The notes beneath the pieces were generated by a model. The model saw only the letters and a list, made by a program, of their open reading frames with translations, had not been told where the DNA came from and made no database searches. The position numbers and the translations under genes are program-made. A stretch of 64,000 nt of DNA from Acidobacteriota bacterium (lineage in GTDB: Bacteria > Acidobacteriota > UBA6911 > RPQK01 > JAJDTT01). Each line of letters opens with the position of its first letter. The stretch's first letter is position 1. Shown here in pieces: positions 1 to 64,000 of this stretch. Where the stretch lies: contig OZ253580.1 of the NCBI GenBank assembly GCA_965263035.1, forward strand, positions 3,264,001 to 3,328,000. The letters are read 5' to 3'.

Positions 1-288
1 CTGAGGGATCGGCTCCGAGCACTCGAAACGGGCGCCGGGATCGAAATAGACACAGTTCTTGCATGTGTGCAGGTCGGTGGCGCACTTGGGACATTGGCTG
101 GTGGTGCCCACCTCCGAGAACGAGGGGGACAGGGTCCCTCCACACATGGAGCACCGGATCACTTGATGAAACTTGGTCATGCGGGGAGAGCGGGGTCCTT
201 CCCGCGACGGGCGTGGTCCGGACGACCTTCGCGGTCTTTCGCGCCGTTCCCGGTTTTCTTCGTAGCCGTGCTGGCGGTATTTCCTCAT
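1..288 (-). CDS. Cys-rich hypothetical protein, probable zinc-binding (3' end runs off the window)
   Basis: Not in the ORF track. Manual translation from ATG 288 gives MRKYRQHGYEENRERRERPRRSSGPRPSREGPRSPRMTKFHQVIRCSMCGG...CPKCATDLHTCKNCVYFDPGARFECSEPIPQ, open to base 1. AGGAG RBS just upstream; three CxxC pairs. Confidence 0.8.
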   Translation of the reverse strand, partial: MRKYRQHGYEENRERRERPRRSSGPRPSREGPRSPRMTKFHQVIRCSMCGGTLSPSFSEVGTTSQCPKCATDLHTCKNCVYFDPGARFECSEPIPQ

Positions 289-524
289 CGTTGCGCTCCT
301 GCCGAAAATTCGGACCGGTATCGGAGAATCAGACGATCCGTGAGATCGATCTAGTTGAGTTGGAGGCGGCCGGCGGTTACATTGTCCCCGTCCGGTAGCA
401 TCCTGACTCGGTTCAGCTCGTCGGGCCGCCGAGAAATGAAATCGGGCCGGGAGCCCGGAAGCCGACGGGAACGACGTCAGTGAGTCTTTGAAACACCTTG
501 GAACAAACGGTGGCCGCCACTCCC

Positions 525-779
525 ATGGACCCTGTGCAGATCAGATTCTACACGCGTAAGGGCTGCCACCTCTGCAAGAAAACTCTGACAGTATTGCAGG
601 AACTTCAGAATGAGTTCAAGTTCCGCGTGCAGCTCGTCGACATCGATGGTTCCCCGCATCTCCTTGCGGCGTACGGACATGACATTCCGGTCGGTGAGTT
701 GGAGGGACGGGAAATTTTCAGGCATCGGATCGACAAGCACGCCATGAGGGAAATCTTGCGGGGGAGACTCAAGAGCTGA
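525..779 (+). CDS. Glutaredoxin-like protein (DUF836 type)
   Basis: YTRKGCHLC (CxxC) and YGHDIPV motifs. Start is ATG 525 or TTG 498. Confidence 0.85.
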   Translation: MDPVQIRFYTRKGCHLCKKTLTVLQELQNEFKFRVQLVDIDGSPHLLAAYGHDIPVGELEGREIFRHRIDKHAMREILRGRLKS

Positions 780-813
780 AGACGAACCCGATGCGGTCGA
801 GCACCCTATCGTT

Positions 814-1359
814 ATGAAGATCTATACGGGCGGAGGGGACGGCGGGCGGACGTCTCTGTTCAGCGGTGAACGCGTCGGCAAGGACGCTCGAAGGGTGGAG
901 ACCTACGGAACCCTCGATGAACTCAACTCTCTGTTGGGTTGGGCTCGGACGCAGACACGGTGCCCCGAAATCTCGGAGATCCTGACGGCTTTGCAGTCGG
1001 AACTCTTCGAGGCCGGCGCGGACCTGGCGACGGTGGGCAGCCGCCGCCGGGTTCGCCGTCTGGGCGAGAATGACTGGGGAAGGCTGGAGTCCCTGATCGA
1101 CGAACTGGACGGAAAGCTGCCGCCGCTGAGGAACTTCGTTCTCCCCGGCGGTTCCGCCGCAGCCTCGGTCATCCATATGGCGCGATCGGTCTGCCGGAGG
1201 GGAGAGCGTCTGCTGGTTCGCCTGATGCGGGCTGAACCGAACGTCAACGAACACCTTCTGGTATACCTGAACCGGCTGTCGGATCTGCTCTTCGTGCTGG
1301 CGCGCTACGAGAACTTCCGGGCGGGAGCGGAAGAAACTCCTTGGAGACCGAGAAATTGA
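814..1359 (+). CDS. pduO: ATP:cob(I)alamin adenosyltransferase, PduO type
   Basis: MKIYTGGGDGGRTSL, YGTLDELNS, FVLPGG, RSVCRRGER and YLNRLSDLLF signatures. Confidence 0.95.
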   Translation: MKIYTGGGDGGRTSLFSGERVGKDARRVETYGTLDELNSLLGWARTQTRCPEISEILTALQSELFEAGADLATVGSRRRVRRLGENDWGRLESLIDELDGKLPPLRNFVLPGGSAAASVIHMARSVCRRGERLLVRLMRAEPNVNEHLLVYLNRLSDLLFVLARYENFRAGAEETPWRPRN

Positions 1360-2117
1360 GGATATTGGACTCTGAATGTCCCGATTGCCGCGGTACGGGC
1401 TGGTCCCTCATGGTGAGAGACGGGACCGAGGCCGTGGTTTCCTGTCCTCGCTGCGGAGCCGAAGATCGCGTGGATCAGCTGTTTCGGCGAGCGAGGATCC
1501 CCGACCGCTATATAACCAAGGATTTCCGCGCCTACAATCCCGATCCCAAATATCCCTCCCAGACGGAGGCGGTCACGAGTTCCATCCAATTCGTGGAATC
1601 CTTTCCGGAGGTTCCCCGCGGTCTCCTCTTCAGCGGGCCTTGCGGCGTCGGCAAGACGCACTTGGCCGTCGCCGTCCTCAAGGACTTGGTCCTGGAGAAG
1701 CAGGTCAGCGTCCGTTTCGTGGACGAGACCGAACTCCTCCGCAGACTCCAGTACTCCTTCGGACCGGATTCCCCCGAAACCGAGAGGGAAGTGCTGCGGC
1801 CTCTCTATTCCGCGGAGCTTCTGGTCTGGGACGATCTGGGCGCCGGACGTCCGACGGAGTGGGTTGCAGAAACCATCCGGACCATTCTGAACTTCCGTTA
1901 CACTCGCCAGAAACAGATCGTGCTCACCACGAACCTGCCCCTGAAGCCTGCCGGGAGCGGTTACGCCGAGAAACTGGGAAGGGAGCAGAATCTGGCCGAG
2001 AGGATCGGTGCCCCGCTCTACTCCCGGATCATGGAGATGTGCCAGGTCGTCGAAATGGACGGTCGCGACTTTCGGAGGCAGGTTTACAAAGCGAGTCTGG
2101 ACGCCCAGCAGGTATAG
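1341..2117 (+). CDS. DnaC/IstB-like AAA+ ATPase with N-terminal Zn finger
   Basis: CPDC/CPRC, Walker A GPCGVGKT, Walker B LLVWDDLG, TTN and SRIMEM. True start may be TTG 1365. Confidence 0.9.
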   Translation: METEKLRILDSECPDCRGTGWSLMVRDGTEAVVSCPRCGAEDRVDQLFRRARIPDRYITKDFRAYNPDPKYPSQTEAVTSSIQFVESFPEVPRGLLFSGPCGVGKTHLAVAVLKDLVLEKQVSVRFVDETELLRRLQYSFGPDSPETEREVLRPLYSAELLVWDDLGAGRPTEWVAETIRTILNFRYTRQKQIVLTTNLPLKPAGSGYAEKLGREQNLAERIGAPLYSRIMEMCQVVEMDGRDFRRQVYKASLDAQQV

Positions 2118-2276
2118 CAGCCCGTGGCAAAAGCCGTCACGGCATTCGACCGTCCCTGCATCGTGCGCGGACTGTGTTGCGATTCGGTCACATACTCCCG
2201 GTATGCTCCCTCACCGCGCCTGGTCCGGCGGGCGCAGGAACGGTCTCGGTGCTCGCGGGACTTTCACCACGGACTG
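2118..2276. mobile_element. MITE-like hairpin element family A, intact copy 1 (159 bp)
   Basis: Imperfect TIRs CAGCCCGTGGCAAAAG / CTTTCACCACGGACTG, flanked by ATAG (the TAG stop of the upstream gene) and CTAG. Near-identical inverted copy at 48090-48248. Confidence 0.9.
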
Positions 2277-2354
2277 CTAGCGAGCCGGGAGCGAGTTTCC
2301 ACCGAAGTCCCGATCCGATACTGCGGCTGGATTCATCGTAGATTCACATCAGAC

Positions 2355-2363
2355 TGCTAAAAT
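2355..2363 (+). promoter_or_regulatory. Extended -10 element (TGCTAAAAT), probable leaderless transcript
   Basis: TGnTAAAAT ends 6 nt before ATG 2370; no SD sequence. Confidence 0.6.
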
Positions 2364-2369
2364 CGCGCC

Positions 2370-3656
2370 ATGGCAAGACTATTTCCCTTTCGAGGCTACC
2401 GTTACGATTCGCAGCTGGTCCCGCGGTTGGACGACGTCGTGACCCAACCCTACGACAAGATTTCTCCCGGCATGCTTCGGAGATATCTGCGGAAGGACCC
2501 CCGGAACATCGCCAGGGTCATCAAGAATACGGACTACGCCGATGCGGCGCGGCATCTCACCGATTGGATCGAGTCGGGGGTCCTGCGGCGCGACGGGGTT
2601 CCGTCGTTCTACCCCTATCGGCAGGTCTTCGAGATCCAGGGACAATCCCACGCTCGACTGGGTTTCATCGGCTTGATCTCTCTGGACGAGGCGGACCTGG
2701 CCGTTCGGGGCCACGAAAGGGTGCTTCGCGGACCACTCCAGGACCGTCTCAACCTGATTCGCCACACCGAGTCCAACGAGGGGCTCATTTTCATGCTCTA
2801 TTCGGACCCCGGCTTGTCCGTGGACCGGTTGCTCGCCCGATTCACCGAGTCCACCGAACCTGTGATCCAGGTCCAGGACGAGTACGGCGTGCATCACCAG
2901 TTGTGGCAACTTACGCAGTCGAACCTCCAGGCAGAGGTCACCGCCGGGCTCATGAGTAACCGGCTCTACATCGCCGACGGTCATCACCGTTTCCAGACCT
3001 CGGTCGAGTACCGCAACGAGTGTCTCGCCCAAGGCTGGCGAACCTCGGGTCCGGAGAGCTTCGACAAGCGAATGATCGGGCTCTTCAACATGGAGAGTCC
3101 CGGACTCAAGGTCCTGGCGACGCATCGCGGAATCAAGAACGTGGACGAATCCCGGATCGGGCGCCTCCCGGCCGGTCTGGAGCCATTTTTCCAGGTGGAA
3201 AGCGTTGCCCGCGCGGAAGACCTGACCTCGCTCCTGGCGGGAGAAGGCCAAACCATGGGTCTTGTCTTCGGTGGTACGGGGCAGTCCTGTCTGCTCCGGC
3301 TCCGGGAACGAGCCCCTTCCGACCCGTCCTTCATGACAACCATTCAGGGACCGGCTCGTTCATTGGACGTGAACATTCTGCATGAAGGCATTCTCAACCC
3401 GCTTCTTGGGATCGGCGCCGAGGAACTCTCCAGCCAGAACTTCGTCGAATATTTCCGGGCTCCTGGGGAGCTGATCTCAAAGGTCAAAAAGGGCGAGCTT
3501 CAGGCCGGTTTTCTGTTGAATGCAACTCGCTTGGGACAGGTCAGGGAAATTTCCGATCTGAGCCAGAAAATGCCTCAGAAGTCCACCGATTTCTATCCCA
3601 AGCTCCTGACCGGACTGGTTCTGATGAAGATGGAGATGGCGAGAGGTCCGGAGTAG
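2370..3656 (+). CDS. DUF1015 family protein
   Basis: PFRGYRY, PYDKI, HERVL, YIADGHHR and MPQKSTDFYPKLLTG motifs. Confidence 0.92.
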   Translation: MARLFPFRGYRYDSQLVPRLDDVVTQPYDKISPGMLRRYLRKDPRNIARVIKNTDYADAARHLTDWIESGVLRRDGVPSFYPYRQVFEIQGQSHARLGFIGLISLDEADLAVRGHERVLRGPLQDRLNLIRHTESNEGLIFMLYSDPGLSVDRLLARFTESTEPVIQVQDEYGVHHQLWQLTQSNLQAEVTAGLMSNRLYIADGHHRFQTSVEYRNECLAQGWRTSGPESFDKRMIGLFNMESPGLKVLATHRGIKNVDESRIGRLPAGLEPFFQVESVARAEDLTSLLAGEGQTMGLVFGGTGQSCLLRLRERAPSDPSFMTTIQGPARSLDVNILHEGILNPLLGIGAEELSSQNFVEYFRAPGELISKVKKGELQAGFLLNATRLGQVREISDLSQKMPQKSTDFYPKLLTGLVLMKMEMARGPE

Positions 3657-3707
3657 CTCGACTCCGGTTCCGCGATGGGCCGGAAACGCATTCGGGCAAG
3701 GCTCCAG

Positions 3708-3866
3708 GAGTCTGCGCGGTAGAAATGATCGTAGCGAGAAAGTGGGGAATCGAGGCCGGATTTTCTCGATTTGGAGGTGCATAGTTGTTCTATTCGCCGA
3801 GAAATCGGGGGAATCTGGACCGATTCTACCGCTTTCGCAGTAGATCAATTTCTGCGGCGCAGGCTC
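3708..3866. mobile_element. MITE-like hairpin element family B, intact copy 1 (159 bp)
   Basis: TIRs GAGTCTGCGC / GCGCAGGCTC, flanked by CCAG and CTAG. Further copies at 35991-36149 and 48253-48411. Confidence 0.9.
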
Positions 3867-3894
3867 CTAGGCCGCATTTCCCGCCGGGGACGCC

Positions 3895-4656
3895 ATGATC
3901 GAATCCGAATTGGTCCGGCGCCTATCCATCGTCCTGGTCGGGACCCGAAGCCCCGGCAACATCGGTTCGGCGGCGCGCGCCATGGTCAACATGGGCCTCC
4001 GCCGTCTCAAACTGGTCCGCCCGGTGGCGGAGTGGAGGGAGGAGGCCGTGAAAATGGCCTCGGGAGCCCTGGATCGGATGGACCCGGTCCAGGTCCATAC
4101 CTCATTCGATGAGTCGGTGGCCGAAGCGCAGATTCTGGTGGGAACCACCTCCGGCAGGGAGAGACGAACCCATCATCCCGTGTACACACCGCGCCAGATC
4201 GCCCCGCTTCTGAAGCGGTATGCCCGAACCCAGGAGGTGGCGCTGCTCTTCGGTCCCGAGAACCGGGGACTCACCGACCGTCAGCTTTCCCGATGCCGAT
4301 ACCTGGCGACGGTGCCTTCGAACGACGCCTTTCCGGTGTTGAATCTGGCTCAGACCGTCATGGTTCTCGCGTACGAGATCAACACCTGTGAGGAAGCAGA
4401 ACGTGAAGTCCAACCCGACCTGGTGACACACGACCAACGGGAACGGCTGTTCCGGCAAATGGAGCGAGTTCTGATCCGTATCGGGTTCCTGAGTTCGTCG
4501 AATCCGGACCACATCATGAAGGCCATTCGCAGGTTCCTGGGGCGCGCGGACCTGTCCGAACGGGATGTCCGAATCCTGAGAGGCATCTTCAGCCAAGGGG
4601 AATGGCACGCTCGGCACGGGGACCGGCTTCCACCCGATCAGGTGCGCAAACCGTGA
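3895..4656 (+). CDS. trmJ: tRNA/rRNA 2'-O-methyltransferase, TrmJ/LasT (SPOUT) family
   Basis: PGNIGSAARAMVNMG, LLFGPENRGL, LNLAQTVMVLAYE and a C-terminal helical domain. Confidence 0.9.
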   Translation: MIESELVRRLSIVLVGTRSPGNIGSAARAMVNMGLRRLKLVRPVAEWREEAVKMASGALDRMDPVQVHTSFDESVAEAQILVGTTSGRERRTHHPVYTPRQIAPLLKRYARTQEVALLFGPENRGLTDRQLSRCRYLATVPSNDAFPVLNLAQTVMVLAYEINTCEEAEREVQPDLVTHDQRERLFRQMERVLIRIGFLSSSNPDHIMKAIRRFLGRADLSERDVRILRGIFSQGEWHARHGDRLPPDQVRKP

Positions 4657-4705
4657 CGGACTGTGATGAAAGGTGCGGGCCGAGGCCGGGCTGCTATGTC
4701 TGCCG

Positions 4706-5008
4706 CTACCGGGCCAGCTTGCTCTTGAATCTCTGGACCCGCCGCCGCAACTCGTGAAACGCATGGGTGATGCTGGTGGAAGGGTTGGTCGCCGTTTCAC
4801 GGACCCGAATGGCCGTCTGCGGAACCACCAATACCAACACCGTTTCGCACTGCCGGCCGCGCGGCAGCACCTCGACCACGACGTGAAGATCCAGATCGTG
4901 AGGCTTGAAGCTGGGAAGAAGCCTGCGGACCTTGGCGCTCTGTCTGCCGATCAGGCGCTGTAAGCTGGAGTCCAACCGCAGATGCCGACCCTGAACCTCA
5001 ATCTTCAT
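4706..5008 (-). CDS. hpf: Ribosome-associated HPF/RaiA family protein (short form)
   Basis: MKIEVQGRHLRL N-terminus, 100 aa. TATAAT at 5027-5022 upstream. Confidence 0.7.
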   Translation of the reverse strand: MKIEVQGRHLRLDSSLQRLIGRQSAKVRRLLPSFKPHDLDLHVVVEVLPRGRQCETVLVLVVPQTAIRVRETATNPSTSITHAFHELRRRVQRFKSKLAR

Positions 5009-5169
5009 TAATTCTTTACAAATTATAGTCTCGACGGTCGACGAGCATCAACTGACTTCTGAGAGCCGTCTACAGGGTTGTAACGGACGGCGGCCGAACT
5101 CCCGTGGCGACTCCTGATGCAGGCTGATAGACTCCGCTGCCCTGACCCCAACATCGATGGAGTGGTGAA

Positions 5170-7983
5170 ATGCGCAAGATGATGACGGCATTGGTGATCC
5201 TGACGGCTTTGATCCTGCCGGTTCCGGGCCGGGACGACTACAAGAGTTGGATCACCCACACCAGTTTCGAGGACTTTGCCTCGGGCCGGATCGCCGACGG
5301 CGGGACCAATCTCTACATCGCCCGTTCGGGACAATTGGAGATGACCTACCGTTGGGACCTGAACAACGACGGCTACCTGGATCTCTTGGTGATCCAGGAC
5401 CACAATCCCTTGGAAAACACCGACGTCCTGGTCTATTGGGGCAAGAAGGGGGGGCCGGAATCGATACTGCCCCCGTTGCCCGGCCATCAGCCGCTGGCCC
5501 GGCTGTTGAGACAGATCCGGATTCGCGACCAGGGGGTCACCCGTTTGCCCAGTGACGGCGGCGGCCGTTCCCTGGTGGCGGACCTGAATCACGACGGCTA
5601 TCCGGAGCTGATCTTCTGCAACTTCATTCACAACTACTCGGTTCACATGATGGCGCTCGTCTATTGGGGCAGCCCGAACGGCTACCAACGGGGCCATCGC
5701 ACCGAGCTTCCCACGCTTCTGGCCGGGGGGGTGGCGGCGGCGGACTTCAACGGAGACGGCTTTGTCGATCTCGCCTTCTCCAACCGGGGCATCGAAGGGG
5801 GTGAGCGTTTCGGGTTCGACCTCCACCTGGAGTCCTACGTCTACTGGAACGGTCCCCGGGGTTTTCGGGAAGAGGACCGCACCGCACTGGCCACCACCAG
5901 CGCGGCTGACGTGGCGGCGGCGGACCTCAACCATGACGGCTACGGCGATCTCCTCTTCGCCAACAACAATTCGGAGCACCAGAGCCTTGTCCTGTACCGG
6001 GGCGGGCCGAAGGGTTTCCAGACGCCGGGCGAAACGTGGAAGCAAGGAGACGCCATCGGGGTGACACTGGCGGAAGTGTCCGGGGACCGGGATCCGGATC
6101 TGATCCTGGCGCACAAGGACGACCGGGTGACGATTCACAAGGGAACCGGGCAGGGGATCTCCCGGGAGACCTGGGTCGAGATCCCCTCCCAGGGGGCGAA
6201 GGACAGCCGAGTGGGAGACCTGAACCGGGACGGGCGCCCCGACCTGATTCTGGCTAACGGCGGAGGTGAGACGTCCTATATTTACTGGGGAGGCGAAGAT
6301 GGTTACTCCTCCGGCAGACGCCAGGAACTTCCCACGCTGGCCGCCACCGACGCCGTGTTGGCCGATTACAACGGGGACGGTTGGGTCGACCTGGCCTTTT
6401 CCAACAGCCACGACGGGGCGACCCGCGATGTAGCCTCCTACCTCTACTGGAACGGTCCCGATGGATTCCACGCCGCCTACCGCCGGGAGCTCCAGAGCTT
6501 CGGAGCCGTGAGCCTGGCCGCCGGCGACCTGGACCAGGACGGACACCAGGACCTGGCCGTCATCAACCAGAACAGCGGGTCCCACGGCGCCATCGACTCG
6601 GTGGTCTATTGGGGGAACCCCAGACACCACTACTCTCCTGCCTCCGCAAGCGTCATTCCCGCCAAGGGGGGGTTGGCGACGACGGCCGACCTGGACCAGG
6701 ATGGCTGGGTCGATCTCATCTTTCCGGACGGCTCCATCTTCGGCGGCGGCTCCAGTGGCTTCCGGTTGCAGACGAAGCTGGAAATGGAGCCGGCCAACGG
6801 AGTCACCGTCGGCGATCTGAACCGGGACGGCTACCTGGACCTGACCTATATCGTCGGAGGTGCCCATCGGGACTTGACCCCGACGGCTCGAATTCTCTGG
6901 GGCGGCGAGAACGGCCACGATCCGTCGCGCCGCACCGATCTGCGGCTGGGAATCCGCATCGGGCAGGCGGGCCGGACCGCCGATTTCAACCAGGATGGAG
7001 CCCTGGATCTCGTCTTCACCGACGTGGATTCGGAACACGTCGATCTCTTCTGGGGGAGCCTCGAGTCCGGGTTCAGCCAAGAGAATCATACGGTCTTGAA
7101 GATTCAACCCACCTCCAACCCCGAGATCGCCGATCTGAACGGCGACGGCTGGCTGGATCTGATCTTCGGAGGGGGTTGGGACCCCAAGCGGTTCGGACGC
7201 CCCACCCGGAAAGCCATCCTGGTCTGGGGTAGCCGGGACGGATTCAGCTCGGACCGGACCACCGAAATCGAGGCTTTCGATTCACTGGAGCAGGCAGTCG
7301 CGGACCTGAACCGGGATGGGTATCTGGACATCGTCATGACCAACTATCACGCCTACCACACCCGGACCCTGCCCGCCTTCATTTACTGGGGCGGGGAGGG
7401 GGGCTCCTACAGCGAGTCTCGCCGGACCAGCCTGCCGGCGGAATCCTCCAGCGCCTTGACCGTAGCCGATATGAATCAGGACTCGTGGCTGGATCTGGTG
7501 GTCTTCAACCACTTGGAGAGGGGGGACCACTCGGTCGGCAGCAACATCTATTGGGGAGGAGCGGACGGTTACTCCTACACCCGGCGGCATTGGTTCCAGA
7601 CCTTCGGGCCTCACTTCGGGCGGCTCCGGGACATCGGGAACATCTACGATCGGCAGCTACGGGAGGAGTACGTGTCGGCGATTCTGGAGGTGCCGTCCGG
7701 CAAGAGCGCCGAGCGGCTCCGGTGGAAGGCCCTGACCCCCCATGGGACGGGCGTCCAGTTCCAGGTTCGCAGCGCATCGTCCAAGGCGGCTGTGGAATCG
7801 AGTCCGTGGAGGGGACCGGAGGGACCCGGCAGCTACTTCCGAGAATCGGGAACGGCGTTGCGGCTGCCCCCGGGAGAGGCCTGGCTCCAGTATCGAGCGA
7901 TTCTGACGACTCCCGACGGCGGCAGCACGCCGGTGCTTCAGGAGGTCGCCATCGACGTCAGGCGTCGGAGCGCGGTGGAATGA
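5170..7983 (+). CDS. Secreted FG-GAP/VCBS repeat beta-propeller protein
   Basis: Signal peptide; about 14 DxNxDGxxD-type Ca-binding repeats, most followed by Y/LWG-like motifs. Confidence 0.9.
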   Translation: MRKMMTALVILTALILPVPGRDDYKSWITHTSFEDFASGRIADGGTNLYIARSGQLEMTYRWDLNNDGYLDLLVIQDHNPLENTDVLVYWGKKGGPESILPPLPGHQPLARLLRQIRIRDQGVTRLPSDGGGRSLVADLNHDGYPELIFCNFIHNYSVHMMALVYWGSPNGYQRGHRTELPTLLAGGVAAADFNGDGFVDLAFSNRGIEGGERFGFDLHLESYVYWNGPRGFREEDRTALATTSAADVAAADLNHDGYGDLLFANNNSEHQSLVLYRGGPKGFQTPGETWKQGDAIGVTLAEVSGDRDPDLILAHKDDRVTIHKGTGQGISRETWVEIPSQGAKDSRVGDLNRDGRPDLILANGGGETSYIYWGGEDGYSSGRRQELPTLAATDAVLADYNGDGWVDLAFSNSHDGATRDVASYLYWNGPDGFHAAYRRELQSFGAVSLAAGDLDQDGHQDLAVINQNSGSHGAIDSVVYWGNPRHHYSPASASVIPAKGGLATTADLDQDGWVDLIFPDGSIFGGGSSGFRLQTKLEMEPANGVTVGDLNRDGYLDLTYIVGGAHRDLTPTARILWGGENGHDPSRRTDLRLGIRIGQAGRTADFNQDGALDLVFTDVDSEHVDLFWGSLESGFSQENHTVLKIQPTSNPEIADLNGDGWLDLIFGGGWDPKRFGRPTRKAILVWGSRDGFSSDRTTEIEAFDSLEQAVADLNRDGYLDIVMTNYHAYHTRTLPAFIYWGGEGGSYSESRRTSLPAESSSALTVADMNQDSWLDLVVFNHLERGDHSVGSNIYWGGADGYSYTRRHWFQTFGPHFGRLRDIGNIYDRQLREEYVSAILEVPSGKSAERLRWKALTPHGTGVQFQVRSASSKAAVESSPWRGPEGPGSYFRESGTALRLPPGEAWLQYRAILTTPDGGSTPVLQEVAIDVRRRSAVE

Positions 7984-8007
7984 GGTTCCCGAAAATCGAC
8001 CGGCGGA

Positions 8008-9909
8008 TCAATGCCAGGGAAAATCCAGAGTCGGAGGATGGGCGTACCGGCGCATGCTGATGGTCAGCTCCGCCCCAGCTCCCGGCGCCAGGCTGACGTG
8101 GAAGTATCGACCCTTCACCGGCCATTCCTGGTCGCCGATCCGGACTCCCAGACACTCGTGCTCCCCGTAGGCCCCGGTCTGTAGGATCAACTCTCGTCCT
8201 TGGACCGGGTTCAGATTGACCAGCACCAGCCGAACGCTGTCCGGCTTCAGTTCCGTCACCAGAGAACCCACGTCCTGAGGGATTCCGGCCCGCCTTCGCT
8301 CCGGATCGAAGTAGCGGACCCGGGTGTGGGGGATGTAGATTTTGCCATACACGTGGCCGCCCAGCATGAGCCGTATCAATTCGAAGGAGGTCGCCGGGTT
8401 CAGCCCCAGCGGCCAGTCGGCCAGGCGGGTATCGGGCGTGGTCGGATCACTGCGTATACCCTGGATCTTCTCCCGGATGAATGACAGTTCCCGGCGAAGC
8501 GCTTGCTCGGGATATTCCGGGTCCTTGCCCTCCAGGAATGCGATCCAGCCGGTGACGGGAATGTGCTCCAGGTCTTTGCGGTCCATGGACCAGAGGTAAA
8601 CGTCGGTGAGCTCATTCACGAAACGGTGGGAACTCCAGTTGTACCAACCCGGTTCGCTGGTCTCCCGTTCCTCCCAGTAGAGCTTGCCGTCGATGGTCTT
8701 GAAGATGGGAGGCTGGGTCTTGGGTCCCTTGACCCCGTAGTTGTTGGGAACCTGAAGCTGGCCGTCCACCATCTTCTTCTGGCTGTAGATGTTGGCCATC
8801 TGACGGCGCAGGACGTCCACGTACTTCTGGTCCCCCGTGATCATCAGGGCGTTTCCGAATCCGGGCCACATCCCCTTGGTGACTATGTTCCGATGCGCCA
8901 CCACTTTGTGCTCGGGCGACCAGGGTGAGAAGTCCCAGCCATAGGTCCCGCCGAACCATTGGCCCCCGGTCTCGCCTCCGATACTGCCGTCCAGACCGAT
9001 GTTGGAGGGGATGTTTCCACCGTTTTTCTCCGTCCGCTCCTTCCAGGCGTCCACGTATTCCACCAGCCATTTCTTGTACTTGTCTTCGTGACCGATGGCG
9101 TAGGCGTTCAGGGCCAACTGGGTCGCGATCAGATTCAAGGGGTGGTCACCGGCGCTGTGCAGGTACTCGGCACAGTGGGCCAGCATCTCGGGGTAGGTCT
9201 CCTCGGCGTCCAGCATCTGCTCGCGCCCGCCCGCGCTGTGCAGGATGTGGTATTGACCCTTGAAGGGATCGCCGACCCAGTCGTAGCGGGTCGCACGGCG
9301 CAGCATGGGTCCCCGGCTGCCGTTCCAGATGCTGCGGATGACTTTGTGTTCGGGATCGTAGTTGGGCGCATCCGGATCCTCGCCCATGTACATGCCGGCG
9401 AACCGGCGCATCCGCGCCTGGAAGGAGCGGTCGTTGGGGTCCGAGAGGCCCTGATTCATGAAGCCCTGAATGCCCTCGCCGCTGTGGTGCCAGTCGGACA
9501 TGGGCATGAATTCCCTGTAGTAGGCCCCCTCGGCGGCGATGGTGGTCTTGACGGTCTTCAACTCCTTGTATTGGAGCAGGTGGCCCTCCAGACCCTGCTT
9601 GTACCGTTCCAGGACCAGGTCGGAAGCCCCCAGCATGTGCAGCAACGTCCAGTTGGCATAGCACTCGATGGCGTCGTCGGTGCCGTCCAGGGTGCCCCAG
9701 CGCGGCGTATGCAGCAGGTAACCGCGATTGTCGTGGTAGGTGTTGTAGAACTCCTCGACGGCCGTGGCATTGGCGTCCAGAAGCTGCCGTTCCAACAGCG
9801 CCCAGGCGGGCGGGGGCATGGGAGTCGAGATCTCGATTCGGGTCCCGGCCTGGGCCTGACCGTACCAGGAGATCCAAAGCAGACAACTGAGAAAACGAAC
9901 CTTCTTCAT
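8008..9909 (-). CDS. Secreted hypothetical protein, possibly alpha/alpha-toroid glycosidase-like
   Basis: GGAGG RBS, signal peptide MKKVRF...AQA, typical codon bias. Motifs PPAWALLER, GTDDAIE and DWHHSGE. The fold is inference only. Confidence 0.75.
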   Translation of the reverse strand: MKKVRFLSCLLWISWYGQAQAGTRIEISTPMPPPAWALLERQLLDANATAVEEFYNTYHDNRGYLLHTPRWGTLDGTDDAIECYANWTLLHMLGASDLVLERYKQGLEGHLLQYKELKTVKTTIAAEGAYYREFMPMSDWHHSGEGIQGFMNQGLSDPNDRSFQARMRRFAGMYMGEDPDAPNYDPEHKVIRSIWNGSRGPMLRRATRYDWVGDPFKGQYHILHSAGGREQMLDAEETYPEMLAHCAEYLHSAGDHPLNLIATQLALNAYAIGHEDKYKKWLVEYVDAWKERTEKNGGNIPSNIGLDGSIGGETGGQWFGGTYGWDFSPWSPEHKVVAHRNIVTKGMWPGFGNALMITGDQKYVDVLRRQMANIYSQKKMVDGQLQVPNNYGVKGPKTQPPIFKTIDGKLYWEERETSEPGWYNWSSHRFVNELTDVYLWSMDRKDLEHIPVTGWIAFLEGKDPEYPEQALRRELSFIREKIQGIRSDPTTPDTRLADWPLGLNPATSFELIRLMLGGHVYGKIYIPHTRVRYFDPERRRAGIPQDVGSLVTELKPDSVRLVLVNLNPVQGRELILQTGAYGEHECLGVRIGDQEWPVKGRYFHVSLAPGAGAELTISMRRYAHPPTLDFPWH

Positions 9910-10021
9910 GGGGGGATCCTCCACCGGGGCTCTATCTTGGATGCCACGGTTTCCACCGAGATTAAGTCATGGTGAGGTTGGGGGCAACTCCGGCGAGGGC
10001 GTAACTTGTGACCGCCCATCG

Positions 10022-10080
10022 ATGCAGTCCGCCAGGGTTCGCGACCGGTCGAATGCCGTGACGGCATTTCACCCGGACTG
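10022..10080. repeat. Degenerate half of a family A element
   Basis: GCAGTCCGC...CGGTCGAATGCCGTGAC...CGGACTG followed by CTAA; matches 48191-48248. Confidence 0.7.
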
Positions 10081-10124
10081 CTAAACTCCCCCTTTCAACT
10101 GACCGACACCGTTTGGGAGATGCC

Positions 10125-12896
10125 ATGCCGTTGACCCTGTTGTTCGGGCTGATCCTGGTTCTCATCGGCCCGCCGCTTCTGGGAGCCGACAAGGACCCCG
10201 CCGCCATCGTCGGTTCCTTGGCCAATCTTCGGTTTGATGAGCTGGGACACCCCCAGATTCAAACCGACTCGATTCGTCCGGTTCGCAGCAGTCCCGATCG
10301 GCCTCACCGGCTGCTCATCATCCCGGTCCAGTTTTCCGACCTTCGCTTCGAGCGCTTCCGGGGAGAACCGGATGCCGAGGAGAAGAACCGCCGTTACCTG
10401 CAGGAGTTGCTCTTCTCGGAAAATCTCCGCCAGCCGCGCCGGAAGACCCTGACTCACTACTACTACCACCAGTCGCGTGGGAGGTTCTTCGTGACCGGGA
10501 CGGTCTTCTCTCTGGTCACCGTGGACAAGCCGCTCTCTCACTACGGTCGTCCCTCCCGCCTCTCGGACGGGGAATGGCGGAACGACAACTCGCCGGAGAG
10601 TCTGGTGGAAGACGCCTTCCGCGCAGCTTATGCGGCCCGTCCCGACTTCCCCTGGGGGGACTTCGACCTCTGGGACCCGACCGACTACGACGGCGACGGA
10701 ATCTCGGAAGAACCGGACGGCTACATCGATCACTTCGTCCTGGTCTATGCCGGGAAGGGCCAGTCCTCGTGCCAGGGCCTCTACAAGCTCTCGGAGAAAT
10801 TCACCGCCAACGCGCCCGCCGACCTCGTGGACAAGCTCAGTCCCAGAGAGCGGGAATGCGCCGACCGGATCTGGCCCCACCGCTACGCCCTGAGCAAGAA
10901 CCTGGGCCGGGGTCCGGTGTTGGGGGGACTTACGAACGACAGGGGAGGGATTCCGGTTCGCGAGGGACTCTGGGTCTACGACTACAACATGCAGTCCGAG
11001 TACACCTCCGTCTCCACCTTCATCCACGAATTCGGCCATTCCCTGGGATTGCCGGACATCTACGCCCGCCGAACCAACAATTCCACCGCGGCCTGGGACG
11101 CCATGAGCAGCACGGCGGGAAGGTTCCCGCAGGAGCTGAGCGCGTGGTCCCGGACGATGTTGGGGTGGCTGGAACCTTGCGTGCTTCGACCCCCGGAATA
11201 TGGAGGAGCCGGGAACCGTTCAGTTCACCTCAAGACTATGAACGACTGGTCGGGTAAGCCCGGTGGGAGTCGGCCACAGGGGCTCTGCGACGCCGTCATG
11301 GTGATCCTGCCGCCCAAGGTCCGGGCCTTGGACCTGGGGCCTCTGAGCTCCCGCCAACAGCGGCAGGCCGTCTACACGGGACAGGGAAACGAGATGAATC
11401 GATACCTCGCCCGGACGTTCGACCTGACCCAGGTCCGGGAAAAGCCCATCCTGGAGTTCGAAATCTGGTTCGAGATCGAGGGGGACTACGACTATCTCTA
11501 CGTGGAGGCTTCCACCGACGGGATGAACTACCAGCGGCTTCTGCCCACCGACAAGGATTCTGCAGAGGACGCCCGGAGCATCATGCCCTCCCGCAAGGGT
11601 CATGACGGCGACGGTACCCTCCCCGGATTCACGGGACGAAGCGGCGACCTGGACGCGGACGGCAAGGTGGAATCGGCACCAGGGTGCGATCCGTCTCGTC
11701 CCAAACAGTTGGCCGAGGACCGGGTGGGCGAAGAGAAAGATCCGTGTGAGATCGGGCAGTGGATCCGCGCCCGCTTCGACTTGTCGGCCTACCGGGGCAG
11801 GAAGGTCGAGATCCGTTTCCACTACTTCACCGACATGGCCGCGGTGGAGGCGGGAGCCCTCATCGACAACGTCAAGATCAAGGCCCTGGGGTTCTCCGAG
11901 GATTTTGAAGATTCCGAACTGAAGGGGTGGGAGGTGGAAGGGTTCAGTCTTTCGCGAGGCGTCCACCGGCTCCCGGTCCCCCACTTCTACGTGCTGGAGT
12001 ACCGGGACCCGTGGCAGGATTTCGAGACGGCCTTCAACTACGACAGCACGCTGCGCCGCGAGTCGCAGGTCTTCTATCGGGATCCGAAAAGCGGCGAGTT
12101 TCGGGCCTTCGATGTCCGTTATCGGTCCGGGGTGGTGCTCTGGTACGCCAACGGGTCTTTTCTCTGGAGCCAGAACGAACCCTCCCGGCAGGGTCCCGGA
12201 CAGGGGTTTCTGTTGGTGGTGGACTCCAACCCTCAGGAGTTTCGATATCCTGCCGTGCCGGAGCAGTATTTCAAGCGGGAGAAGGATCGGAGCTATTACG
12301 AGTTCGACGAGAAAGCCCAGGAGTGGCTCCACCGGAACTACCTGGACCTGCTCTGTTTCCAGCGCCGACCGGAATACTTCCCGCCCGATCTGCCCGAGCG
12401 AGACCGGGAGTCGTGCCGCCAGGGGGAGGACGGACCGCCTCTGGAACGCCTCCGGTTCCAGGACAAGAAACTGATCTACGGATACACGCTCTACAACGAG
12501 TTGTTGCCGGGACCGGACCGGGAGCCCTACCGCGGAACCACCAACCTGGTCGACATTCGTCTACGAAAGAACCGTCTGACGTATCGTCTCTATGATCGGA
12601 TGCTGCGCTTTTTTCACTCGGCGGACGCGCCATTCGCCCTGGAGCCGTTCCGGCAGGGGATCGTCCTCTATCGGGAGGACCAGGGGCAGATGGTCCCCTT
12701 CGACAGCGTCGACTTTCCGGCCCTCCACGAGTTCAGCGACTCCGATCCGGCACGCTACCTGAACCCGCACCTCCCCTTCGGCAGCGCCCGGGTGCCCACC
12801 TCCGGATTCGGTTTTCGCCTGGTGCGGCTCGGCCCCGACGCTCCCGACGGGGCGAAAGTAAAGGTGGAGTTGAACTGGAGCCGTTCCGGCGAATAG
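10125..12896 (+). CDS. Immune inhibitor A-like M6 family zinc metalloprotease
   Basis: Signal peptide, DGDG..EPDG.IDH, HEFGHSLGLPD (HExxHxxGxxD) and a YDYLYVEAS MAM-like domain. Confidence 0.92.
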   Translation: MPLTLLFGLILVLIGPPLLGADKDPAAIVGSLANLRFDELGHPQIQTDSIRPVRSSPDRPHRLLIIPVQFSDLRFERFRGEPDAEEKNRRYLQELLFSENLRQPRRKTLTHYYYHQSRGRFFVTGTVFSLVTVDKPLSHYGRPSRLSDGEWRNDNSPESLVEDAFRAAYAARPDFPWGDFDLWDPTDYDGDGISEEPDGYIDHFVLVYAGKGQSSCQGLYKLSEKFTANAPADLVDKLSPRERECADRIWPHRYALSKNLGRGPVLGGLTNDRGGIPVREGLWVYDYNMQSEYTSVSTFIHEFGHSLGLPDIYARRTNNSTAAWDAMSSTAGRFPQELSAWSRTMLGWLEPCVLRPPEYGGAGNRSVHLKTMNDWSGKPGGSRPQGLCDAVMVILPPKVRALDLGPLSSRQQRQAVYTGQGNEMNRYLARTFDLTQVREKPILEFEIWFEIEGDYDYLYVEASTDGMNYQRLLPTDKDSAEDARSIMPSRKGHDGDGTLPGFTGRSGDLDADGKVESAPGCDPSRPKQLAEDRVGEEKDPCEIGQWIRARFDLSAYRGRKVEIRFHYFTDMAAVEAGALIDNVKIKALGFSEDFEDSELKGWEVEGFSLSRGVHRLPVPHFYVLEYRDPWQDFETAFNYDSTLRRESQVFYRDPKSGEFRAFDVRYRSGVVLWYANGSFLWSQNEPSRQGPGQGFLLVVDSNPQEFRYPAVPEQYFKREKDRSYYEFDEKAQEWLHRNYLDLLCFQRRPEYFPPDLPERDRESCRQGEDGPPLERLRFQDKKLIYGYTLYNELLPGPDREPYRGTTNLVDIRLRKNRLTYRLYDRMLRFFHSADAPFALEPFRQGIVLYREDQGQMVPFDSVDFPALHEFSDSDPARYLNPHLPFGSARVPTSGFGFRLVRLGPDAPDGAKVKVELNWSRSGE

Positions 12897-12913
12897 CCGT
12901 CCGTTTCTCCGCT

Positions 12914-14104
12914 TCAGTCGGCGCAGGGAATGAGCAGCTTCTGGCCGGGACGGATCACGGTGCTGCTCAGACCGTTGTAGAGCATGATCTGGTTGGGTCC
13001 TTCCACTCCGCAGTCTTTGAATTTCCTGGAGATTCTGAAGAGGGTGTCGCCTCTCCGGACCCGGTATTCGATGGCTTGTCCCGGGGCCGGATAGACGTTG
13101 GCCACGAAGCCATGGAATTCCTCACGGAGCGGATGTTTCTCGATGCGCTCCCGGTAGGTTTCCTGGAAAATCCGGGGAATGGTCACCTCCTCCCCCTCCT
13201 TGAACCAGACCCGGATGCTGTTCCTTGGATTCAGATTCCCCAGGTTCCAATGGTCGGTGCCCAGCAGCAGCCCCAATTCCAGATGATGGAGGCTTCGATC
13301 CAGCGGGATCATCACTGTTCCCGGATCCAGCCGGGGGATGTCGAGCCCGAATCGTTCGGGGGCCAGGCCCATGGCCGTGGCGGCCAGGACTCGCGGAACG
13401 TAGCGGCGGGTCTGGCGGGGGAGCCGGCTGGCGATTCTGCGAAACGCATTCGGGTTGGAGCTGTACCGGGCAAACTTTTGACCGGGACCGTAGTTGTAGT
13501 CCACCAACACCAGCTCCAGATTCCAGGCGAAGACCTTCACCAAATGGCCAAGGTACTCCAACTGCTTCTGGGTGGATTTGACGACGTCGAAGTAGTCTCC
13601 TCCCCTCAAACCGTATCGTCGGCCCGCCCACTGCATCTGCCAGATGCCCTTGGCGTTGGCGTAGGAGACGCTGTAGTTGCGGTAGAGGCTCTCCTGCAAT
13701 CCCAATCCGTACCCGAACTCCAACGGAATGCCCGCCTGCCGGTACAAGGGCCGAATGATGGGCTCCAGGAACTGAAAGCGGTTGGTCGCTCCCAGAAATG
13801 AGTCCCGGCCGTCGGTGAGCCAGTAGAGGATCTCCCGTTTGACGTCGGACCGGTTCTCAATGTGGCGAAACAGGTCGTCCACCATGCCGTAGCGCCGGCT
13901 GCCCTCTTCTGCCGGAACCACCCGATAGGTATCCGCGGCGGCTCCCAGACCTGGAAGGGCCCCGCCCGTCAATCCACCCGGGAGACCTTGTGCCTCCACG
14001 GGGTGTTGTCCCACTACCACGCCTGCGGCCGCCGCACCGCATGCATATTGGAGCAGGGAACGTCTCGACAGTTCGTCCATAGTGCTTTTTCGGTTCCCGG
14101 TCAA
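12914..14104 (-). CDS. Lytic transglycosylase (SLT/MltD-like) with C-terminal LysM and Tat-like signal
   Basis: QES catalytic motif, AKGIWQM, YNYG, LysM YRVRRGDTLFRIS...IRPGQKLLIP; SRRSLL near the N-terminus. Confidence 0.88.
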   Translation of the reverse strand: MTGNRKSTMDELSRRSLLQYACGAAAAGVVVGQHPVEAQGLPGGLTGGALPGLGAAADTYRVVPAEEGSRRYGMVDDLFRHIENRSDVKREILYWLTDGRDSFLGATNRFQFLEPIIRPLYRQAGIPLEFGYGLGLQESLYRNYSVSYANAKGIWQMQWAGRRYGLRGGDYFDVVKSTQKQLEYLGHLVKVFAWNLELVLVDYNYGPGQKFARYSSNPNAFRRIASRLPRQTRRYVPRVLAATAMGLAPERFGLDIPRLDPGTVMIPLDRSLHHLELGLLLGTDHWNLGNLNPRNSIRVWFKEGEEVTIPRIFQETYRERIEKHPLREEFHGFVANVYPAPGQAIEYRVRRGDTLFRISRKFKDCGVEGPNQIMLYNGLSSTVIRPGQKLLIPCAD

Positions 14105-15273
14105 ATTCCGGTTTCGGGGGCTTCCAGACGGGCGATCACAGCTTGCAGAAACCGGGCGCCGACGGCACCGTCCACGACCCGGTGATCCTGGGACAAGCTC
14201 AGGTGCATGATCTCCCGTACCACGATCTCGCCCGAGCGCACTACCGGCCGGGGCGCGATCTTGTGAACGCTCAGGATGGCCACTTCGGGATAGTTGACGA
14301 TGGGTGTGGCGACGATGCCTCCCAAGGCTCCCAGACTGGTCACGGTGAAAGTGCTTCCCTGCAGGTGCTCCAGCTTCAGGTTGCCCTCACGGGCCAGCTG
14401 CGAGATCTGGGAGATCTCCCGGGCCAACTCCGGCAGGCTCTTCTGGTCCACGTTCCTGATCACCGGAACCATGAGCCCTTCTTCCGTCTGGGTGGCGATG
14501 CCGATGTTGTAATACTTCCGGAGTTCGATCTCTCCCGCATCCAGGTCCAGACGGGCGTTCAGATGGGGATGCCGTTTCAGCTCGTGGGCCAATGCCTTCA
14601 GGATGTAGGGGAGATAGGTGAGACGGACTGCCTGAAATTCGTCGCTTCCTTGAGCCCTTTGACGCATCCGGACCAACTCGGTCACGTCCACCTCCTCCAC
14701 ATAGGTGAAATGGGGGGCGTGGTTGGAGGCCTGGAGCATGTGGTCGCCGATCCGTCGCCGGATGCCGCGGTAGGGAATCCGTTCCGTGGGCCCGGCGGCC
14801 GGAACGGCCTCGGAAACCGGCCCAGGCGTCTGGGCCCGGGTCAGGTCCTCCCTCGTGACCCGCCCGCCCGGGCCGGTGCCCTTGACCTGTTCCGGGTCGA
14901 TCTTCATTTGTTTCGCCAGGCGCCGGATGGCCGGGGTCGCCAGGATCCGCGCCGTTCTCCGCCGCCGCGAGATCGGGGGCCTGTGAGGCGGTGGAGAAGG
15001 TGCCGCGTGGACCGGCTCGGATTCGACTTCGTCCTTGCCGGTATCGATCTCCACCAGTACCGACCCGACCTGGACGACCTCTCCTTCCTTGCCTCCATGC
15101 TCCACGACGCGTCCCTTTACGGGAGACGGGATCTCGACGGTGGCCTTGTCGGTCATGACTTCCACCATGGGCTGATCCTCTTCGATCTCGTCTCCAACAC
15201 GAACCAGCCAGCGAACGACCTCGCCTTCCACGATGCCTTCGCCTATATCGGGGAGCCTGAATTGGTACGGCAT
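14101..15273 (-). CDS. 2-oxoacid dehydrogenase E2 (dihydrolipoamide acyltransferase)
   Basis: Lipoyl TDKATVEIPSP, E3-binding ATPAIRRLA and catalytic DHRVVDG. Confidence 0.95.
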   Translation of the reverse strand: MPYQFRLPDIGEGIVEGEVVRWLVRVGDEIEEDQPMVEVMTDKATVEIPSPVKGRVVEHGGKEGEVVQVGSVLVEIDTGKDEVESEPVHAAPSPPPHRPPISRRRRTARILATPAIRRLAKQMKIDPEQVKGTGPGGRVTREDLTRAQTPGPVSEAVPAAGPTERIPYRGIRRRIGDHMLQASNHAPHFTYVEEVDVTELVRMRQRAQGSDEFQAVRLTYLPYILKALAHELKRHPHLNARLDLDAGEIELRKYYNIGIATQTEEGLMVPVIRNVDQKSLPELAREISQISQLAREGNLKLEHLQGSTFTVTSLGALGGIVATPIVNYPEVAILSVHKIAPRPVVRSGEIVVREIMHLSLSQDHRVVDGAVGARFLQAVIARLEAPETGI

Positions 15274-15283
15274 AGGAATCTAC

Positions 15284-16261
15284 TCAGAATTCGACGATCT
15301 CGCGCAATCCATTCCGGATTCTTTCGATCCCAGGCAGGTAGTCTTCTTCGCGACTGTAGGGAAAGGGGGTGTCGAAACCCGTTATCCGGGTCACGGGGGC
15401 CTGCAGGTGCAGGAGCGCCTTCTCCCCGACGGTCGCCGACAGCTCCGCTCCGAACCCACAGGTCCTGGGAGCCTCGTGGACAATGACTAGGCGGCCCGTC
15501 TTCTGGACTGAATTCAAGACCGTGTCTACGTCGAAGGGCATCAAGGTTCTCAGATCCACCACTTCGCAGGAGATCCCCTCTTCCTCCTCCGACTGTTTCG
15601 CCGCTGCCAGGCAGTTGTGGAGCATGGCGCCGTAGGCCACGACGGTCACGTCCAGACCCTCCCGAACTACGTTGGCTTGTCCCAGCTCCACAGTGTAGTC
15701 GCCGTCCGGAACTTCGCCCCGGGCCGCCCGGTAGACTCGCTTCGGTTCCATGAAGATGACCGGATTGTCATCCCGGATCGCCGAAATCAGAAGTCCCTTG
15801 GCATCGTAGGGAGTCGCCGGTATCACCACCTTGAGCCCCGGAGTATGGACGAAATAGGCTTCCGGACTCTGGGAGTGGTAGTGCCCTCCCCGGATGCCTC
15901 CGCCATAGGGGGTTCGGATCACCATGGGACACGTGTATTGGCCGCCGGAACGGTACCGCATCTTGGCCAGTTCGTTGACGATCTGATCGAAGGCGGGATA
16001 GATGAAATCCGCGAATTGAACCTCGGGAACCGGCCGAAAGCCGTACATGGCCATCCCGATGGCGGCCCCGATAATGCCCGACTCGGCCAGCGGCGTGTCG
16101 AATACCCGATGGTCTCCGAACTCGTCCTGGAGGCCCTTGGTGGCACGGAAGACCCCGCCGAAACGCCCCACGTCTTCACCCAGAACCACCACGCTGGGGT
16201 CGCGCCGCATCTCGGTGCGCAGACCGTCGTTGACTGCCTGGATGATGTTCCGAATCGGCAT
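15284..16261 (-). CDS. 2-oxoacid dehydrogenase E1 beta (pyruvate or branched-chain)
   Basis: GEDVGRFGGVFRAT, DTPLAE, EVQFADF and GGHYHSQSPE. Confidence 0.95.
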   Translation of the reverse strand: MPIRNIIQAVNDGLRTEMRRDPSVVVLGEDVGRFGGVFRATKGLQDEFGDHRVFDTPLAESGIIGAAIGMAMYGFRPVPEVQFADFIYPAFDQIVNELAKMRYRSGGQYTCPMVIRTPYGGGIRGGHYHSQSPEAYFVHTPGLKVVIPATPYDAKGLLISAIRDDNPVIFMEPKRVYRAARGEVPDGDYTVELGQANVVREGLDVTVVAYGAMLHNCLAAAKQSEEEEGISCEVVDLRTLMPFDVDTVLNSVQKTGRLVIVHEAPRTCGFGAELSATVGEKALLHLQAPVTRITGFDTPFPYSREEDYLPGIERIRNGLREIVEF

Positions 16262-16281
16262 CTGGCTTCCGGGGAAGTGGG

Positions 16282-17382
16282 TCAGGTCCCCTGGTCGACG
16301 GTCTGAAACTCCTCCGGCATGCAGACCGACTCCATTTGCTCACGGAGATGCCACGGCATCTCGTCGTAGACGTCGTCGAACATGGTGTCCAAAGACGGCG
16401 GTCCGGATCGGGAGGCCTCTTCCAGCGTGCTGCGAATGGTCGCTCGGATCTCGTCCTCCAGCGCCTGCTCCTTGTCGTCGTCCCAGTGTCCCTGCCGGGT
16501 CAAGTACGAACGGAACCGCAGTATCGGATCGCGCTCGACCCAAAGCTCGACCTCGGCGTCGTCCCGATAGGAATTGGGGTCGTCGGAGGTGGAGTGGCCT
16601 CCCCGGCGGTAGGTCACCGCCTCGATGAGCGTCGGACCTTCGCCCCTTCTTGCCTTCGCCACCGCCTTGGAGGTGACGTCGTAGACGGCGAAGATATCGT
16701 TTCCGTCGACACGGACCCCTTCAATACCGTATGCGATCGCCTTGACGGCCATGTTCCGGGAGGCCGTCTGAGACTCTACGGGAACAGAAATCGCCCACTG
16801 GTTGTTCCGGCAGAAGAGGATGGTCGGAGTCTTGAAGACTCCGGCGAAGTTGGTGGCGACATGGAAGTCGCCCTGGGAGGTGGCGCCATCGCCGAAGTAG
16901 ACGAGTGCCACGTCGTCCCTGCCGGCCAGACGGGCGCCCAGAGCCAGACCGACGGCATGGGGGATCTGGCTCCCCACAGGGCTCGAAATCGACGTCACCC
17001 TCAAGTCGTGGTTGGCGTAGTGGTTCGGCATCTGCCGGCCCTTGGTCAGGTCCCGGGAATTTCCGAAGAACTGGCAGACAAGATCGATCAGGGGAAAGCC
17101 TTTGACCAGAGCGGCGCCCAACTCCCGGTAGCAGGGGACGACCCAGTCCCGCTGTTCCAGGGCGAACGCGCTACCGATGATGGCCGCCTCCTCCCCCCGA
17201 GACCCGACGTAGAAACCGAGGCGCCCCTGCCTCTGAAGCCGGATCATCTGGTCGTCGATCCTCCGGTTCAAGCACATCAACCGGTAGAGACGGAGCTGCT
17301 GATCCAATCTCAGGGGCGGAATGCGGGCCCCGGATTTCACGTAGCCGTCGGGGGAAAGGATTGAGAACATGGTCCCGAGCAT
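16282..17382 (-). CDS. 2-oxoacid dehydrogenase E1 alpha (pyruvate or branched-chain)
   Basis: LQRQGR, GRQMPNH, TPP-binding GDGATSQGDF...NNQWAIS and HSTSDDP. TATAAT lies 9 nt upstream. Confidence 0.95.
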   Translation of the reverse strand: MLGTMFSILSPDGYVKSGARIPPLRLDQQLRLYRLMCLNRRIDDQMIRLQRQGRLGFYVGSRGEEAAIIGSAFALEQRDWVVPCYRELGAALVKGFPLIDLVCQFFGNSRDLTKGRQMPNHYANHDLRVTSISSPVGSQIPHAVGLALGARLAGRDDVALVYFGDGATSQGDFHVATNFAGVFKTPTILFCRNNQWAISVPVESQTASRNMAVKAIAYGIEGVRVDGNDIFAVYDVTSKAVAKARRGEGPTLIEAVTYRRGGHSTSDDPNSYRDDAEVELWVERDPILRFRSYLTRQGHWDDDKEQALEDEIRATIRSTLEEASRSGPPSLDTMFDDVYDEMPWHLREQMESVCMPEEFQTVDQGT

Positions 17383-17463
17383 GGGTCAGGGATTATAACT
17401 GCCCCTCTGGAGCAGGACAAGAAGACGCAGCGCCTGCACCGTCGCGTGATGCGGCGCCCTTGG

Positions 17464-18474
17464 TTACGGTTTCGTTGCTCGATAGCTCTCGAATTGAGCC
17501 GCCATCCGGGACCGGGAGAGGTGCCCGGAATGCACCAGTATCCGGTAGAGAAAGAGGGCCGATTCGCCCGGTTCGAGAGAGCTGTTCAGCGGTGGGGAAC
17601 CTTTCTGGAAATCCTTACGCCCGAAGGGGTTGGCGGAAAAGAGTCCGTAGCCCCGGGCGTGCCAGAAGGTGGGAAACTCGATACTGCCGGGGTGGTTCAT
17701 GATGGCCAGCGTCAGGTCCTCTCCCTGGACCGAGCCGCGTAGCGCCACCCAAGAAGACTTCTTGCCCCAGACGGCCTTCGACAGCTCCAACCCCTGGGCG
17801 TTCAGGTAACGGCCGGTCCGGTCTTCCCGCAGTTCGGGGGCGACGCGGATGGCCATCATCCCCTCCTTGGTATCGTTGAACGTCACCCTTTGTTCCTGCG
17901 CCGTCAGCGTGAATCTCAAGTCCAGGGTCCGCCACCCGGGGCCCGCCTCGATGGTCATCCGCGAGTCCTGTTTCAGCAGCACCTTACCGGAGGGCGCGAT
18001 CCAGTCCGACGTGGTTTCCATGACCCCCTTCTGTCCGTCTTCCGGCCGGGTGAAGCCGGTGTGCCGGATCCGGCCGCTGCCGGGTCTGTCTCGTCCACCG
18101 GGCAACTTGGACCAGAAATCCACGCCGTTGAGGTTCCCATAGGTGAATGAGATCCCCTCGTGGTGCCAATGGTCGTAATGCTCGTCGGGTATCCCGAATT
18201 CCATGGGGTACGCGCGCGTGAGCCGGTGGCCCTTGGGGCTGAGCAGGGGATGGAAGATTGGTTTGTGAACGCCGATTCCGTAGTGGTAGGAGGCGAACAG
18301 GCTCTTGCCGATGTAGATGTCCACGCGGGCCGCGTCGGTCTTGACCAGTCGGACCTGATGGTGGGACTCGGCGAAAACGGGCACGGTCTGAAAGAAGACC
18401 AGGAGGGCTGCGGCCGCGATGGCGGGGCGGCGGAGTGTCGAATCCATCGGGACCGGATTGGAAAGGAATTTCAT
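17464..18474 (-). CDS. Secreted DUF6807 ('PmoA family') protein; not particulate methane monooxygenase
   Basis: KPIFHPL, DHWHHEG, VDFW, DTKEG and WHARGYGLFSANPFG; signal peptide. Start is 18474 or 18447. Confidence 0.85.
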   Translation of the reverse strand: MKFLSNPVPMDSTLRRPAIAAAALLVFFQTVPVFAESHHQVRLVKTDAARVDIYIGKSLFASYHYGIGVHKPIFHPLLSPKGHRLTRAYPMEFGIPDEHYDHWHHEGISFTYGNLNGVDFWSKLPGGRDRPGSGRIRHTGFTRPEDGQKGVMETTSDWIAPSGKVLLKQDSRMTIEAGPGWRTLDLRFTLTAQEQRVTFNDTKEGMMAIRVAPELREDRTGRYLNAQGLELSKAVWGKKSSWVALRGSVQGEDLTLAIMNHPGSIEFPTFWHARGYGLFSANPFGRKDFQKGSPPLNSSLEPGESALFLYRILVHSGHLSRSRMAAQFESYRATKP

Positions 18475-18533
18475 GGGAAGTGCAGTGCCTCCTACGCCTG
18501 AGAACGGTGTCGCTGAAATCGGGAACATGATAG

Positions 18534-18677
18534 CAGTCCGTGGGAATGATCGTACCGGCAAAGGGGGAAATCCGATCCTGGAAGTCGCTCCGGGAACACG
18601 TTACCCTGCTCTGGCGCAACGCAGTCCGCCGGGATGCAGACCCGGTCGAATGCCGCGACGACTTTTGCCACGGGCTG
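18534..18677. mobile_element. Degenerate family A element retaining both ends
   Basis: ATAG|CAGTCCGTGG at the left and CGGTCGAATGCCG...GACTTTTGCCACGGGCTG|CCGG at the right; centre diverged. Confidence 0.75.
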
Positions 18678-18691
18678 CCGGGAGGTGACGT

Positions 18692-19543
18692 GTGATTTTT
18701 GACGTGCATACTCATGGCTGGAGATATCCGGACCATTTCTCGGATCGGTTCCGCCAACAGGCAATCCGAATGAGGGGCTACGAAATTCCCCTGGACAGCA
18801 CCCTGGAAGACTATCGAGCCCGTTGCCGGACGGTCCCGGATCGAGTCAAGACCGTCGTCTTCGGTGGTAAGGCCAAGCTGGCGGGCCTCTGGACTCCCGA
18901 TAAATTCATCGTCGAATATTGCTCGCAGGACCCCGACAATCTGATCCCGTTTCTCTCCCTTGATCCGACCCAACCGGGGTGGCAGGAGGAACTGGAGGAG
19001 GGCCACCAGGACCTGAAGATGAGAGGCATCAAGCTGATGCCCATGTATGCCGGATTCTATCCCCAGGCCCCGGAGCTGGATCACCTGTGGCAGTATGCCG
19101 TCCGCCACCAACTGCCGGTCCTGCTCCATACGGGGACCACTTTCGTGGACCGTGCCCCTCTGGACACCACGTTGCCCCGGCATCTGGATCCCGTCGCCAT
19201 CAAGCACCCGGAGTGCCGGATCATTCTGGCGCACCTGGGACATCCGTACGAGGGTGAAACGGTGGCGGTGATCCGGAAGCATCCTCATGTCTACTCGGAC
19301 GTGTCGGCCATCCACTACCGGCCCTTCCAGCTCTACCAGAGCCTGATGCTGGTCCAGGAATACGGTGTCTGGAACAAGCTCCTGTTCGGGACCGACTACC
19401 CCATCACCAACGTGGACGAGTCTCTGGCCGGGCTGCGATCCATCAACGACATGCTGGAAGGCACCGCCTTGCCGCGGTTGGATCCGGAACAGATGGAAGC
19501 GATGATCCATCGCGATGCCGGCCCCTTGCTGGGACTTGAGTAG
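18692..19543 (+). CDS. Amidohydrolase_2 family metal-dependent hydrolase
   Basis: DVHTH, GIKL, LLHTG, LAHLG and LLFGTDYP; GGAGG RBS. Confidence 0.92.
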   Translation: MIFDVHTHGWRYPDHFSDRFRQQAIRMRGYEIPLDSTLEDYRARCRTVPDRVKTVVFGGKAKLAGLWTPDKFIVEYCSQDPDNLIPFLSLDPTQPGWQEELEEGHQDLKMRGIKLMPMYAGFYPQAPELDHLWQYAVRHQLPVLLHTGTTFVDRAPLDTTLPRHLDPVAIKHPECRIILAHLGHPYEGETVAVIRKHPHVYSDVSAIHYRPFQLYQSLMLVQEYGVWNKLLFGTDYPITNVDESLAGLRSINDMLEGTALPRLDPEQMEAMIHRDAGPLLGLE

Positions 19544-19630
19544 GCATTCGGCGCCCTATTTGATTATTCCGATCGATTGGGTCAAGATAGTGTCGTTTCA
19601 TAAGCTGAAAAGACTTGGAGGAATCGGGCC

Positions 19631-21883
19631 ATGACTACCTGGAAGGAGCACTTGGGCACCGATATCCCGGACGAGCTCGGCCGCGAGATCGACATCTTCG
19701 AGATGCAGATGGAGCTGAGACGTCAGGGAAAGCTGGGTGAGAAGATCTTCGCCGAGACGCGCTTGCGGCGCGGCATCTACGGCCAGAGATACGACAACGG
19801 TTTCCGCCACGACGGGATCCGGTCGCAGCAGCTCCCCTATCCTTCCGGCGACGTCATCAAGGGGCCCGAGACCCTTTGGGACGCTCCCGGGATGATGCGA
19901 ATCAAGATCCCGTACGGGGGGGTCAATCCCCGCCAACTGGAGGTGTTGGCGGATATGGCCGAGGAGTATTCGGACGGAGTGCTCCACGTCACCACAAGAC
20001 AGGACTATCAACTTCATTTCGTCCACATCGACGACACTCCCAGCCTGATGCGGAGATTGGCCGCGGTGGGGATCACGACCCGGGAGGCCTGCGGGAACTC
20101 GGTCCGGAACGTGACGGCCTGTCCTCTGGCCGGCGTCTGCCATACCGAGTCCTTCGACGTCAGTCCTTATGCCAAGGCCTGCAGCGCCTTCCTTCTGGGG
20201 CACCCCGATGTCCAGGACTTCGGCCGCAAGTTCAAGATCTCATTCTCGGGATGCCGCGAGGAAGCCTGCGGGCTGGCCAGCATGCATGACATGGGGGCAA
20301 TCGCGGTGGTGCGGCGAGAAGGCGACCGGATCAAACGCGGATTCGAACTGTACGTCGGGGGAGGTCTGGGAGCCGTGCCACACCAGGCCAAGCTCTTCGA
20401 TCCCTTTCTTCCTGAAGCAGAGCTGCTGCCCACGGCGCAGGCCATGTCCAGGGTGTTCGCCCGCTTGGGAGAGAAGAAGAACCGGGCGCGGGCCCGCATC
20501 AAATTCCTGGTGGCCAAGCTGGGAATAGACGAGTTTCGCAAGGAGGTTCTGAAGGAGCGCGAGATCATGGCTCCGGACGAGCGATGGACCGCGTATCTGC
20601 CCCAGGTTCCGGAATTTCAGGAAACCGCGGTCCGGCCCCCGGCGGTATTGAACGGACATCAGCCGCCTCCGGGCTTCGAGCACTGGGTCCGGACCAACGT
20701 CTACCGCCAGAGGCAGACGGGCTACGCCGTCGCCACCGCGACTCTCCCCTTGGGAGACTTGTCGTCGTGGCAGGCCCGAGAGCTGGCAGTGGTCGCCCGC
20801 CGTTTCTCCGGCGAGAACATCCGGACCACCGTGGAGCAGAACATGGTGCTGCGTTGGGTCAGCGAAGCGGACCTGCCGGAACTCTACGCTGAGTTGGAGA
20901 AGATCGGTCTGGGCGCCCATGGCGCCGGTACGATCGTGGACGTGACGGCCTGTCCCGGCACCGACACCTGCAAGTTGGGAATCGCCTCCTCGCGAGGACT
21001 GGCTGCCGAGTTCCGGAGGAGGCTCGGCGCCAAGTTCTTCCAGCTGGATGATTCGATCAAGAACCTGCGGATCAAGATCAGCGGCTGCTTCAACTCCTGC
21101 GGTCAGCACCACGTCGCGGACATCGGATTCTACGGAACCAGCCGCACCATCAAGGGCCACAAGGTGCCTCACTTCCAGGTGGTGCTGGGAGGCCAGTGGT
21201 CCGAGAACGCCGCCTCCTACGGACTGGCTATGGGCTCGGCGCCGGCCCGGAACGTGCCCGAGGTTCTGGAGCGTATCACCGGCCGATACCTGGAGTATCG
21301 GAGCAATGGCGAGAGCTTTCAGGAATTCGTCCGGGGCGTCGGCAAGAAGGACCTTCGAGCCATGCTGCAGGACCTGTTGCAGGTTCCGGCCTATGAGGTC
21401 GACTCCTCCTTCTACAGCGATTGGGGCGATCCCAGGGAATTCTCCATGGGGGATCTGGGGACGGGAGAATGCGCTGGAGAGGTGGTCACCTTGACCCAGT
21501 TCAATCTCGCATCTGCCGAGCAGCTGGTCTTCGAAGCCCAACTCAGGCTGGACGACATGGACTTTGCCGGCGCCGACTCGTTGAGCTACCGAGCCATGGT
21601 GGAGGCCGCCAGAGCCCTGGTCAAGACTGAAATTCTGGACGTTCCGGGCGCTCCGGACACTGTCGTGTCGGAGTTTCGGCGCCGCTTCTACGACACCGGG
21701 CTGTTTTCCGACAAGTACGCCGGCGGCAAGTTCGCCAACTACCTTTTCCGCCGTCACCAGTCGCCTCCGGAGAGCCCCAGCAGGGACACGGCCCATCAGG
21801 TGGTGGAGGAGAGCCAGCTCTTCATCGAAGCGGCTCATGCCTGTTACGAGCGCATGGCCCGGGAAATCTCGGGAGTCCATTAG
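19631..21883 (+). CDS. Siroheme/4Fe-4S nitrite/sulfite reductase with C-terminal helical extension
   Basis: TTRQDYQLH, RKFKISFSGC, CPGTDTC and SGCFNSCGQH ligand motifs, plus about 130 extra C-terminal residues. Confidence 0.92.
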   Translation: MTTWKEHLGTDIPDELGREIDIFEMQMELRRQGKLGEKIFAETRLRRGIYGQRYDNGFRHDGIRSQQLPYPSGDVIKGPETLWDAPGMMRIKIPYGGVNPRQLEVLADMAEEYSDGVLHVTTRQDYQLHFVHIDDTPSLMRRLAAVGITTREACGNSVRNVTACPLAGVCHTESFDVSPYAKACSAFLLGHPDVQDFGRKFKISFSGCREEACGLASMHDMGAIAVVRREGDRIKRGFELYVGGGLGAVPHQAKLFDPFLPEAELLPTAQAMSRVFARLGEKKNRARARIKFLVAKLGIDEFRKEVLKEREIMAPDERWTAYLPQVPEFQETAVRPPAVLNGHQPPPGFEHWVRTNVYRQRQTGYAVATATLPLGDLSSWQARELAVVARRFSGENIRTTVEQNMVLRWVSEADLPELYAELEKIGLGAHGAGTIVDVTACPGTDTCKLGIASSRGLAAEFRRRLGAKFFQLDDSIKNLRIKISGCFNSCGQHHVADIGFYGTSRTIKGHKVPHFQVVLGGQWSENAASYGLAMGSAPARNVPEVLERITGRYLEYRSNGESFQEFVRGVGKKDLRAMLQDLLQVPAYEVDSSFYSDWGDPREFSMGDLGTGECAGEVVTLTQFNLASAEQLVFEAQLRLDDMDFAGADSLSYRAMVEAARALVKTEILDVPGAPDTVVSEFRRRFYDTGLFSDKYAGGKFANYLFRRHQSPPESPSRDTAHQVVEESQLFIEAAHACYERMAREISGVH

Positions 21884-21891
21884 GCAAGCGT

Positions 21892-22473
21892 ATGGGCGGC
21901 TGGCAGAAACTGGGACTCAAGATCTTTGTGGAGGAGCCCCTCCGGGCCGAAACGGAGGAATTCATCCCCGTCTTCCATTCCTGGATCCAGAACCGAGCCG
22001 CGGATGGACACCTGCTCATCGACGTCCACGATTACAGTCACGTCCACCGGGGGGCCGGCATACTGCTGGTCGCTCACGAGGGAAACTTCAGCTTGGACCA
22101 GAGCGAAGACCGGCCCGGACTCCTCTATTGCCGCAAGCAAAATCTGGACGGGACCCGGGAGCAGTGTATCCGGGAGGTCTTCAAGCACACGCTCCTGGCC
22201 TGCAGCCGACTGGAATCCGATCCCGTTCTGGGCGGCAGAGTGCGCTTCCATACCCGGGAGATGTTGCTGGTGGCGAACGATCGGCTCCATACCCCCAACA
22301 GTGCGGAGACCTTCGAACAGCTGCAGCCCGTCTTAACGCAGACACTGTCCGGGTTGTTGGGTCGAGGCGTCTTCAGTCTCGACCGCGTCGAAGACCCCCG
22401 GGAGCGTTTCTCAGTCTGGATCCGCTCCCGGCGCTCCTTCCGTCCCGGATACCTGTTGCGGCGTCTGAATTGA
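21892..22473 (+). CDS. Hypothetical protein, operonic with the reductase
   Basis: Starts 8 nt after the reductase stop; motif LIDVHDYSHV...GILLVAHEG. Confidence 0.8.
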   Translation: MGGWQKLGLKIFVEEPLRAETEEFIPVFHSWIQNRAADGHLLIDVHDYSHVHRGAGILLVAHEGNFSLDQSEDRPGLLYCRKQNLDGTREQCIREVFKHTLLACSRLESDPVLGGRVRFHTREMLLVANDRLHTPNSAETFEQLQPVLTQTLSGLLGRGVFSLDRVEDPRERFSVWIRSRRSFRPGYLLRRLN

Positions 22474-22510
22474 CCAGAGAGAGTTCCCCCGACAATACGT
22501 CAGGAGTTCG

Positions 22511-23809
22511 ATGAGAGAGAATCTGCCCCGATCCGAGAGCCGCAAATCGCCGAGAAGAACCTTTTTGAAATCCGCGTCGCTGGCAGCAGCGGCCGGAACA
22601 ACCTGGATGGGAAACATGGGACTAGCCGTCGCTACCACCAGTCAAGCCACACTTCCGCAATGGGTGAGCCGGGTTCGCAGGGAAATTCCGGCCACCGCGG
22701 AATCCGCCTATTTTCTGACCGGGGGGATCGGCCCCTCTCCCACGCCCGTGATCGAACGGGTCAAGGAGCTTCTGGACCTGCAGAATCGTGGACCTGGAGA
22801 CCCTCGGATCAACCCCCGTATCGCCGTCGTGGAAGATGAGTGCCGGGCCTTGGTCGCAGCCGCCTTGGGTGCCGATGAAGAAGAAGTGACCCTGACCCAC
22901 AACACCACCGAGGGTCTCAACATCGTCATCTGGTCCATCGACTGGAAGGCGGGGGACGAGATCCTCATCAGCAATCATGAGCACCCCGCCCTGCTGCAGC
23001 CGTCCTACAACCTCCACGAGCGTTTCGGCGTCGTCTATCGACGGGCTCCCATGGACGTGGGTGAGGACGTTCTCGGCAGCGTTCTGAGCCAGATTTCTCC
23101 CCGGACGCGACTGGTGGCCATGAGCCACGTTTCCCGCCGCAACGGCCGAATTCTCCCGGCCCGGCAGCTGGCTCGAGAGCTGCACCAGCGCAACGTGCGG
23201 CTGTTGCTGGACGGCGCCCAGGCCGCCGGAAACATCCCGCTCGACTTCCACGGCCTGGGGTGCGACTACTACTCGTTCTGCGGCCACAAGTGGCTGCTGG
23301 GCCCCAAGGGGACCGGGGGACTCCTGACCCGCAAGGAGATCCTGAACTCGACCCCGGTCTCGTGGACCGGAGCCCACAGCCAGGTCACCATCGAGGACGA
23401 CGGCCGGTACGAGTGGCATCCGGACGGCCGCCGGTACGAGTTCGGGACCCGGGCTCTGCCCATCTTCGGAGGATTTGCCGAGACCCTGCGCTGGCTCGAA
23501 GGCGTGGGCTGGGATCGAATCCACCGCCGGACCGCGGACCTTTCAAAACGGTTCTCGGAATGGGTCCGGGATTCGCGACTCTTCCAGCTCATCTCTCCCC
23601 TTGAAGACGGGAGCCGGAGCGGAGTGGTGAGTCTGAGGCTGCCCGAAGGTTTTCTGGGGATGGACTTCTACCAGCGTCTGGCCGAAAAGGACGGGATTGT
23701 GGTCGCGCCCTTGGAACACCCCCGCGATATCCGCGTCTGCGTCCACTTCTTCAACACCTGGGAGGAGATCGAAAGGCTGGGCGCCAAGTTGAACGAGTAC
23801 TGCGCCTGA
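22511..23809 (+). CDS. Class V PLP aminotransferase / C-S lyase-like enzyme with Tat signal
   Basis: RRTFLK, NTTEG, EHP, DGAQAAG, GHKWLLGPKGTG and RYEFGT. Confidence 0.9.
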   Translation: MRENLPRSESRKSPRRTFLKSASLAAAAGTTWMGNMGLAVATTSQATLPQWVSRVRREIPATAESAYFLTGGIGPSPTPVIERVKELLDLQNRGPGDPRINPRIAVVEDECRALVAAALGADEEEVTLTHNTTEGLNIVIWSIDWKAGDEILISNHEHPALLQPSYNLHERFGVVYRRAPMDVGEDVLGSVLSQISPRTRLVAMSHVSRRNGRILPARQLARELHQRNVRLLLDGAQAAGNIPLDFHGLGCDYYSFCGHKWLLGPKGTGGLLTRKEILNSTPVSWTGAHSQVTIEDDGRYEWHPDGRRYEFGTRALPIFGGFAETLRWLEGVGWDRIHRRTADLSKRFSEWVRDSRLFQLISPLEDGSRSGVVSLRLPEGFLGMDFYQRLAEKDGIVVAPLEHPRDIRVCVHFFNTWEEIERLGAKLNEYCA

Positions 23810-23833
23810 AAATCGCGGCGGACTCCGCCTCAG

Positions 23834-24898
23834 CTACGAACGGTCGGGCTGCGGACTCATCCGCCAGAAGATCCCAAGCAGGTCGGCCTCGCGCCGCGGG
23901 GTGCTTCGATCCTCCCAGTGGTAGAACGTGAGGAACTTTCCCGGCTCCATTTCCAGGGTCTGAGACAGCCCCACGTCGGTCGCAGGCGCGTCGTCGGCCA
24001 AGGCCGCCGGCGGCCCCCAGTTCTTTCCCTGGTCGCGGCTGGTCCGGATGGCGACACCGTAGGGCTTGTGCCTCACGCTGTAGGTCATGACCAGCTCACC
24101 CCACGAGGACTCCAGTAGAAATCCCTGCATCTCGGCGGCATCCGTCACCTGCCGGGGCCGGGACCAGATCCTCCCCTCGTCTCGGGACTCACTCACCAGA
24201 GTTCGGGCCAGCGGCCGCTTGAGCGACTCCTCATAGGTCATGGCCTCTTCCAGTTCGGCGCTGCGAAGCGACGCCAGGAGCACACCGGAGGAGAGGCGCA
24301 GGAGATGGGGCTGGGTCGTGAAACGGCAGATCAGGCCTCCGTACTCCCATCGACTTCCGTCCCGGGAGCGGAAGAAGAGGGTGAAGTCGCCCTTTCGTTC
24401 CCGCGGTTTGTCCCCGTGTTCGTAAATCGGGTAGTAGCCCCCGTAGGCGGTAAGCAGGAGTTCGCCGCCCGGAAGCGCAGTCACACCCCCGAAAGGGTAG
24501 ACGTAGTCGAATGGTCCCGGGCTCAACTCGAAGGGATCGTCCCAGCTCCTGCCCGCATCGTCGGAGGTCGTGAGCATGCTCTTGCAGGTGCCGTTGGACC
24601 GCCGGGTGAACCCGAGCAGGATGCCGCCCCCCGGGAGACGGCTCATCATCTGCACCCGCTCGTCGTACCGGGAATCGATGAGGATGCGAGGCTCGGCCCA
24701 GGTCCGGCCTCCATCGTGGGACTCCACCAGGGACACGGAGCTGTTATCGGCGACTCCGGTCAAGCCGGTTCGGGCGGCCACCAGGAGATGATCGTCTCCC
24801 AATCGGACCACCTTGGGCGCGTGTCCTCCCGGACACACCAGCACGCGGCCGCCGGTTTCGATTCGAGGTGCTCCTGCCGCTTCTGAGGAATAGTTCAT
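23834..24898 (-). CDS. BNR/Asp-box sialidase-family beta-propeller protein
   Basis: Five SxDxGxxW-like Asp-boxes. Confidence 0.85.
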   Translation of the reverse strand: MNYSSEAAGAPRIETGGRVLVCPGGHAPKVVRLGDDHLLVAARTGLTGVADNSSVSLVESHDGGRTWAEPRILIDSRYDERVQMMSRLPGGGILLGFTRRSNGTCKSMLTTSDDAGRSWDDPFELSPGPFDYVYPFGGVTALPGGELLLTAYGGYYPIYEHGDKPRERKGDFTLFFRSRDGSRWEYGGLICRFTTQPHLLRLSSGVLLASLRSAELEEAMTYEESLKRPLARTLVSESRDEGRIWSRPRQVTDAAEMQGFLLESSWGELVMTYSVRHKPYGVAIRTSRDQGKNWGPPAALADDAPATDVGLSQTLEMEPGKFLTFYHWEDRSTPRREADLLGIFWRMSPQPDRS

Positions 24899-24928
24899 CG
24901 GTTACTCCGTAACTTCGACCGAGAGGAA

Positions 24929-25813
24929 TCAATGAAGTGGGACGGATCTGCGGACCACCCGGTCCCCTTCCTTGGCGAGGGTCCGAATCTCGGAAATGCC
25001 ATTGTCCAACAGGTAGAAACGGGCCTCCTCGATTCCGGCGCCCACCTGGTCGGGGCCGTGGCTGTCGTCGCCGAAACAGACACCGATGCCCATTTCATGC
25101 GCCTGCCGCAACAGCCAGGGTTCCGGGTAGGGACAGCCCAGGTTCTTGCGGTATCCGGCCGTGTTGAGATCCAGGATGCTCTCGTGGCGGCGGATCACCT
25201 CCAGGGCCTCCCGTGCCGACCGCCTGATGGCCGGCGTGTCCAACGGTCCGTAGTGCCGTCCGTTCTTGCGAACCAGATCCAGATGTCCCACCACCTCGGG
25301 CCGGAGTGCTTCGACCATGCGAGCTACGGCCTCGTAGTAGCGGGTCGCCAGGGCTTCCAGGCCGCCGGCCCAGTTCAGGGCGCGTTCGAAGTCTTCGGGC
25401 TCGCTGTCGATGATGATTTCCCCCACGAAGTGGACGGAGCCCACGATGTAGTCGAAACCCATGTCCGACCGGTAACGGCGCATGACGTCGGCATAGGTCG
25501 AACTGGGGACGACCTCGGCTTCAAAACCCTTCAAGACCTGCAAATGGGGACTGAATTCGCGAACCAGGGGGTCCAGCGCCGAGCGGTAGGCACGAAAGTC
25601 CCGCTCCAGCTTGGATACGTCCCAACCCAGCTCGATCTCGCGGGCATAGAGGAAGCGTTCTCCCAGCCTCGGAGCGTGTTCCGTGATCCCGAAAACGGAC
25701 ATCTTCTGCGCCACCGCAGCTTCCAGAATCTGCTGGAGAGTTCCTTCGGCGTGATCGCAGAAGGCGCCGCTGTGTCCACCGTGAAGAGAAACCTTCCAGG
25801 GAACCGGTACCAT
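24929..25813 (-). CDS. hisJ: Histidinol-phosphatase, PHP (HisJ/HisK) family
   Basis: HSGAFCDHA, ITEHAP, DYIVGSVH, GHLDLV, NTAG and GDDSH. Confidence 0.88.
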   Translation of the reverse strand: MVPVPWKVSLHGGHSGAFCDHAEGTLQQILEAAVAQKMSVFGITEHAPRLGERFLYAREIELGWDVSKLERDFRAYRSALDPLVREFSPHLQVLKGFEAEVVPSSTYADVMRRYRSDMGFDYIVGSVHFVGEIIIDSEPEDFERALNWAGGLEALATRYYEAVARMVEALRPEVVGHLDLVRKNGRHYGPLDTPAIRRSAREALEVIRRHESILDLNTAGYRKNLGCPYPEPWLLRQAHEMGIGVCFGDDSHGPDQVGAGIEEARFYLLDNGISEIRTLAKEGDRVVRRSVPLH

Positions 25814-25960
25814 TCCACAATCCTACCAGCAAGAACGCGAAATTCGGTACGGAGGAGATCTCGAAAGGAAAACCCGGCGGCGGGGAAGGGGTTCAAGGCC
25901 GGGTCTTGGAAGTCAGGCTGTCCTACCCGCGAGTCGGGCCGCTAAAGTGGCCGGGTGGTC

Positions 25961-26713
25961 CTATTTTCTGGGAAGGACCAGGACGGTAGTTTCCCCGTTA
26001 CCACGGTATTCGAGCCGGTGCTCCGCCTTCTCGCGGTACTCTCCGACTGCGAAGTAGAGGTGGCCGGCGACCGGCGAACCGCTGAATCCCTGGGGAAAAC
26101 TCTTGTCCTGCAACTCGGTCTCCATGACGTGCCGGTCCTGGTCGCTGGAGGGCTGGGGCTGACGATCGAGGACGACGCCGACTCCCACGACGGTCCGGAG
26201 ACCACCGTAGCCGTAATCCCGGTCGCGATTGCGGCGATCCCAGTCGGGATCTTCGACATCACGGCGATCACTGCGCCTGGGAAGACGCCGTGAATCAGGA
26301 TAGTGGCCTCGACCCGATTCGTATTCGATGTTGCCGTACGGGACGATGCCGACCCGCCTGCGCGGCTTGGCCGTCAGCTGCTGGCCGATCGCGATTTGGC
26401 TCGCTTCCTGGGGACGGAACGACCTGTCGAAACCGTCAATCCGGAGTACGAAGTCCCTGTTGTCCACCTCGATATCGTTGCTGCCGGGGTACATTGCCAC
26501 TTCCACGACGACGTACTTTCCCTTCAGGGGAGTGACGAAGTTTTGCAGCACCTCCTTCTCGCTGAGCAACCGGGCGCCCAGACTGTAGCCGTCCTTCTCG
26601 ATGGAGACGGGATACTTCCTGACATTGCTCAGAGGAGGGGTGCCATCCGAGTTGGCCAAGACGAAGATTCCGGAGAGCAGTGGGATGGAAAGGGTCTGAA
26701 TCAACTTTTTCAT
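25961..26713 (-). CDS. Secreted hypothetical protein
   Basis: AGGAG RBS overlapping the upstream stop, signal peptide, Arg/Asp-rich insert. Confidence 0.75.
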   Translation of the reverse strand: MKKLIQTLSIPLLSGIFVLANSDGTPPLSNVRKYPVSIEKDGYSLGARLLSEKEVLQNFVTPLKGKYVVVEVAMYPGSNDIEVDNRDFVLRIDGFDRSFRPQEASQIAIGQQLTAKPRRRVGIVPYGNIEYESGRGHYPDSRRLPRRSDRRDVEDPDWDRRNRDRDYGYGGLRTVVGVGVVLDRQPQPSSDQDRHVMETELQDKSFPQGFSGSPVAGHLYFAVGEYREKAEHRLEYRGNGETTVLVLPRK

Positions 26714-26716
26714 AGT

Positions 26717-27247
26717 CTACTCCTGGGATCTCTTCTGGAATTTGGGTTCGATCCTTACAGTCTTCCCCGTCAGTACGTAGACCCGAATCTCGAAGGGCTC
26801 GTGCCGTTCGGGTTCCACCTTCAACTGGTACACACCCGGTTCCAGCCAGATTTCCTTGAGATCTTTGGCCAGACCGGCGAAGGCGCCGTCCAGGTAGACG
26901 CTCGCCTTCTTGTATTTCGTCTTCAACTTGATACGGCCTCCCCTGGCGGTTCGTCCGTAACCCGCAAAGTAAGCGGGATGGTAGAAATCGGGATAGGCCC
27001 AGGCGCCGGTCAAATGGTGGAACGGGTACCTGCCCCAGTAATACGAGTAGGGACGGAAATGACCGAACGGCGGGTAGTAGCGGAACCGGCTGGAGCTGTA
27101 TCCGACTCCCAGGGAGAAACCGTGCAGGTTGAAGAGTCCGGTCTTTTCGACGGTCACTTCCTGTTTAGCGTCCCTGGGATCGGCCTTCTTCTCGGCGGCC
27201 AAGGGTTGGAGGAGAAAGAGGGAAATAAGGAATAGTCTAGTTAACAT
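26717..27247 (-). CDS. Secreted PEGA-domain protein
   Basis: Signal peptide, Tyr-rich segment and ASVYLDGAFAG...LEPGVYQLKVE. Confidence 0.8.
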   Translation of the reverse strand: MLTRLFLISLFLLQPLAAEKKADPRDAKQEVTVEKTGLFNLHGFSLGVGYSSSRFRYYPPFGHFRPYSYYWGRYPFHHLTGAWAYPDFYHPAYFAGYGRTARGGRIKLKTKYKKASVYLDGAFAGLAKDLKEIWLEPGVYQLKVEPERHEPFEIRVYVLTGKTVRIEPKFQKRSQE

Positions 27248-27344
27248 GATCGAGTTTCCCACCAGTGTATACCTTTTGGTTCCAATATATTAGACCGCCA
27301 CCGGATCCTAATGGTTCATTGCCCCCGAACAATTTGTGATCCGT

Positions 27345-27938
27345 TCAATCCGGAGGCCGGATCATGGTTTCGGCGATGGCGAAGACGCAGGAACTCCGGT
27401 CTCCGCCTCCCAATGCCTCCCGCCAGATGCTTCGAGGGTAGGGGGTGCCTTCGATCCGGCGGCCATCCAGGAGGACCCGAGCCCCTTGGCAGAAGAAGAG
27501 CACCGTGAAGGCGGGCCTTCGCCGCTGAATTTCCGGGTCGGCACGGTAAGTCAGGGTGGCCGGCTCCAGCCGGGTCCAGGTCACGCTCAGGCGATGTCTT
27601 CCGGCCTCCATGATCCATGACGGTGACTCTTTCAGGTCGCCCCCGCGTTGAAAAACGGCTTCGATGATCGGGAGGCTCGACCTGAAGGGGGGTGCATTTC
27701 CTCGAAACATGGTTTCCCGGATGAACTCCAGGAAGGCTCGATTGTCGGTCAAGACCGCCTGGAGGGAGCCGGGAACGTCCACGAAGGCGACGTGCCCCTC
27801 ACCGGCGGGGCTGTAAACGGACCGGTAGAGGCTGACTCGAACGGAATCCTCGCGGGTTCCGGGCGCACGCAGAAAGCAGATCCAGTGTTCTCCCGACCAG
27901 AGGAGGCGGCCAGGCAGGACAGGGTACTGTTGGGTCAT
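27345..27938 (-). CDS. Hypothetical protein
   Basis: Real start is ATG 27938 (MTQQYPVLPG), 11 nt after the upstream stop. The upstream part of the 480-aa track ORF is out-of-frame overlap with the hydrolase gene. Confidence 0.75.
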   Translation of the reverse strand: MTQQYPVLPGRLLWSGEHWICFLRAPGTREDSVRVSLYRSVYSPAGEGHVAFVDVPGSLQAVLTDNRAFLEFIRETMFRGNAPPFRSSLPIIEAVFQRGGDLKESPSWIMEAGRHRLSVTWTRLEPATLTYRADPEIQRRRPAFTVLFFCQGARVLLDGRRIEGTPYPRSIWREALGGGDRSSCVFAIAETMIRPPD

Positions 27939-27949
27939 GGCGTCGGCGA

Positions 27950-28810
27950 CTAGCCGGAAGGGAAGAGTTCCTTCAAGAAGCGGAGGATCTCCTCCCGCAC
28001 CGGATCGCCCTTTCGACCCAATCCGGCGATGATGTTCACGTGGTTGCGGTCCGCAATCTCCAGGCTCCGGACCGTTCCCCCCGACTTGGCCAGGGCGCTC
28101 TCGAGACGCCGCGTCTGATAGTCGGCCGTGGGATAGTCCTGCGCGGCATAGAGCAGTAGAAAAGGCGCCGGCTTGCTCCGCACTCGGAGAGCTGGGGAGG
28201 CGGCCTGGAGTTGTTCGTTTCGGGTGCCGAAGACATCCTGGTAGAGGAGCTGTCCCGTCACCCCGGTCCGGGTCAGGTCGTAGACACCGCTGACGGCCAC
28301 CACCCCGCCGATCACATCGGGCGTCCGGCCGTGCTCCTTCAGATACACTTCGTCCAACGCCGTCAGGGAGCAGAGATGCGCGCCGGCCGAATGCCCCACG
28401 AGAACGATCTTTCTGGGGTTCCAACCGTACCGGGAGGCATTGCCATGAACCCAGCTGACCGCCCGCGCCACGTCCCGGGCGTGCTCGGGATGGCGCACCT
28501 CTGGGGTGAGCCGATAGTTGATCACCGCCACGGCCACGCCCTCGGCGGCCAGACTCCGGCCCATGGCTCCGTAGGCCCCCCCGTAGGCGTCCTTGTCGCC
28601 CCGTTTCCAGGAACCGCCGTGGACGAACACCAGCACCGGATGCCCCTCGCTTCCCGACGGGAGGTAGAGGTCCAGTTTGTGCTTGCTGGGATGAGCGTCG
28701 GATCCTTCGTAGTAGGACAGGTCCTTCCGTTCTACGACCCGGCTCGACCCCGCAGCGGGAACCGTCGCGGCTGCCGCCCACAACCACAAGGCAATCAAGG
28801 CGTATCTCAT
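27950..28810 (-). CDS. Secreted alpha/beta hydrolase (HSL-like esterase)
   Basis: LDLYLP, HGGSW, NYRL and GHSAG nucleophile; signal peptide. Confidence 0.92.
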   Translation of the reverse strand: MRYALIALWLWAAAATVPAAGSSRVVERKDLSYYEGSDAHPSKHKLDLYLPSGSEGHPVLVFVHGGSWKRGDKDAYGGAYGAMGRSLAAEGVAVAVINYRLTPEVRHPEHARDVARAVSWVHGNASRYGWNPRKIVLVGHSAGAHLCSLTALDEVYLKEHGRTPDVIGGVVAVSGVYDLTRTGVTGQLLYQDVFGTRNEQLQAASPALRVRSKPAPFLLLYAAQDYPTADYQTRRLESALAKSGGTVRSLEIADRNHVNIIAGLGRKGDPVREEILRFLKELFPSG

Positions 28811-28951
28811 GGGGCTACGATGCTGGACCACCGGCGGAGATCTTGCAAGTAAGCTCCGATCCGCTCGGCGACAGCGCCGTCGTACCCCGCAAGGAGATCT
28901 GACGCGGGTCTCTGGGCACGGCGGGCCGAAATCGGTCACAATACGCGCGTT

Positions 28952-29680
28952 GTGGAATCATTGAGAGTCGAGAACCTCACCAAGGACTATCCCATGGGAG
29001 AGCGGGTGGTCCGGGCCCTGGACGGGATCTCGCTGGAGGTCGTTCCGGGAGAGTTTCTGGGTGTCGTGGGCCGTTCCGGTTCCGGGAAGTCGACCCTGCT
29101 CAACCTGCTGGCGGGGCTGGACCGCCCCAGTTCGGGATCGCTCTGGGTCGGCGACCGGGACCTGACCCGAATGAGTCCCGAACAATTGGCTCATCATCGC
29201 CAGCACACGGTGGGAATCGTGTTTCAATTCTTTCATCTGATCCCGACCTTGACCGCCCTCCAGAACGTGGAATTGCCCATGGCGTTCTCCGGGTTGGGAC
29301 CGGGAAAACGGGCGGACAAGGCCAGATCGCTGATGGAAAATGTTGGACTCTCCCACCGTCTGGACCACGTTCCCTCTCAGCTCTCCGGAGGTGAGCAACA
29401 ACGGGTCTCCATCGCTCGTTCACTCGCCAACGAACCTCAGTTTCTTCTCGCCGACGAACCCACCGGCAACTTGGACAGTGCCACGGCCAGGGAGATCCAG
29501 GAGATCTTCAAGCGGCTCCACTCGGAGGGGCGCACCGTGATCTGCGTGACCCACGAGCAGGATCTCTGGAAAGAATGCCTGGATCGCGTGATCGAATTGA
29601 GGGACGGCCGTCTTTTCCGGGAAGAACGGCTCGGGCGCGGCAAAGGCGGCGGGAACGGAAGCCCGGGCGGAGAGGACTGA
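28952..29680 (+). CDS. ABC transporter ATP-binding protein (MacB/LolD-like)
   Basis: GRSGSGKS, LSGGEQQRV and LADEPTGNLD. Confidence 0.95.
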   Translation: MESLRVENLTKDYPMGERVVRALDGISLEVVPGEFLGVVGRSGSGKSTLLNLLAGLDRPSSGSLWVGDRDLTRMSPEQLAHHRQHTVGIVFQFFHLIPTLTALQNVELPMAFSGLGPGKRADKARSLMENVGLSHRLDHVPSQLSGGEQQRVSIARSLANEPQFLLADEPTGNLDSATAREIQEIFKRLHSEGRTVICVTHEQDLWKECLDRVIELRDGRLFREERLGRGKGGGNGSPGGED

Positions 29681-31020
29681 TGCCCTGGAGAGACATCTTC
29701 CAGCTGGCCTGGCGCAATATCGGACAGGCCCGCCTTCGCTTCGTCCTGACCTGCCTGGGGGTTCTGATCGCGATCTCCACCCTGGTGGCGCTGGTGAGTT
29801 TCGGAGCCGGGCTGCGCTTGCAGACGGTGGGGAACCTGGAGGTGCGGGAGGTTTTCACCTCTTTCCAGATTCTGGGACCCGCCAGATCCCAGAGCTTCCG
29901 ACGGTTTCGGGATTCCGACCCGGACTCCACCACCCCAACCGCCAGACCGGTTCTGGACGAAGACCTGGTCCGCCGGGTTTCGGCGCTTGAAGGAGTCGTG
30001 AGCGTCCAGCCGGACATCCGATTCGCGGCTCGTCTGGAGCACGGGGACAAGGTTCACCTGACCCGGGTCCGCGGAGCAGGCCCGCACGTCGCTCCCCTGT
30101 CCCCCTATTCGAAGATCACTCAGGGGCGGTTTCTCTCCGGGACCAAGGGGCCCGAGATCGTCCTCACCGGCCGGGTGGCTCGCCGGTTGGGGTTCGAGCC
30201 CCCGGAAAAGGCAGTGGGGAAAACCATCCAACTCTTGACGGATCGTCTCAAGCGGGACGTCGACGACGGGGATCTCCCCTTCGAAACGGTTCGACTCTCC
30301 TATCAGGTCGTGGGTGTCTTGCCTCGTCTGCTCCCGAATCAGACCAACCCGTTTTTCCGGGGCGTGGTCATCCCCTTGGAAGAGGCGCGCGTACTCTGGA
30401 GGCAAAATGCGAGCGGGATGACGTCCCTGTCCGGTCTGACCTCTCTGGAGGAAGGCCGAGGGCGGGAATACGACAGCATCGACGTGCGCGTGGCGGATCT
30501 GGTGAGCCTGGAGCGGGTTCGGGAAGAGGTCCGGTCCTGGGGGGCGGCGACGTTCGCCATCGTCGACCAGATGAAGCGGATCCAAGAGGCGTTTCTCGTG
30601 CTTGAGGTGGTCCTCGGCGTCCTGGGCGGAATCGCCATGCTCGTCGCATCTCTGGGCATCGCCAATGTCCTGATCATTTCGGTCATGGAGCGCCGCCAGG
30701 TCATCGGCATCATGAAGGCCATCGGAGGAACCGATCGGGACGTCCGCCGCATCTTCCTGGCAGAGGCGGGCTTGATCGGATTTTCAGGCGGCGTCATGGG
30801 CCTCCTTGCGGGCTGGACTCTGACCCGAATCGCCACGGTCTTCATCGACCGCTACTTCCAGAGTCACGATATTCTGGACGCTCCCAACCTCTTTGCCTAT
30901 CCCCTGTGGCTGGTGGCGGGCGCCATCGGTTTCGCGGTGGGGTTGAGCCTCCTCTCGGGCGTGATTCCAGCCAATCGCGCCACCCGGGTCGATCCGGTCC
31001 AGGCTCTCCGGCAAGGCTAG
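29680..31020 (+). CDS. ABC transporter permease (MacB/FtsX-like)
   Basis: TGATG coupling to the ATPase; SVMERRQVIGIMKAIG and PANRATRVDPVQALR. Confidence 0.93.
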   Translation: MPWRDIFQLAWRNIGQARLRFVLTCLGVLIAISTLVALVSFGAGLRLQTVGNLEVREVFTSFQILGPARSQSFRRFRDSDPDSTTPTARPVLDEDLVRRVSALEGVVSVQPDIRFAARLEHGDKVHLTRVRGAGPHVAPLSPYSKITQGRFLSGTKGPEIVLTGRVARRLGFEPPEKAVGKTIQLLTDRLKRDVDDGDLPFETVRLSYQVVGVLPRLLPNQTNPFFRGVVIPLEEARVLWRQNASGMTSLSGLTSLEEGRGREYDSIDVRVADLVSLERVREEVRSWGAATFAIVDQMKRIQEAFLVLEVVLGVLGGIAMLVASLGIANVLIISVMERRQVIGIMKAIGGTDRDVRRIFLAEAGLIGFSGGVMGLLAGWTLTRIATVFIDRYFQSHDILDAPNLFAYPLWLVAGAIGFAVGLSLLSGVIPANRATRVDPVQALRQG

Positions 31021-31058
31021 GAGTCTGCGCGGTAGATCAATTTCTGCGGCGCAGGCTC
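31021..31058. mobile_element. Internally deleted 38-bp family B element
   Basis: CTAG|GAGTCTGCGCGGTAGATCAATTTCTGCGGCGCAGGCTC: the left and right ends of family B fused at GTAGA. Confidence 0.85.
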
Positions 31059-31061
31059 TTA

Positions 31062-31622
31062 CTACCGGTCAGGCAGGCGCTGTTCCGGAGCGGACGAACG
31101 CACGGGCGGAGTGGGCGGGGGATCGCTGGTCTGCCGCTTCTCCTCGGGGATGATCTCCCAGGGAGGACGGATCGGGGGACGGGCCGGCCGGCCGCCGGAG
31201 GGCGCCCTGACTGGAGGAACCCGGGAGGGCCTTGACACCGGGGATCGGCTTACCGGCGCCCTCCGGGACGGGGTAGGCGTCAACCTGCGCGGAGCCGTCG
31301 TCTGGGGCCGGTTGCCGAGCCGCCGATCCGAATCGCCGACTCCGACGGTCGGCGCCGCTGGGGTCGAACCCGTGGCGGGCGGTTCAACCGGGGCCGTCTC
31401 CGATCCGGAGGCCGGAAGCCTCCTGGGTGCCGGAATCCGGCGTTCCGGGCTGGGAGTCGAAACCTCCGGAGAGGTGCTCTCGACCGGGCTTCCCTCCTGC
31501 CGCATCGGACGCACGATTTCCTCGCCTGGATCGGTGCTCCAATAGGTCTGAGTCAGGATGTAGACGACGAATAAAGCCGAAGCGGCGACCAGGGCGGTGT
31601 TGATCTGGTTGGCGTATTTCAC
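31062..31622 (-). CDS. Membrane-anchored Pro/Ser/Arg-rich protein
   Basis: N-terminal TM helix followed by a low-complexity tail. Confidence 0.7.
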   Translation of the reverse strand: MKYANQINTALVAASALFVVYILTQTYWSTDPGEEIVRPMRQEGSPVESTSPEVSTPSPERRIPAPRRLPASGSETAPVEPPATGSTPAAPTVGVGDSDRRLGNRPQTTAPRRLTPTPSRRAPVSRSPVSRPSRVPPVRAPSGGRPARPPIRPPWEIIPEEKRQTSDPPPTPPVRSSAPEQRLPDR

Positions 31623-31913
31623 GGCAGGTCACTTGCTCCCGATGACCAAGATAGCTTACCAGTCCATGGTGAACGTCCCACGTAGCACCGAAACCGGGAC
31701 TGCGCCTGCCACACCTGGCGCGACGAAGGACTTACCGGAAGCATGTGACCAAGGAGCAACGCCCTACACCTGGATTTGAACCCGGTCGAGTCGGATGACG
31801 GCTCTTGCCACGGTCGATTACCGAAGCCGCGGCCTTCAGATCGGTTTCGTTCGTTGCTGCAACCGGTCCGGTTCGCTTTTGCCCGGCAGGTAGGCTATCT
31901 TGAGATTCCCACA

Positions 31914-32900
31914 ATGCTCAGGCGTCCCACCTGGATCATGATCATTCTATTGGCTCTGGGGATTCCTTGCTCCGCTGCAGTCCAGGACGCCGCGCCGGAA
32001 CAAAAGGATGCCGGTTCCGGTATCTCCAGAGTCGAAGTCGAGATGCAGCTGGAGCACATCCGGGTCACTTTCCTGGTGCGTGACGATCGGGGCCATCTGA
32101 TCCGAGATCTATCGAAAGACGACTTCGTTGTCCTGGAGAATGGCCGGCCCCAGAACATCACCATGCTTGAGGAGCAGGAGGTTTCCATCAACGTGGCGGT
32201 CATGTTGGATTCCAGCTGGAGCCTCCAGGACCTCCTGAAGAATGCCGTGGAGACGGCTATCGACTTCTTCCGCGGGCTGGAGCACGAAAGTGCGGCCGTC
32301 GTCCGATTCTCCCAAACTCCCGAGTTGATCCTGGACTGGGACGAGAGACCGCAGGATATCCGGTCGCTGATGGCGCGCGTCTCCAGCGACGGCAAGACGG
32401 CTCTCTACGATTCGGTGATCTGGGTCTGCCGAAACGTCCTGAAGTCTCGACCAGGCAAGAAAGTGGTCGTTCTGATCAGCGACGGAATAGACACCGCCAG
32501 CAGAGCCAGTTTCCGCGACATGATCAGAGTCTCGCGCCAGGAGGGAGTCACCGTCTACCCCATCATCTACACCAACCGGTTCATCGAGAACTACCGCCGG
32601 GAGTTGGGCGAACGAGAGGCGCCGATCCGGAGCACCATCAGTCGCGCCTTCCACCGATTTGTCGTCGCCCAGAACCGATTTCTCGATCAGACTCGGCGCT
32701 ATGGGGGACGGACCATCTTCTCGGACTCCTTTCTCGATCTGCAACAGATCTACACGGACATCATCGAAGAGATGAAGAGCCACTACGTCCTGTATTATCA
32801 GTCTGACGCGCGAGATGAGCGAGATGAGGAAGAGTCGCGCGAAGTCCGGATGTTCACCCGACGTATTCCGGGAAGGATTTTCGTCGAGATCAGTCAGTGA
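31914..32900 (+). CDS. Secreted VWA domain protein (Acidobacterial VWFA-related type)
   Basis: DLSKDDFVVLENGRPQ, MIDAS DSSWS, TALYD and LISDGID. Confidence 0.9.
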   Translation: MLRRPTWIMIILLALGIPCSAAVQDAAPEQKDAGSGISRVEVEMQLEHIRVTFLVRDDRGHLIRDLSKDDFVVLENGRPQNITMLEEQEVSINVAVMLDSSWSLQDLLKNAVETAIDFFRGLEHESAAVVRFSQTPELILDWDERPQDIRSLMARVSSDGKTALYDSVIWVCRNVLKSRPGKKVVVLISDGIDTASRASFRDMIRVSRQEGVTVYPIIYTNRFIENYRRELGEREAPIRSTISRAFHRFVVAQNRFLDQTRRYGGRTIFSDSFLDLQQIYTDIIEEMKSHYVLYYQSDARDERDEEESREVRMFTRRIPGRIFVEISQ

Positions 32901-32988
32901 CGGGGCGCGCCGCTGGATTGAAGGGGCGTGTAGAATAGAGGGGCAACGTTTCCGCCGGCCAACGTTCTCTAGAGACTGGAAGTGAGAT

Positions 32989-34068
32989 ATGAGTGACAAG
33001 CAGGAGATTCTGGAGGCGCTGAGAAGAGTTCAGGACCCGGATCTCCGACGAGATATCGTTTCCCTCGGGTTCGTCAAGGAAGTCAAGCTCTGCGGCCCGG
33101 CGGCCGCCGTCACCATCGAACTGACCACGCCGGCCTGTCCGGTGAAGGATCTGATGAAGGAGCAGGCGCGGCAAGCTATCTTGTCGGTGCCGGGAATCGA
33201 AGAGGCCCACGTCACCATGACGGCGCAGGTGCGATCCTCGATGGGATCCCGAGGGGCCGCCCTTCTGCCCGACGTGAAGAACGTCATCCCGGTGGCCAGC
33301 GGAAAGGGCGGCGTAGGGAAGTCGACAGTGAGCGCCAACCTGGCTCTGGCTCTGGCCCGGAGCGGGGCAAGTGTCGGCCTGTTGGATGCCGACGTCTATG
33401 GGCCCAGCATTCCCACTCTCATGGGGATCACCGGTAAGCCGGACATGGCGCCCGGGAACCGCATCCTCCCGATCCGGCAGTACGGCGTCGGCGTCATCTC
33501 CATGGGATTCTTCCTCCCCAGCGACAAGGCCGTCATCTGGCGGGGTCCCATGCTGGACAAGATGATCGGCCAGTTCCTGGGCGGCGTTCAATGGGGGGCG
33601 CTGGACTATCTGGTGATCGATCTGCCGCCGGGTACGGGGGACGTTCAGTTGAGCCTCTGCCAGAAGATCTCCCTGACCGGAGCCGTCGTCGTCTCAACCC
33701 CGCAGGACGTGGCCCTGAACGTGGCTCAGAAGGCTATCATCATGTTCAACCAGTTGAACTGTCCCGTCCTTGGGATGGTGGAGAACATGAGCTACTACGT
33801 CTGCAGTTGCTGCGGCACGCGAGAGGCCATCTTCGGATCCGGAGGCGCGCAGCGGGTCAGTGAGCAACTGGAGCTTCCGCTGTTGGGGGACATCCCTCTC
33901 TCCACCGACATTCGAGTTCAGTCCGACCGGGGCCGTCCCATCGTTCTGGATGCTCCCGAGTCGCTGGCCGCCCGATCCTTCGTGAGCGTGGCCGAAAACC
34001 TCGCGGCGCAGATCAGCATCCGCAACATGTCCAGCGAGCTGAATCAGGAGATTCAGATCGCATTCTAG
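32989..34068 (+). CDS. apbC: Mrp/NBP35 (ApbC) Fe-S carrier ATPase with N-terminal DUF59 domain
   Basis: DPDL, LTTPACP, ASGKGGVGKST, DADVYGPS, WRGPM, DLPPGTGD and ENMS. Confidence 0.95.
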   Translation: MSDKQEILEALRRVQDPDLRRDIVSLGFVKEVKLCGPAAAVTIELTTPACPVKDLMKEQARQAILSVPGIEEAHVTMTAQVRSSMGSRGAALLPDVKNVIPVASGKGGVGKSTVSANLALALARSGASVGLLDADVYGPSIPTLMGITGKPDMAPGNRILPIRQYGVGVISMGFFLPSDKAVIWRGPMLDKMIGQFLGGVQWGALDYLVIDLPPGTGDVQLSLCQKISLTGAVVVSTPQDVALNVAQKAIIMFNQLNCPVLGMVENMSYYVCSCCGTREAIFGSGGAQRVSEQLELPLLGDIPLSTDIRVQSDRGRPIVLDAPESLAARSFVSVAENLAAQISIRNMSSELNQEIQIAF

Positions 34069-34081
34069 GTCAAGCGGGCAG

Positions 34082-34390
34082 TTGAACATTCCTCGCCGGA
34101 TCAGCCGGGCCAATCAGCACGATGTCGCCATTGCCTGGAGTGACGGACACCAGAGTCTCTATCCGGCTCGAGATCTCAGGCTCGCCTGCCCCTGTGCCTC
34201 CTGCGTCGACGAAATGACGGGCCTGCGCATCCTGCTGCCGGGCCAAGTCAACCAGGGTATCGCTCCAGCGTCTCTCGAGTTGGTGGGGCGTTACGCAATC
34301 CGGATCTGGTGGCAGGACGGGCACTCCAGCGGCATCTACACCTTCGACTACCTGAGGGACCTTTGCCCCTGCCAGGAGTGCCGGGGCTGA
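34082..34390 (+). CDS. DUF971 (GBBH-like N-terminal) protein
   Basis: WSDGH, LRLACPCASC, VGRYAI and DGHSSGIY. Confidence 0.92.
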   Translation: MNIPRRISRANQHDVAIAWSDGHQSLYPARDLRLACPCASCVDEMTGLRILLPGQVNQGIAPASLELVGRYAIRIWWQDGHSSGIYTFDYLRDLCPCQECRG

Positions 34391-34391
34391 T

Positions 34392-35192
34392 TCAGACGGT
34401 CTTCTTGAGTTGACGGCGGCCCACCCAGGCCGTCGCACGGGCGGTCAGGGCCGGCGATAGACGGTTCAAGCCGATGAGCAGCCTTCCGAGTCCCGTCATG
34501 TGAACTTCCCGGCGCCGGCGCCGGACCGCACTGACGATGGCGCGCGCCACCGATTCCGAGGTGTCCGGCCGGAATGGCCTGCTGGCGGCCTGGGCGCTTT
34601 CGCTCCGCGTGGCCGCCTCGTGAAACTCGGTCGCCGTATATCCGGGACAGATGAGGCTGACCCCCACGCCACTCCCCCTGAGTTCGCCCCAGAGCGATTC
34701 GGCCAGTGCCGCCTGCGCGAACTTGGTCACGCAGTACGCCGAGTTGAAGGGCATGGCCCTTTTGCCGATGATGCTGCTGACCAGAACGATGTGTCCGCTT
34801 CCTTGCCGAAGCAGCCCGGGAAGGGCGGCATGGATGGTCTCGTATCCGGACTGGAAGTTGACCCGCCAGATGCGATTCACCGTCTCCGGGGGAATCTCGA
34901 CCACCGGGCCAACGACACCGTAACCGGCATTCGAGACAACCACGTCGAGACCCTGGAGATGCTGGCGGCACTCGTGGACGATGGCCGTCCCGCGGTCCGG
35001 CTGACTCAGATCGTGGGATGCCCAGAGGGCTTGGGGAGCACCTCTGCGGCGGCACTCGCCGGCCACCTGCTCCAACCGTTCGCTTCGTCGGGCCACCAGA
35101 AAGAGCTCGCACCCTTCCTCGGCAAACGCGTAGGCAGTGGCTTCACCGATTCCGGCCGACGCCCCGGTGATGAGGACCTTCTTGTGGTGCAT
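34392..35192 (-). CDS. Short-chain dehydrogenase/reductase
   Basis: ITGASAGIG, SNAG and YCVTK. Confidence 0.93.
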   Translation of the reverse strand: MHHKKVLITGASAGIGEATAYAFAEEGCELFLVARRSERLEQVAGECRRRGAPQALWASHDLSQPDRGTAIVHECRQHLQGLDVVVSNAGYGVVGPVVEIPPETVNRIWRVNFQSGYETIHAALPGLLRQGSGHIVLVSSIIGKRAMPFNSAYCVTKFAQAALAESLWGELRGSGVGVSLICPGYTATEFHEAATRSESAQAASRPFRPDTSESVARAIVSAVRRRRREVHMTGLGRLLIGLNRLSPALTARATAWVGRRQLKKTV

Positions 35193-35282
35193 GGATCTGC
35201 GATTCGACGGCGTCCTTGGCTCAGCGGCCAAAGCCGATCCGCAGCCGCCGTGACGGGTCGAGCCCGTCCGTTCCCGGGTGGT

Positions 35283-36183
35283 TCATCTCCGAGTCTTGGC
35301 CAGAATCATTGCACCTCTCCAGCGGATTGCCTTGAGTCGCTCCAGCTTCATCTCGAGGGAAGTGCCGGGCAGGTCGCTGTCCGCCAGGGTCAGGAGCAGG
35401 GGGATGGTCCTTCCCGACTTGGGTTTGATGCTCATCTCCTTCCAGGAGAAGAGGACCTCCAAGGTGGCGGTGTGCTGTTTCTGCCTGGCCGTGACGATGG
35501 GAGCGGAGGTGGCGGTCTCCATGCCCTTGTAACCCTTCAGCAGGCGGTGCCATCCAAAGGGTCCCCGGCTTTCGATTCGCGGCGTCAACCAGAAGGTGTA
35601 GTCATAGTCGGAGCGGCGAATGTGGAATTTCAGGTAGTCGTAGAAGAGTGTCCGGTCCCGGCGCCTCCGATCCGGGGTCAGCCAGACCGCATCCCGCCTG
35701 CGGACGCGCTCGATATCCCAGATGTCGTCGGTCCAGTGCATCGCCAGATAGAGATTTTCCTTGTCCCAGAGGCCCTGAACTCGAAGCTCGACGTCTCCTT
35801 CCTTGAACCCCTCGTCGCCGCTTGAGGGTGAGAGCTTCAACCAGGGAACTCCCTGCCACTCGTCGGTGAATCCGTCGATCTGGATGTGTCTCTGCCGTTC
35901 AGGAATCTCCCAGCGCTGCTGCGCCCGAACCGGGACGTCACCCAGGAAGAAACAAGCCAGAAGAGTCAATGATGCTGTTTTGGGAACTAGGAGTCTGCGC
36001 GGTAGAAATGATCGCAGCGAGAAAGTGGGGAATCGAGGCCAGATTTTCTCGATTTTGAGGTGCATAGTTGTTCTATTCGCCGAGAAATCGGGGAAATCTG
36101 GACCGATTCTACCGCTTTCGCAGTAGATCAATTTCTGCGGCGCAGGCTCCTAGCCCACGCTGGCTCCAAGTCAAGGTCTTCAC
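35283..36183 (-). pseudogene. Secreted CBM9/DOMON-like protein whose signal-peptide region is interrupted by a family B element
   Basis: IDGFTDEW and WDKENLYLA motifs. Removing 35991-36153 restores the frame GTG36183-MKTLTWSQRGLVPKTASLTLLACFFLGDVPVRA/QQ, with a GGAGGG RBS. Confidence 0.8.
35991..36149. mobile_element. MITE-like family B, intact copy 2 (159 bp), perfect CTAG duplication
   Basis: CTAG at 35987-35990 and 36150-36153; near-identical to 3708-3866. Confidence 0.92.
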
Positions 36184-36240
36184 CCCTCCACTGATCCGGT
36201 CAGAGTCTTCAGGAGCAAACGCATTGTAGCACCCAGACAC

Positions 36241-36434
36241 GGGATAAGGAGGAAAGAGCAAAGAGGAAAGAGTGAAGAAAGGCGCGTAGTTTACGCGTAG
36301 CGGGCACGTCTACCGAAAACGATCTGGTTAAGGATTCTGGAGCCAGATTGGTTCGAAGGCTTGTTTCTTCCATGAATCCCCCGGAGCCCAGCCGGTGAGG
36401 GAGCTTTCCTCTTTCCTCATTTCCTCCTCTCCCG
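36241..36434. repeat. ~195-bp element bounded by ~30-bp purine/pyrimidine inverted repeats; candidate structured RNA
   Basis: GGGATAAGGAGGAAAGAGCAAAGAGGAAAG pairs with CTTTCCTCTTTCCTCATTTCCTCCTCTCCC; internal stems are also present. Confidence 0.6.
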
Positions 36435-36504
36435 GGGGTTGTCAGACAGTCCACATGGAGCGTAATCTCTGCCGGGAGCCGGAGTAAGCCCGGCGGTCAC
36501 GACG

Positions 36505-36930
36505 ATGGTAAAGATGCCCTCCGTTCTTTTCGTATGTACCGGCAACTCCGCCCGCAGCCAGATGGCCGAGGGCTTCGCTCGGCGCCATGGTTTGAAATGG
36601 GTCCGGGCGGAGAGCGCGGGGTTCCGCCCAGCCGGTCTCAACCCGTATGCCGTCTGGGCCATGAACGAGGTGGGCATCGATATCTCGCAGCAGACCTCCG
36701 ACGTGTTGGGAGACAAGGATCTCCGGCGCTACGATCATTTCATTACCCTGTGCCGGAACGCCCGGGACTCATGTCCGGTGCTGCCGGCGGAGCTTCGATC
36801 GGAGCATTGGGACCTTCCCGACCCGGCGCGGATCTGGGGGACCCCGGAGGAAAGGATGAGCGGCTTTCGGGTGGTCCGATACCTGATCGAGCAACGGGTC
36901 CTGGAACTGCTGAATCGGCTCACTCGTTGA
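36505..36930 (+). CDS. arsC: Thioredoxin-coupled arsenate reductase / LMW-PTP family
   Basis: CTGNSARSQMAE P-loop, TLCRNARDSCP resolving Cys pair and HWDLPDP. Confidence 0.88.
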   Translation: MVKMPSVLFVCTGNSARSQMAEGFARRHGLKWVRAESAGFRPAGLNPYAVWAMNEVGIDISQQTSDVLGDKDLRRYDHFITLCRNARDSCPVLPAELRSEHWDLPDPARIWGTPEERMSGFRVVRYLIEQRVLELLNRLTR

Positions 36931-36975
36931 GGAAGTATGTGACGGCTGATGTTGGAGGCTGCTAGAATCCAAGTC

Positions 36976-37266
36976 ATGGTCCGGTCTTTTCTCTGCGCCG
37001 TATTGTTGCTCACGCTCCTTCAACCCGCCTGCTTCTGGCGGAAGAAACCCATCGAAGAAAGGGTCTTCGACGTCTATGGGACGGTGGAGTCCATCACCCC
37101 GGACGAGTTGGTCGTCACCGCCCGCAAGAAGGGCCGCCTCACCTTCGCCATGACCGACGCCTCCATCAAGGGAGGGGAATTCGGACCCGGCGCCTACGTC
37201 CACACCTACTACAAGCTCAAGGGGGACGTGAAGGAGGTGACCATGGTCGTCGAGAAAATCGATTGA
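36976..37266 (+). CDS. Small putative lipoprotein
   Basis: Hydrophobic leader ending in QPAC. TGCTAGAAT lies 7 nt upstream of the ATG. Confidence 0.8.
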   Translation: MVRSFLCAVLLLTLLQPACFWRKKPIEERVFDVYGTVESITPDELVVTARKKGRLTFAMTDASIKGGEFGPGAYVHTYYKLKGDVKEVTMVVEKID

Positions 37267-37283
37267 CACTGAACCGGGAGGCC

Positions 37284-38081
37284 ATGAGCGGACCGATTCG
37301 ACTCCCCGAGGATTTCGATCGTTACCTGGCGATACCCAACGGCGAGGCTCGCTTGGAAGAGGCCTTGGAAGTGGGGGAAAAGATGGCCGGGGCCGGGATT
37401 CCCCTGCTTCCCAATCCGGACCATGCGGCCGTCTTCAGCGATCCTCCGCATCTGGTCGCCGGACCGCTGAGGGAACTGGGGTATGTGGCCGGATGGGACA
37501 CTCGCTGCTACCCCTCACCGGTGGACGGCCACGACTACATCAACGTTCCTTCGGGCCTGCCGGGAAACAGCGCCGCCAGAGACCGGGGCTGGTTCGACTA
37601 CGTCGCCGTGGTCCATCCGGTCGATGAGTCGGCCCGGGATCACATGCTCCGGCAGGGACACGGCAATCCATTCATCCATCACATCACGTGGGGTATCCAG
37701 CCGCCGGATTCAGGAGGTTCGGAAGATTCTCTGGAGCGAGCCGGCCGGATCATCTCCTTCATGGCTGAAGTCAGGACCCGGATCCCAGGCTTGCTGGCCT
37801 CGGAGCCGGGAACGCTGATCATGGCCCTTCCCCGGGAGATCGCCGAAAACCCGGAGTTGGAACGCCGGCTACCCGATTGGCTCGGTGATTTGACGGAGGA
37901 GGATTACCAGATCGAGACCATGCAGGGAGGCGGGTTCCTGCTTCAGTTCTTCGTCCTGACCGGCGGCAGAATCGAGGTCGCCCTTCGCTCCGGCACACGG
38001 CAGACCTTCAACCCCAAGAGCGTCCACAAGATCTCCCGCGACGAGATCAGCACCGATCAGATCGACAAACCTCAGATGTGA
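37284..38081 (+). CDS. Hypothetical protein, possibly HPPD-like VOC-fold metalloenzyme
   Basis: GGAGG RBS; PDHAAVF, PFIHHITW and FLLQFF...RIEVALR...TFNPKSV. Confidence 0.75.
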   Translation: MSGPIRLPEDFDRYLAIPNGEARLEEALEVGEKMAGAGIPLLPNPDHAAVFSDPPHLVAGPLRELGYVAGWDTRCYPSPVDGHDYINVPSGLPGNSAARDRGWFDYVAVVHPVDESARDHMLRQGHGNPFIHHITWGIQPPDSGGSEDSLERAGRIISFMAEVRTRIPGLLASEPGTLIMALPREIAENPELERRLPDWLGDLTEEDYQIETMQGGGFLLQFFVLTGGRIEVALRSGTRQTFNPKSVHKISRDEISTDQIDKPQM

Positions 38082-38093
38082 CGAGCGTTGGCG

Positions 38094-38115
38094 AACCCGG
38101 CGCCGGGTTTTTCTT
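38094..38115 (+). terminator. Intrinsic terminator between convergent genes
   Basis: AACCCGGCGCCGGGTT palindrome followed by TTTCTT. Confidence 0.65.
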
Positions 38116-39527
38116 CACCGGCGTGCGTCCGGGCTTCGGTGGGCGAGTCTGTCTTCACCGAGAACCATCTGGGACTGGTGGTCGGCGACCAGCGTCTCGA
38201 TGCTCTGAATCACGTCCGGGTAGAGGTGGGCCACGTCGTACTGCTCACCGGGGTCCCGGTCCAGGTGGTACAGCAACGGCGGATCGTGGTGCGTCTCGGC
38301 TTCGGTCCGGCCGGTGTAGACCGGCTTGGTGATGAAGTGAGCCTTGAATTCGCCCTGTCGGACGGCGTAGAGCTTCGACTCCCGGTAGAAGAACATGTTC
38401 TTGCGCGGGCTCTCGCCGCTGCCGAACAGAGCCGGAGTCAGATCGTAGCTGTCCATCACCCGGTCGGACGGCAGTTCGGCGCCGGTGAGAGCGCAGAAGG
38501 TGGCGAACAGGTCCAGCGTGGAGCCGATCCCCATCACGACCCCCTTGGCGAGCCGCCCCGGCCACCAGAAAATGGTGGGTTCCCGCATACCCCCTTCCCA
38601 GGTCGCCCCCTTGCCCTCGCGGAGCAATCCCGCCGAGCCGCCATGCTCTTTGTAGGGAAGCCAGGGGCCGTTGTCCGAGGTGAACACCACCAGCGAGCGC
38701 TCGGCAATGTCCAGGTCGGTGAGGGCCTGCATGATCTGTCCCACGCCGTGGTCGATCTCTTCCACCACGTCGCCGTAAAGACCTCGTTTGCTGGTCCCCA
38801 GGAAGCCCTCCGACGCGAACAGCGGCACGTGGGGCAGGTTGTGGGCCAGATAGAGGAAGAAAGGCCGCTCCCGGTTCTCCCGAATGAACCGGACCGCTTC
38901 TTCGGAATACCGCTTGGTGATGGTCCGCTGGTCGGCCGGCCGTTCCACGACCTCCCGGTTTCGGAGCAGGGGGACGTTCCAATACTCGACTCGCGCCCTC
39001 TTCACCAGATCCCGGGTCGATCCTTTCCGCGTCTGGTCCATGTCGTTGGAATAGGGGATGCCGAAGTAGGAATCGAAGCCGTTGTTGGTGGGCAGATATT
39101 GGGGCAGGTGCCCAAGGTGCCACTTCCCGACGCAGCCGGTGGCGTAACCTTCAGCCCGGAGCGCCTCCGCCAGCGTGACCTCGTTTGCGGGAATTCCGCT
39201 TGCGGAATCGGGGAACAGCACCCGGTTCTTCGGACTCATCATGCCGTTGCGCACCGGCAGCCGTCCCGTGAGGAGAGCGGCTCGGCTGGGGGTGCAGACG
39301 CTGGCGGCCGCGTAGAAGTGAGTCCACTTCTGCCCCTCCTGGGCCATACGGTCCAGATTCGGAGTCCGAATGGTGGGATGCCCGAAGCTGCCCAGGTCTC
39401 CGTACCCCAGGTCGTCGCAGAAGATGACGATCAGGTTGGGCCGGAGTGCCTCAGGTGGTGCTTGGCAGGAGAGAAGCGAGAGCGTCAGGATCAGAAACGA
39501 GGACACGGCAAATTGAGGATGTCTCAT
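38115..39527 (-). CDS. Arylsulfatase A-like Cys-type sulfatase
   Basis: DDLGYGD, CTPSRAALLTGR, GKWHLG, PHVP and FTSDNG; lipoprotein-like leader. Confidence 0.95.
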   Translation of the reverse strand: MRHPQFAVSSFLILTLSLLSCQAPPEALRPNLIVIFCDDLGYGDLGSFGHPTIRTPNLDRMAQEGQKWTHFYAAASVCTPSRAALLTGRLPVRNGMMSPKNRVLFPDSASGIPANEVTLAEALRAEGYATGCVGKWHLGHLPQYLPTNNGFDSYFGIPYSNDMDQTRKGSTRDLVKRARVEYWNVPLLRNREVVERPADQRTITKRYSEEAVRFIRENRERPFFLYLAHNLPHVPLFASEGFLGTSKRGLYGDVVEEIDHGVGQIMQALTDLDIAERSLVVFTSDNGPWLPYKEHGGSAGLLREGKGATWEGGMREPTIFWWPGRLAKGVVMGIGSTLDLFATFCALTGAELPSDRVMDSYDLTPALFGSGESPRKNMFFYRESKLYAVRQGEFKAHFITKPVYTGRTEAETHHDPPLLYHLDRDPGEQYDVAHLYPDVIQSIETLVADHQSQMVLGEDRLAHRSPDARR

Positions 39528-39604
39528 GAATGAATCTCTCTACTCCAGGGTGGCATGCGAAGCGGCCCTGACCACGGCATCCACGTAACGCTCCAAAGCC
39601 TTGC

Positions 39605-41890
39605 TCAATACCGGCGAACCCGGGAAATCCGGATCTCGCCGATCTGTCCGAAGAAATTCCCAAACCCCAGCCAATTGAAGTTCCCGCCGTACCGGGCGCG
39701 TCCGTTGAGACGGCTCCCCACCGAGAACTGAGCCAGATGCCTTCGATTGTTGACCAGCCTGTGGCCGTCCGGGCTCTTCATTTCCCAGATCAACCGGCCG
39801 TCCAGGAAGAGTTGGTGGAGGTCCTCGGCGTAGGAGTACTGCCAGGCGATGTGGTGCCAGGCGGTGTCGCGGATCCCCACCCATCCTGGTGCCGCTACCG
39901 TTCCCTCGGGACGGCTGTAAGGATGCAGGTCCCTGAGGGCCTGCTCCGGCTCGGCCCCGAAAAAGTGGACCCCCGGCGCCATGCCACCGTCGAACGTACC
40001 CTGATCGGAAAGATAGAGCTCCCAGACTCCCCGTTCGGTGTTGTCGTAGGTGCCGCAGACGTGGCCGTAGTGAAACTCCCGAAAGTAGCCGTCGATGGGG
40101 CCGGCCCTGCGGACCCACGCCTCCACCGTCCACTCGGTATCGAGGGTCTGAAGATCCACCTTCCGGTTCCACTGGGGCCCGACGAAGCCCCCTTCACCGC
40201 CGCCGATGAAATGGGGATAACGTCCCCAGCCCGGCCGGGGCAGGCGTGTGTCTCCCTTGGTGTTGACCCAGGTCAGAGTCAATTCCGAATCTCCCGTCAG
40301 GTCCGGAATGTACCGGCCGCTGGGTCCCTGCCAATCCCAGAGGGCGACGGTCTGGTCGTCGGGTCCGATCCGCCGGAGCTGTGCGGGAGCGACCTTCAAT
40401 TCGAACCGTCTCGATGCCGTCTGGCCCGCCGCATCGGTGGCCTCGAGCCGAATGCTTCCGAGCTCCAGAGCCGTCGGGTCGCCCTGGATCTCACCCTGCT
40501 TCGGGTCGAGGGAGATCCCCACCGGCAAGCTTCCCTCCGTCATCCGCCAGGTCACCGGCTCCACCGTATGGAGAGTCTCAAGTGTCTGGCGGTACGGAGT
40601 CCCGATGAAACCGACGGGGAGGGAGGAGGTGACCACCTCGGCCGCCGAAACGGTGACGGCGAAGGTGTGCTCGTCGTCGTTCCCGGCCGAATCGGTCGCT
40701 CGCAGCGTGAAGGAACGTTCCTTGACGGGTTCCGCCGGCTGGCCTTCCAAGGTCCCCGCAGCCTCGTTGAAGGTCAATCCATCCGGCAGCTTTCCCCCGA
40801 TATGCTCCCAGCGGATGTTCCCCCGGGCCGCATCGGTGGAGAATTTCACGGCGTAGGGGGCGTGCAACCCGGCTTCCGGAAGCAGCCGCCGGACGATGGC
40901 CAGTTTCTCGGCCACCGGGTAGCGCATGACGTCGGAGATGCGGAGCTCGTCCACCTCCCCTTCGAAATCGTAGGTCTTGACGTGGTAGGGCGGGTCCAGC
41001 GAATTGACGATCCCACCGACCATGAAGGGGATGTCGTTGCGTTCGGCGTCATTGATCACATGCCGGCTCGGGGTGATCTTCCAGATCAGCTTTCCATCCA
41101 GGAAAAGATAGTGGGTCTGGTCTTGGTAACGGAACTGCCAGGCCACGTGGCGCCATTCCGGGTTCTGAATGGCGTCGGCGTGGACCAGGGTTCCGGAACC
41201 GGCCTTGCGTCCCGCGTAGACATAGCCACCGGTGTCGCTGTGAGGCGCCCGCTTCTGCGAACCGATGAACCGGGCCGCCGGCAGCAACCCGGGCTGAACC
41301 GGCCATTCGTCCAACCAGGAGTGCAGGCTGAAATCCCATCCGCCACGGACCCCGGGCGGCAGGCTGAAGCCCTCGTCGTCGGTCCCGCAGATCTTGGCGA
41401 AGGGTCCCGCGGTTCCGGAACCGAGCGGCCGATAGGAAGCCGGATGGTTCAAGCGGATTCCGCTCAGGGCGAATCCGTCATAGCGCACCCAGGCCTCCAC
41501 CGTCCAAGCCTCGGTGCAGGTGCGCAACTCCAGCTTGTCGTTGTTCACCGGTCCGATCCGCAGATTGGCGTCGTCCTCGCGAACGGTGAACCGGGCCGTG
41601 GAGCCGAATCCGGGACGGGTCCCCCACAGGGCCTTCTTGTGGGTCTTCAGAGTCAGGGCCGGATCGCCCATGGCGTCGTGGGCTTCCTCGCCGGTTCCCT
41701 CGTCGAAGTGGTACAGGACCACGGTGTTCGGGTCGGGGCGGAAGGGCTCGCGCAACGAGGCCGGCAGGGAGCCGGTGGCAGGCACGGAGAGGGCCCACGA
41801 TCCGAGCAATGCCGCCGGACCGATCCAACCCACCCAATTCAGGGATCCCCACAGAGTCGGTTTCCGATTCTCCGAATGCATGACAGACAT
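39605..41890 (-). CDS. Secreted protein with two LamG-like domains flanking putative Ig (He_PIG) repeats
   Basis: Duplicated WTVEAWVR, WxHxAWQ, LFLDG and ExRIS motifs; GxLPxG...G.P repeats between them. Confidence 0.85.
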   Translation of the reverse strand: MSVMHSENRKPTLWGSLNWVGWIGPAALLGSWALSVPATGSLPASLREPFRPDPNTVVLYHFDEGTGEEAHDAMGDPALTLKTHKKALWGTRPGFGSTARFTVREDDANLRIGPVNNDKLELRTCTEAWTVEAWVRYDGFALSGIRLNHPASYRPLGSGTAGPFAKICGTDDEGFSLPPGVRGGWDFSLHSWLDEWPVQPGLLPAARFIGSQKRAPHSDTGGYVYAGRKAGSGTLVHADAIQNPEWRHVAWQFRYQDQTHYLFLDGKLIWKITPSRHVINDAERNDIPFMVGGIVNSLDPPYHVKTYDFEGEVDELRISDVMRYPVAEKLAIVRRLLPEAGLHAPYAVKFSTDAARGNIRWEHIGGKLPDGLTFNEAAGTLEGQPAEPVKERSFTLRATDSAGNDDEHTFAVTVSAAEVVTSSLPVGFIGTPYRQTLETLHTVEPVTWRMTEGSLPVGISLDPKQGEIQGDPTALELGSIRLEATDAAGQTASRRFELKVAPAQLRRIGPDDQTVALWDWQGPSGRYIPDLTGDSELTLTWVNTKGDTRLPRPGWGRYPHFIGGGEGGFVGPQWNRKVDLQTLDTEWTVEAWVRRAGPIDGYFREFHYGHVCGTYDNTERGVWELYLSDQGTFDGGMAPGVHFFGAEPEQALRDLHPYSRPEGTVAAPGWVGIRDTAWHHIAWQYSYAEDLHQLFLDGRLIWEMKSPDGHRLVNNRRHLAQFSVGSRLNGRARYGGNFNWLGFGNFFGQIGEIRISRVRRY

Positions 41891-41980
41891 TCAAGAATCC
41901 AGGTAGAGAGATGTCAACAGCCCCCGTGCGGGACTGTCCAGGATCGTATACCCTGAACCCAAAGCCGCGGGAATCCAGTG

Positions 41981-43897
41981 ATGAATCCTCATTCCAAAGC
42001 CTTTGTCCTGGTTTTTTGCATCGCTTCCATAGCCTTGCCGTCGTCCGGCTGCCAGACCGGAGCGCCGCCCTCCGAAACCGCCCGGAGCGATCCCCAACGC
42101 CTTGAGTTCACCCGGATGATCGTCCACTGGACCCGGTACGTGGAACCCGGCTACCTGGATTTCGTCCGGGAGGCCGAGCCGGAGATCGCCCAGGTCGGCT
42201 TCTACGGCGCCGACTTCTGGTCCATCGCCCATCTCCCGGACAAGAACAAGGGCGTCACCGGCCCCCTGCTGCCCATCCATGCCGGGGTGGTCGAGGCTCA
42301 GGACCCCGCCGAGCGGATCCGGCTGAGCGGCGACTACTTCCAGGAGCTCAACCGTGAGCTCAAGCAACGCGGAGTGAAACCCATCGGACACTTCGACGTC
42401 GCCAAGTACCTGCTGGGGCGGCCGGACCAGTCGGGCCGGCCCAGGGACGGTTTTTTCAAGTTCTACGAAGAGCTCTGGGACGAGAAGGAGCTGGGCCCGA
42501 AACCGGTGGCGGACCCCTTGGAGCTCTTGTCCAAGAATCGGGATGGGTCTCCCTACATCAGTTTCGATGAGGACGCCGCGCCTTACACCGTCTATTGGGG
42601 CTGCCTGGCCAACCCCCACTGGCGCCGGGTGTTGAAGGCCTGGGTCAAGCGGGGGATCGAACGGGGATTGGACGGCTTCCAGATCAACTACTTTTATCGG
42701 GTCGACTGCCACTGCCGCTATTGCGTGCACGGCTTCAAGGCTCATCTGGCGTCCCGCTACGATCCGGAGGAGCTGCGCCGCCGGTTCGGAATCGAAGACC
42801 TTGAGGCTCATCAATTCAGTGAGATCGTCTCCCGGCATCGTCCCGCCGAGACGACCCCGTTGCGCCTGGAGATGCAGCTCTTCTCGGACCTGGTCAACAA
42901 GGAGGCCTTCGACGACGTCTTCCACCAGTACGGCCGTTCCCTCAAGCCGGACCTGATCACCTCCATCTGGGGCCACAGCTCCCAGGATTTCGGGAATCCG
43001 CCCACCGGGAACAACGACGAGCGGATGATGCTCCCCTCCGAACTCTGGGGAGAGGACGAGAGCTACCTCTGGTACTGCCTGGGCCGGCAGGAACCGACGC
43101 TGCAACTGCGTTACATCCGGGGCGCCTTCGACGACAAGCCGTACACGGTCTGCCATTACGAAAAGGTCAAGATCCGGGCCTCCATGGCCGAGCTCATGGC
43201 CAACGGCGGAGCGCCCATGGCCCGGTACATCGATTTCACCGATCCGGCGGCCAAGCAGGAATTCGTGCGCTACTACCAGTTCCTGAAGCGGTATGATTCA
43301 GTCTTTCGCGCCAATCGGCCCTACGGCGAGGTCCTGCTGGCGCACCCCCGCAGCCACAACCACCAGGGCCGGTTGCTCCCGGCCATGACGGCATTTCAGA
43401 AGATCGGACATCACCTGATGGACCGTCACGTGCTCTTTGACGTGGTCCCGGACGAGATCATCCGGCCGGAGCAGAGGAGCGCCTACCGCCGGGTCTACGA
43501 GATCGACTCCGCCGAGGGAATGGAGACGGAGAACTTCGGGGACTTGAGCCGCTTCCAGGCTCCGGCGACGGTGCGGGTCTCGGCCAGCCGGCCCGCCGGA
43601 GGAGGCGAGGTGACACTGCACTTCGTGAACTACGACCGGGAAGCCGGCCCGGAGGGCTATGCAGGAACCGGGATCGCCGACGAGAACCCCATCGCCGTCG
43701 ACGGAATCGGCGTCGACTTCGTGGTGCCGGCGGCTTCCCGAGTGGTGAAGGTGGAAGCGTTGTCGCCGGAGCGGCCGGAGCCGCAGACGGTTGCCATTCA
43801 GGTCGACGGCGGCCGGCTTCGGTTCACCCTGCCGGAGTTCCTGGTCTACGGCATGGCTCGCATCCACCTGGAGCCGATCCTGTCGGCCCGGCGGTAG
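41981..43897 (+). CDS. Secreted or lipoprotein glycoside hydrolase-like TIM-barrel protein
   Basis: GCLANPHW, GLDGFQIN, CHCRYC Zn-like motif and LHFVNY C-terminal domain, reminiscent of GH42/GHL proteins. Confidence 0.75.
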   Translation: MNPHSKAFVLVFCIASIALPSSGCQTGAPPSETARSDPQRLEFTRMIVHWTRYVEPGYLDFVREAEPEIAQVGFYGADFWSIAHLPDKNKGVTGPLLPIHAGVVEAQDPAERIRLSGDYFQELNRELKQRGVKPIGHFDVAKYLLGRPDQSGRPRDGFFKFYEELWDEKELGPKPVADPLELLSKNRDGSPYISFDEDAAPYTVYWGCLANPHWRRVLKAWVKRGIERGLDGFQINYFYRVDCHCRYCVHGFKAHLASRYDPEELRRRFGIEDLEAHQFSEIVSRHRPAETTPLRLEMQLFSDLVNKEAFDDVFHQYGRSLKPDLITSIWGHSSQDFGNPPTGNNDERMMLPSELWGEDESYLWYCLGRQEPTLQLRYIRGAFDDKPYTVCHYEKVKIRASMAELMANGGAPMARYIDFTDPAAKQEFVRYYQFLKRYDSVFRANRPYGEVLLAHPRSHNHQGRLLPAMTAFQKIGHHLMDRHVLFDVVPDEIIRPEQRSAYRRVYEIDSAEGMETENFGDLSRFQAPATVRVSASRPAGGGEVTLHFVNYDREAGPEGYAGTGIADENPIAVDGIGVDFVVPAASRVVKVEALSPERPEPQTVAIQVDGGRLRFTLPEFLVYGMARIHLEPILSARR

Positions 43898-43975
43898 ACT
43901 CGCCAGTCTTCCGAAGCCACGTATCGATGGGAGCAACCGGAAGAAAATGGCAAACGAACACGAAAGGGAAACGGC

Positions 43976-45196
43976 ATGAACGGAGCCATCTCAGCCCAGG
44001 AATTCGAGTCCAGGCACGAGCGGGTCCGGGAATTTCTGCGGGAACGGGACCTGGGCGCTCTCTTCGTCTATTCGCCCCCCGCGGAGCACAAATGGGGCCA
44101 GACCGCCCATGTGGCCTATCTCTCGGGCTGGGCCAACCACGATCGCATCGTGGACTCGGTGGTGGTAGTCCCGGTCTCCGGACCGCCGGCACTCCTGTTT
44201 GCGGGCATTCAGTACATGCAGGAGCAGGTGCAGGAGGTGTCGCCGCTGGAAGATATCCGTCTGGTCCAAGCCGTCGATCCGCATGCGGTCGCCGTCGCCC
44301 GGGGACGGGGCAAGGGACCTCGCGACTTTGCTGCCGAAACCGTCGCCATCCTGGAGGAGAACGGAGTCGGGGATAAGGACGTAGGTATCGTCGGGATTCA
44401 GAACATGCCGCTGGCTTTCTACGAGGCATTGGCCGCCGGGCTCGGGTCCAAGCTCCGCCGGGTGGACGACGTGGTCGCCCGGCTGCGCGGCGTCAAGTCG
44501 CCGGCCGAAGTGGGATTGATGAAACGGGCGGCCGAGTTGAGCGATCTGGGTTTCCGGACCATGCTCGAAGTGGCCCGGCCCGGAATGCGGGGCATCGAAG
44601 TCCTGGCCGAGATGGAGCGCGTCGTCCGCCGCGAGGGGGCCGACCACGCCAAATACTGGATGGCGTCGGGGCCGCCCACCGATTGGAGCGAGACCCGTTT
44701 GGACATCAAGCCCCATGAGCGAGTGCTGGGGGAGGGGGACCTGATGGCCTCCTGTTCCTACGTGGTCTACAAGGGTTACTGGTGCCACGGTCAACGGACC
44801 GGAACCCTGGTCCGTCCCTCAGCAAAGTTGGAGGAGATCTTTCGAACGGCGCGGGAATGCCAGGACGCCGGACTGGAGCATCTCCGAGCCGGAGTCCCCA
44901 TCGCCCGGGTCGCCAAGACCATCGGCGACCTGGCCGCCCGGCGCGGGATGCCGCTGATGGGAGGACGCATCGGCCACGGGATCGGAATGGACTACAGCGA
45001 GCAGCCGGCGCCCCTCACCGAAGCCAACCAGGAGCTGCTGGAAGAGGGCATGACCTGCGTGATCCACGCGGCCTACACACTGCCCGGTTCAGGCAAGATG
45101 TTCGTGCCGCTGGGCGACGTCTGTCAGGTGACGGAGAGCGGCCCCGAATTCCTGATGAGCTTCACCCGAAACCTGTTTCTGGCGGGGCAGGGGTAA
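43976..45196 (+). CDS. M24 family (creatinase/Xaa-Pro peptidase fold) protein
   Basis: Creatinase_N-like start, LRGVKSPAEV and GHGIG. Confidence 0.88.
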   Translation: MNGAISAQEFESRHERVREFLRERDLGALFVYSPPAEHKWGQTAHVAYLSGWANHDRIVDSVVVVPVSGPPALLFAGIQYMQEQVQEVSPLEDIRLVQAVDPHAVAVARGRGKGPRDFAAETVAILEENGVGDKDVGIVGIQNMPLAFYEALAAGLGSKLRRVDDVVARLRGVKSPAEVGLMKRAAELSDLGFRTMLEVARPGMRGIEVLAEMERVVRREGADHAKYWMASGPPTDWSETRLDIKPHERVLGEGDLMASCSYVVYKGYWCHGQRTGTLVRPSAKLEEIFRTARECQDAGLEHLRAGVPIARVAKTIGDLAARRGMPLMGGRIGHGIGMDYSEQPAPLTEANQELLEEGMTCVIHAAYTLPGSGKMFVPLGDVCQVTESGPEFLMSFTRNLFLAGQG

Positions 45197-45250
45197 CGAG
45201 ACGGGATTTGGGGGAACCCCGCCGTCAGCCGTTCGCGGCCGAAAAATCGG

Positions 45251-45571
45251 TCAGCGGACCCTCACCGCCGTGCCGCTGGCGGTGACCATGAGCATGCTTC
45301 CACCCTTCCCCACGACTTCGTAGTCGAGATCGATGCCGACCACGGCGTCTCCGCCTCTCCGGCGGGCCACGTCCGCCATCTCGTCGAGGGCGATCTCGCG
45401 GGCCCGCTGAAGCTCCTTCTCATAGGCCGCGGACCGCCCGCCGACGATGTCTCGAATGCCGGCGAAAAAATCCCGGAAGATATTGGCGCCGACGATCGCC
45501 TCTCCCGTGACGATTCCGCAGTATTCGCGGATGGTTTTGCCTTCGATGCTTTGAGTCGTGGTCATGATCAT
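45251..45571 (-). CDS. ybjQ: UPF0145/YbjQ family protein
   Basis: [25 protein letters not shown] and [11 protein letters not shown]. Confidence 0.95.
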
Positions 45572-45729
45572 GGGTTGGGCTCCTTGTCAAAACGGCGCCG
45601 CAAGTATCTGAATTGCGACTGGCGGATGCAACCGGTTCTTGAGGTGGACTGTCCCCGTTTTACGGGTGGAGCGCCCGCTTTTCCGGGTTGCGGATATCCC
45701 GGCATAGTGCGGAGGCTTTTCGTAGCGAC

Positions 45730-46392
45730 TCAATCCACGACGGGATAATAGGGCGGGCCCCAACCGCCGTCCGGGTGATCCATCATCAGATCAATGAAAT
45801 GCGGAACGAGAAAGGCCATGATGTTCGCTCCGTCCCGGACCTGACGCCGATTCACCCCGCTGTTCCAGGTCGCTCCTCCATGAAAGAGTTGATTCCTCAG
45901 AACGTAGAGCCGGTCGAACAGAATACTCAGAACGACCCGTGTGTCCTGGCGGGCAAGCGCACGCCCGATCAGCTTCTGGTCTCGGATGAAGAAGTTCTCC
46001 CAATTACCGTACCCTGGCATCTGATTGTGGTGTCTCCAAAACGGCTGAAACACATATCTGTTGTTCAGGAGCAACCGGATCGGACCCGAAAACGTCGACC
46101 AGATGGCATCGTAGATTGTCCGGTCGGCATCGAATCTGACGATCTTTTCGAAATACTCGCCGAACAGCTCACGCTCCTCGGCTCCGTACGACTCGGGAAT
46201 GTCTTTCGCATATGCTGCGTTGAAGGCAATCCAGTAGAAGATGAAGGTGGCGTCGATGTCCTCCGCTTCCTTCTCGGCGCGCTCGATCCAACTCAGCGAG
46301 CGGTGCAGGCGCAGCCGAAGACCGCTCGGCAGGCCATCCGAAACGCCGGAAAACTTTGATCTCAGGCTTTCGGTGGTCAACTCGTCCCGCAT
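45730..46392 (-). CDS. Stand-alone HEPN domain protein (Apea-like)
   Basis: HRSLSW, FYWIAFNAAY and LYVLRNQLFHG (R-x4-H); visibly less GC-rich than its neighbours. Confidence 0.85.
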   Translation of the reverse strand: MRDELTTESLRSKFSGVSDGLPSGLRLRLHRSLSWIERAEKEAEDIDATFIFYWIAFNAAYAKDIPESYGAEERELFGEYFEKIVRFDADRTIYDAIWSTFSGPIRLLLNNRYVFQPFWRHHNQMPGYGNWENFFIRDQKLIGRALARQDTRVVLSILFDRLYVLRNQLFHGGATWNSGVNRRQVRDGANIMAFLVPHFIDLMMDHPDGGWGPPYYPVVD

Positions 46393-46447
46393 GCCCTCCG
46401 GCCTCGAATTGACTGGAACACGACTCGGTCCCTCCTTATCTCCTGAA

Positions 46448-48076
46448 TCAGCCCGCGACGATCCAGGGCCATCCCAGGATGAGGACGATCAAGGGGAAAA
46501 GGGGCAGCAGAGCGAGGGCCGACTTGACGGCGATCCGTCCCCTGGAATCCTCGGTTTGAATCACCTTGCTGAGGGCGGCCCCGGCGGCCAGGTTGACCAG
46601 CAGCGAGAGCGGACTGATCCATTGAAAGCTGATGGGCGAGACGTCGATGGCGCCGCTAGAACCCAGGAATGCCGAGTCTTGAAGAAGGCTGTAGAAATTT
46701 CCCGAGAAGGCGATCAACGCGCCCACCGTGATGCCGTAGACAGCCCCCACAACGGCCCCCGCCGGTTTTCCGAAACGGCAGAAGAGAGCGAAGAAGAACA
46801 GGCTGAAGGCGGGTGTGGCCAGCAGGTTGGTGGTTCGCTGGGTCATGCCCGTGATGTTTCCCGGGACGTTCCCCATGTAGGAACTGCCGACGACCACGAT
46901 GGCTCCCAGGCCGAAGGCCAGGCACTGGGCCACGCGGACATGTCCTTTTCTGGTCTTGGGCATGAGGCCGAACCGATCCAGGAAATCGGTCGTCACGACG
47001 GCAGTGATCGAGTTCACGCCCGAGTCGAGACTCGACATGGCCGCGGCGAACATGGCGGACACGACCAGCCCGGCGATTCCGACCGGCAGGTGGTAGGCGA
47101 TGAACCTGGGAAAGATCCGGTCTCCATCCACAGCCAGGTTCAGTCCGGCCGGCAGCGCATCAGGCCGGGCCTGAAAATATCCCATGAGGGCGAAGCCGAC
47201 GAAGAGCAGGGTGAACAGGACGGTGGAGGCCACCAGAGTCTGAGCCAGATAGGAACGCTTGGCGGCTTCCGCGTCGCCGGTGGCCATGAACCGCTGAATG
47301 CTCAACTGGTCTCCTCCGGCGGTGCAGACGGTCCAGACCAGGACCGAGAAGAAGGTTCCGAACATGGTGACCCGGACCCGGGGATCGAAGCTGAAGGCGG
47401 GCTGACTGTCCCAGGTGGGTTGCCAGGAAGTGGGAATCCAACTGAAATCGCCGAGCTCGACGGTCACCAGGACGATGACCACGATCGCCCCTCCCAAGAG
47501 CAGGGCCGTCTGCAGGAAGTCGGTGATCACGACGGCTCCCAAACCGCCCAGAGAGGTGTAGATGATGGAAACGAATCCGGTGACCAGGACGATCCACGGG
47601 ATCCATTCCTCGCTGACGCCCAGCATCACCGTCATGGCTCGGGCCGCCACGTAGACCAGCAGGCACATCCAACTCAGACGCACCACGACGAACATGCCGG
47701 CGCCCAAGAGGCGCACGCCCAACCCCAGTCTGTCCTCCAGCAACTCGTAGGCGCTGGTCACGCGGTGCCGCATGTAGACGGACAGGAGGTACCGGCGCAC
47801 GATGAAGTAGGACACGGGATAACATGGAATGATCAACAGGATCATGATCGGGCCCTTGGAGATCGTCTCGCCCGGAACCGAAAGGTAGGAGATGGTGCTC
47901 AAGTGGGTGGCAAAGAGGGAGACGCCCACCAGTACAGGGTTCAGGCTGCCGCTTCCGATGAAGTATTCGCGCGAGTCCTTCTGCCTGCGGCTGTAGTACC
48001 AGCCCAGGACGATGGTGGAGCTGGCATAGACGACGATCACCGTCCAATCGATCCAGGAGAGTCCCGTCTGTTCCAA
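46448..48076 (-). CDS. Sodium:solute symporter (SSS) family
   Basis: Multiple TM helices; SAYELLEDRLG, YTSLGGLGAVVITD, DQLSIQRF and AAAMSSLDSG. Confidence 0.95.
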   Translation of the reverse strand: MEQTGLSWIDWTVIVVYASSTIVLGWYYSRRQKDSREYFIGSGSLNPVLVGVSLFATHLSTISYLSVPGETISKGPIMILLIIPCYPVSYFIVRRYLLSVYMRHRVTSAYELLEDRLGLGVRLLGAGMFVVVRLSWMCLLVYVAARAMTVMLGVSEEWIPWIVLVTGFVSIIYTSLGGLGAVVITDFLQTALLLGGAIVVIVLVTVELGDFSWIPTSWQPTWDSQPAFSFDPRVRVTMFGTFFSVLVWTVCTAGGDQLSIQRFMATGDAEAAKRSYLAQTLVASTVLFTLLFVGFALMGYFQARPDALPAGLNLAVDGDRIFPRFIAYHLPVGIAGLVVSAMFAAAMSSLDSGVNSITAVVTTDFLDRFGLMPKTRKGHVRVAQCLAFGLGAIVVVGSSYMGNVPGNITGMTQRTTNLLATPAFSLFFFALFCRFGKPAGAVVGAVYGITVGALIAFSGNFYSLLQDSAFLGSSGAIDVSPISFQWISPLSLLVNLAAGAALSKVIQTEDSRGRIAVKSALALLPLFPLIVLILGWPWIVAG

Positions 48077-48089
48077 ATCGACCTCCTAG

Positions 48090-48248
48090 CAGTCCGTGGT
48101 GAAAGTCTCGCGAGCACCGAGACCGTTCCTGCGCCCGCCGGACCAGGCGCGATGAGGGAGCATACCGGGAGTATGTGACCGAGTCGCAACGCAGTCCGCG
48201 CACGATGCAGGGACGGTCGAATGCCGTGATGACTTTTGCCACGGGCTG
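48090..48248. mobile_element. MITE-like family A, intact copy 2 (159 bp)
   Basis: Reverse complement of 2118-2276 with a few substitutions; flanked by CTAG and CCAG. Confidence 0.92.
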
Positions 48249-48252
48249 CCAG

Positions 48253-48411
48253 GAGCCTGCGCGGCAGAAATTGATCTACTGCGAAAGCGGTAGAATCAGT
48301 CCATATTTCCCCGATTTCTCGGCGAATAGAACGACTATGCACCTCAAAATCGAGAAAATCTGGCCTCGATTCCCCGCTTTCTCGCTACGATCGTTCCTAC
48401 CGCGCAGACTC
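48253..48411. mobile_element. MITE-like family B, intact copy 3 (159 bp)
   Basis: Reverse complement of 3708-3866; flanked by CCAG (shared with the A copy) and CTGG. Confidence 0.92.
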
Positions 48412-48477
48412 CTGGGTCTCAGTTGTCCGGCGACGTGCCGGTGAATCGAAACGGCGGACAGCTCGGCGGGCAGCCGG

Positions 48478-50355
48478 CTACCAGGCCAGGGCCGTGCTCC
48501 CTTCCATGCGGGGGTTGGTGGCGGACACCAGGGTCCCTGTCTTGGGGTCGATCATGACCACCATGGTGTTGTCCCCGCTCCAGGGATTGGCGATCTGCAC
48601 CTTGTGGCCCCTGCCGCGGAGGTCGGCGGAGATCTCCTCCAGGTTGGCCAACCGCCCTTCCAGTAGGGCGCGGCCGGGAAACGCCCGGTGGGGATAGAAG
48701 AGGCCGGGGAAATGGCGGGTCCAGACCTTGGGGGCGTCCAGCGCGTCCTGCAGACTCATCCCGAAGTCCACGACGTTCAGGAAAAAATGCAGGGTTCCCT
48801 GGTCCTGGACGTCTCCTCCCGGCATGCCGAATCCCATCCAGGGGCGTCCGTCCTTGGTGACCAGAGTGGGTGTGAGGCTGGTGGAGGGCTGCTTTCCCGG
48901 CGCCAGAGATTTGGCCAGGCCTTCCTCCAGGTAGAACATCTGCACCCGGCTGCCCAGGCAGAATCCCAGGCCGGGGACGATGGGAGAGGATGCCGGCCAG
49001 CCGCCACTGGGCGTGGAGGAGAAGATGGTCCCGTGGGAATCCACGGCCCGGACTCCGGTGGTCCCGTCATCCCGCAAGCGAGGCTGGACCGGCGCCAGGC
49101 TCAAATTCGGCGGCCGTTTCTCGGGATGGGCGTCGAAGGGGAAGGGGTCCCCGGGACGCAGTTCCAGAGAGGCAGTCTTCCAATCGATGAGTTTTCGTCT
49201 CAGCTTGGCGTATTCCCGGGAGAGAAGCCCCTGACGGGGAACGTAAACGAAGTCGGGATCGCCGTAGTACTTCTCCTTGTCGGCGTGGGCCAGCTTGGCC
49301 GTCTCCAGCCAGAGGTGGAGGTAGTCGGCGCTGTTGTGCTTGAGCGCCGCCAGGTCGTAGCCTTCCAGTAGCGCCAGTTGCTGAAGGAAGACGGGCCCCT
49401 GGGTCCAGGGTCCGCACTTGTAGACCCGATACCCGCGGTAATCGAAGCTCCAGGGCTCCTGGATCCGGGCTTCGTAGTCGGCGAAATCCGCCTCGGTCAA
49501 TAGAGCGGAGTGGCGTCCCCCTTCGTTGTCGCGAATCTTGAACTCCCGGGAGAATCGAACCAGTTGCCGGGCGATGGGACCCTTGTAGAAGTAGTCGTGG
49601 ACCGCCCGTAGCGCCTCGCTGCGGCCGGCGCCTTGCTTCAGCGCCCCCTTCTCGGCTGCGGCCAGCCGTCGGAAGGTGCGGGCCAGGTCGGGAAGGCGCG
49701 TTACCTCCCCCACCTCGGGGACCCGGCCGTCGTGGAGAAAAGCCGCGCCCGAGCTGGGCCACTCCCGGCGGAAGGTCTTGGCTCCCCGATACTTTTCCGT
49801 CTCCTTGCGGCCAACGCCACGGCGCCAGCGCTCGTCGACCGGAAATCCATCCGCCAGGCGGATCGCACCTTGAACGATCTGGGAGAAGCTGAGGGTTCCG
49901 TACCGGTCCAAGCTCAGAACCACTGCCCCCAGCACGGCGCAGACTCCCGCCGGCAGGAAGCCGTCTCCCGGGATCATCTCGTATCCCTGCTTGCGGAACC
50001 ATGCGATGTTGGCCGCACGGGGGGAGCGGGTGTTTCCGTTCACTGAGACGACCCGCCGCTCCCTGGGGGAATAGATGAGGGTGGGCATCTCGCCCCCGAA
50101 TCCGAAGGAATTGAACTCCACCACCGAGGCCGCCAGGATCATGGCCACGCCCGAATCCACGGCATTGCCCCCCTGGTGGAAGATCTCCATGCCCACGCCG
50201 GCTACCAGGGGATGACCCGCCGCCACCGCGCCGCGCAGTCCCCGAGCCTCGGTTCGAGTACCCTTGGCGCCCAGCAGGGTTGCGGACGGCGAGACCGCCT
50301 CCAACAGGAGAACTCCCGTCAGAATCAGAGCCGCCCGGTTTGTTCTATTGGCCAT
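48478..50355 (-). CDS. ggt: Gamma-glutamyltransferase family protein, secreted
   Basis: GGNAVD, GFGGE, DFADY, YYGDP, nucleophile GTT and GMPGGDVQ. Confidence 0.9.
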   Translation of the reverse strand: MANRTNRAALILTGVLLLEAVSPSATLLGAKGTRTEARGLRGAVAAGHPLVAGVGMEIFHQGGNAVDSGVAMILAASVVEFNSFGFGGEMPTLIYSPRERRVVSVNGNTRSPRAANIAWFRKQGYEMIPGDGFLPAGVCAVLGAVVLSLDRYGTLSFSQIVQGAIRLADGFPVDERWRRGVGRKETEKYRGAKTFRREWPSSGAAFLHDGRVPEVGEVTRLPDLARTFRRLAAAEKGALKQGAGRSEALRAVHDYFYKGPIARQLVRFSREFKIRDNEGGRHSALLTEADFADYEARIQEPWSFDYRGYRVYKCGPWTQGPVFLQQLALLEGYDLAALKHNSADYLHLWLETAKLAHADKEKYYGDPDFVYVPRQGLLSREYAKLRRKLIDWKTASLELRPGDPFPFDAHPEKRPPNLSLAPVQPRLRDDGTTGVRAVDSHGTIFSSTPSGGWPASSPIVPGLGFCLGSRVQMFYLEEGLAKSLAPGKQPSTSLTPTLVTKDGRPWMGFGMPGGDVQDQGTLHFFLNVVDFGMSLQDALDAPKVWTRHFPGLFYPHRAFPGRALLEGRLANLEEISADLRGRGHKVQIANPWSGDNTMVVMIDPKTGTLVSATNPRMEGSTALAW

Positions 50356-50725
50356 ATTTCCGCTCCTGTTTTCTTCAAATTCCTGGGGAAGATCCGGCCG
50401 AACCGACCGACTCGTGGGCCGAGTCTAGTGAGGCGCGCGGACGGTTTCAAGAGTGGCGGGAGCCCGATCACTACCGGCGCGTTTCCCGTGTGTTGCCGGA
50501 CCCGCGGGGTCGCCTCGTCGCGAGAACTTCCATGGATCCTCTCCATGGGAGCCGGTCTCACCCCGTATCGAGCCACGGTCCAAGTCGAGATTCGTTCGAA
50601 TCTCGGGGGATGTGGAGATATAATAAAAATTAAACTTGGAAGCGCAGAATGACAATAGTTCTCGTCTCCAAAGTGCAATTTCCGGCACTGGAGTTTCCGG
50701 CCGAACCTTAATAGGGGGATGTGCA

Positions 50726-53700
50726 ATGCAATCTGAATTACGTGCCCAGCCAAGTGTTCGATTCCGCAGCATGATGATCGGCTTGGTACCGATCCTGTTG
50801 GCCGCCTTCATCCCGGCGTCAGCGCAGGTTCTCACCTCCCGGGTCGATGGCACGATACGGGACCAGAGCGGCGCCGTCCTGCCCGGGGTTTCGGTGACGC
50901 TGACCAACGTCGATACCAACGCGGCCGAGGAGGCGGTGACGAGTGACATCGGTCTCTACGTGTTTCCGCAGATTCCCCGTGGAGCCTTTCGACTCACAGC
51001 CCAGCTACCCGGGTTCAAGACCGCGGTCGTCGAAGGCGTTCGGGTCGAGTTGGCCACGCCCGCCACGGTGGACGTCGTGCTGGAGGTCGGCGGGCTGGAC
51101 GAGATGGTGACCGTGAGCGCGGCGCTGGCCCAATCTGTCATCAACCAGACCAATGCCGAGATCAACACCAACCTCAACCGGGAGCAGGTGAAGGAGCTTC
51201 CCCTGAACGGCCGCAACGTGACCCAGCTGGCGCTCACCCAGGCCGGAGTGACCAGCGTGGGAGGGGCACGATCGGCCTCCATCAACGGCACTCGAGGGAC
51301 CTTCAACAACTTCACCCTGGACGGGATCAACAATCAGGACACCTTTATCCGGACGGATTCCCTATTCGGAGTCATTCCGGTCCAGGAGAGCTTCATTCAG
51401 GAGATCAACATCACGACCGCCAACTCGGAGGTCGACGCCGGCCTCGGAGCCTCACAGACGCAGTTCGTGACCCGTTCCGGCAGCAACGAGTTCCACGGAG
51501 AGCTGTTCTACTACCATCAGAACGACGCCCTCAACGCCACCGACTTCTTCAACAACGCCGCCGGAGTCCCCAAGGAGAGGCTCCTGAACCATCAGTACGG
51601 TTTCAACGTGGGCGGGCCCATCCTGAAGGACAAGCTCTTTTTCTTCTTCAACTATGAGAGGGAGCCCAGCCCCTCTACGGCCTCCGTCGTCAGGAGCGTG
51701 CTGACGAACTCGGCCCGCGCCGGGAATTTCACCTACGTCAGGCAGGACACTGGCGAGTTGGCCACGCTGAACCTGTTCGAACTCACCGGACTTTCCCCGG
51801 ATCCCGTCATCCAGTCCCTGATCGGCCTGACCCCGCCGCCCAACGACGCCACCGTCGGCGATGGAAGAAACACCGCAGGTTTCCGGTTCAACAGTCCCAA
51901 TTCCTCCACGGGCGAATGGGTGGTGTTTCGGGGAGACTACGAGATCAACTCCAGCCACTCCCTCACCGGCACGTTTCACCAGTTCACACTTGATGTTCCC
52001 AACTCCGCGGGCAACGCCATCGGTTCCGTCTTCCCGGGTCTTCCCGGAGCAGGCCAGGGGTCCGACCGCCGGCTGGGATCCTTCTCCCTCAGAAGTGGGC
52101 TCAGTCCGACCGTCACCAATGAAGGGCGTTTCGGTTTCCAGATCGCCAGTGTCAAGTTTTTTACCAACGAGACCTTTCCGCAGGGGTACCGGCTCGGTTT
52201 CTCGGGGGGCTTCGCGAATCCGATACGGAATTTTATGCCCCAGGGTCGTGATACGCGCAACCTGGACGCGATGGACAACCTGACCTGGGTGAATGGAAAT
52301 CACACCGTCAAGGTCGGGGGGAGCGTGCGCTGGACCAAGGTCGACAGTTTCAACGATGCGGGGATTGTTCCCACCTATGCTCTCGATTTCGGTCCGGGGA
52401 ATCCGGACCCGCTGGCTCCCGGCCTGTTCCCCGGCGGGATTTCGTCCAGTGACCTGAACAGTGCCTCGGGGATGCTGGCAACCATGGCCGGGGTTGTCGA
52501 CTCGGCAGACCAGACGTTCAACGCCACGTCGGGAGCTTCGGGGTATGTGGACGGGGCCTCTCAAACCAGTATCCTCGAACAGGATTTCATCAATTTCTAC
52601 CTCGCGGATACCTGGCGCATCATCCCCGAATTCACCTTGAATTTCGGGTTTCGATGGGAATTTCACTCGGTCCCGGACGAGACCCAGGGATTGGCCCTGC
52701 TGCCGGTGGGTGGCCCCGAGGCAGTGCTCGATCCCAATGCGAGTATCGATCTCGCCGGCGCCACCAATGGAAGGCCGTTCTTCAAGAACGACCTGAACAA
52801 CTACGCTCCCAGCCTCGGGTTCGCGTGGCGAGTCTCGGACAAAACCGTTCTCCGCGGCGGCTACGGCCTCAACTACGTGATCGACAGCAGCTTCACGACG
52901 ACGCTCAACGCGGTGCGGGGCAACGCGGGCCTGAGCCTGGATCAGGTCCTCCCGGGAATTGGCGGCACCGTCAGCAGCGGCGGCCTGGTGCCGATTCCGG
53001 TACCCGAATTCAAGCTCCCCAGGACCGCGCGCGACCAGATCCTGGCCGATGCCACTGCTGCCCTCTTCACCATCGATGAGAACCTGAGGACCCCCTATGT
53101 GCAGCAATGGAACATCGGCCTCCAGCATGAGTTGCTGCAGAACACCGCCGTCGAGTTGCGCTACGTGGGAAACCACGGCGTCAAGCTGACCCGTGCCGTC
53201 GATCTGAATCAGGTCCTGCTGCCGTCGGAATTCGTGGCGGACTTCAGGCGCGCCCAGAGGAATCTGGCCGCCTATGGCGACCCCTACGCCGGTGAGCCTT
53301 TGGAGATCTTCCCGCGACTCGGTTTCGGCGGATTCCTGCAGTCCGGCGGCGTTCAGAACTGGATTCGAAACGGTGAGATCGGGCAGTACATCGGCGGGTT
53401 CCTGGCGCCCAACCGGGTGTTCTTCTTCAACGGCGAAGGGGGCGAGAGGTTCGGAGCCACCCTGCCCATCAGCTTCTTCCTCCGCAATCCCAATGCCTTC
53501 GTCGGCGACGTGGTCGGAAACGGCGCGTTCTCCAAGTACAATGCGCTCCAGTTCGAGATCCGGCGGCATTTCCGCGGGGGGTTCGCAGGCCAGTTCAACT
53601 ACACCTGGGGCAAGGTGCTGACGAATTTTGCCGGCAGCCAGACCAATTTTCGCGGGTACTTCGACAATGCCCAACCGCATCTGGAGATCATGCGTCCCGA

Positions 53701-54355
53701 CTACGACATCACCCACACCTTCAACGGCAACTGGGTCTGGGAGATCCCCTTCGGCCAAGGGCGCAGGTGGATGAACGGCGGCGGATTCATGGACTATCTG
53801 GCCGGTGGATGGGACCTCAGCGGATTCTTCAGGCTCCGTTCCGGCGAGGTCGTCAACATCATCTCCGGAAGAGGAACCATCAACCGCGGCGGTTCCCGAG
53901 CGCTGACCAATACCGTTCATCTCACGGGAATCGACATTCCCGAGCTCCAGAACAAGACCGGGTCGTACCGCGACGCGCAGGGGCGTGTGATCCTGTTCGA
54001 TCACCGCCTGATTGCACCGGGAGGTGGAATGAATCCGAGGTATTTCGCGAATCCCGGCCTGCTGGAGGCGGGGACGCTGGGTCTGTCCCCGGTCAGTGGA
54101 CCCTGGTACGCGTCGTTGGATCTCGGGGTTCGCAAGAGTTTCCCGATCCCGGTGACGGAGGAAGCCCGGCTCCAGCTCCGGTTCGACTTCTTCAACAGTC
54201 TCAATCGCACGAATTTCGCCATAACCAACAAGGGCGGAGGCATAAGCGGCCTCGGTGTCACCAACAGCCACAATCCCAACAGCCCCCTGTTCGGCCAGAT
54301 CAGCTCCGCCTTTTCTCCCCGCGTGATGCAGGTTGGGATGAAAATCACATTTTAG
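50726..54355 (+). CDS. Oar-like TonB-dependent receptor with N-terminal carboxypeptidase-regulatory-like domain
   Basis: DQSGAVLPG, LPLNGRN, TRSGSNEFHG, GGPILKDKLFFF, PYVQQWN and C-terminal QVGMKITF. Confidence 0.93.
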   Translation: MQSELRAQPSVRFRSMMIGLVPILLAAFIPASAQVLTSRVDGTIRDQSGAVLPGVSVTLTNVDTNAAEEAVTSDIGLYVFPQIPRGAFRLTAQLPGFKTAVVEGVRVELATPATVDVVLEVGGLDEMVTVSAALAQSVINQTNAEINTNLNREQVKELPLNGRNVTQLALTQAGVTSVGGARSASINGTRGTFNNFTLDGINNQDTFIRTDSLFGVIPVQESFIQEINITTANSEVDAGLGASQTQFVTRSGSNEFHGELFYYHQNDALNATDFFNNAAGVPKERLLNHQYGFNVGGPILKDKLFFFFNYEREPSPSTASVVRSVLTNSARAGNFTYVRQDTGELATLNLFELTGLSPDPVIQSLIGLTPPPNDATVGDGRNTAGFRFNSPNSSTGEWVVFRGDYEINSSHSLTGTFHQFTLDVPNSAGNAIGSVFPGLPGAGQGSDRRLGSFSLRSGLSPTVTNEGRFGFQIASVKFFTNETFPQGYRLGFSGGFANPIRNFMPQGRDTRNLDAMDNLTWVNGNHTVKVGGSVRWTKVDSFNDAGIVPTYALDFGPGNPDPLAPGLFPGGISSSDLNSASGMLATMAGVVDSADQTFNATSGASGYVDGASQTSILEQDFINFYLADTWRIIPEFTLNFGFRWEFHSVPDETQGLALLPVGGPEAVLDPNASIDLAGATNGRPFFKNDLNNYAPSLGFAWRVSDKTVLRGGYGLNYVIDSSFTTTLNAVRGNAGLSLDQVLPGIGGTVSSGGLVPIPVPEFKLPRTARDQILADATAALFTIDENLRTPYVQQWNIGLQHELLQNTAVELRYVGNHGVKLTRAVDLNQVLLPSEFVADFRRAQRNLAAYGDPYAGEPLEIFPRLGFGGFLQSGGVQNWIRNGEIGQYIGGFLAPNRVFFFNGEGGERFGATLPISFFLRNPNAFVGDVVGNGAFSKYNALQFEIRRHFRGGFAGQFNYTWGKVLTNFAGSQTNFRGYFDNAQPHLEIMRPDYDITHTFNGNWVWEIPFGQGRRWMNGGGFMDYLAGGWDLSGFFRLRSGEVVNIISGRGTINRGGSRALTNTVHLTGIDIPELQNKTGSYRDAQGRVILFDHRLIAPGGGMNPRYFANPGLLEAGTLGLSPVSGPWYASLDLGVRKSFPIPVTEEARLQLRFDFFNSLNRTNFAITNKGGGISGLGVTNSHNPNSPLFGQISSAFSPRVMQVGMKITF

Positions 54356-54459
54356 CGCCAAGCCTCAGGGGGCATGGTTGTGCCGGAAAGAACGTTGTGG
54401 GTATTGTGGCGCCAATTCCGACGGCAGATCCGGTTATTTCCCAGGGAGGAAAATGAATC

Positions 54460-55755
54460 ATGAGTCAATCGTCCATTCACCGGCGCTCTTTCCTGTCCCG
54501 TTCTGCGGGGGCCGGACTGGCGCTGGCGGGGTTTCCCGGCATCCTCAGTGCGCGCAACGTCAACAACAACATCAACGTGGGAATCGTGGGCCCGGGAGGG
54601 CGCGGCACCGGTCTCCTGAAGAGGTTTTTGGAGAGCGCCAGCCAATACGGAGCCCGCCTCACGGCGGTCTGCGATCTCTGGAATTACCGCCGCGACCGGG
54701 CCGCTGCCCTGGTGGAGGAAAAGGAGGGCCGGGCGCCCAAGATCTACCGGCACCATGAGGAGATCCTGGCCGACAAGGAGGTTGATGCCCTCATCATCGC
54801 CACCCCCGACCACGCCCATGCCCAGATCCTCAAGTTGACCGCCGAAGCCGGGATGGACGCTTACTGCGAGAAACCCATGTCCAACGTGCTCTCCGAGGCC
54901 AACGAGGCCCTGGATGCCGTGCGGAAATCAGGCGTCATCGTCCAGATCGGCACTCAGAGGCGCGCCAATCCCCGGTACCGGAAGGCGACCCGCATGATCG
55001 CCGACGGATTGATCGGGGACGTGGTCAAGGTGGACCTCCACTGGAGCTTTTACAGTCCCTACCGCTGGGCCAGGAAGGAGAAGGACATCCTGATGGCTCG
55101 AGAGAGCGATCTGGACTGGGGCACGTGGCACATGGGCCGGCCACAGCGGCCCTTCGATCCCCGCATCTTTCGCTGCTTCCGCCTCTTCAAGGACTTTTCC
55201 AGCGGAATCATCGATCAGTGGATGAGCCACGGCATCGATCTGGCCCACATGTTGACCGGTGTCTCCTATCCGGTGAGTGCCGTGTCCCACGGCGGAATCT
55301 ACAAGTGGAAGGACTTTCGGGAGAATCCCGATACCCAGGAGGTCACCCTGGAGTACCAGAAGGGTGACGAGAAGTTCCTGGCCGTCTACTCCACCAATTG
55401 GATCAACGGTTACGGCAACGGCACCCGGGTCCACGGCACCCTGGGGAGCTTCGAGGGGGAGTCCTTCTCCAACCCCGACGCGGATTGGCAATTTTCCGGT
55501 CAGGGCGTGAACTCCGAGGGCAAGATCCAGGATCGCATCGTGGTTCCCCGGGAGTCCGTAGACATGGACGAAATGGGAATGGCTCACATGACCAACTGGC
55601 TGGACGCCGTGCGCCGCCGCGACCCCAAGGGACTCTTCTGTCCCGTCGAGGCCGGCTACGGGCACTCCATCGCCTGCATCATGGCGACCGACGCCTACTG
55701 GAGCGGCAAGCGCATGGTGTTCGATCCGAAGACACGAGTCATTCAGGCCGGCTGA
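54460..55755 (+). CDS. Gfo/Idh/MocA oxidoreductase with Tat signal
   Basis: RRSFL, VGPGGRG, ATPDHAH, CEKP and QIGTQRR. Confidence 0.93.
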   Translation: MSQSSIHRRSFLSRSAGAGLALAGFPGILSARNVNNNINVGIVGPGGRGTGLLKRFLESASQYGARLTAVCDLWNYRRDRAAALVEEKEGRAPKIYRHHEEILADKEVDALIIATPDHAHAQILKLTAEAGMDAYCEKPMSNVLSEANEALDAVRKSGVIVQIGTQRRANPRYRKATRMIADGLIGDVVKVDLHWSFYSPYRWARKEKDILMARESDLDWGTWHMGRPQRPFDPRIFRCFRLFKDFSSGIIDQWMSHGIDLAHMLTGVSYPVSAVSHGGIYKWKDFRENPDTQEVTLEYQKGDEKFLAVYSTNWINGYGNGTRVHGTLGSFEGESFSNPDADWQFSGQGVNSEGKIQDRIVVPRESVDMDEMGMAHMTNWLDAVRRRDPKGLFCPVEAGYGHSIACIMATDAYWSGKRMVFDPKTRVIQAG

Positions 55756-55853
55756 CAAAGCGGCAGGGTCCAGCGGTCCATGGCAGGAACCGCCGCGCAG
55801 ATTGAATTTCGGTGCATTCCGCCCGAATGTTTCGGTTTTAAAGTCAGATCCAA

Positions 55854-55891
55854 TGTGAAATAATTGTGACACTGATGTGATCATTCTATGA
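55854..55891. promoter_or_regulatory. Four 11-bp-spaced direct repeats (TGTGA x3, TATGA); PhoB/OmpR-type box
   Basis: T[GA]TGA at 55854, 55865, 55876 and 55887 in an AT-rich intergenic region. Confidence 0.65.
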
Positions 55892-56015
55892 TTGGGCCAG
55901 GCGTAATGAATCGGCCTCCCCACCTCGTGGGGTCGTGTCGGAGACATCGGATATAACGTTTACCAAGTTGTACTCGCACACGGACTAGGCAGTACAAACT
56001 ATTTGGAGGTGCATC

Positions 56016-58901
56016 ATGGTGTCATTGTTGTCTCGGAATCAGTGGTTTCCTGCAAGGCTGGGCTTACGCACAGTCGGCGTACTTGCGGTACTGACTCTGG
56101 CAACCCTGGTGGCTACGGGTTCCGCTGCTGGCCAATGTCTTGAAGTCCGGGTGCTGGACCCGTCAGCCGCCGCCATAGTTGGGGCTTCGGTACTGATCGG
56201 AGCCCAGGAGAAGACGACCGACGAAACCGGGACCGCAGAGTTTTGCGATCTCGGCACACCTCCTCACGCGGTCGTGATCGTCGCTCCCAACTTCCAGGTG
56301 CTGGAAGACCTGGTGCAGAAATCCGAGGGTAGAGTTGCCTTCACGCTGGCGGTCCTCGTGGAGACCGAACTGATCGTGGTCGGGACTCGTGCCGAAGCGC
56401 GGTCGAGCACCGAATCGATGGTTCCCGTCGACGTGATCGGCGGCGCGGATTTCATCAATCAGGGAACCACCGACGTGACCGACCTGATGCGCACGCTGAC
56501 CCCCTCGTTCAACGTCAACACCCAGCCCATCAGCGACGCGGCCACCATCGTGCGGCCGGCCAACCTGCGCAACATGGCCCCGGACCACACGCTGATCCTC
56601 GTCAACGGCAAGCGCCGCCACCGCGCGGCCGTAATCGCCTGGCTGGGCAATGGTATTGCCGACGGGGCGCAGGGGCCGGATCTGTCCACCATACCCGCCA
56701 TCGCTCTGCGGCAGGTCGAGGTGCTGCGCGACGGCGCGGCCGCGCAATACGGTTCCGACGCCATTGCCGGCGTCATCAACTTCGAGTTGAAGAACGCCCG
56801 CTCCGGGGGCAGCATGGAGTTCCGCACCGGCCAGTACTTCGACGAGAACGACGGCGACCCGGGCACGTGCGGTACCATCGGCCGCTCGTGCAACGGCATC
56901 GGCGGTCGCGGTATGAACTACGCTTTCGCCGGTAACGTGGGTCTGCCGCTCGGCCCCGAAGGGTTCGTGAATATCAGCCTTGAGTACGGCGGCACGCAGC
57001 CCACCAATCGGGCCGTGAATGACAGCGGTACGGCGGCGGTGATCAACGGCGGCAACGCCCACGTGCGGACCACGTCGCGTGTCTGGGGCACGCCGCTGAT
57101 CGAGGACGACCTGAAGCTGTTCGCCAACTTCGGCACCGGGGGGGATCGGGCGGAGTTCTACGGCCACACGAACTACGCCAGCAAGAAGGTGACTGGCGGC
57201 TTCTATTACCGCAATCCCAACAACCGCGGCAACGTGTATTCGGTCGACGGCGGCGAGTCGTTGCTGGTCGGCGACGGGCTGGCGGCGAAGGGCACGGGCT
57301 CGGCCAATTGCCCGACGGTCAACATCGTCGACGGCACGCCGGATCAGGCCGCCTTCGCGGCGGTCCGCAACGATCCGAACTGCTTCACGTTCCACCAGCC
57401 GTTCCTTGGCGCACCGGACGGCCTGCCGGGCGGCTTCACGCCCCAGTTCGGCGGCGACGTCAACGATTACTCACTGGTTTCCGGCGTGCGCGGGACCATG
57501 ATGAACGGACTCCACTGGGACATCAGCGGTTCCACCGGCCGGAGCCACGTGCAGACCTTCATCTTCGACACGGTCAACGCCTCTCTCGGCCCCGAGAGCC
57601 CGACCCGGTTCGAGCCGAACCTGCTGCAGCAGACCGAAAACAGCCTCAACGCGGACATGTCGTACGCCGCGAGCGACATGGTCAACGTCGCCGGGGGCTT
57701 CGAGTGGCGGAACGAGCAGTACCACCTCGGCGAAGGCGATCAGGCGTCCTGGGCGATCGGCCCCTACGGCGCGCAGGGCTTCAGCTCCGCCTCCAACGGC
57801 TACAACGGCACCCGACCCGAGAACGCCGGCACCTGGGACCGCGCCAATTACGCGGGGTACGGCGACGTCGAGCTGCACGGCGGCGCCAACGACTGGAACC
57901 TCGGTGCCGCCGTACGCGTCGAGGACTTCTACGACAGCTTCGGCACGACGATAAACGGCAAGCTGTCGGGGCGCTACGGCGTCACCGACATCTTCGCGCT
58001 GCGCGCCGCGGTCAGCAGCGGCTTCCGCGCCCCAACGCCGGGTCAGCAGAACGTGCTGAACGTGACGACCGAGTTCGACTACGCGCTGAACGACCTGATC
58101 AACAACGGCACCATCCCGTCCACATCGCCGGTCGCGGCACTTCGGGGCGGGGAGCCCCTGCAGCCGGAACAGTCGACCAACTACTCGTTCGGGACGGTCG
58201 TCGACACCGGTGGTCCGTTCACCGTCACCACCGACTATTTCCGCGTCAACGTGTCGGACCGGCTCACCATCACGAGGAACTACAGCCTTTCGGAGGACGA
58301 GGTCACGACGCTGGTGGCCGACGGGATTACCGAAGCCGGCAACCTCGCCGCGTTCCGCTTCTTCGTGAACGACTTCTCGACCCTCACGCAGGGGGTCGAC
58401 GTCGTCGCGTCCTGGACGCCGCTGGCCATCGGCGGACGGACCACGTTCACCGGCGTCTTCAACTACACCGACACGCAAGTGACCGAGTTCAGCGAGGAGC
58501 ACTTCGACACGGACCGAGTCACGTCGCTGACCCTGGGGCTGCCGAGGATTCGCTGGAACTTCGGGGCCACCCACACCGCAAACCGCTGGACCCTGATGAC
58601 CCGGCTGCACTACTACGGTTCGTACTGGGATCGGGAGGACGCGCGCTCGGCGAGGGGCGTGGCGATGTCGCACATGTATCCGCTGTACAGCGGCAAGCCG
58701 CTGGTCGACGTCGAGCTCGGCTTCCCGATCAGCGACGTCACGCTGTCGTTCGGGGCGCAGAACGTCTTCAATACCTACCCGGACGAGAATCCGGGCGCCC
58801 TCGCCGGGGTGGGCAACCGTTACGGCCAATTCGGGCCGTTCGGCTTCAACGGCGGCTACTACTATGTCCGGGTCGGCTACACCTTCGGCAACAACTTCTA
58901 G
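56016..58901 (+). CDS. TonB-dependent receptor
   Basis: GGAGG RBS, plug LVNGKRRH, VEVLRDGAAAQYGSDAIAGVINF, SGFRAPT and a terminal Phe. Confidence 0.95.
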   Translation: MVSLLSRNQWFPARLGLRTVGVLAVLTLATLVATGSAAGQCLEVRVLDPSAAAIVGASVLIGAQEKTTDETGTAEFCDLGTPPHAVVIVAPNFQVLEDLVQKSEGRVAFTLAVLVETELIVVGTRAEARSSTESMVPVDVIGGADFINQGTTDVTDLMRTLTPSFNVNTQPISDAATIVRPANLRNMAPDHTLILVNGKRRHRAAVIAWLGNGIADGAQGPDLSTIPAIALRQVEVLRDGAAAQYGSDAIAGVINFELKNARSGGSMEFRTGQYFDENDGDPGTCGTIGRSCNGIGGRGMNYAFAGNVGLPLGPEGFVNISLEYGGTQPTNRAVNDSGTAAVINGGNAHVRTTSRVWGTPLIEDDLKLFANFGTGGDRAEFYGHTNYASKKVTGGFYYRNPNNRGNVYSVDGGESLLVGDGLAAKGTGSANCPTVNIVDGTPDQAAFAAVRNDPNCFTFHQPFLGAPDGLPGGFTPQFGGDVNDYSLVSGVRGTMMNGLHWDISGSTGRSHVQTFIFDTVNASLGPESPTRFEPNLLQQTENSLNADMSYAASDMVNVAGGFEWRNEQYHLGEGDQASWAIGPYGAQGFSSASNGYNGTRPENAGTWDRANYAGYGDVELHGGANDWNLGAAVRVEDFYDSFGTTINGKLSGRYGVTDIFALRAAVSSGFRAPTPGQQNVLNVTTEFDYALNDLINNGTIPSTSPVAALRGGEPLQPEQSTNYSFGTVVDTGGPFTVTTDYFRVNVSDRLTITRNYSLSEDEVTTLVADGITEAGNLAAFRFFVNDFSTLTQGVDVVASWTPLAIGGRTTFTGVFNYTDTQVTEFSEEHFDTDRVTSLTLGLPRIRWNFGATHTANRWTLMTRLHYYGSYWDREDARSARGVAMSHMYPLYSGKPLVDVELGFPISDVTLSFGAQNVFNTYPDENPGALAGVGNRYGQFGPFGFNGGYYYVRVGYTFGNNF

Positions 58902-58909
58902 GAGCGCTG

Positions 58910-59097
58910 GGAGCGGCGGTTTTCTTACCGCCTGGAGGGGCGACTTTCTTGTCGCCCATTAGGAGCAGCGACTTTCTTGTCGCCGACAGGGGCGTCTAGG
59001 GGGGACGCAGTCCTCCCTAGACATTCCGGAATAAACGACAACCATCCGCCTCTTCTCATCGGACGAAAGAGGGCACCCACACAAGGGGTGCCCTTAC
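58910..59097. repeat. Cluster of REP-like palindromes between convergent genes
   Basis: Three GGAG-stem-TTTCTT-stem units (58910, 58934, 58962), a hairpin at 58994-59022 and a GTAA-GGGCACCC hairpin at 59070-59097. Confidence 0.75.
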
Positions 59098-60761
59098 CGG
59101 TAGTCGATAAACACCTCCACCCCCTGAACCCGTATCGGCTTGAGCGGGGGCTTCCCGTTCCGGCGTCTCAGCCGAATCGTCAGCTCATTGAGCCCCTGCC
59201 GGACGGGAGCATTTTCGAATCGTAGTTCCCAGCTTCCCATCTCTCCCCGCAACCCCCGCCCATTCAGCTCCAGCCGCAGATCGTCGTCCCACCGGCTGTA
59301 TCCACTCAAACTCACTACCAGACTCACCGATTCAATAACCCCATCCTCCCGAGCCCCCTCCAAGTCGTCCCCCACGAAAAGGCGAAGAGTCTTCTCCTGC
59401 CCCGCGCCCAGGTCGACGGGAAGCTGCATTTCTCCTCCCTCATCCGGAGTCCTGGCCGCCATGTCCCTGGTGATGAAGTAATGCTTGTCCTTTCGTGAGA
59501 TGAGCCCGGAATCGCCGATCTCCATCAGCATCTGCCGTTCTTCAGGGCCCAGGAGAGGATTCCGGGACGTATCGATCAAGGAGTTGACGGCATTGTGGCG
59601 CTGAATGCCGCTGGCGTGGGTGTCGAAGTTGAAAAGATGCAGCCCGCTCACGCCCTGGCCCCATAAACTCTGGGCCGCCGCCCGCATCATCTCCAGGCTG
59701 GCCCGTCCCGTCTTGGAACCCGTGTAATCTGTGACATAGAGGTCCGAGATCCCGCCGACCACCTGGACCCGAGTTCCGCGGGCCGCTTCCACGAAGCTGA
59801 CCAAGTCCGGCATCATATCCAGGTAGCCCCGGGTCGCAGGCGCCACCATGTCCACCAGGTCCTCCCGGATCCAGGTCATCACATCGAATCCGATCTTCCG
59901 GTTCAGGGCCAAGGTAGGGAGAACCCGGACCATGAGAGTGATCCGGCGCCCCTTCTGACGTTCGATCTCCTCCAGCCGGTTGCGAATCCGCCGCACGAAG
60001 CCGGTCATGATGGGAACGGCCGCTTCCTCCCGGCCCTTTTTGAACACCATGGGGTGGCTCAGGAAATCGAGCTCGATCCCGTCCACGTCGTAGTCGCGGC
60101 AGATCTCCTCGATGAGTCCGAATTTCAGGTCCCGGACCTCCTGCTGGGCGTAGTCGAAGGCGTAGCTGAAATCCCGCCCGTAAAGGCTCACATAGCGGTC
60201 CGGAACATCTTTGCCGATGGCGACGTGGGGCCTATCCCGCTCCCACCGGCCCCGTTTCGACGGCCAGCGCTCCACCCAGTCCTTGTGGATGTCGTTCATC
60301 CTGAGGCTGGCCCAGAATTCCATTCCCAGCTCGCGGGTGCGGGCCGCCCAGATCTCCAAGGGGTCGGTCCCTTGCTCCAGAAGGCCCAGGACGTTTTGGG
60401 CCAAACGCCGGAAGTTGGGGTTCTCTAACTCGGTCATTCCCCGGCCGTACACTTCTCCCACCTGGGTGTCGTAGAGCACGTAGGTTCCATAGGAGGCGCA
60501 CTGGATGAAGACGTCCACCTGAGTCCCTTCCAGTTCGTTGACCACACGGCAGACCTGGTCGGGTGTGATGGGAGGGCCGTTCGCGTACAAAGCTCCGCTC
60601 CCCCCGTCGCTGCTGAGATAGAGGCGGGCCGGTTTGCGGGGCGCCGCCGCCGATTCCTCTGCCTTATCCGAACTCCGCTCGGGTCCACTTCCGCCGCAGC
60701 CGCTGAGAAGGATCAGGGCCGCGAGCAACCAAGCGGCAACCATTCTGGTGACGGGTCTCAT
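59094..60761 (-). CDS. GH10-like (GHL10/DUF187-type) lipoprotein, paralog 1
   Basis: LSGC lipobox; SLRMNDIH, DYAQQEVR, YDVDGIELDF and HLFNF. Confidence 0.85.
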   Translation of the reverse strand: MRPVTRMVAAWLLAALILLSGCGGSGPERSSDKAEESAAAPRKPARLYLSSDGGSGALYANGPPITPDQVCRVVNELEGTQVDVFIQCASYGTYVLYDTQVGEVYGRGMTELENPNFRRLAQNVLGLLEQGTDPLEIWAARTRELGMEFWASLRMNDIHKDWVERWPSKRGRWERDRPHVAIGKDVPDRYVSLYGRDFSYAFDYAQQEVRDLKFGLIEEICRDYDVDGIELDFLSHPMVFKKGREEAAVPIMTGFVRRIRNRLEEIERQKGRRITLMVRVLPTLALNRKIGFDVMTWIREDLVDMVAPATRGYLDMMPDLVSFVEAARGTRVQVVGGISDLYVTDYTGSKTGRASLEMMRAAAQSLWGQGVSGLHLFNFDTHASGIQRHNAVNSLIDTSRNPLLGPEERQMLMEIGDSGLISRKDKHYFITRDMAARTPDEGGEMQLPVDLGAGQEKTLRLFVGDDLEGAREDGVIESVSLVVSLSGYSRWDDDLRLELNGRGLRGEMGSWELRFENAPVRQGLNELTIRLRRRNGKPPLKPIRVQGVEVFIDYR

Positions 60762-60768
60762 CTCCACT

Positions 60769-61204
60769 TCACCTGTGTTGCCAGATTACGCGCCAGAGGA
60801 TGAAGAGCCCGCTGGCCAGGCAGCGGACCCGGACGTCGAAACGGTGCTCCAGGTATTCGTAGGCGCTGTAGAGCCGCAAACGGTTGTAGATAGGGAAGGA
60901 AGATCCGGTTGACGATGGGCATGCACAGCAGAATCACGAAGGGACCCACGAAGAAGATCAGGCCGTTCTCCTGGGTGACCGAGGGGAGGGCCATGTAGCT
61001 GTTGGCGCTGAAGAGAGTGGCGATCAGGGAGAGTCCCACCGGCATCCAGGCCATGGAACGTCCGGCCAGGAAGAAGTCCCAGGTTGTATTCTGACCCCTG
61101 TAGAAGGAAGCCCCCAACAACACCGTGGCCGCCAGGTAACCAGCCAGGATGATCCAATCCAGAGTCTCCCGCCCACCGGGTACGATCGCCGATTCTGATG
61201 TCAT
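60769..61204 (-). pseudogene. Truncated, frameshifted sodium:solute symporter
   Basis: The N-terminus (LDWIIL...FFLAGRSM..MPVGLSLIAT) continues after a +1 shift near 60892 as IYNRLRLYSAYEYLEHRFDVRVR...WRVIW, then stops. Confidence 0.88.
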
Positions 61205-61237
61205 GGACGGAAGCTCTCCAACCGTGGATCGTCCGGT

Positions 61238-62908
61238 TCAATCCCGGTAGTCGATGGACAGCTCGACGCCTTGGATCCGGATGGGATCCTGGCGCGAAGA
61301 CGGCCGGTTCCGGAGGTTCAGAGACAACAGGTTTTTTCCTTGCTTCGGGGTCACGCCTTCGAAACGCAGGGCGTCCCCCTCGAACCTTCCCCGCAACCCG
61401 CGGCCGTTCAACCGCACCCTCAGATCGTCGTCCCAGCGATCGTATCCCTCCACCGAGACCATCAGGGAGGTGGATTCCAGAAACCCGTCCTCGCGCGCCG
61501 CCGCCACGTCGTCTCCCACCAGGAACCGAAGCTCCCGGGTGTCTCCGCGGACCATCTCGGTGGGAAGCTGCATCTCTCCTCCCGCTTCCGGTGTCAGCCC
61601 ACCCATCTCCCGAGTCACGTAGTAATGCTTGTCCCTGCGGGCGATCGTGGCCGGATCGCCGATCTCCTTCAGGGCCTGGATCTCTTCCGGACTGAACAGC
61701 ACCCCCGGCTTGCCCTTGCCAGTGGCGTGGCAGTCGTAGTTGAACAGATGGAGGCTCGTCGCGCCGGCCTGCCAGGCGGCCGCCGCTGCCGCTCGTAGCA
61801 TCTCGAGGGAGGCCCGGCCGGTCTTGCTCCCCGTATAGTCGCGCACGTAGAGGTCGGACAGGCCGCCGGAAATCTCGACGCCGGTCCCCCGCGCCAGCTC
61901 CACAAAAGGCGTCAAATCCGCCGAAATGTCCAGATAGCCCCGGGTCGCCGGCGCGATCATGTCCACCCATCCCTCCCGGATCCAGGCCGCGACGTCCAGC
62001 CCGATCCTCTCGTTGAGTTCCAGAGAAGGGAGGATCCGGACCAGCAGCGTCAGTTTGCGCCCCTTGGCCTGGCCGATCTCGTCCAGCCGCGCGCGGACCT
62101 GACGCACGAAATCGTTCATCAGAGGCATGCCGCGGACTGCCTCCCCCTTCTTGAAGTAGTAAGGGTGGCTCAGAAAATCCATTTCGAAGCCGTCCACGTC
62201 GTAGTTGGTGCACACTTCCTCGATGATGGCCAGCTTTCGGTCGCGCACTTCTTCCAAGGCATAGTCCATGGCCCAGGAGTAGCCGTGGGAGGGCTGGGGA
62301 GAGCGGTTCGAGTGATGCAGATAGCGGTCGGGTACGGCGGATCCGAGCCGCACCTGGGGATTGGCCCGTTCCCACTGGCTCCGGAAGGATGGCCAGCGCT
62401 CCGACCAGTCCTTGTGGATGTCGTTCATCCTCAGGCTGGGCCAGAATTGCATCCCCGCCTCACGGCTCCGGCGGCTCCAGATCTCCAGGGGATCCTCTCC
62501 TGCCTCCAGCATGGCGTCGACATTCCGGGCCCAGCGTCGAATTCCGGGATATTTCTCGAAGTCCCGCTTGTGGTCCTCGCTGATGGGCTTGGCATAGACT
62601 TCGGTGACCTGGGTCGGGTAGAGCATCTGCTCGTCGCTCCACTGGATGCACTGGATGAAGACGTCCACCTGGGTCCCTTCGATCTCGTTCACCGCCCGGC
62701 AGAGCTGCCGCGGCGTGATGGGTGGCTCGAATGCCATCAGAGCGGCGTCGCCGCCGTCGCTGTTCAGAAGCAGTCTCAGCCCGCCCGGGCGCCGAGTCTC
62801 CAGCGGCGTCGCGCCGCCGGTCTCGGCGGGGTTGGATTCCTGGATGGAGCATCCGGACAACAGAGGAGCAATCAGAAGCCCGGTCAAAAGGCGGAAGCAC
62901 TTGTTCAT
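61238..62908 (-). CDS. GH10-like (GHL10/DUF187-type) lipoprotein, paralog 2
   Basis: LSGC lipobox; NSDGG, SLRMNDIH and YDVDGFEMDF; collinear with 59094-60761. Confidence 0.85.
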   Translation of the reverse strand: MNKCFRLLTGLLIAPLLSGCSIQESNPAETGGATPLETRRPGGLRLLLNSDGGDAALMAFEPPITPRQLCRAVNEIEGTQVDVFIQCIQWSDEQMLYPTQVTEVYAKPISEDHKRDFEKYPGIRRWARNVDAMLEAGEDPLEIWSRRSREAGMQFWPSLRMNDIHKDWSERWPSFRSQWERANPQVRLGSAVPDRYLHHSNRSPQPSHGYSWAMDYALEEVRDRKLAIIEEVCTNYDVDGFEMDFLSHPYYFKKGEAVRGMPLMNDFVRQVRARLDEIGQAKGRKLTLLVRILPSLELNERIGLDVAAWIREGWVDMIAPATRGYLDISADLTPFVELARGTGVEISGGLSDLYVRDYTGSKTGRASLEMLRAAAAAAWQAGATSLHLFNYDCHATGKGKPGVLFSPEEIQALKEIGDPATIARRDKHYYVTREMGGLTPEAGGEMQLPTEMVRGDTRELRFLVGDDVAAAREDGFLESTSLMVSVEGYDRWDDDLRVRLNGRGLRGRFEGDALRFEGVTPKQGKNLLSLNLRNRPSSRQDPIRIQGVELSIDYRD

Positions 62909-62982
62909 AAGGGTTCTCCCGGGAGGTGCCTGCGGCGGTCAGTATAGGCACGCCATGCCTCCAAGTGTAGTCTTTGAAGGAG

Positions 62983-64000
62983 ATGCTCCAGATCCGCCTG
63001 CTCGCTCGTTGTTTGCATCTTTTTCTGGTTTCGGTGCCGGCCTCCTGGTCTCTTCTGGGCGCCGGAGAAGCGCCGCTGCAGGTGGGGAGCACGAAACAGC
63101 TCTTCCTGGGACCCTGGACAGAGGACGGACGGGACGGACACCTGGTGGAGTCCATGACCGGAGTCACCATCCGGATGAACGAGGCCCGGGCCACGGGCGA
63201 GCGTCTCATGGTCCAGGATCGACCCTGGGAGGGCACCGGAATGCTGGACATGCGGCAGTTCGTCCTGAGGGATGGGGACCGATTTCGCATCTACTACTCG
63301 GCCCTCCTCTTCCATGTCGTCCCCGAATCGGACCCGGCTGCCGCGAACCGTCAGCCCCGGTTCTGGACCCGGGCGCACCAGCGCATCCTCTGCTACGGCG
63401 AGTCGCGGGACGGAATCCACTGGAAGAAGCCCCACCTGGGCCTGGTCTCGTGGAACGGCTCGCGGGAGAACAACATCCTCTTTCCCAACGACGACTTCCC
63501 TTATCTCTTTTCGGAGATGGAGGGCGCCTGGGTCTTCATCGACACCGACGCGCCGGGCCCCGGTGAGGAGTACAAGATGTTCGTCAAGATCTCTCCCATT
63601 CGCGACGATCCATCGAGACCGCACGAGGAAGATCCGCCAGCAGACGCCAAGATGTTGGCGAAGGGCCAGTACGCCTTCGTGTCTACCGACGGCATCCGCT
63701 GGAGGTTGCTGAGCCAGGAGCGAATACCGGTCAAGCACAACGACACCCAATTCTCCGTCTTCCGGGACCAGCGCATCGGAATGTACGTGGCCTATACCCG
63801 GCGTCGCCGCCCGAGTCCGGCCCAGATCGCCTACTATCGAAAACGTTACGGTATCGACGGCCGCACCGTCGTCCTGACGGCGGGACGGATCGTCTCCAGA
63901 GACTTCCGAACCTGGACCGGGGAGGACGCCTACGACTGGAACGACCCAGGCTCCCATCCGGTCTCGACCATTTCGCCCGACGCCATCGATCAGGCCGGTT
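62983..64000 (+). CDS. Secreted five-bladed beta-propeller glycosidase-like protein (GH32/GH43 clan-like), partial
   Basis: Not in the ORF track. Manual translation MLQIRLL...VGSTKQLFL...DRPWEG...FRIYY...CYGESRDGIHWKKPHLGL...ENNI..., apparently open to the window end. Confidence 0.85.
   Translation, partial: MLQIRLLARCLHLFLVSVPASWSLLGAGEAPLQVGSTKQLFLGPWTEDGRDGHLVESMTGVTIRMNEARATGERLMVQDRPWEGTGMLDMRQFVLRDGDRFRIYYSALLFHVVPESDPAAANRQPRFWTRAHQRILCYGESRDGIHWKKPHLGLVSWNGSRENNILFPNDDFPYLFSEMEGAWVFIDTDAPGPGEEYKMFVKISPIRDDPSRPHEEDPPADAKMLAKGQYAFVSTDGIRWRLLSQERIPVKHNDTQFSVFRDQRIGMYVAYTRRRRPSPAQIAYYRKRYGIDGRTVVLTAGRIVSRDFRTWTGEDAYDWNDPGSHPVSTISPDAIDQAG

Follow-up and report, generated by a model that had tools for sequence, protein, structure and literature searches.

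Passages on IS1182 elements in two earlier publications describe a 4-bp direct repeat for this family (PMC3281130, PMC3852290), and the part concerned with ISMac2, an IS1182 element, gives MITEs of 160 bp (14 copies) and 169 bp in Methanosarcina acetivorans (PMC3852290). Long stem-loops at the RNA level are a classic MITE feature according to sections of a review, in which transcription and compensatory changes are reported for bcr1 (PMC3184786). Here we describe two families of short elements, A and B, in a window of 64,000 nucleotides from an Acidobacteriota bacterium and in the remainder of its genome.

Copies in the window and in the genome

The initial annotation had located five elements in the window, two of family A and three of family B, and all five were recovered at their positions with a length of 159 bp each. 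CTAG-like tetramers flank every one of them, as had been noted (ATAG/CTAG, CTAG/CCAG, CCAG/CTAG, CTAG/CTAG and CCAG/CTGG). Together with shorter relatives, the features of the window are:

2118..2276, minus strand: family A, putative MITE, 159 bp; flanks ATAG (2114-2117) and CTAG (2277-2280)
3708..3866, plus strand: family B, putative MITE, 159 bp; flanks CCAG and CTAG
10036..10083, plus strand: decayed remnant similar to family A's right end, with CTAA behind it; left extent uncertain
18534..18677, plus strand: 144-bp family A variant with A-type ends and right half and a different left half; flanks ATAG/CCGG
31021..31058, plus strand: 38-bp mini derivative of family B with only the two terminal repeats
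35991..36149, plus strand: family B, putative MITE, 159 bp; CTAG/CTAG duplication
48090..48248, plus strand: family A, putative MITE, 159 bp; flanks CTAG and CCAG
48253..48411, minus strand: family B, putative MITE, 159 bp; adjoins the A copy at 48090..48248

The last two copies have one tetramer in common (48249-48252). Exactly 4 bp separate seven pairs of full copies genome-wide, this pair included, with one tetramer per pair. The 38-bp derivative of B directly follows the TAG stop of the ORF at 29575-31020, and seven such pairs of B terminal repeats, 38-41 bp long, were counted in the genome. Insertions of both families often fall on TAG or TAA stop codons.

Genome-wide, full copies number 154 for A and 163 for B, with both families in both orientations and far above chance. 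They total 50,430 bp, which corresponds to 0.81% of the 6.2-Mb genome. The common length of 159 bp held for the window copies and for B, where 156 of 163 copies measure exactly 159 bp, but the 154 A copies range from 158 to 161 bp (160 bp in 57, 158 bp in 42, 159 bp in 30 and 161 bp in 17). A 4-bp target duplication identical on both sides was observed for 76/154 A and 73/163 B copies. CTAG, which had been taken as the target of both families, likewise applies to B: this family inserts at CTAG, and its left flank reads CTAG in 88 and CCAG in 27 of the 163 copies. A inserts more broadly, at NTAN tetramers and most often at TTAA; the matched flank pairs among its 154 copies include TTAA (24), ATAT (8), CTAG (7) and TTGA (5). 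Among the B flank pairs, CCAG on the left or CTGG on the right is more frequent than the reverse (24 vs 10). VSP repair was considered for this skew and dropped, a Vsr match being absent from the genome. A de novo k-mer scan returned no further family of ~160 bp with at least eight copies besides A, B and their variants, and the A-B pair had no match in plasmid and phage collections. Weak A and B matches in one further genome, marked as unpublished, were set aside.

Parent elements and mobility

The 159-bp elements contain no transposase sequence, and the window encodes no cognate enzyme, as the initial annotation had stated. The parent of B is a 1599-bp insertion sequence with one intact copy in this genome, located outside the window and flanked by CTAG on both sides; its match to B is confined to the terminal inverted repeats of ~18 bp (18 bases per end). 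The transposase of this element (P0001, 441 aa) passes the IS1182 model NF033551 with 363.3 bits (cut-off 270), carries the Pfam domains DUF772, DDE_Tnp_1 and DDE_Tnp_1_6 and is 49% identical to the ISKpn6 transposase over 99% of its length. B appears to be a MITE of an ISKpn6-like IS1182-family element.

For A, sister genomes contain elements with A-type ends that measure 1457-1478 bp, carry ORFs of 447-454 aa and are flanked by the duplications CTAG, CTAC, TTAA and TTAG; only deleted remnants of 754 bp and 1072 bp are left in this genome. The 1072-bp remnant and the insertion sequence of the sister genomes disagree on which way A is oriented with respect to its parent. The best match of the A-type transposase (P0002) is NF033551 at 178.8 bits, followed by IS5_4 at 84.6 bits, which is under the cut-off of 140. 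Since the NF033551 score is also below its cut-off, we term the enzyme IS1182-like within the IS5/IS1182 group and not a member of the family, and A appears to be a MITE of this second parent, which measures ~1.47 kb. The transposases of the two parents show little similarity (31% over 114 aa). Nevertheless, the ends and transposases of both parents bear out the earlier assignment to non-autonomous transposable elements of the IS5/IS1182 type.

Comparison with same-genus genomes yielded empty sites for two of the window copies. At 2118, the site of an A copy is empty with a single GTAG in eight of eight genomes, the tetramer being read in three of them; the B copy at 3708 is absent from eight of eight, and the empty site read in L058 and L059 holds a single CCAG. 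These sites and the 4-bp duplications indicate that A and B are both mobile elements. A TTGA joint between an A end and an A start suggested a circular form of A, but the genome contains tandem A-A copies that account for it. RNA-library runs contain the stretch; the assembled contigs break at these repeats and give neither strand, ends nor level.

As far as can be judged from sequence, both families have the attributes of MITEs: ends that match an insertion sequence, target duplications with empty sites, small size, non-coding interiors and many copies. Copy number, ends, duplications, empty sites and parent elements carry our main reading, to which we assign a probability of about 0.88, namely that A and B are commonplace non-coding miniature transposons, each mobilised by its own transposase of IS1182 type, the two enzymes being only distantly related. 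With its autonomous insertion sequence each family shares only the terminal inverted repeats of ~18 bp; the DDE transposase of that sequence would act in trans with nothing beyond the ends required, as we infer from the common ends and target. The 4-bp TA-core duplication and the ~160-bp size would recur because the transposition machinery is related, not because of a common loop, and the palindromy over the whole length would be the usual MITE architecture. Some observations fit this reading less well. The A-type transposase stays under the IS1182 cut-off (178.8 vs 270 bits), and a tblastn search found no intact copy of its gene in this genome, so that A may be immobile here or cross-mobilised. 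Furthermore, the occurrence of 159 bp in two unrelated interiors is not accounted for, and the strand-polar fold of B is not predicted by cut-and-paste transposition of double-stranded DNA that needs only the ends.

If read as MITEs, A and B present a clean case, with ~160 copies in each of two families, recent insertions whose sites are empty in sister species, and both parents identified. At 0.8% of the genome and with insertions into stop codons, they matter for the annotation and assembly of this lineage.

Folding and strand polarity

Both families fold end to end, and the orientation chosen in the initial annotation is indeed the more stable one (A -95.1 vs -75.1 kcal/mol, B -85.5 vs -54.4 kcal/mol). 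The same forward strand is the more stable in 154/154 A and 163/163 B copies. We compared the polarity of the wobble pairs with simulated decayed palindromes: it stands out for B, where none of 300 simulations reaches the gap of 31 kcal/mol, but is marginal for A (22/300). The strand-polar folding of B survives from the earlier proposal and is unexplained by the MITE reading. Beyond being a MITE, B, and perhaps A, might be under selection for a single-stranded fold of one polarity, which we regard as unlikely on the present balance of evidence. Such a fold could act as RNA (a transcript stabiliser, a processing site or a small RNA) or as a single-stranded DNA hairpin that joins the ends during mobilisation.

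Several results from B favour selection on the single strand. Apart from the MFE gap (-85.5 vs -54.4 kcal/mol, 0/300 simulations), 28 of 28 B sequences from 13 genomes are more stable in the forward direction, two of them at ~75% identity. In the cross-genome alignment of B, 97.2% of cells pair against 95.8% in shuffled alignments (0/500), although common descent can by itself raise an alignment above its shuffles, with no structure involved. Double changes occur at seven B pairs (2/500 shuffles). G-U cells outnumber A-C cells in B by 159 to 17; however, the prediction was made for the forward strand, and this choice raises G-U counts relative to A-C. Within this genome, Watson-Crick pairs of B changed to forward wobbles in 28 distinct events (131 copies) and to reverse wobbles in 12 (19 copies), but this bias shrinks to 24 vs 12 (p 0.065) for rare changes. 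The variation in A shows no such bias (33 vs 35 events), in addition to its marginal energy gap of 22/300. The orientation of the copies shows no bias with respect to flanking genes, which also speaks against such selection: with crude gene calls made within this analysis, same and opposite orientations in tandem gene contexts number 47 vs 41 for B and 30 vs 29 for A, and B copies behind stop codons number 23 vs 15 (p 0.26). The forward strand is the leading strand in 94/163 B (p 0.06) and 72/154 A copies, which is no clear bias. No promoter-like site was seen in the one A-B pair scanned, and Rfam gave no match at gathering score over the whole window and none at E values up to 1 over 48050-48450.

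A more general form of this idea, that one specific single strand of IS1182-type MITEs of ~160 nt is under constraint to fold and that the hairpin, as single-stranded DNA or RNA, aids mobilisation or retention, seems to us more doubtful still. If true, the constraint would explain both the wobble polarity of B and the recurrence of ~160 nt in two unrelated bacterial families and an archaeal IS1182 MITE. We know of no characterisation of the mechanism of IS1182-family transposition; should the fold of B stem from a single-stranded intermediate or from a role as RNA, this would tell something new about the process.

The proposed shared centre

The arms of A and B had been described as dissimilar, and they are: in register the two agree at 48 of 159 positions, where shuffling gives 47.9 on average. 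Their centres had been called related, which the data do not bear out, since 150 of 2000 shuffles reach the observed score when the central 40 nt are aligned globally. GCATA-N7-TAT, which had been suggested for finding a transposase or HUH nuclease gene, marks no other element: it occurs 288 times genome-wide, about 263 times inside A and B themselves. The proposal that a single enzyme yet to be found acts on both A and B, as one structurally constrained class, via a conserved apical loop is very improbable. The modal length is the same, and the apical hairpin, short in both families, shows GCATA at position 70/71 and CCGAG close to position 89, but the similarity of the centres is not significant, whole-length identity is that of chance, A and B each match a DDE element of their own with a distant transposase, the apex is changed in diverged B relatives of ~75% identity and varies more than the arms in A (the full 29-nt motif is intact in 38/154 copies), B derivatives of 38-104 bp without a centre occur at several loci with CTAG-type flanks, and the closest A or B copies are 26 and 37 kb away from the genome's two HUH (Y1) genes. 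The 38-104-bp derivatives could also represent recurrent deletions between short direct repeats. The suggestion of an undescribed system likewise gives way to two families that match their own autonomous DDE insertion sequences via ~18-bp ends. A match of both families to MITEs of described IS families, which the initial annotation had itself named as evidence against its proposal, is largely what we found.

Comparison with described elements

REP/REPIN sequences (RAYT, Y1 HUH) resemble A and B in being high-copy, intergenic and palindromic; DDE-type ends, duplications of 4 bp and DDE parents set A and B apart. A link to IS200/IS605 or REP-RAYT systems is not indicated by the two Y1_Tnp matches, given their distances of 26 and 37 kb, or by the replication strand, for which no clear bias emerged. 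A separate REP-like repeat of 22 nt with 135 copies clusters beside one of the Y1 genes.

Correia/nemis, Chunjie and bcr1, in the review sections that cover them, are like A and B elements of 100-200 bp with terminal inverted repeats, short duplications and very stable end-to-end stem-loops (PMC3184786); they differ in their transposase families. In these sections we found no discussion of a strand-polar wobble pattern like that of B (PMC3184786). The ISMac2 MITEs share with A and B the IS1182 family, the 4-bp direct repeat and the size class, and differ in their archaeal host.

For B, a close match is ISKpn6. Its ends in a Klebsiella plasmid record start with GAG(C/T)CTGCGCGGCAGA, are flanked by CTAG on both sides and differ from the ends of B at one or two of the first 16-17 bases. 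B differs in being 159 bp long and geneless, with ~18 bp per end in common with its parent, and in the phylum of its host, Acidobacteriota. A and B are new as families, and their kind, the IS1182-type MITE, is already known.

Copies, target sites and insertion

The five 159-bp copies of the repeat families A and B reported in the initial annotation were confirmed at their positions, each with a CTAG-like tetramer on either side, and a repeat finder pairs them at 93–97%. Three further features were absent from its list.

2118-2276: family A
3708-3866: family B
near 10036-10083: decayed A-like end
18534-18677: A variant of 144 bp with a different left half
31021-31058: mini-B of 38 bp, two B ends only, abutting the TAG stop codon that closes a 481-aa ORF
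35991-36149: family B
48090-48248: family A
48253-48411: family B

Short 38–41-bp pairs of B ends like that at 31021-31058 occur at six further genome sites. The window also holds seven in-frame-looking direct repeats of 54 nt (5569-7344; 61–81% alike, spacing in multiples of 3), which by eye look like an FG-GAP/VCBS-like repeat-domain protein, and two adjoining stretches of ∼2.1 kb (59097-62768; 71–80% identity in several blocks), probably paralogous genes in tandem.

The contig is single (6,198,070 bp, 62.1% G+C). Using one copy of each family as blastn query we obtained 191 (A) and 194 (B) alignments genome-wide: 154 and 163 are full-length (query 1–3 to 157–159, at least 80% identity), besides 37 and 31 partial ones. 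Full copies lie on both strands (A: 75 plus, 79 minus; B: 73 plus, 90 minus) and total 50,430 bp or 0.81% of the genome. The length is exactly 159 bp in 156/163 B copies; A copies measure 160 bp (57), 158 bp (42), 159 bp (30), 161 bp (17) or other values (8). A k-mer scan of the genome found no other family of ∼160 bp with at least 8 copies.

Identical 4-bp duplications flank 76/154 A and 73/163 B copies. The target of B is CTAG (left flanks: CTAG 88, CCAG 27; right flanks: CTAG 98, CCAG 20, CTGG 18). Family A uses a broader NTAN set, with matched pairs TTAA (24), ATAT (8), CTAG (7) and TTGA (5); therefore the proposal of a common target is only partly true: both families take CTAG, but TTAA is commonest in A. 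Where the two flanks of a B copy are unequal, CTAG has more often turned into CCAG in the left flank or into CTGG in the right one (24 pairs) than the other way round (10 mirror cases); such changes create CCWGG together with the first or last base of the element. No Vsr gene was found in the genome.

At loci 2118 and 3708 the alignments of all 8 same-genus genomes run through the site, and none has the element. The empty A site carries a single GTAG in the three genomes read and the empty B site a single CCAG in the two read. These single tetramers define the element boundaries and the 4-bp duplication and show both insertions to be recent. In seven cases (6 A-B, 1 A-A) two full copies are neighbours separated by exactly one tetramer, for example 48248/48253; new insertions therefore reuse the tetramer next to a resident copy. 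Because TAG or TAA lies within the targets, many insertions coincide exactly with a stop codon (38 B ends and 28 A ends by our crude gene calls). The stop is then supplied by the duplicated tetramer.

Parent elements and distribution

Parents were sought via end-like motifs outside the full copies. The candidate for B is a 1599-bp element elsewhere in the genome, flanked by CTAG on both sides, which has in common with B only the 18 bases at either end; another copy (81% identity) is interrupted about 1335 bp in. Its 441-aa ORF, the transposase P0001, contains DUF772, DDE_Tnp_1 and DDE_Tnp_1_6 domains, passes the NCBIfam IS1182 model (363 bits, cut-off 270) and is 49% identical to the ISKpn6 transposase over 99% of its length. 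The ISKpn6 record shows CTAG flanks and ends nearly the same as those of B. Judged from sequence, the B copies are MITEs of an ISKpn6-like IS1182 element.

A-type ends were found on only three 754-bp and one 1072-bp larger elements in this genome, all with duplications and with what is left of a transposase gene, frameshifted or deleted, and tblastn with the N-terminus of a remnant as query gave no intact A-type transposase gene here. The same N-terminus has matches in 7/8 same-genus genomes, and six of these relatives (G001, G002, G003, G005, G006 and G007) carry ORFs of 447–467 aa. At four inspected sister-genome loci the element measures 1457–1478 bp, with A-type ends and the duplications CTAG, CTAC, TTAA and TTAG. 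The A-type transposase from sister genomes, P0002, matches the IS1182 model best, although its score of 178.8 bits falls below the cut-off of 270, and it shares only 31% with P0001, over 114 residues (E 3e-7). We take A to be a MITE of an IS1182-like element whose transposase fails the curated cut-off.

The genome as a whole is very rich in insertion sequences (70 DDE_Tnp_1 matches). Among these matches is a third IS1182 element of 507 aa, present in four near-identical copies, which likewise has the end GAGGCTG... and CTAG flanks.

Among 40 same-order relatives, B occurs in 8/8 same-genus and 6/6 sister-genus genomes and in one genome from each of three other families, and A in the 8 same-genus genomes only; weak matches in the unpublished G016 were left out. 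When 120 genomes were sampled evenly across the class, B was present in 11: 9/9 of its own family and two from outside it, each from a different family within the order. Lengths in relatives hold at 158–160 bp. Plasmid and phage collections gave no match to the A-B pair.

Centre, fold and strand polarity

The two families had been proposed to share a related centre, with the motif GCATA-N7-TAT, and to be recognised through their loop. This was not borne out: the alignment score of the central 40 nt (global alignment) is reached by 150/2000 shuffles. In register the consensuses are identical at 48/159 positions versus a shuffle mean of 47.9, local alignment scores equal those of shuffles, and 12/500 shuffles attain the global score for the full length. 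Family A varies most at its centre, and B relatives with ∼75% identity have a different apical sequence; the proposed 29-nt motif is intact in 38/154 copies of A, and the corresponding motif of B in 125/163. Nor did GCATA-N7-TAT mark other elements; about 263 of its 288 occurrences on both strands of the genome fall within A and B (103 A and 160 B copies by stricter family-specific patterns). Centre-less B derivatives of 38, 83, 95–96 and 104 bp with CTAG-type flanks are present at several loci; because their junctions fall in short direct repeats, recurrent deletion would be as good an explanation as transposition.

Both consensuses are predicted to fold end to end, a stem-loop form that a review describes as a classic MITE feature (PMC3184786). 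The suggested fold polarity held throughout, the forward strand being more stable in 154/154 A and 163/163 B copies. Mean energies, forward versus reverse, are −89.6 versus −77.0 (A) and −86.6 versus −56.5 kcal/mol (B); with DNA parameters they are −41.6 versus −35.4 and −42.6 versus −27.4 kcal/mol. As a null we used perfect palindromes decayed to the same mismatch number (n = 300): none reached the B gap of 31 kcal/mol, and 22 reached the A gap of 20 kcal/mol. Mismatched pairs are G-T versus A-C at 6.5 versus 1 in B and 7.5 versus 5 in A.

In a cross-genome alignment of 28 B sequences (13 genomes, four families), 97.2% of cells pair versus 95.8% in shuffles (0/500 reach this) and 34–47% in slid controls, and double changes occur in seven pairs (2/500 shuffles). 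As limits on this signal, the sequences share descent, the forward strand was the one used for predicting the structure, and a single protein reads both ends, so that pairs in the terminal repeats co-vary. Cells with G-U number 159 versus 17 with A-C, and the forward strand is more stable in 28/28 sequences. Within this genome, Watson-Crick pairs of B have changed to a forward wobble 28 times (131 copies) but to a reverse one 12 times (19 copies), or 24 versus 12 for rare changes (p 0.065); the counts for A are 33 versus 35 events. The strand polarity of the predicted folds is real, and the strand-polar fold of B is the residue worth following up.

Inserted copies and comparison with known elements

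Several observations do not fit a role of the inserted copies as RNA or ssDNA. By our crude calls (4104 genes, 81.6% coding), 128 of the 163 B copies lie between genes, 12 overlap a gene in part and 23 lie within one; for the 154 A copies the corresponding counts are 91, 19 and 44. Against such a role, orientation shows no bias in tandem gene contexts (B 47 versus 41; A 30 versus 29) and at stop codons (B 23 versus 15; A 15 versus 13), B is rare between divergent genes (13/140), and the forward strand is the leading strand, with replication inferred from GC skew, in 94/163 B (p 0.06) and 72/154 A copies. There was no promoter-like site in the scanned A-B pair and no Rfam match, and from the two Y1 HUH genes in the genome it is 26 and 37 kb to the nearest copy of A or B. 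A REP-like, G+C-rich palindrome of 22 nt, distinct from both families, has ∼135 genome copies (3 mismatches allowed), one at window 58965 (−) and four within 3 kb of one Y1 (HUH) transposase-like gene, which suggests a REP-RAYT pair.

The finding on A and B, MITEs of IS1182-type parents as judged here, is real but ordinary. Published IS1182 elements have 4-bp repeats, as given for ISPse1 (PMC3281130). A and B share their size class with the ISMac2-derived MITEs of Methanosarcina acetivorans, given as 160 and 169 bp (PMC3852290), and this size class therefore recurs.
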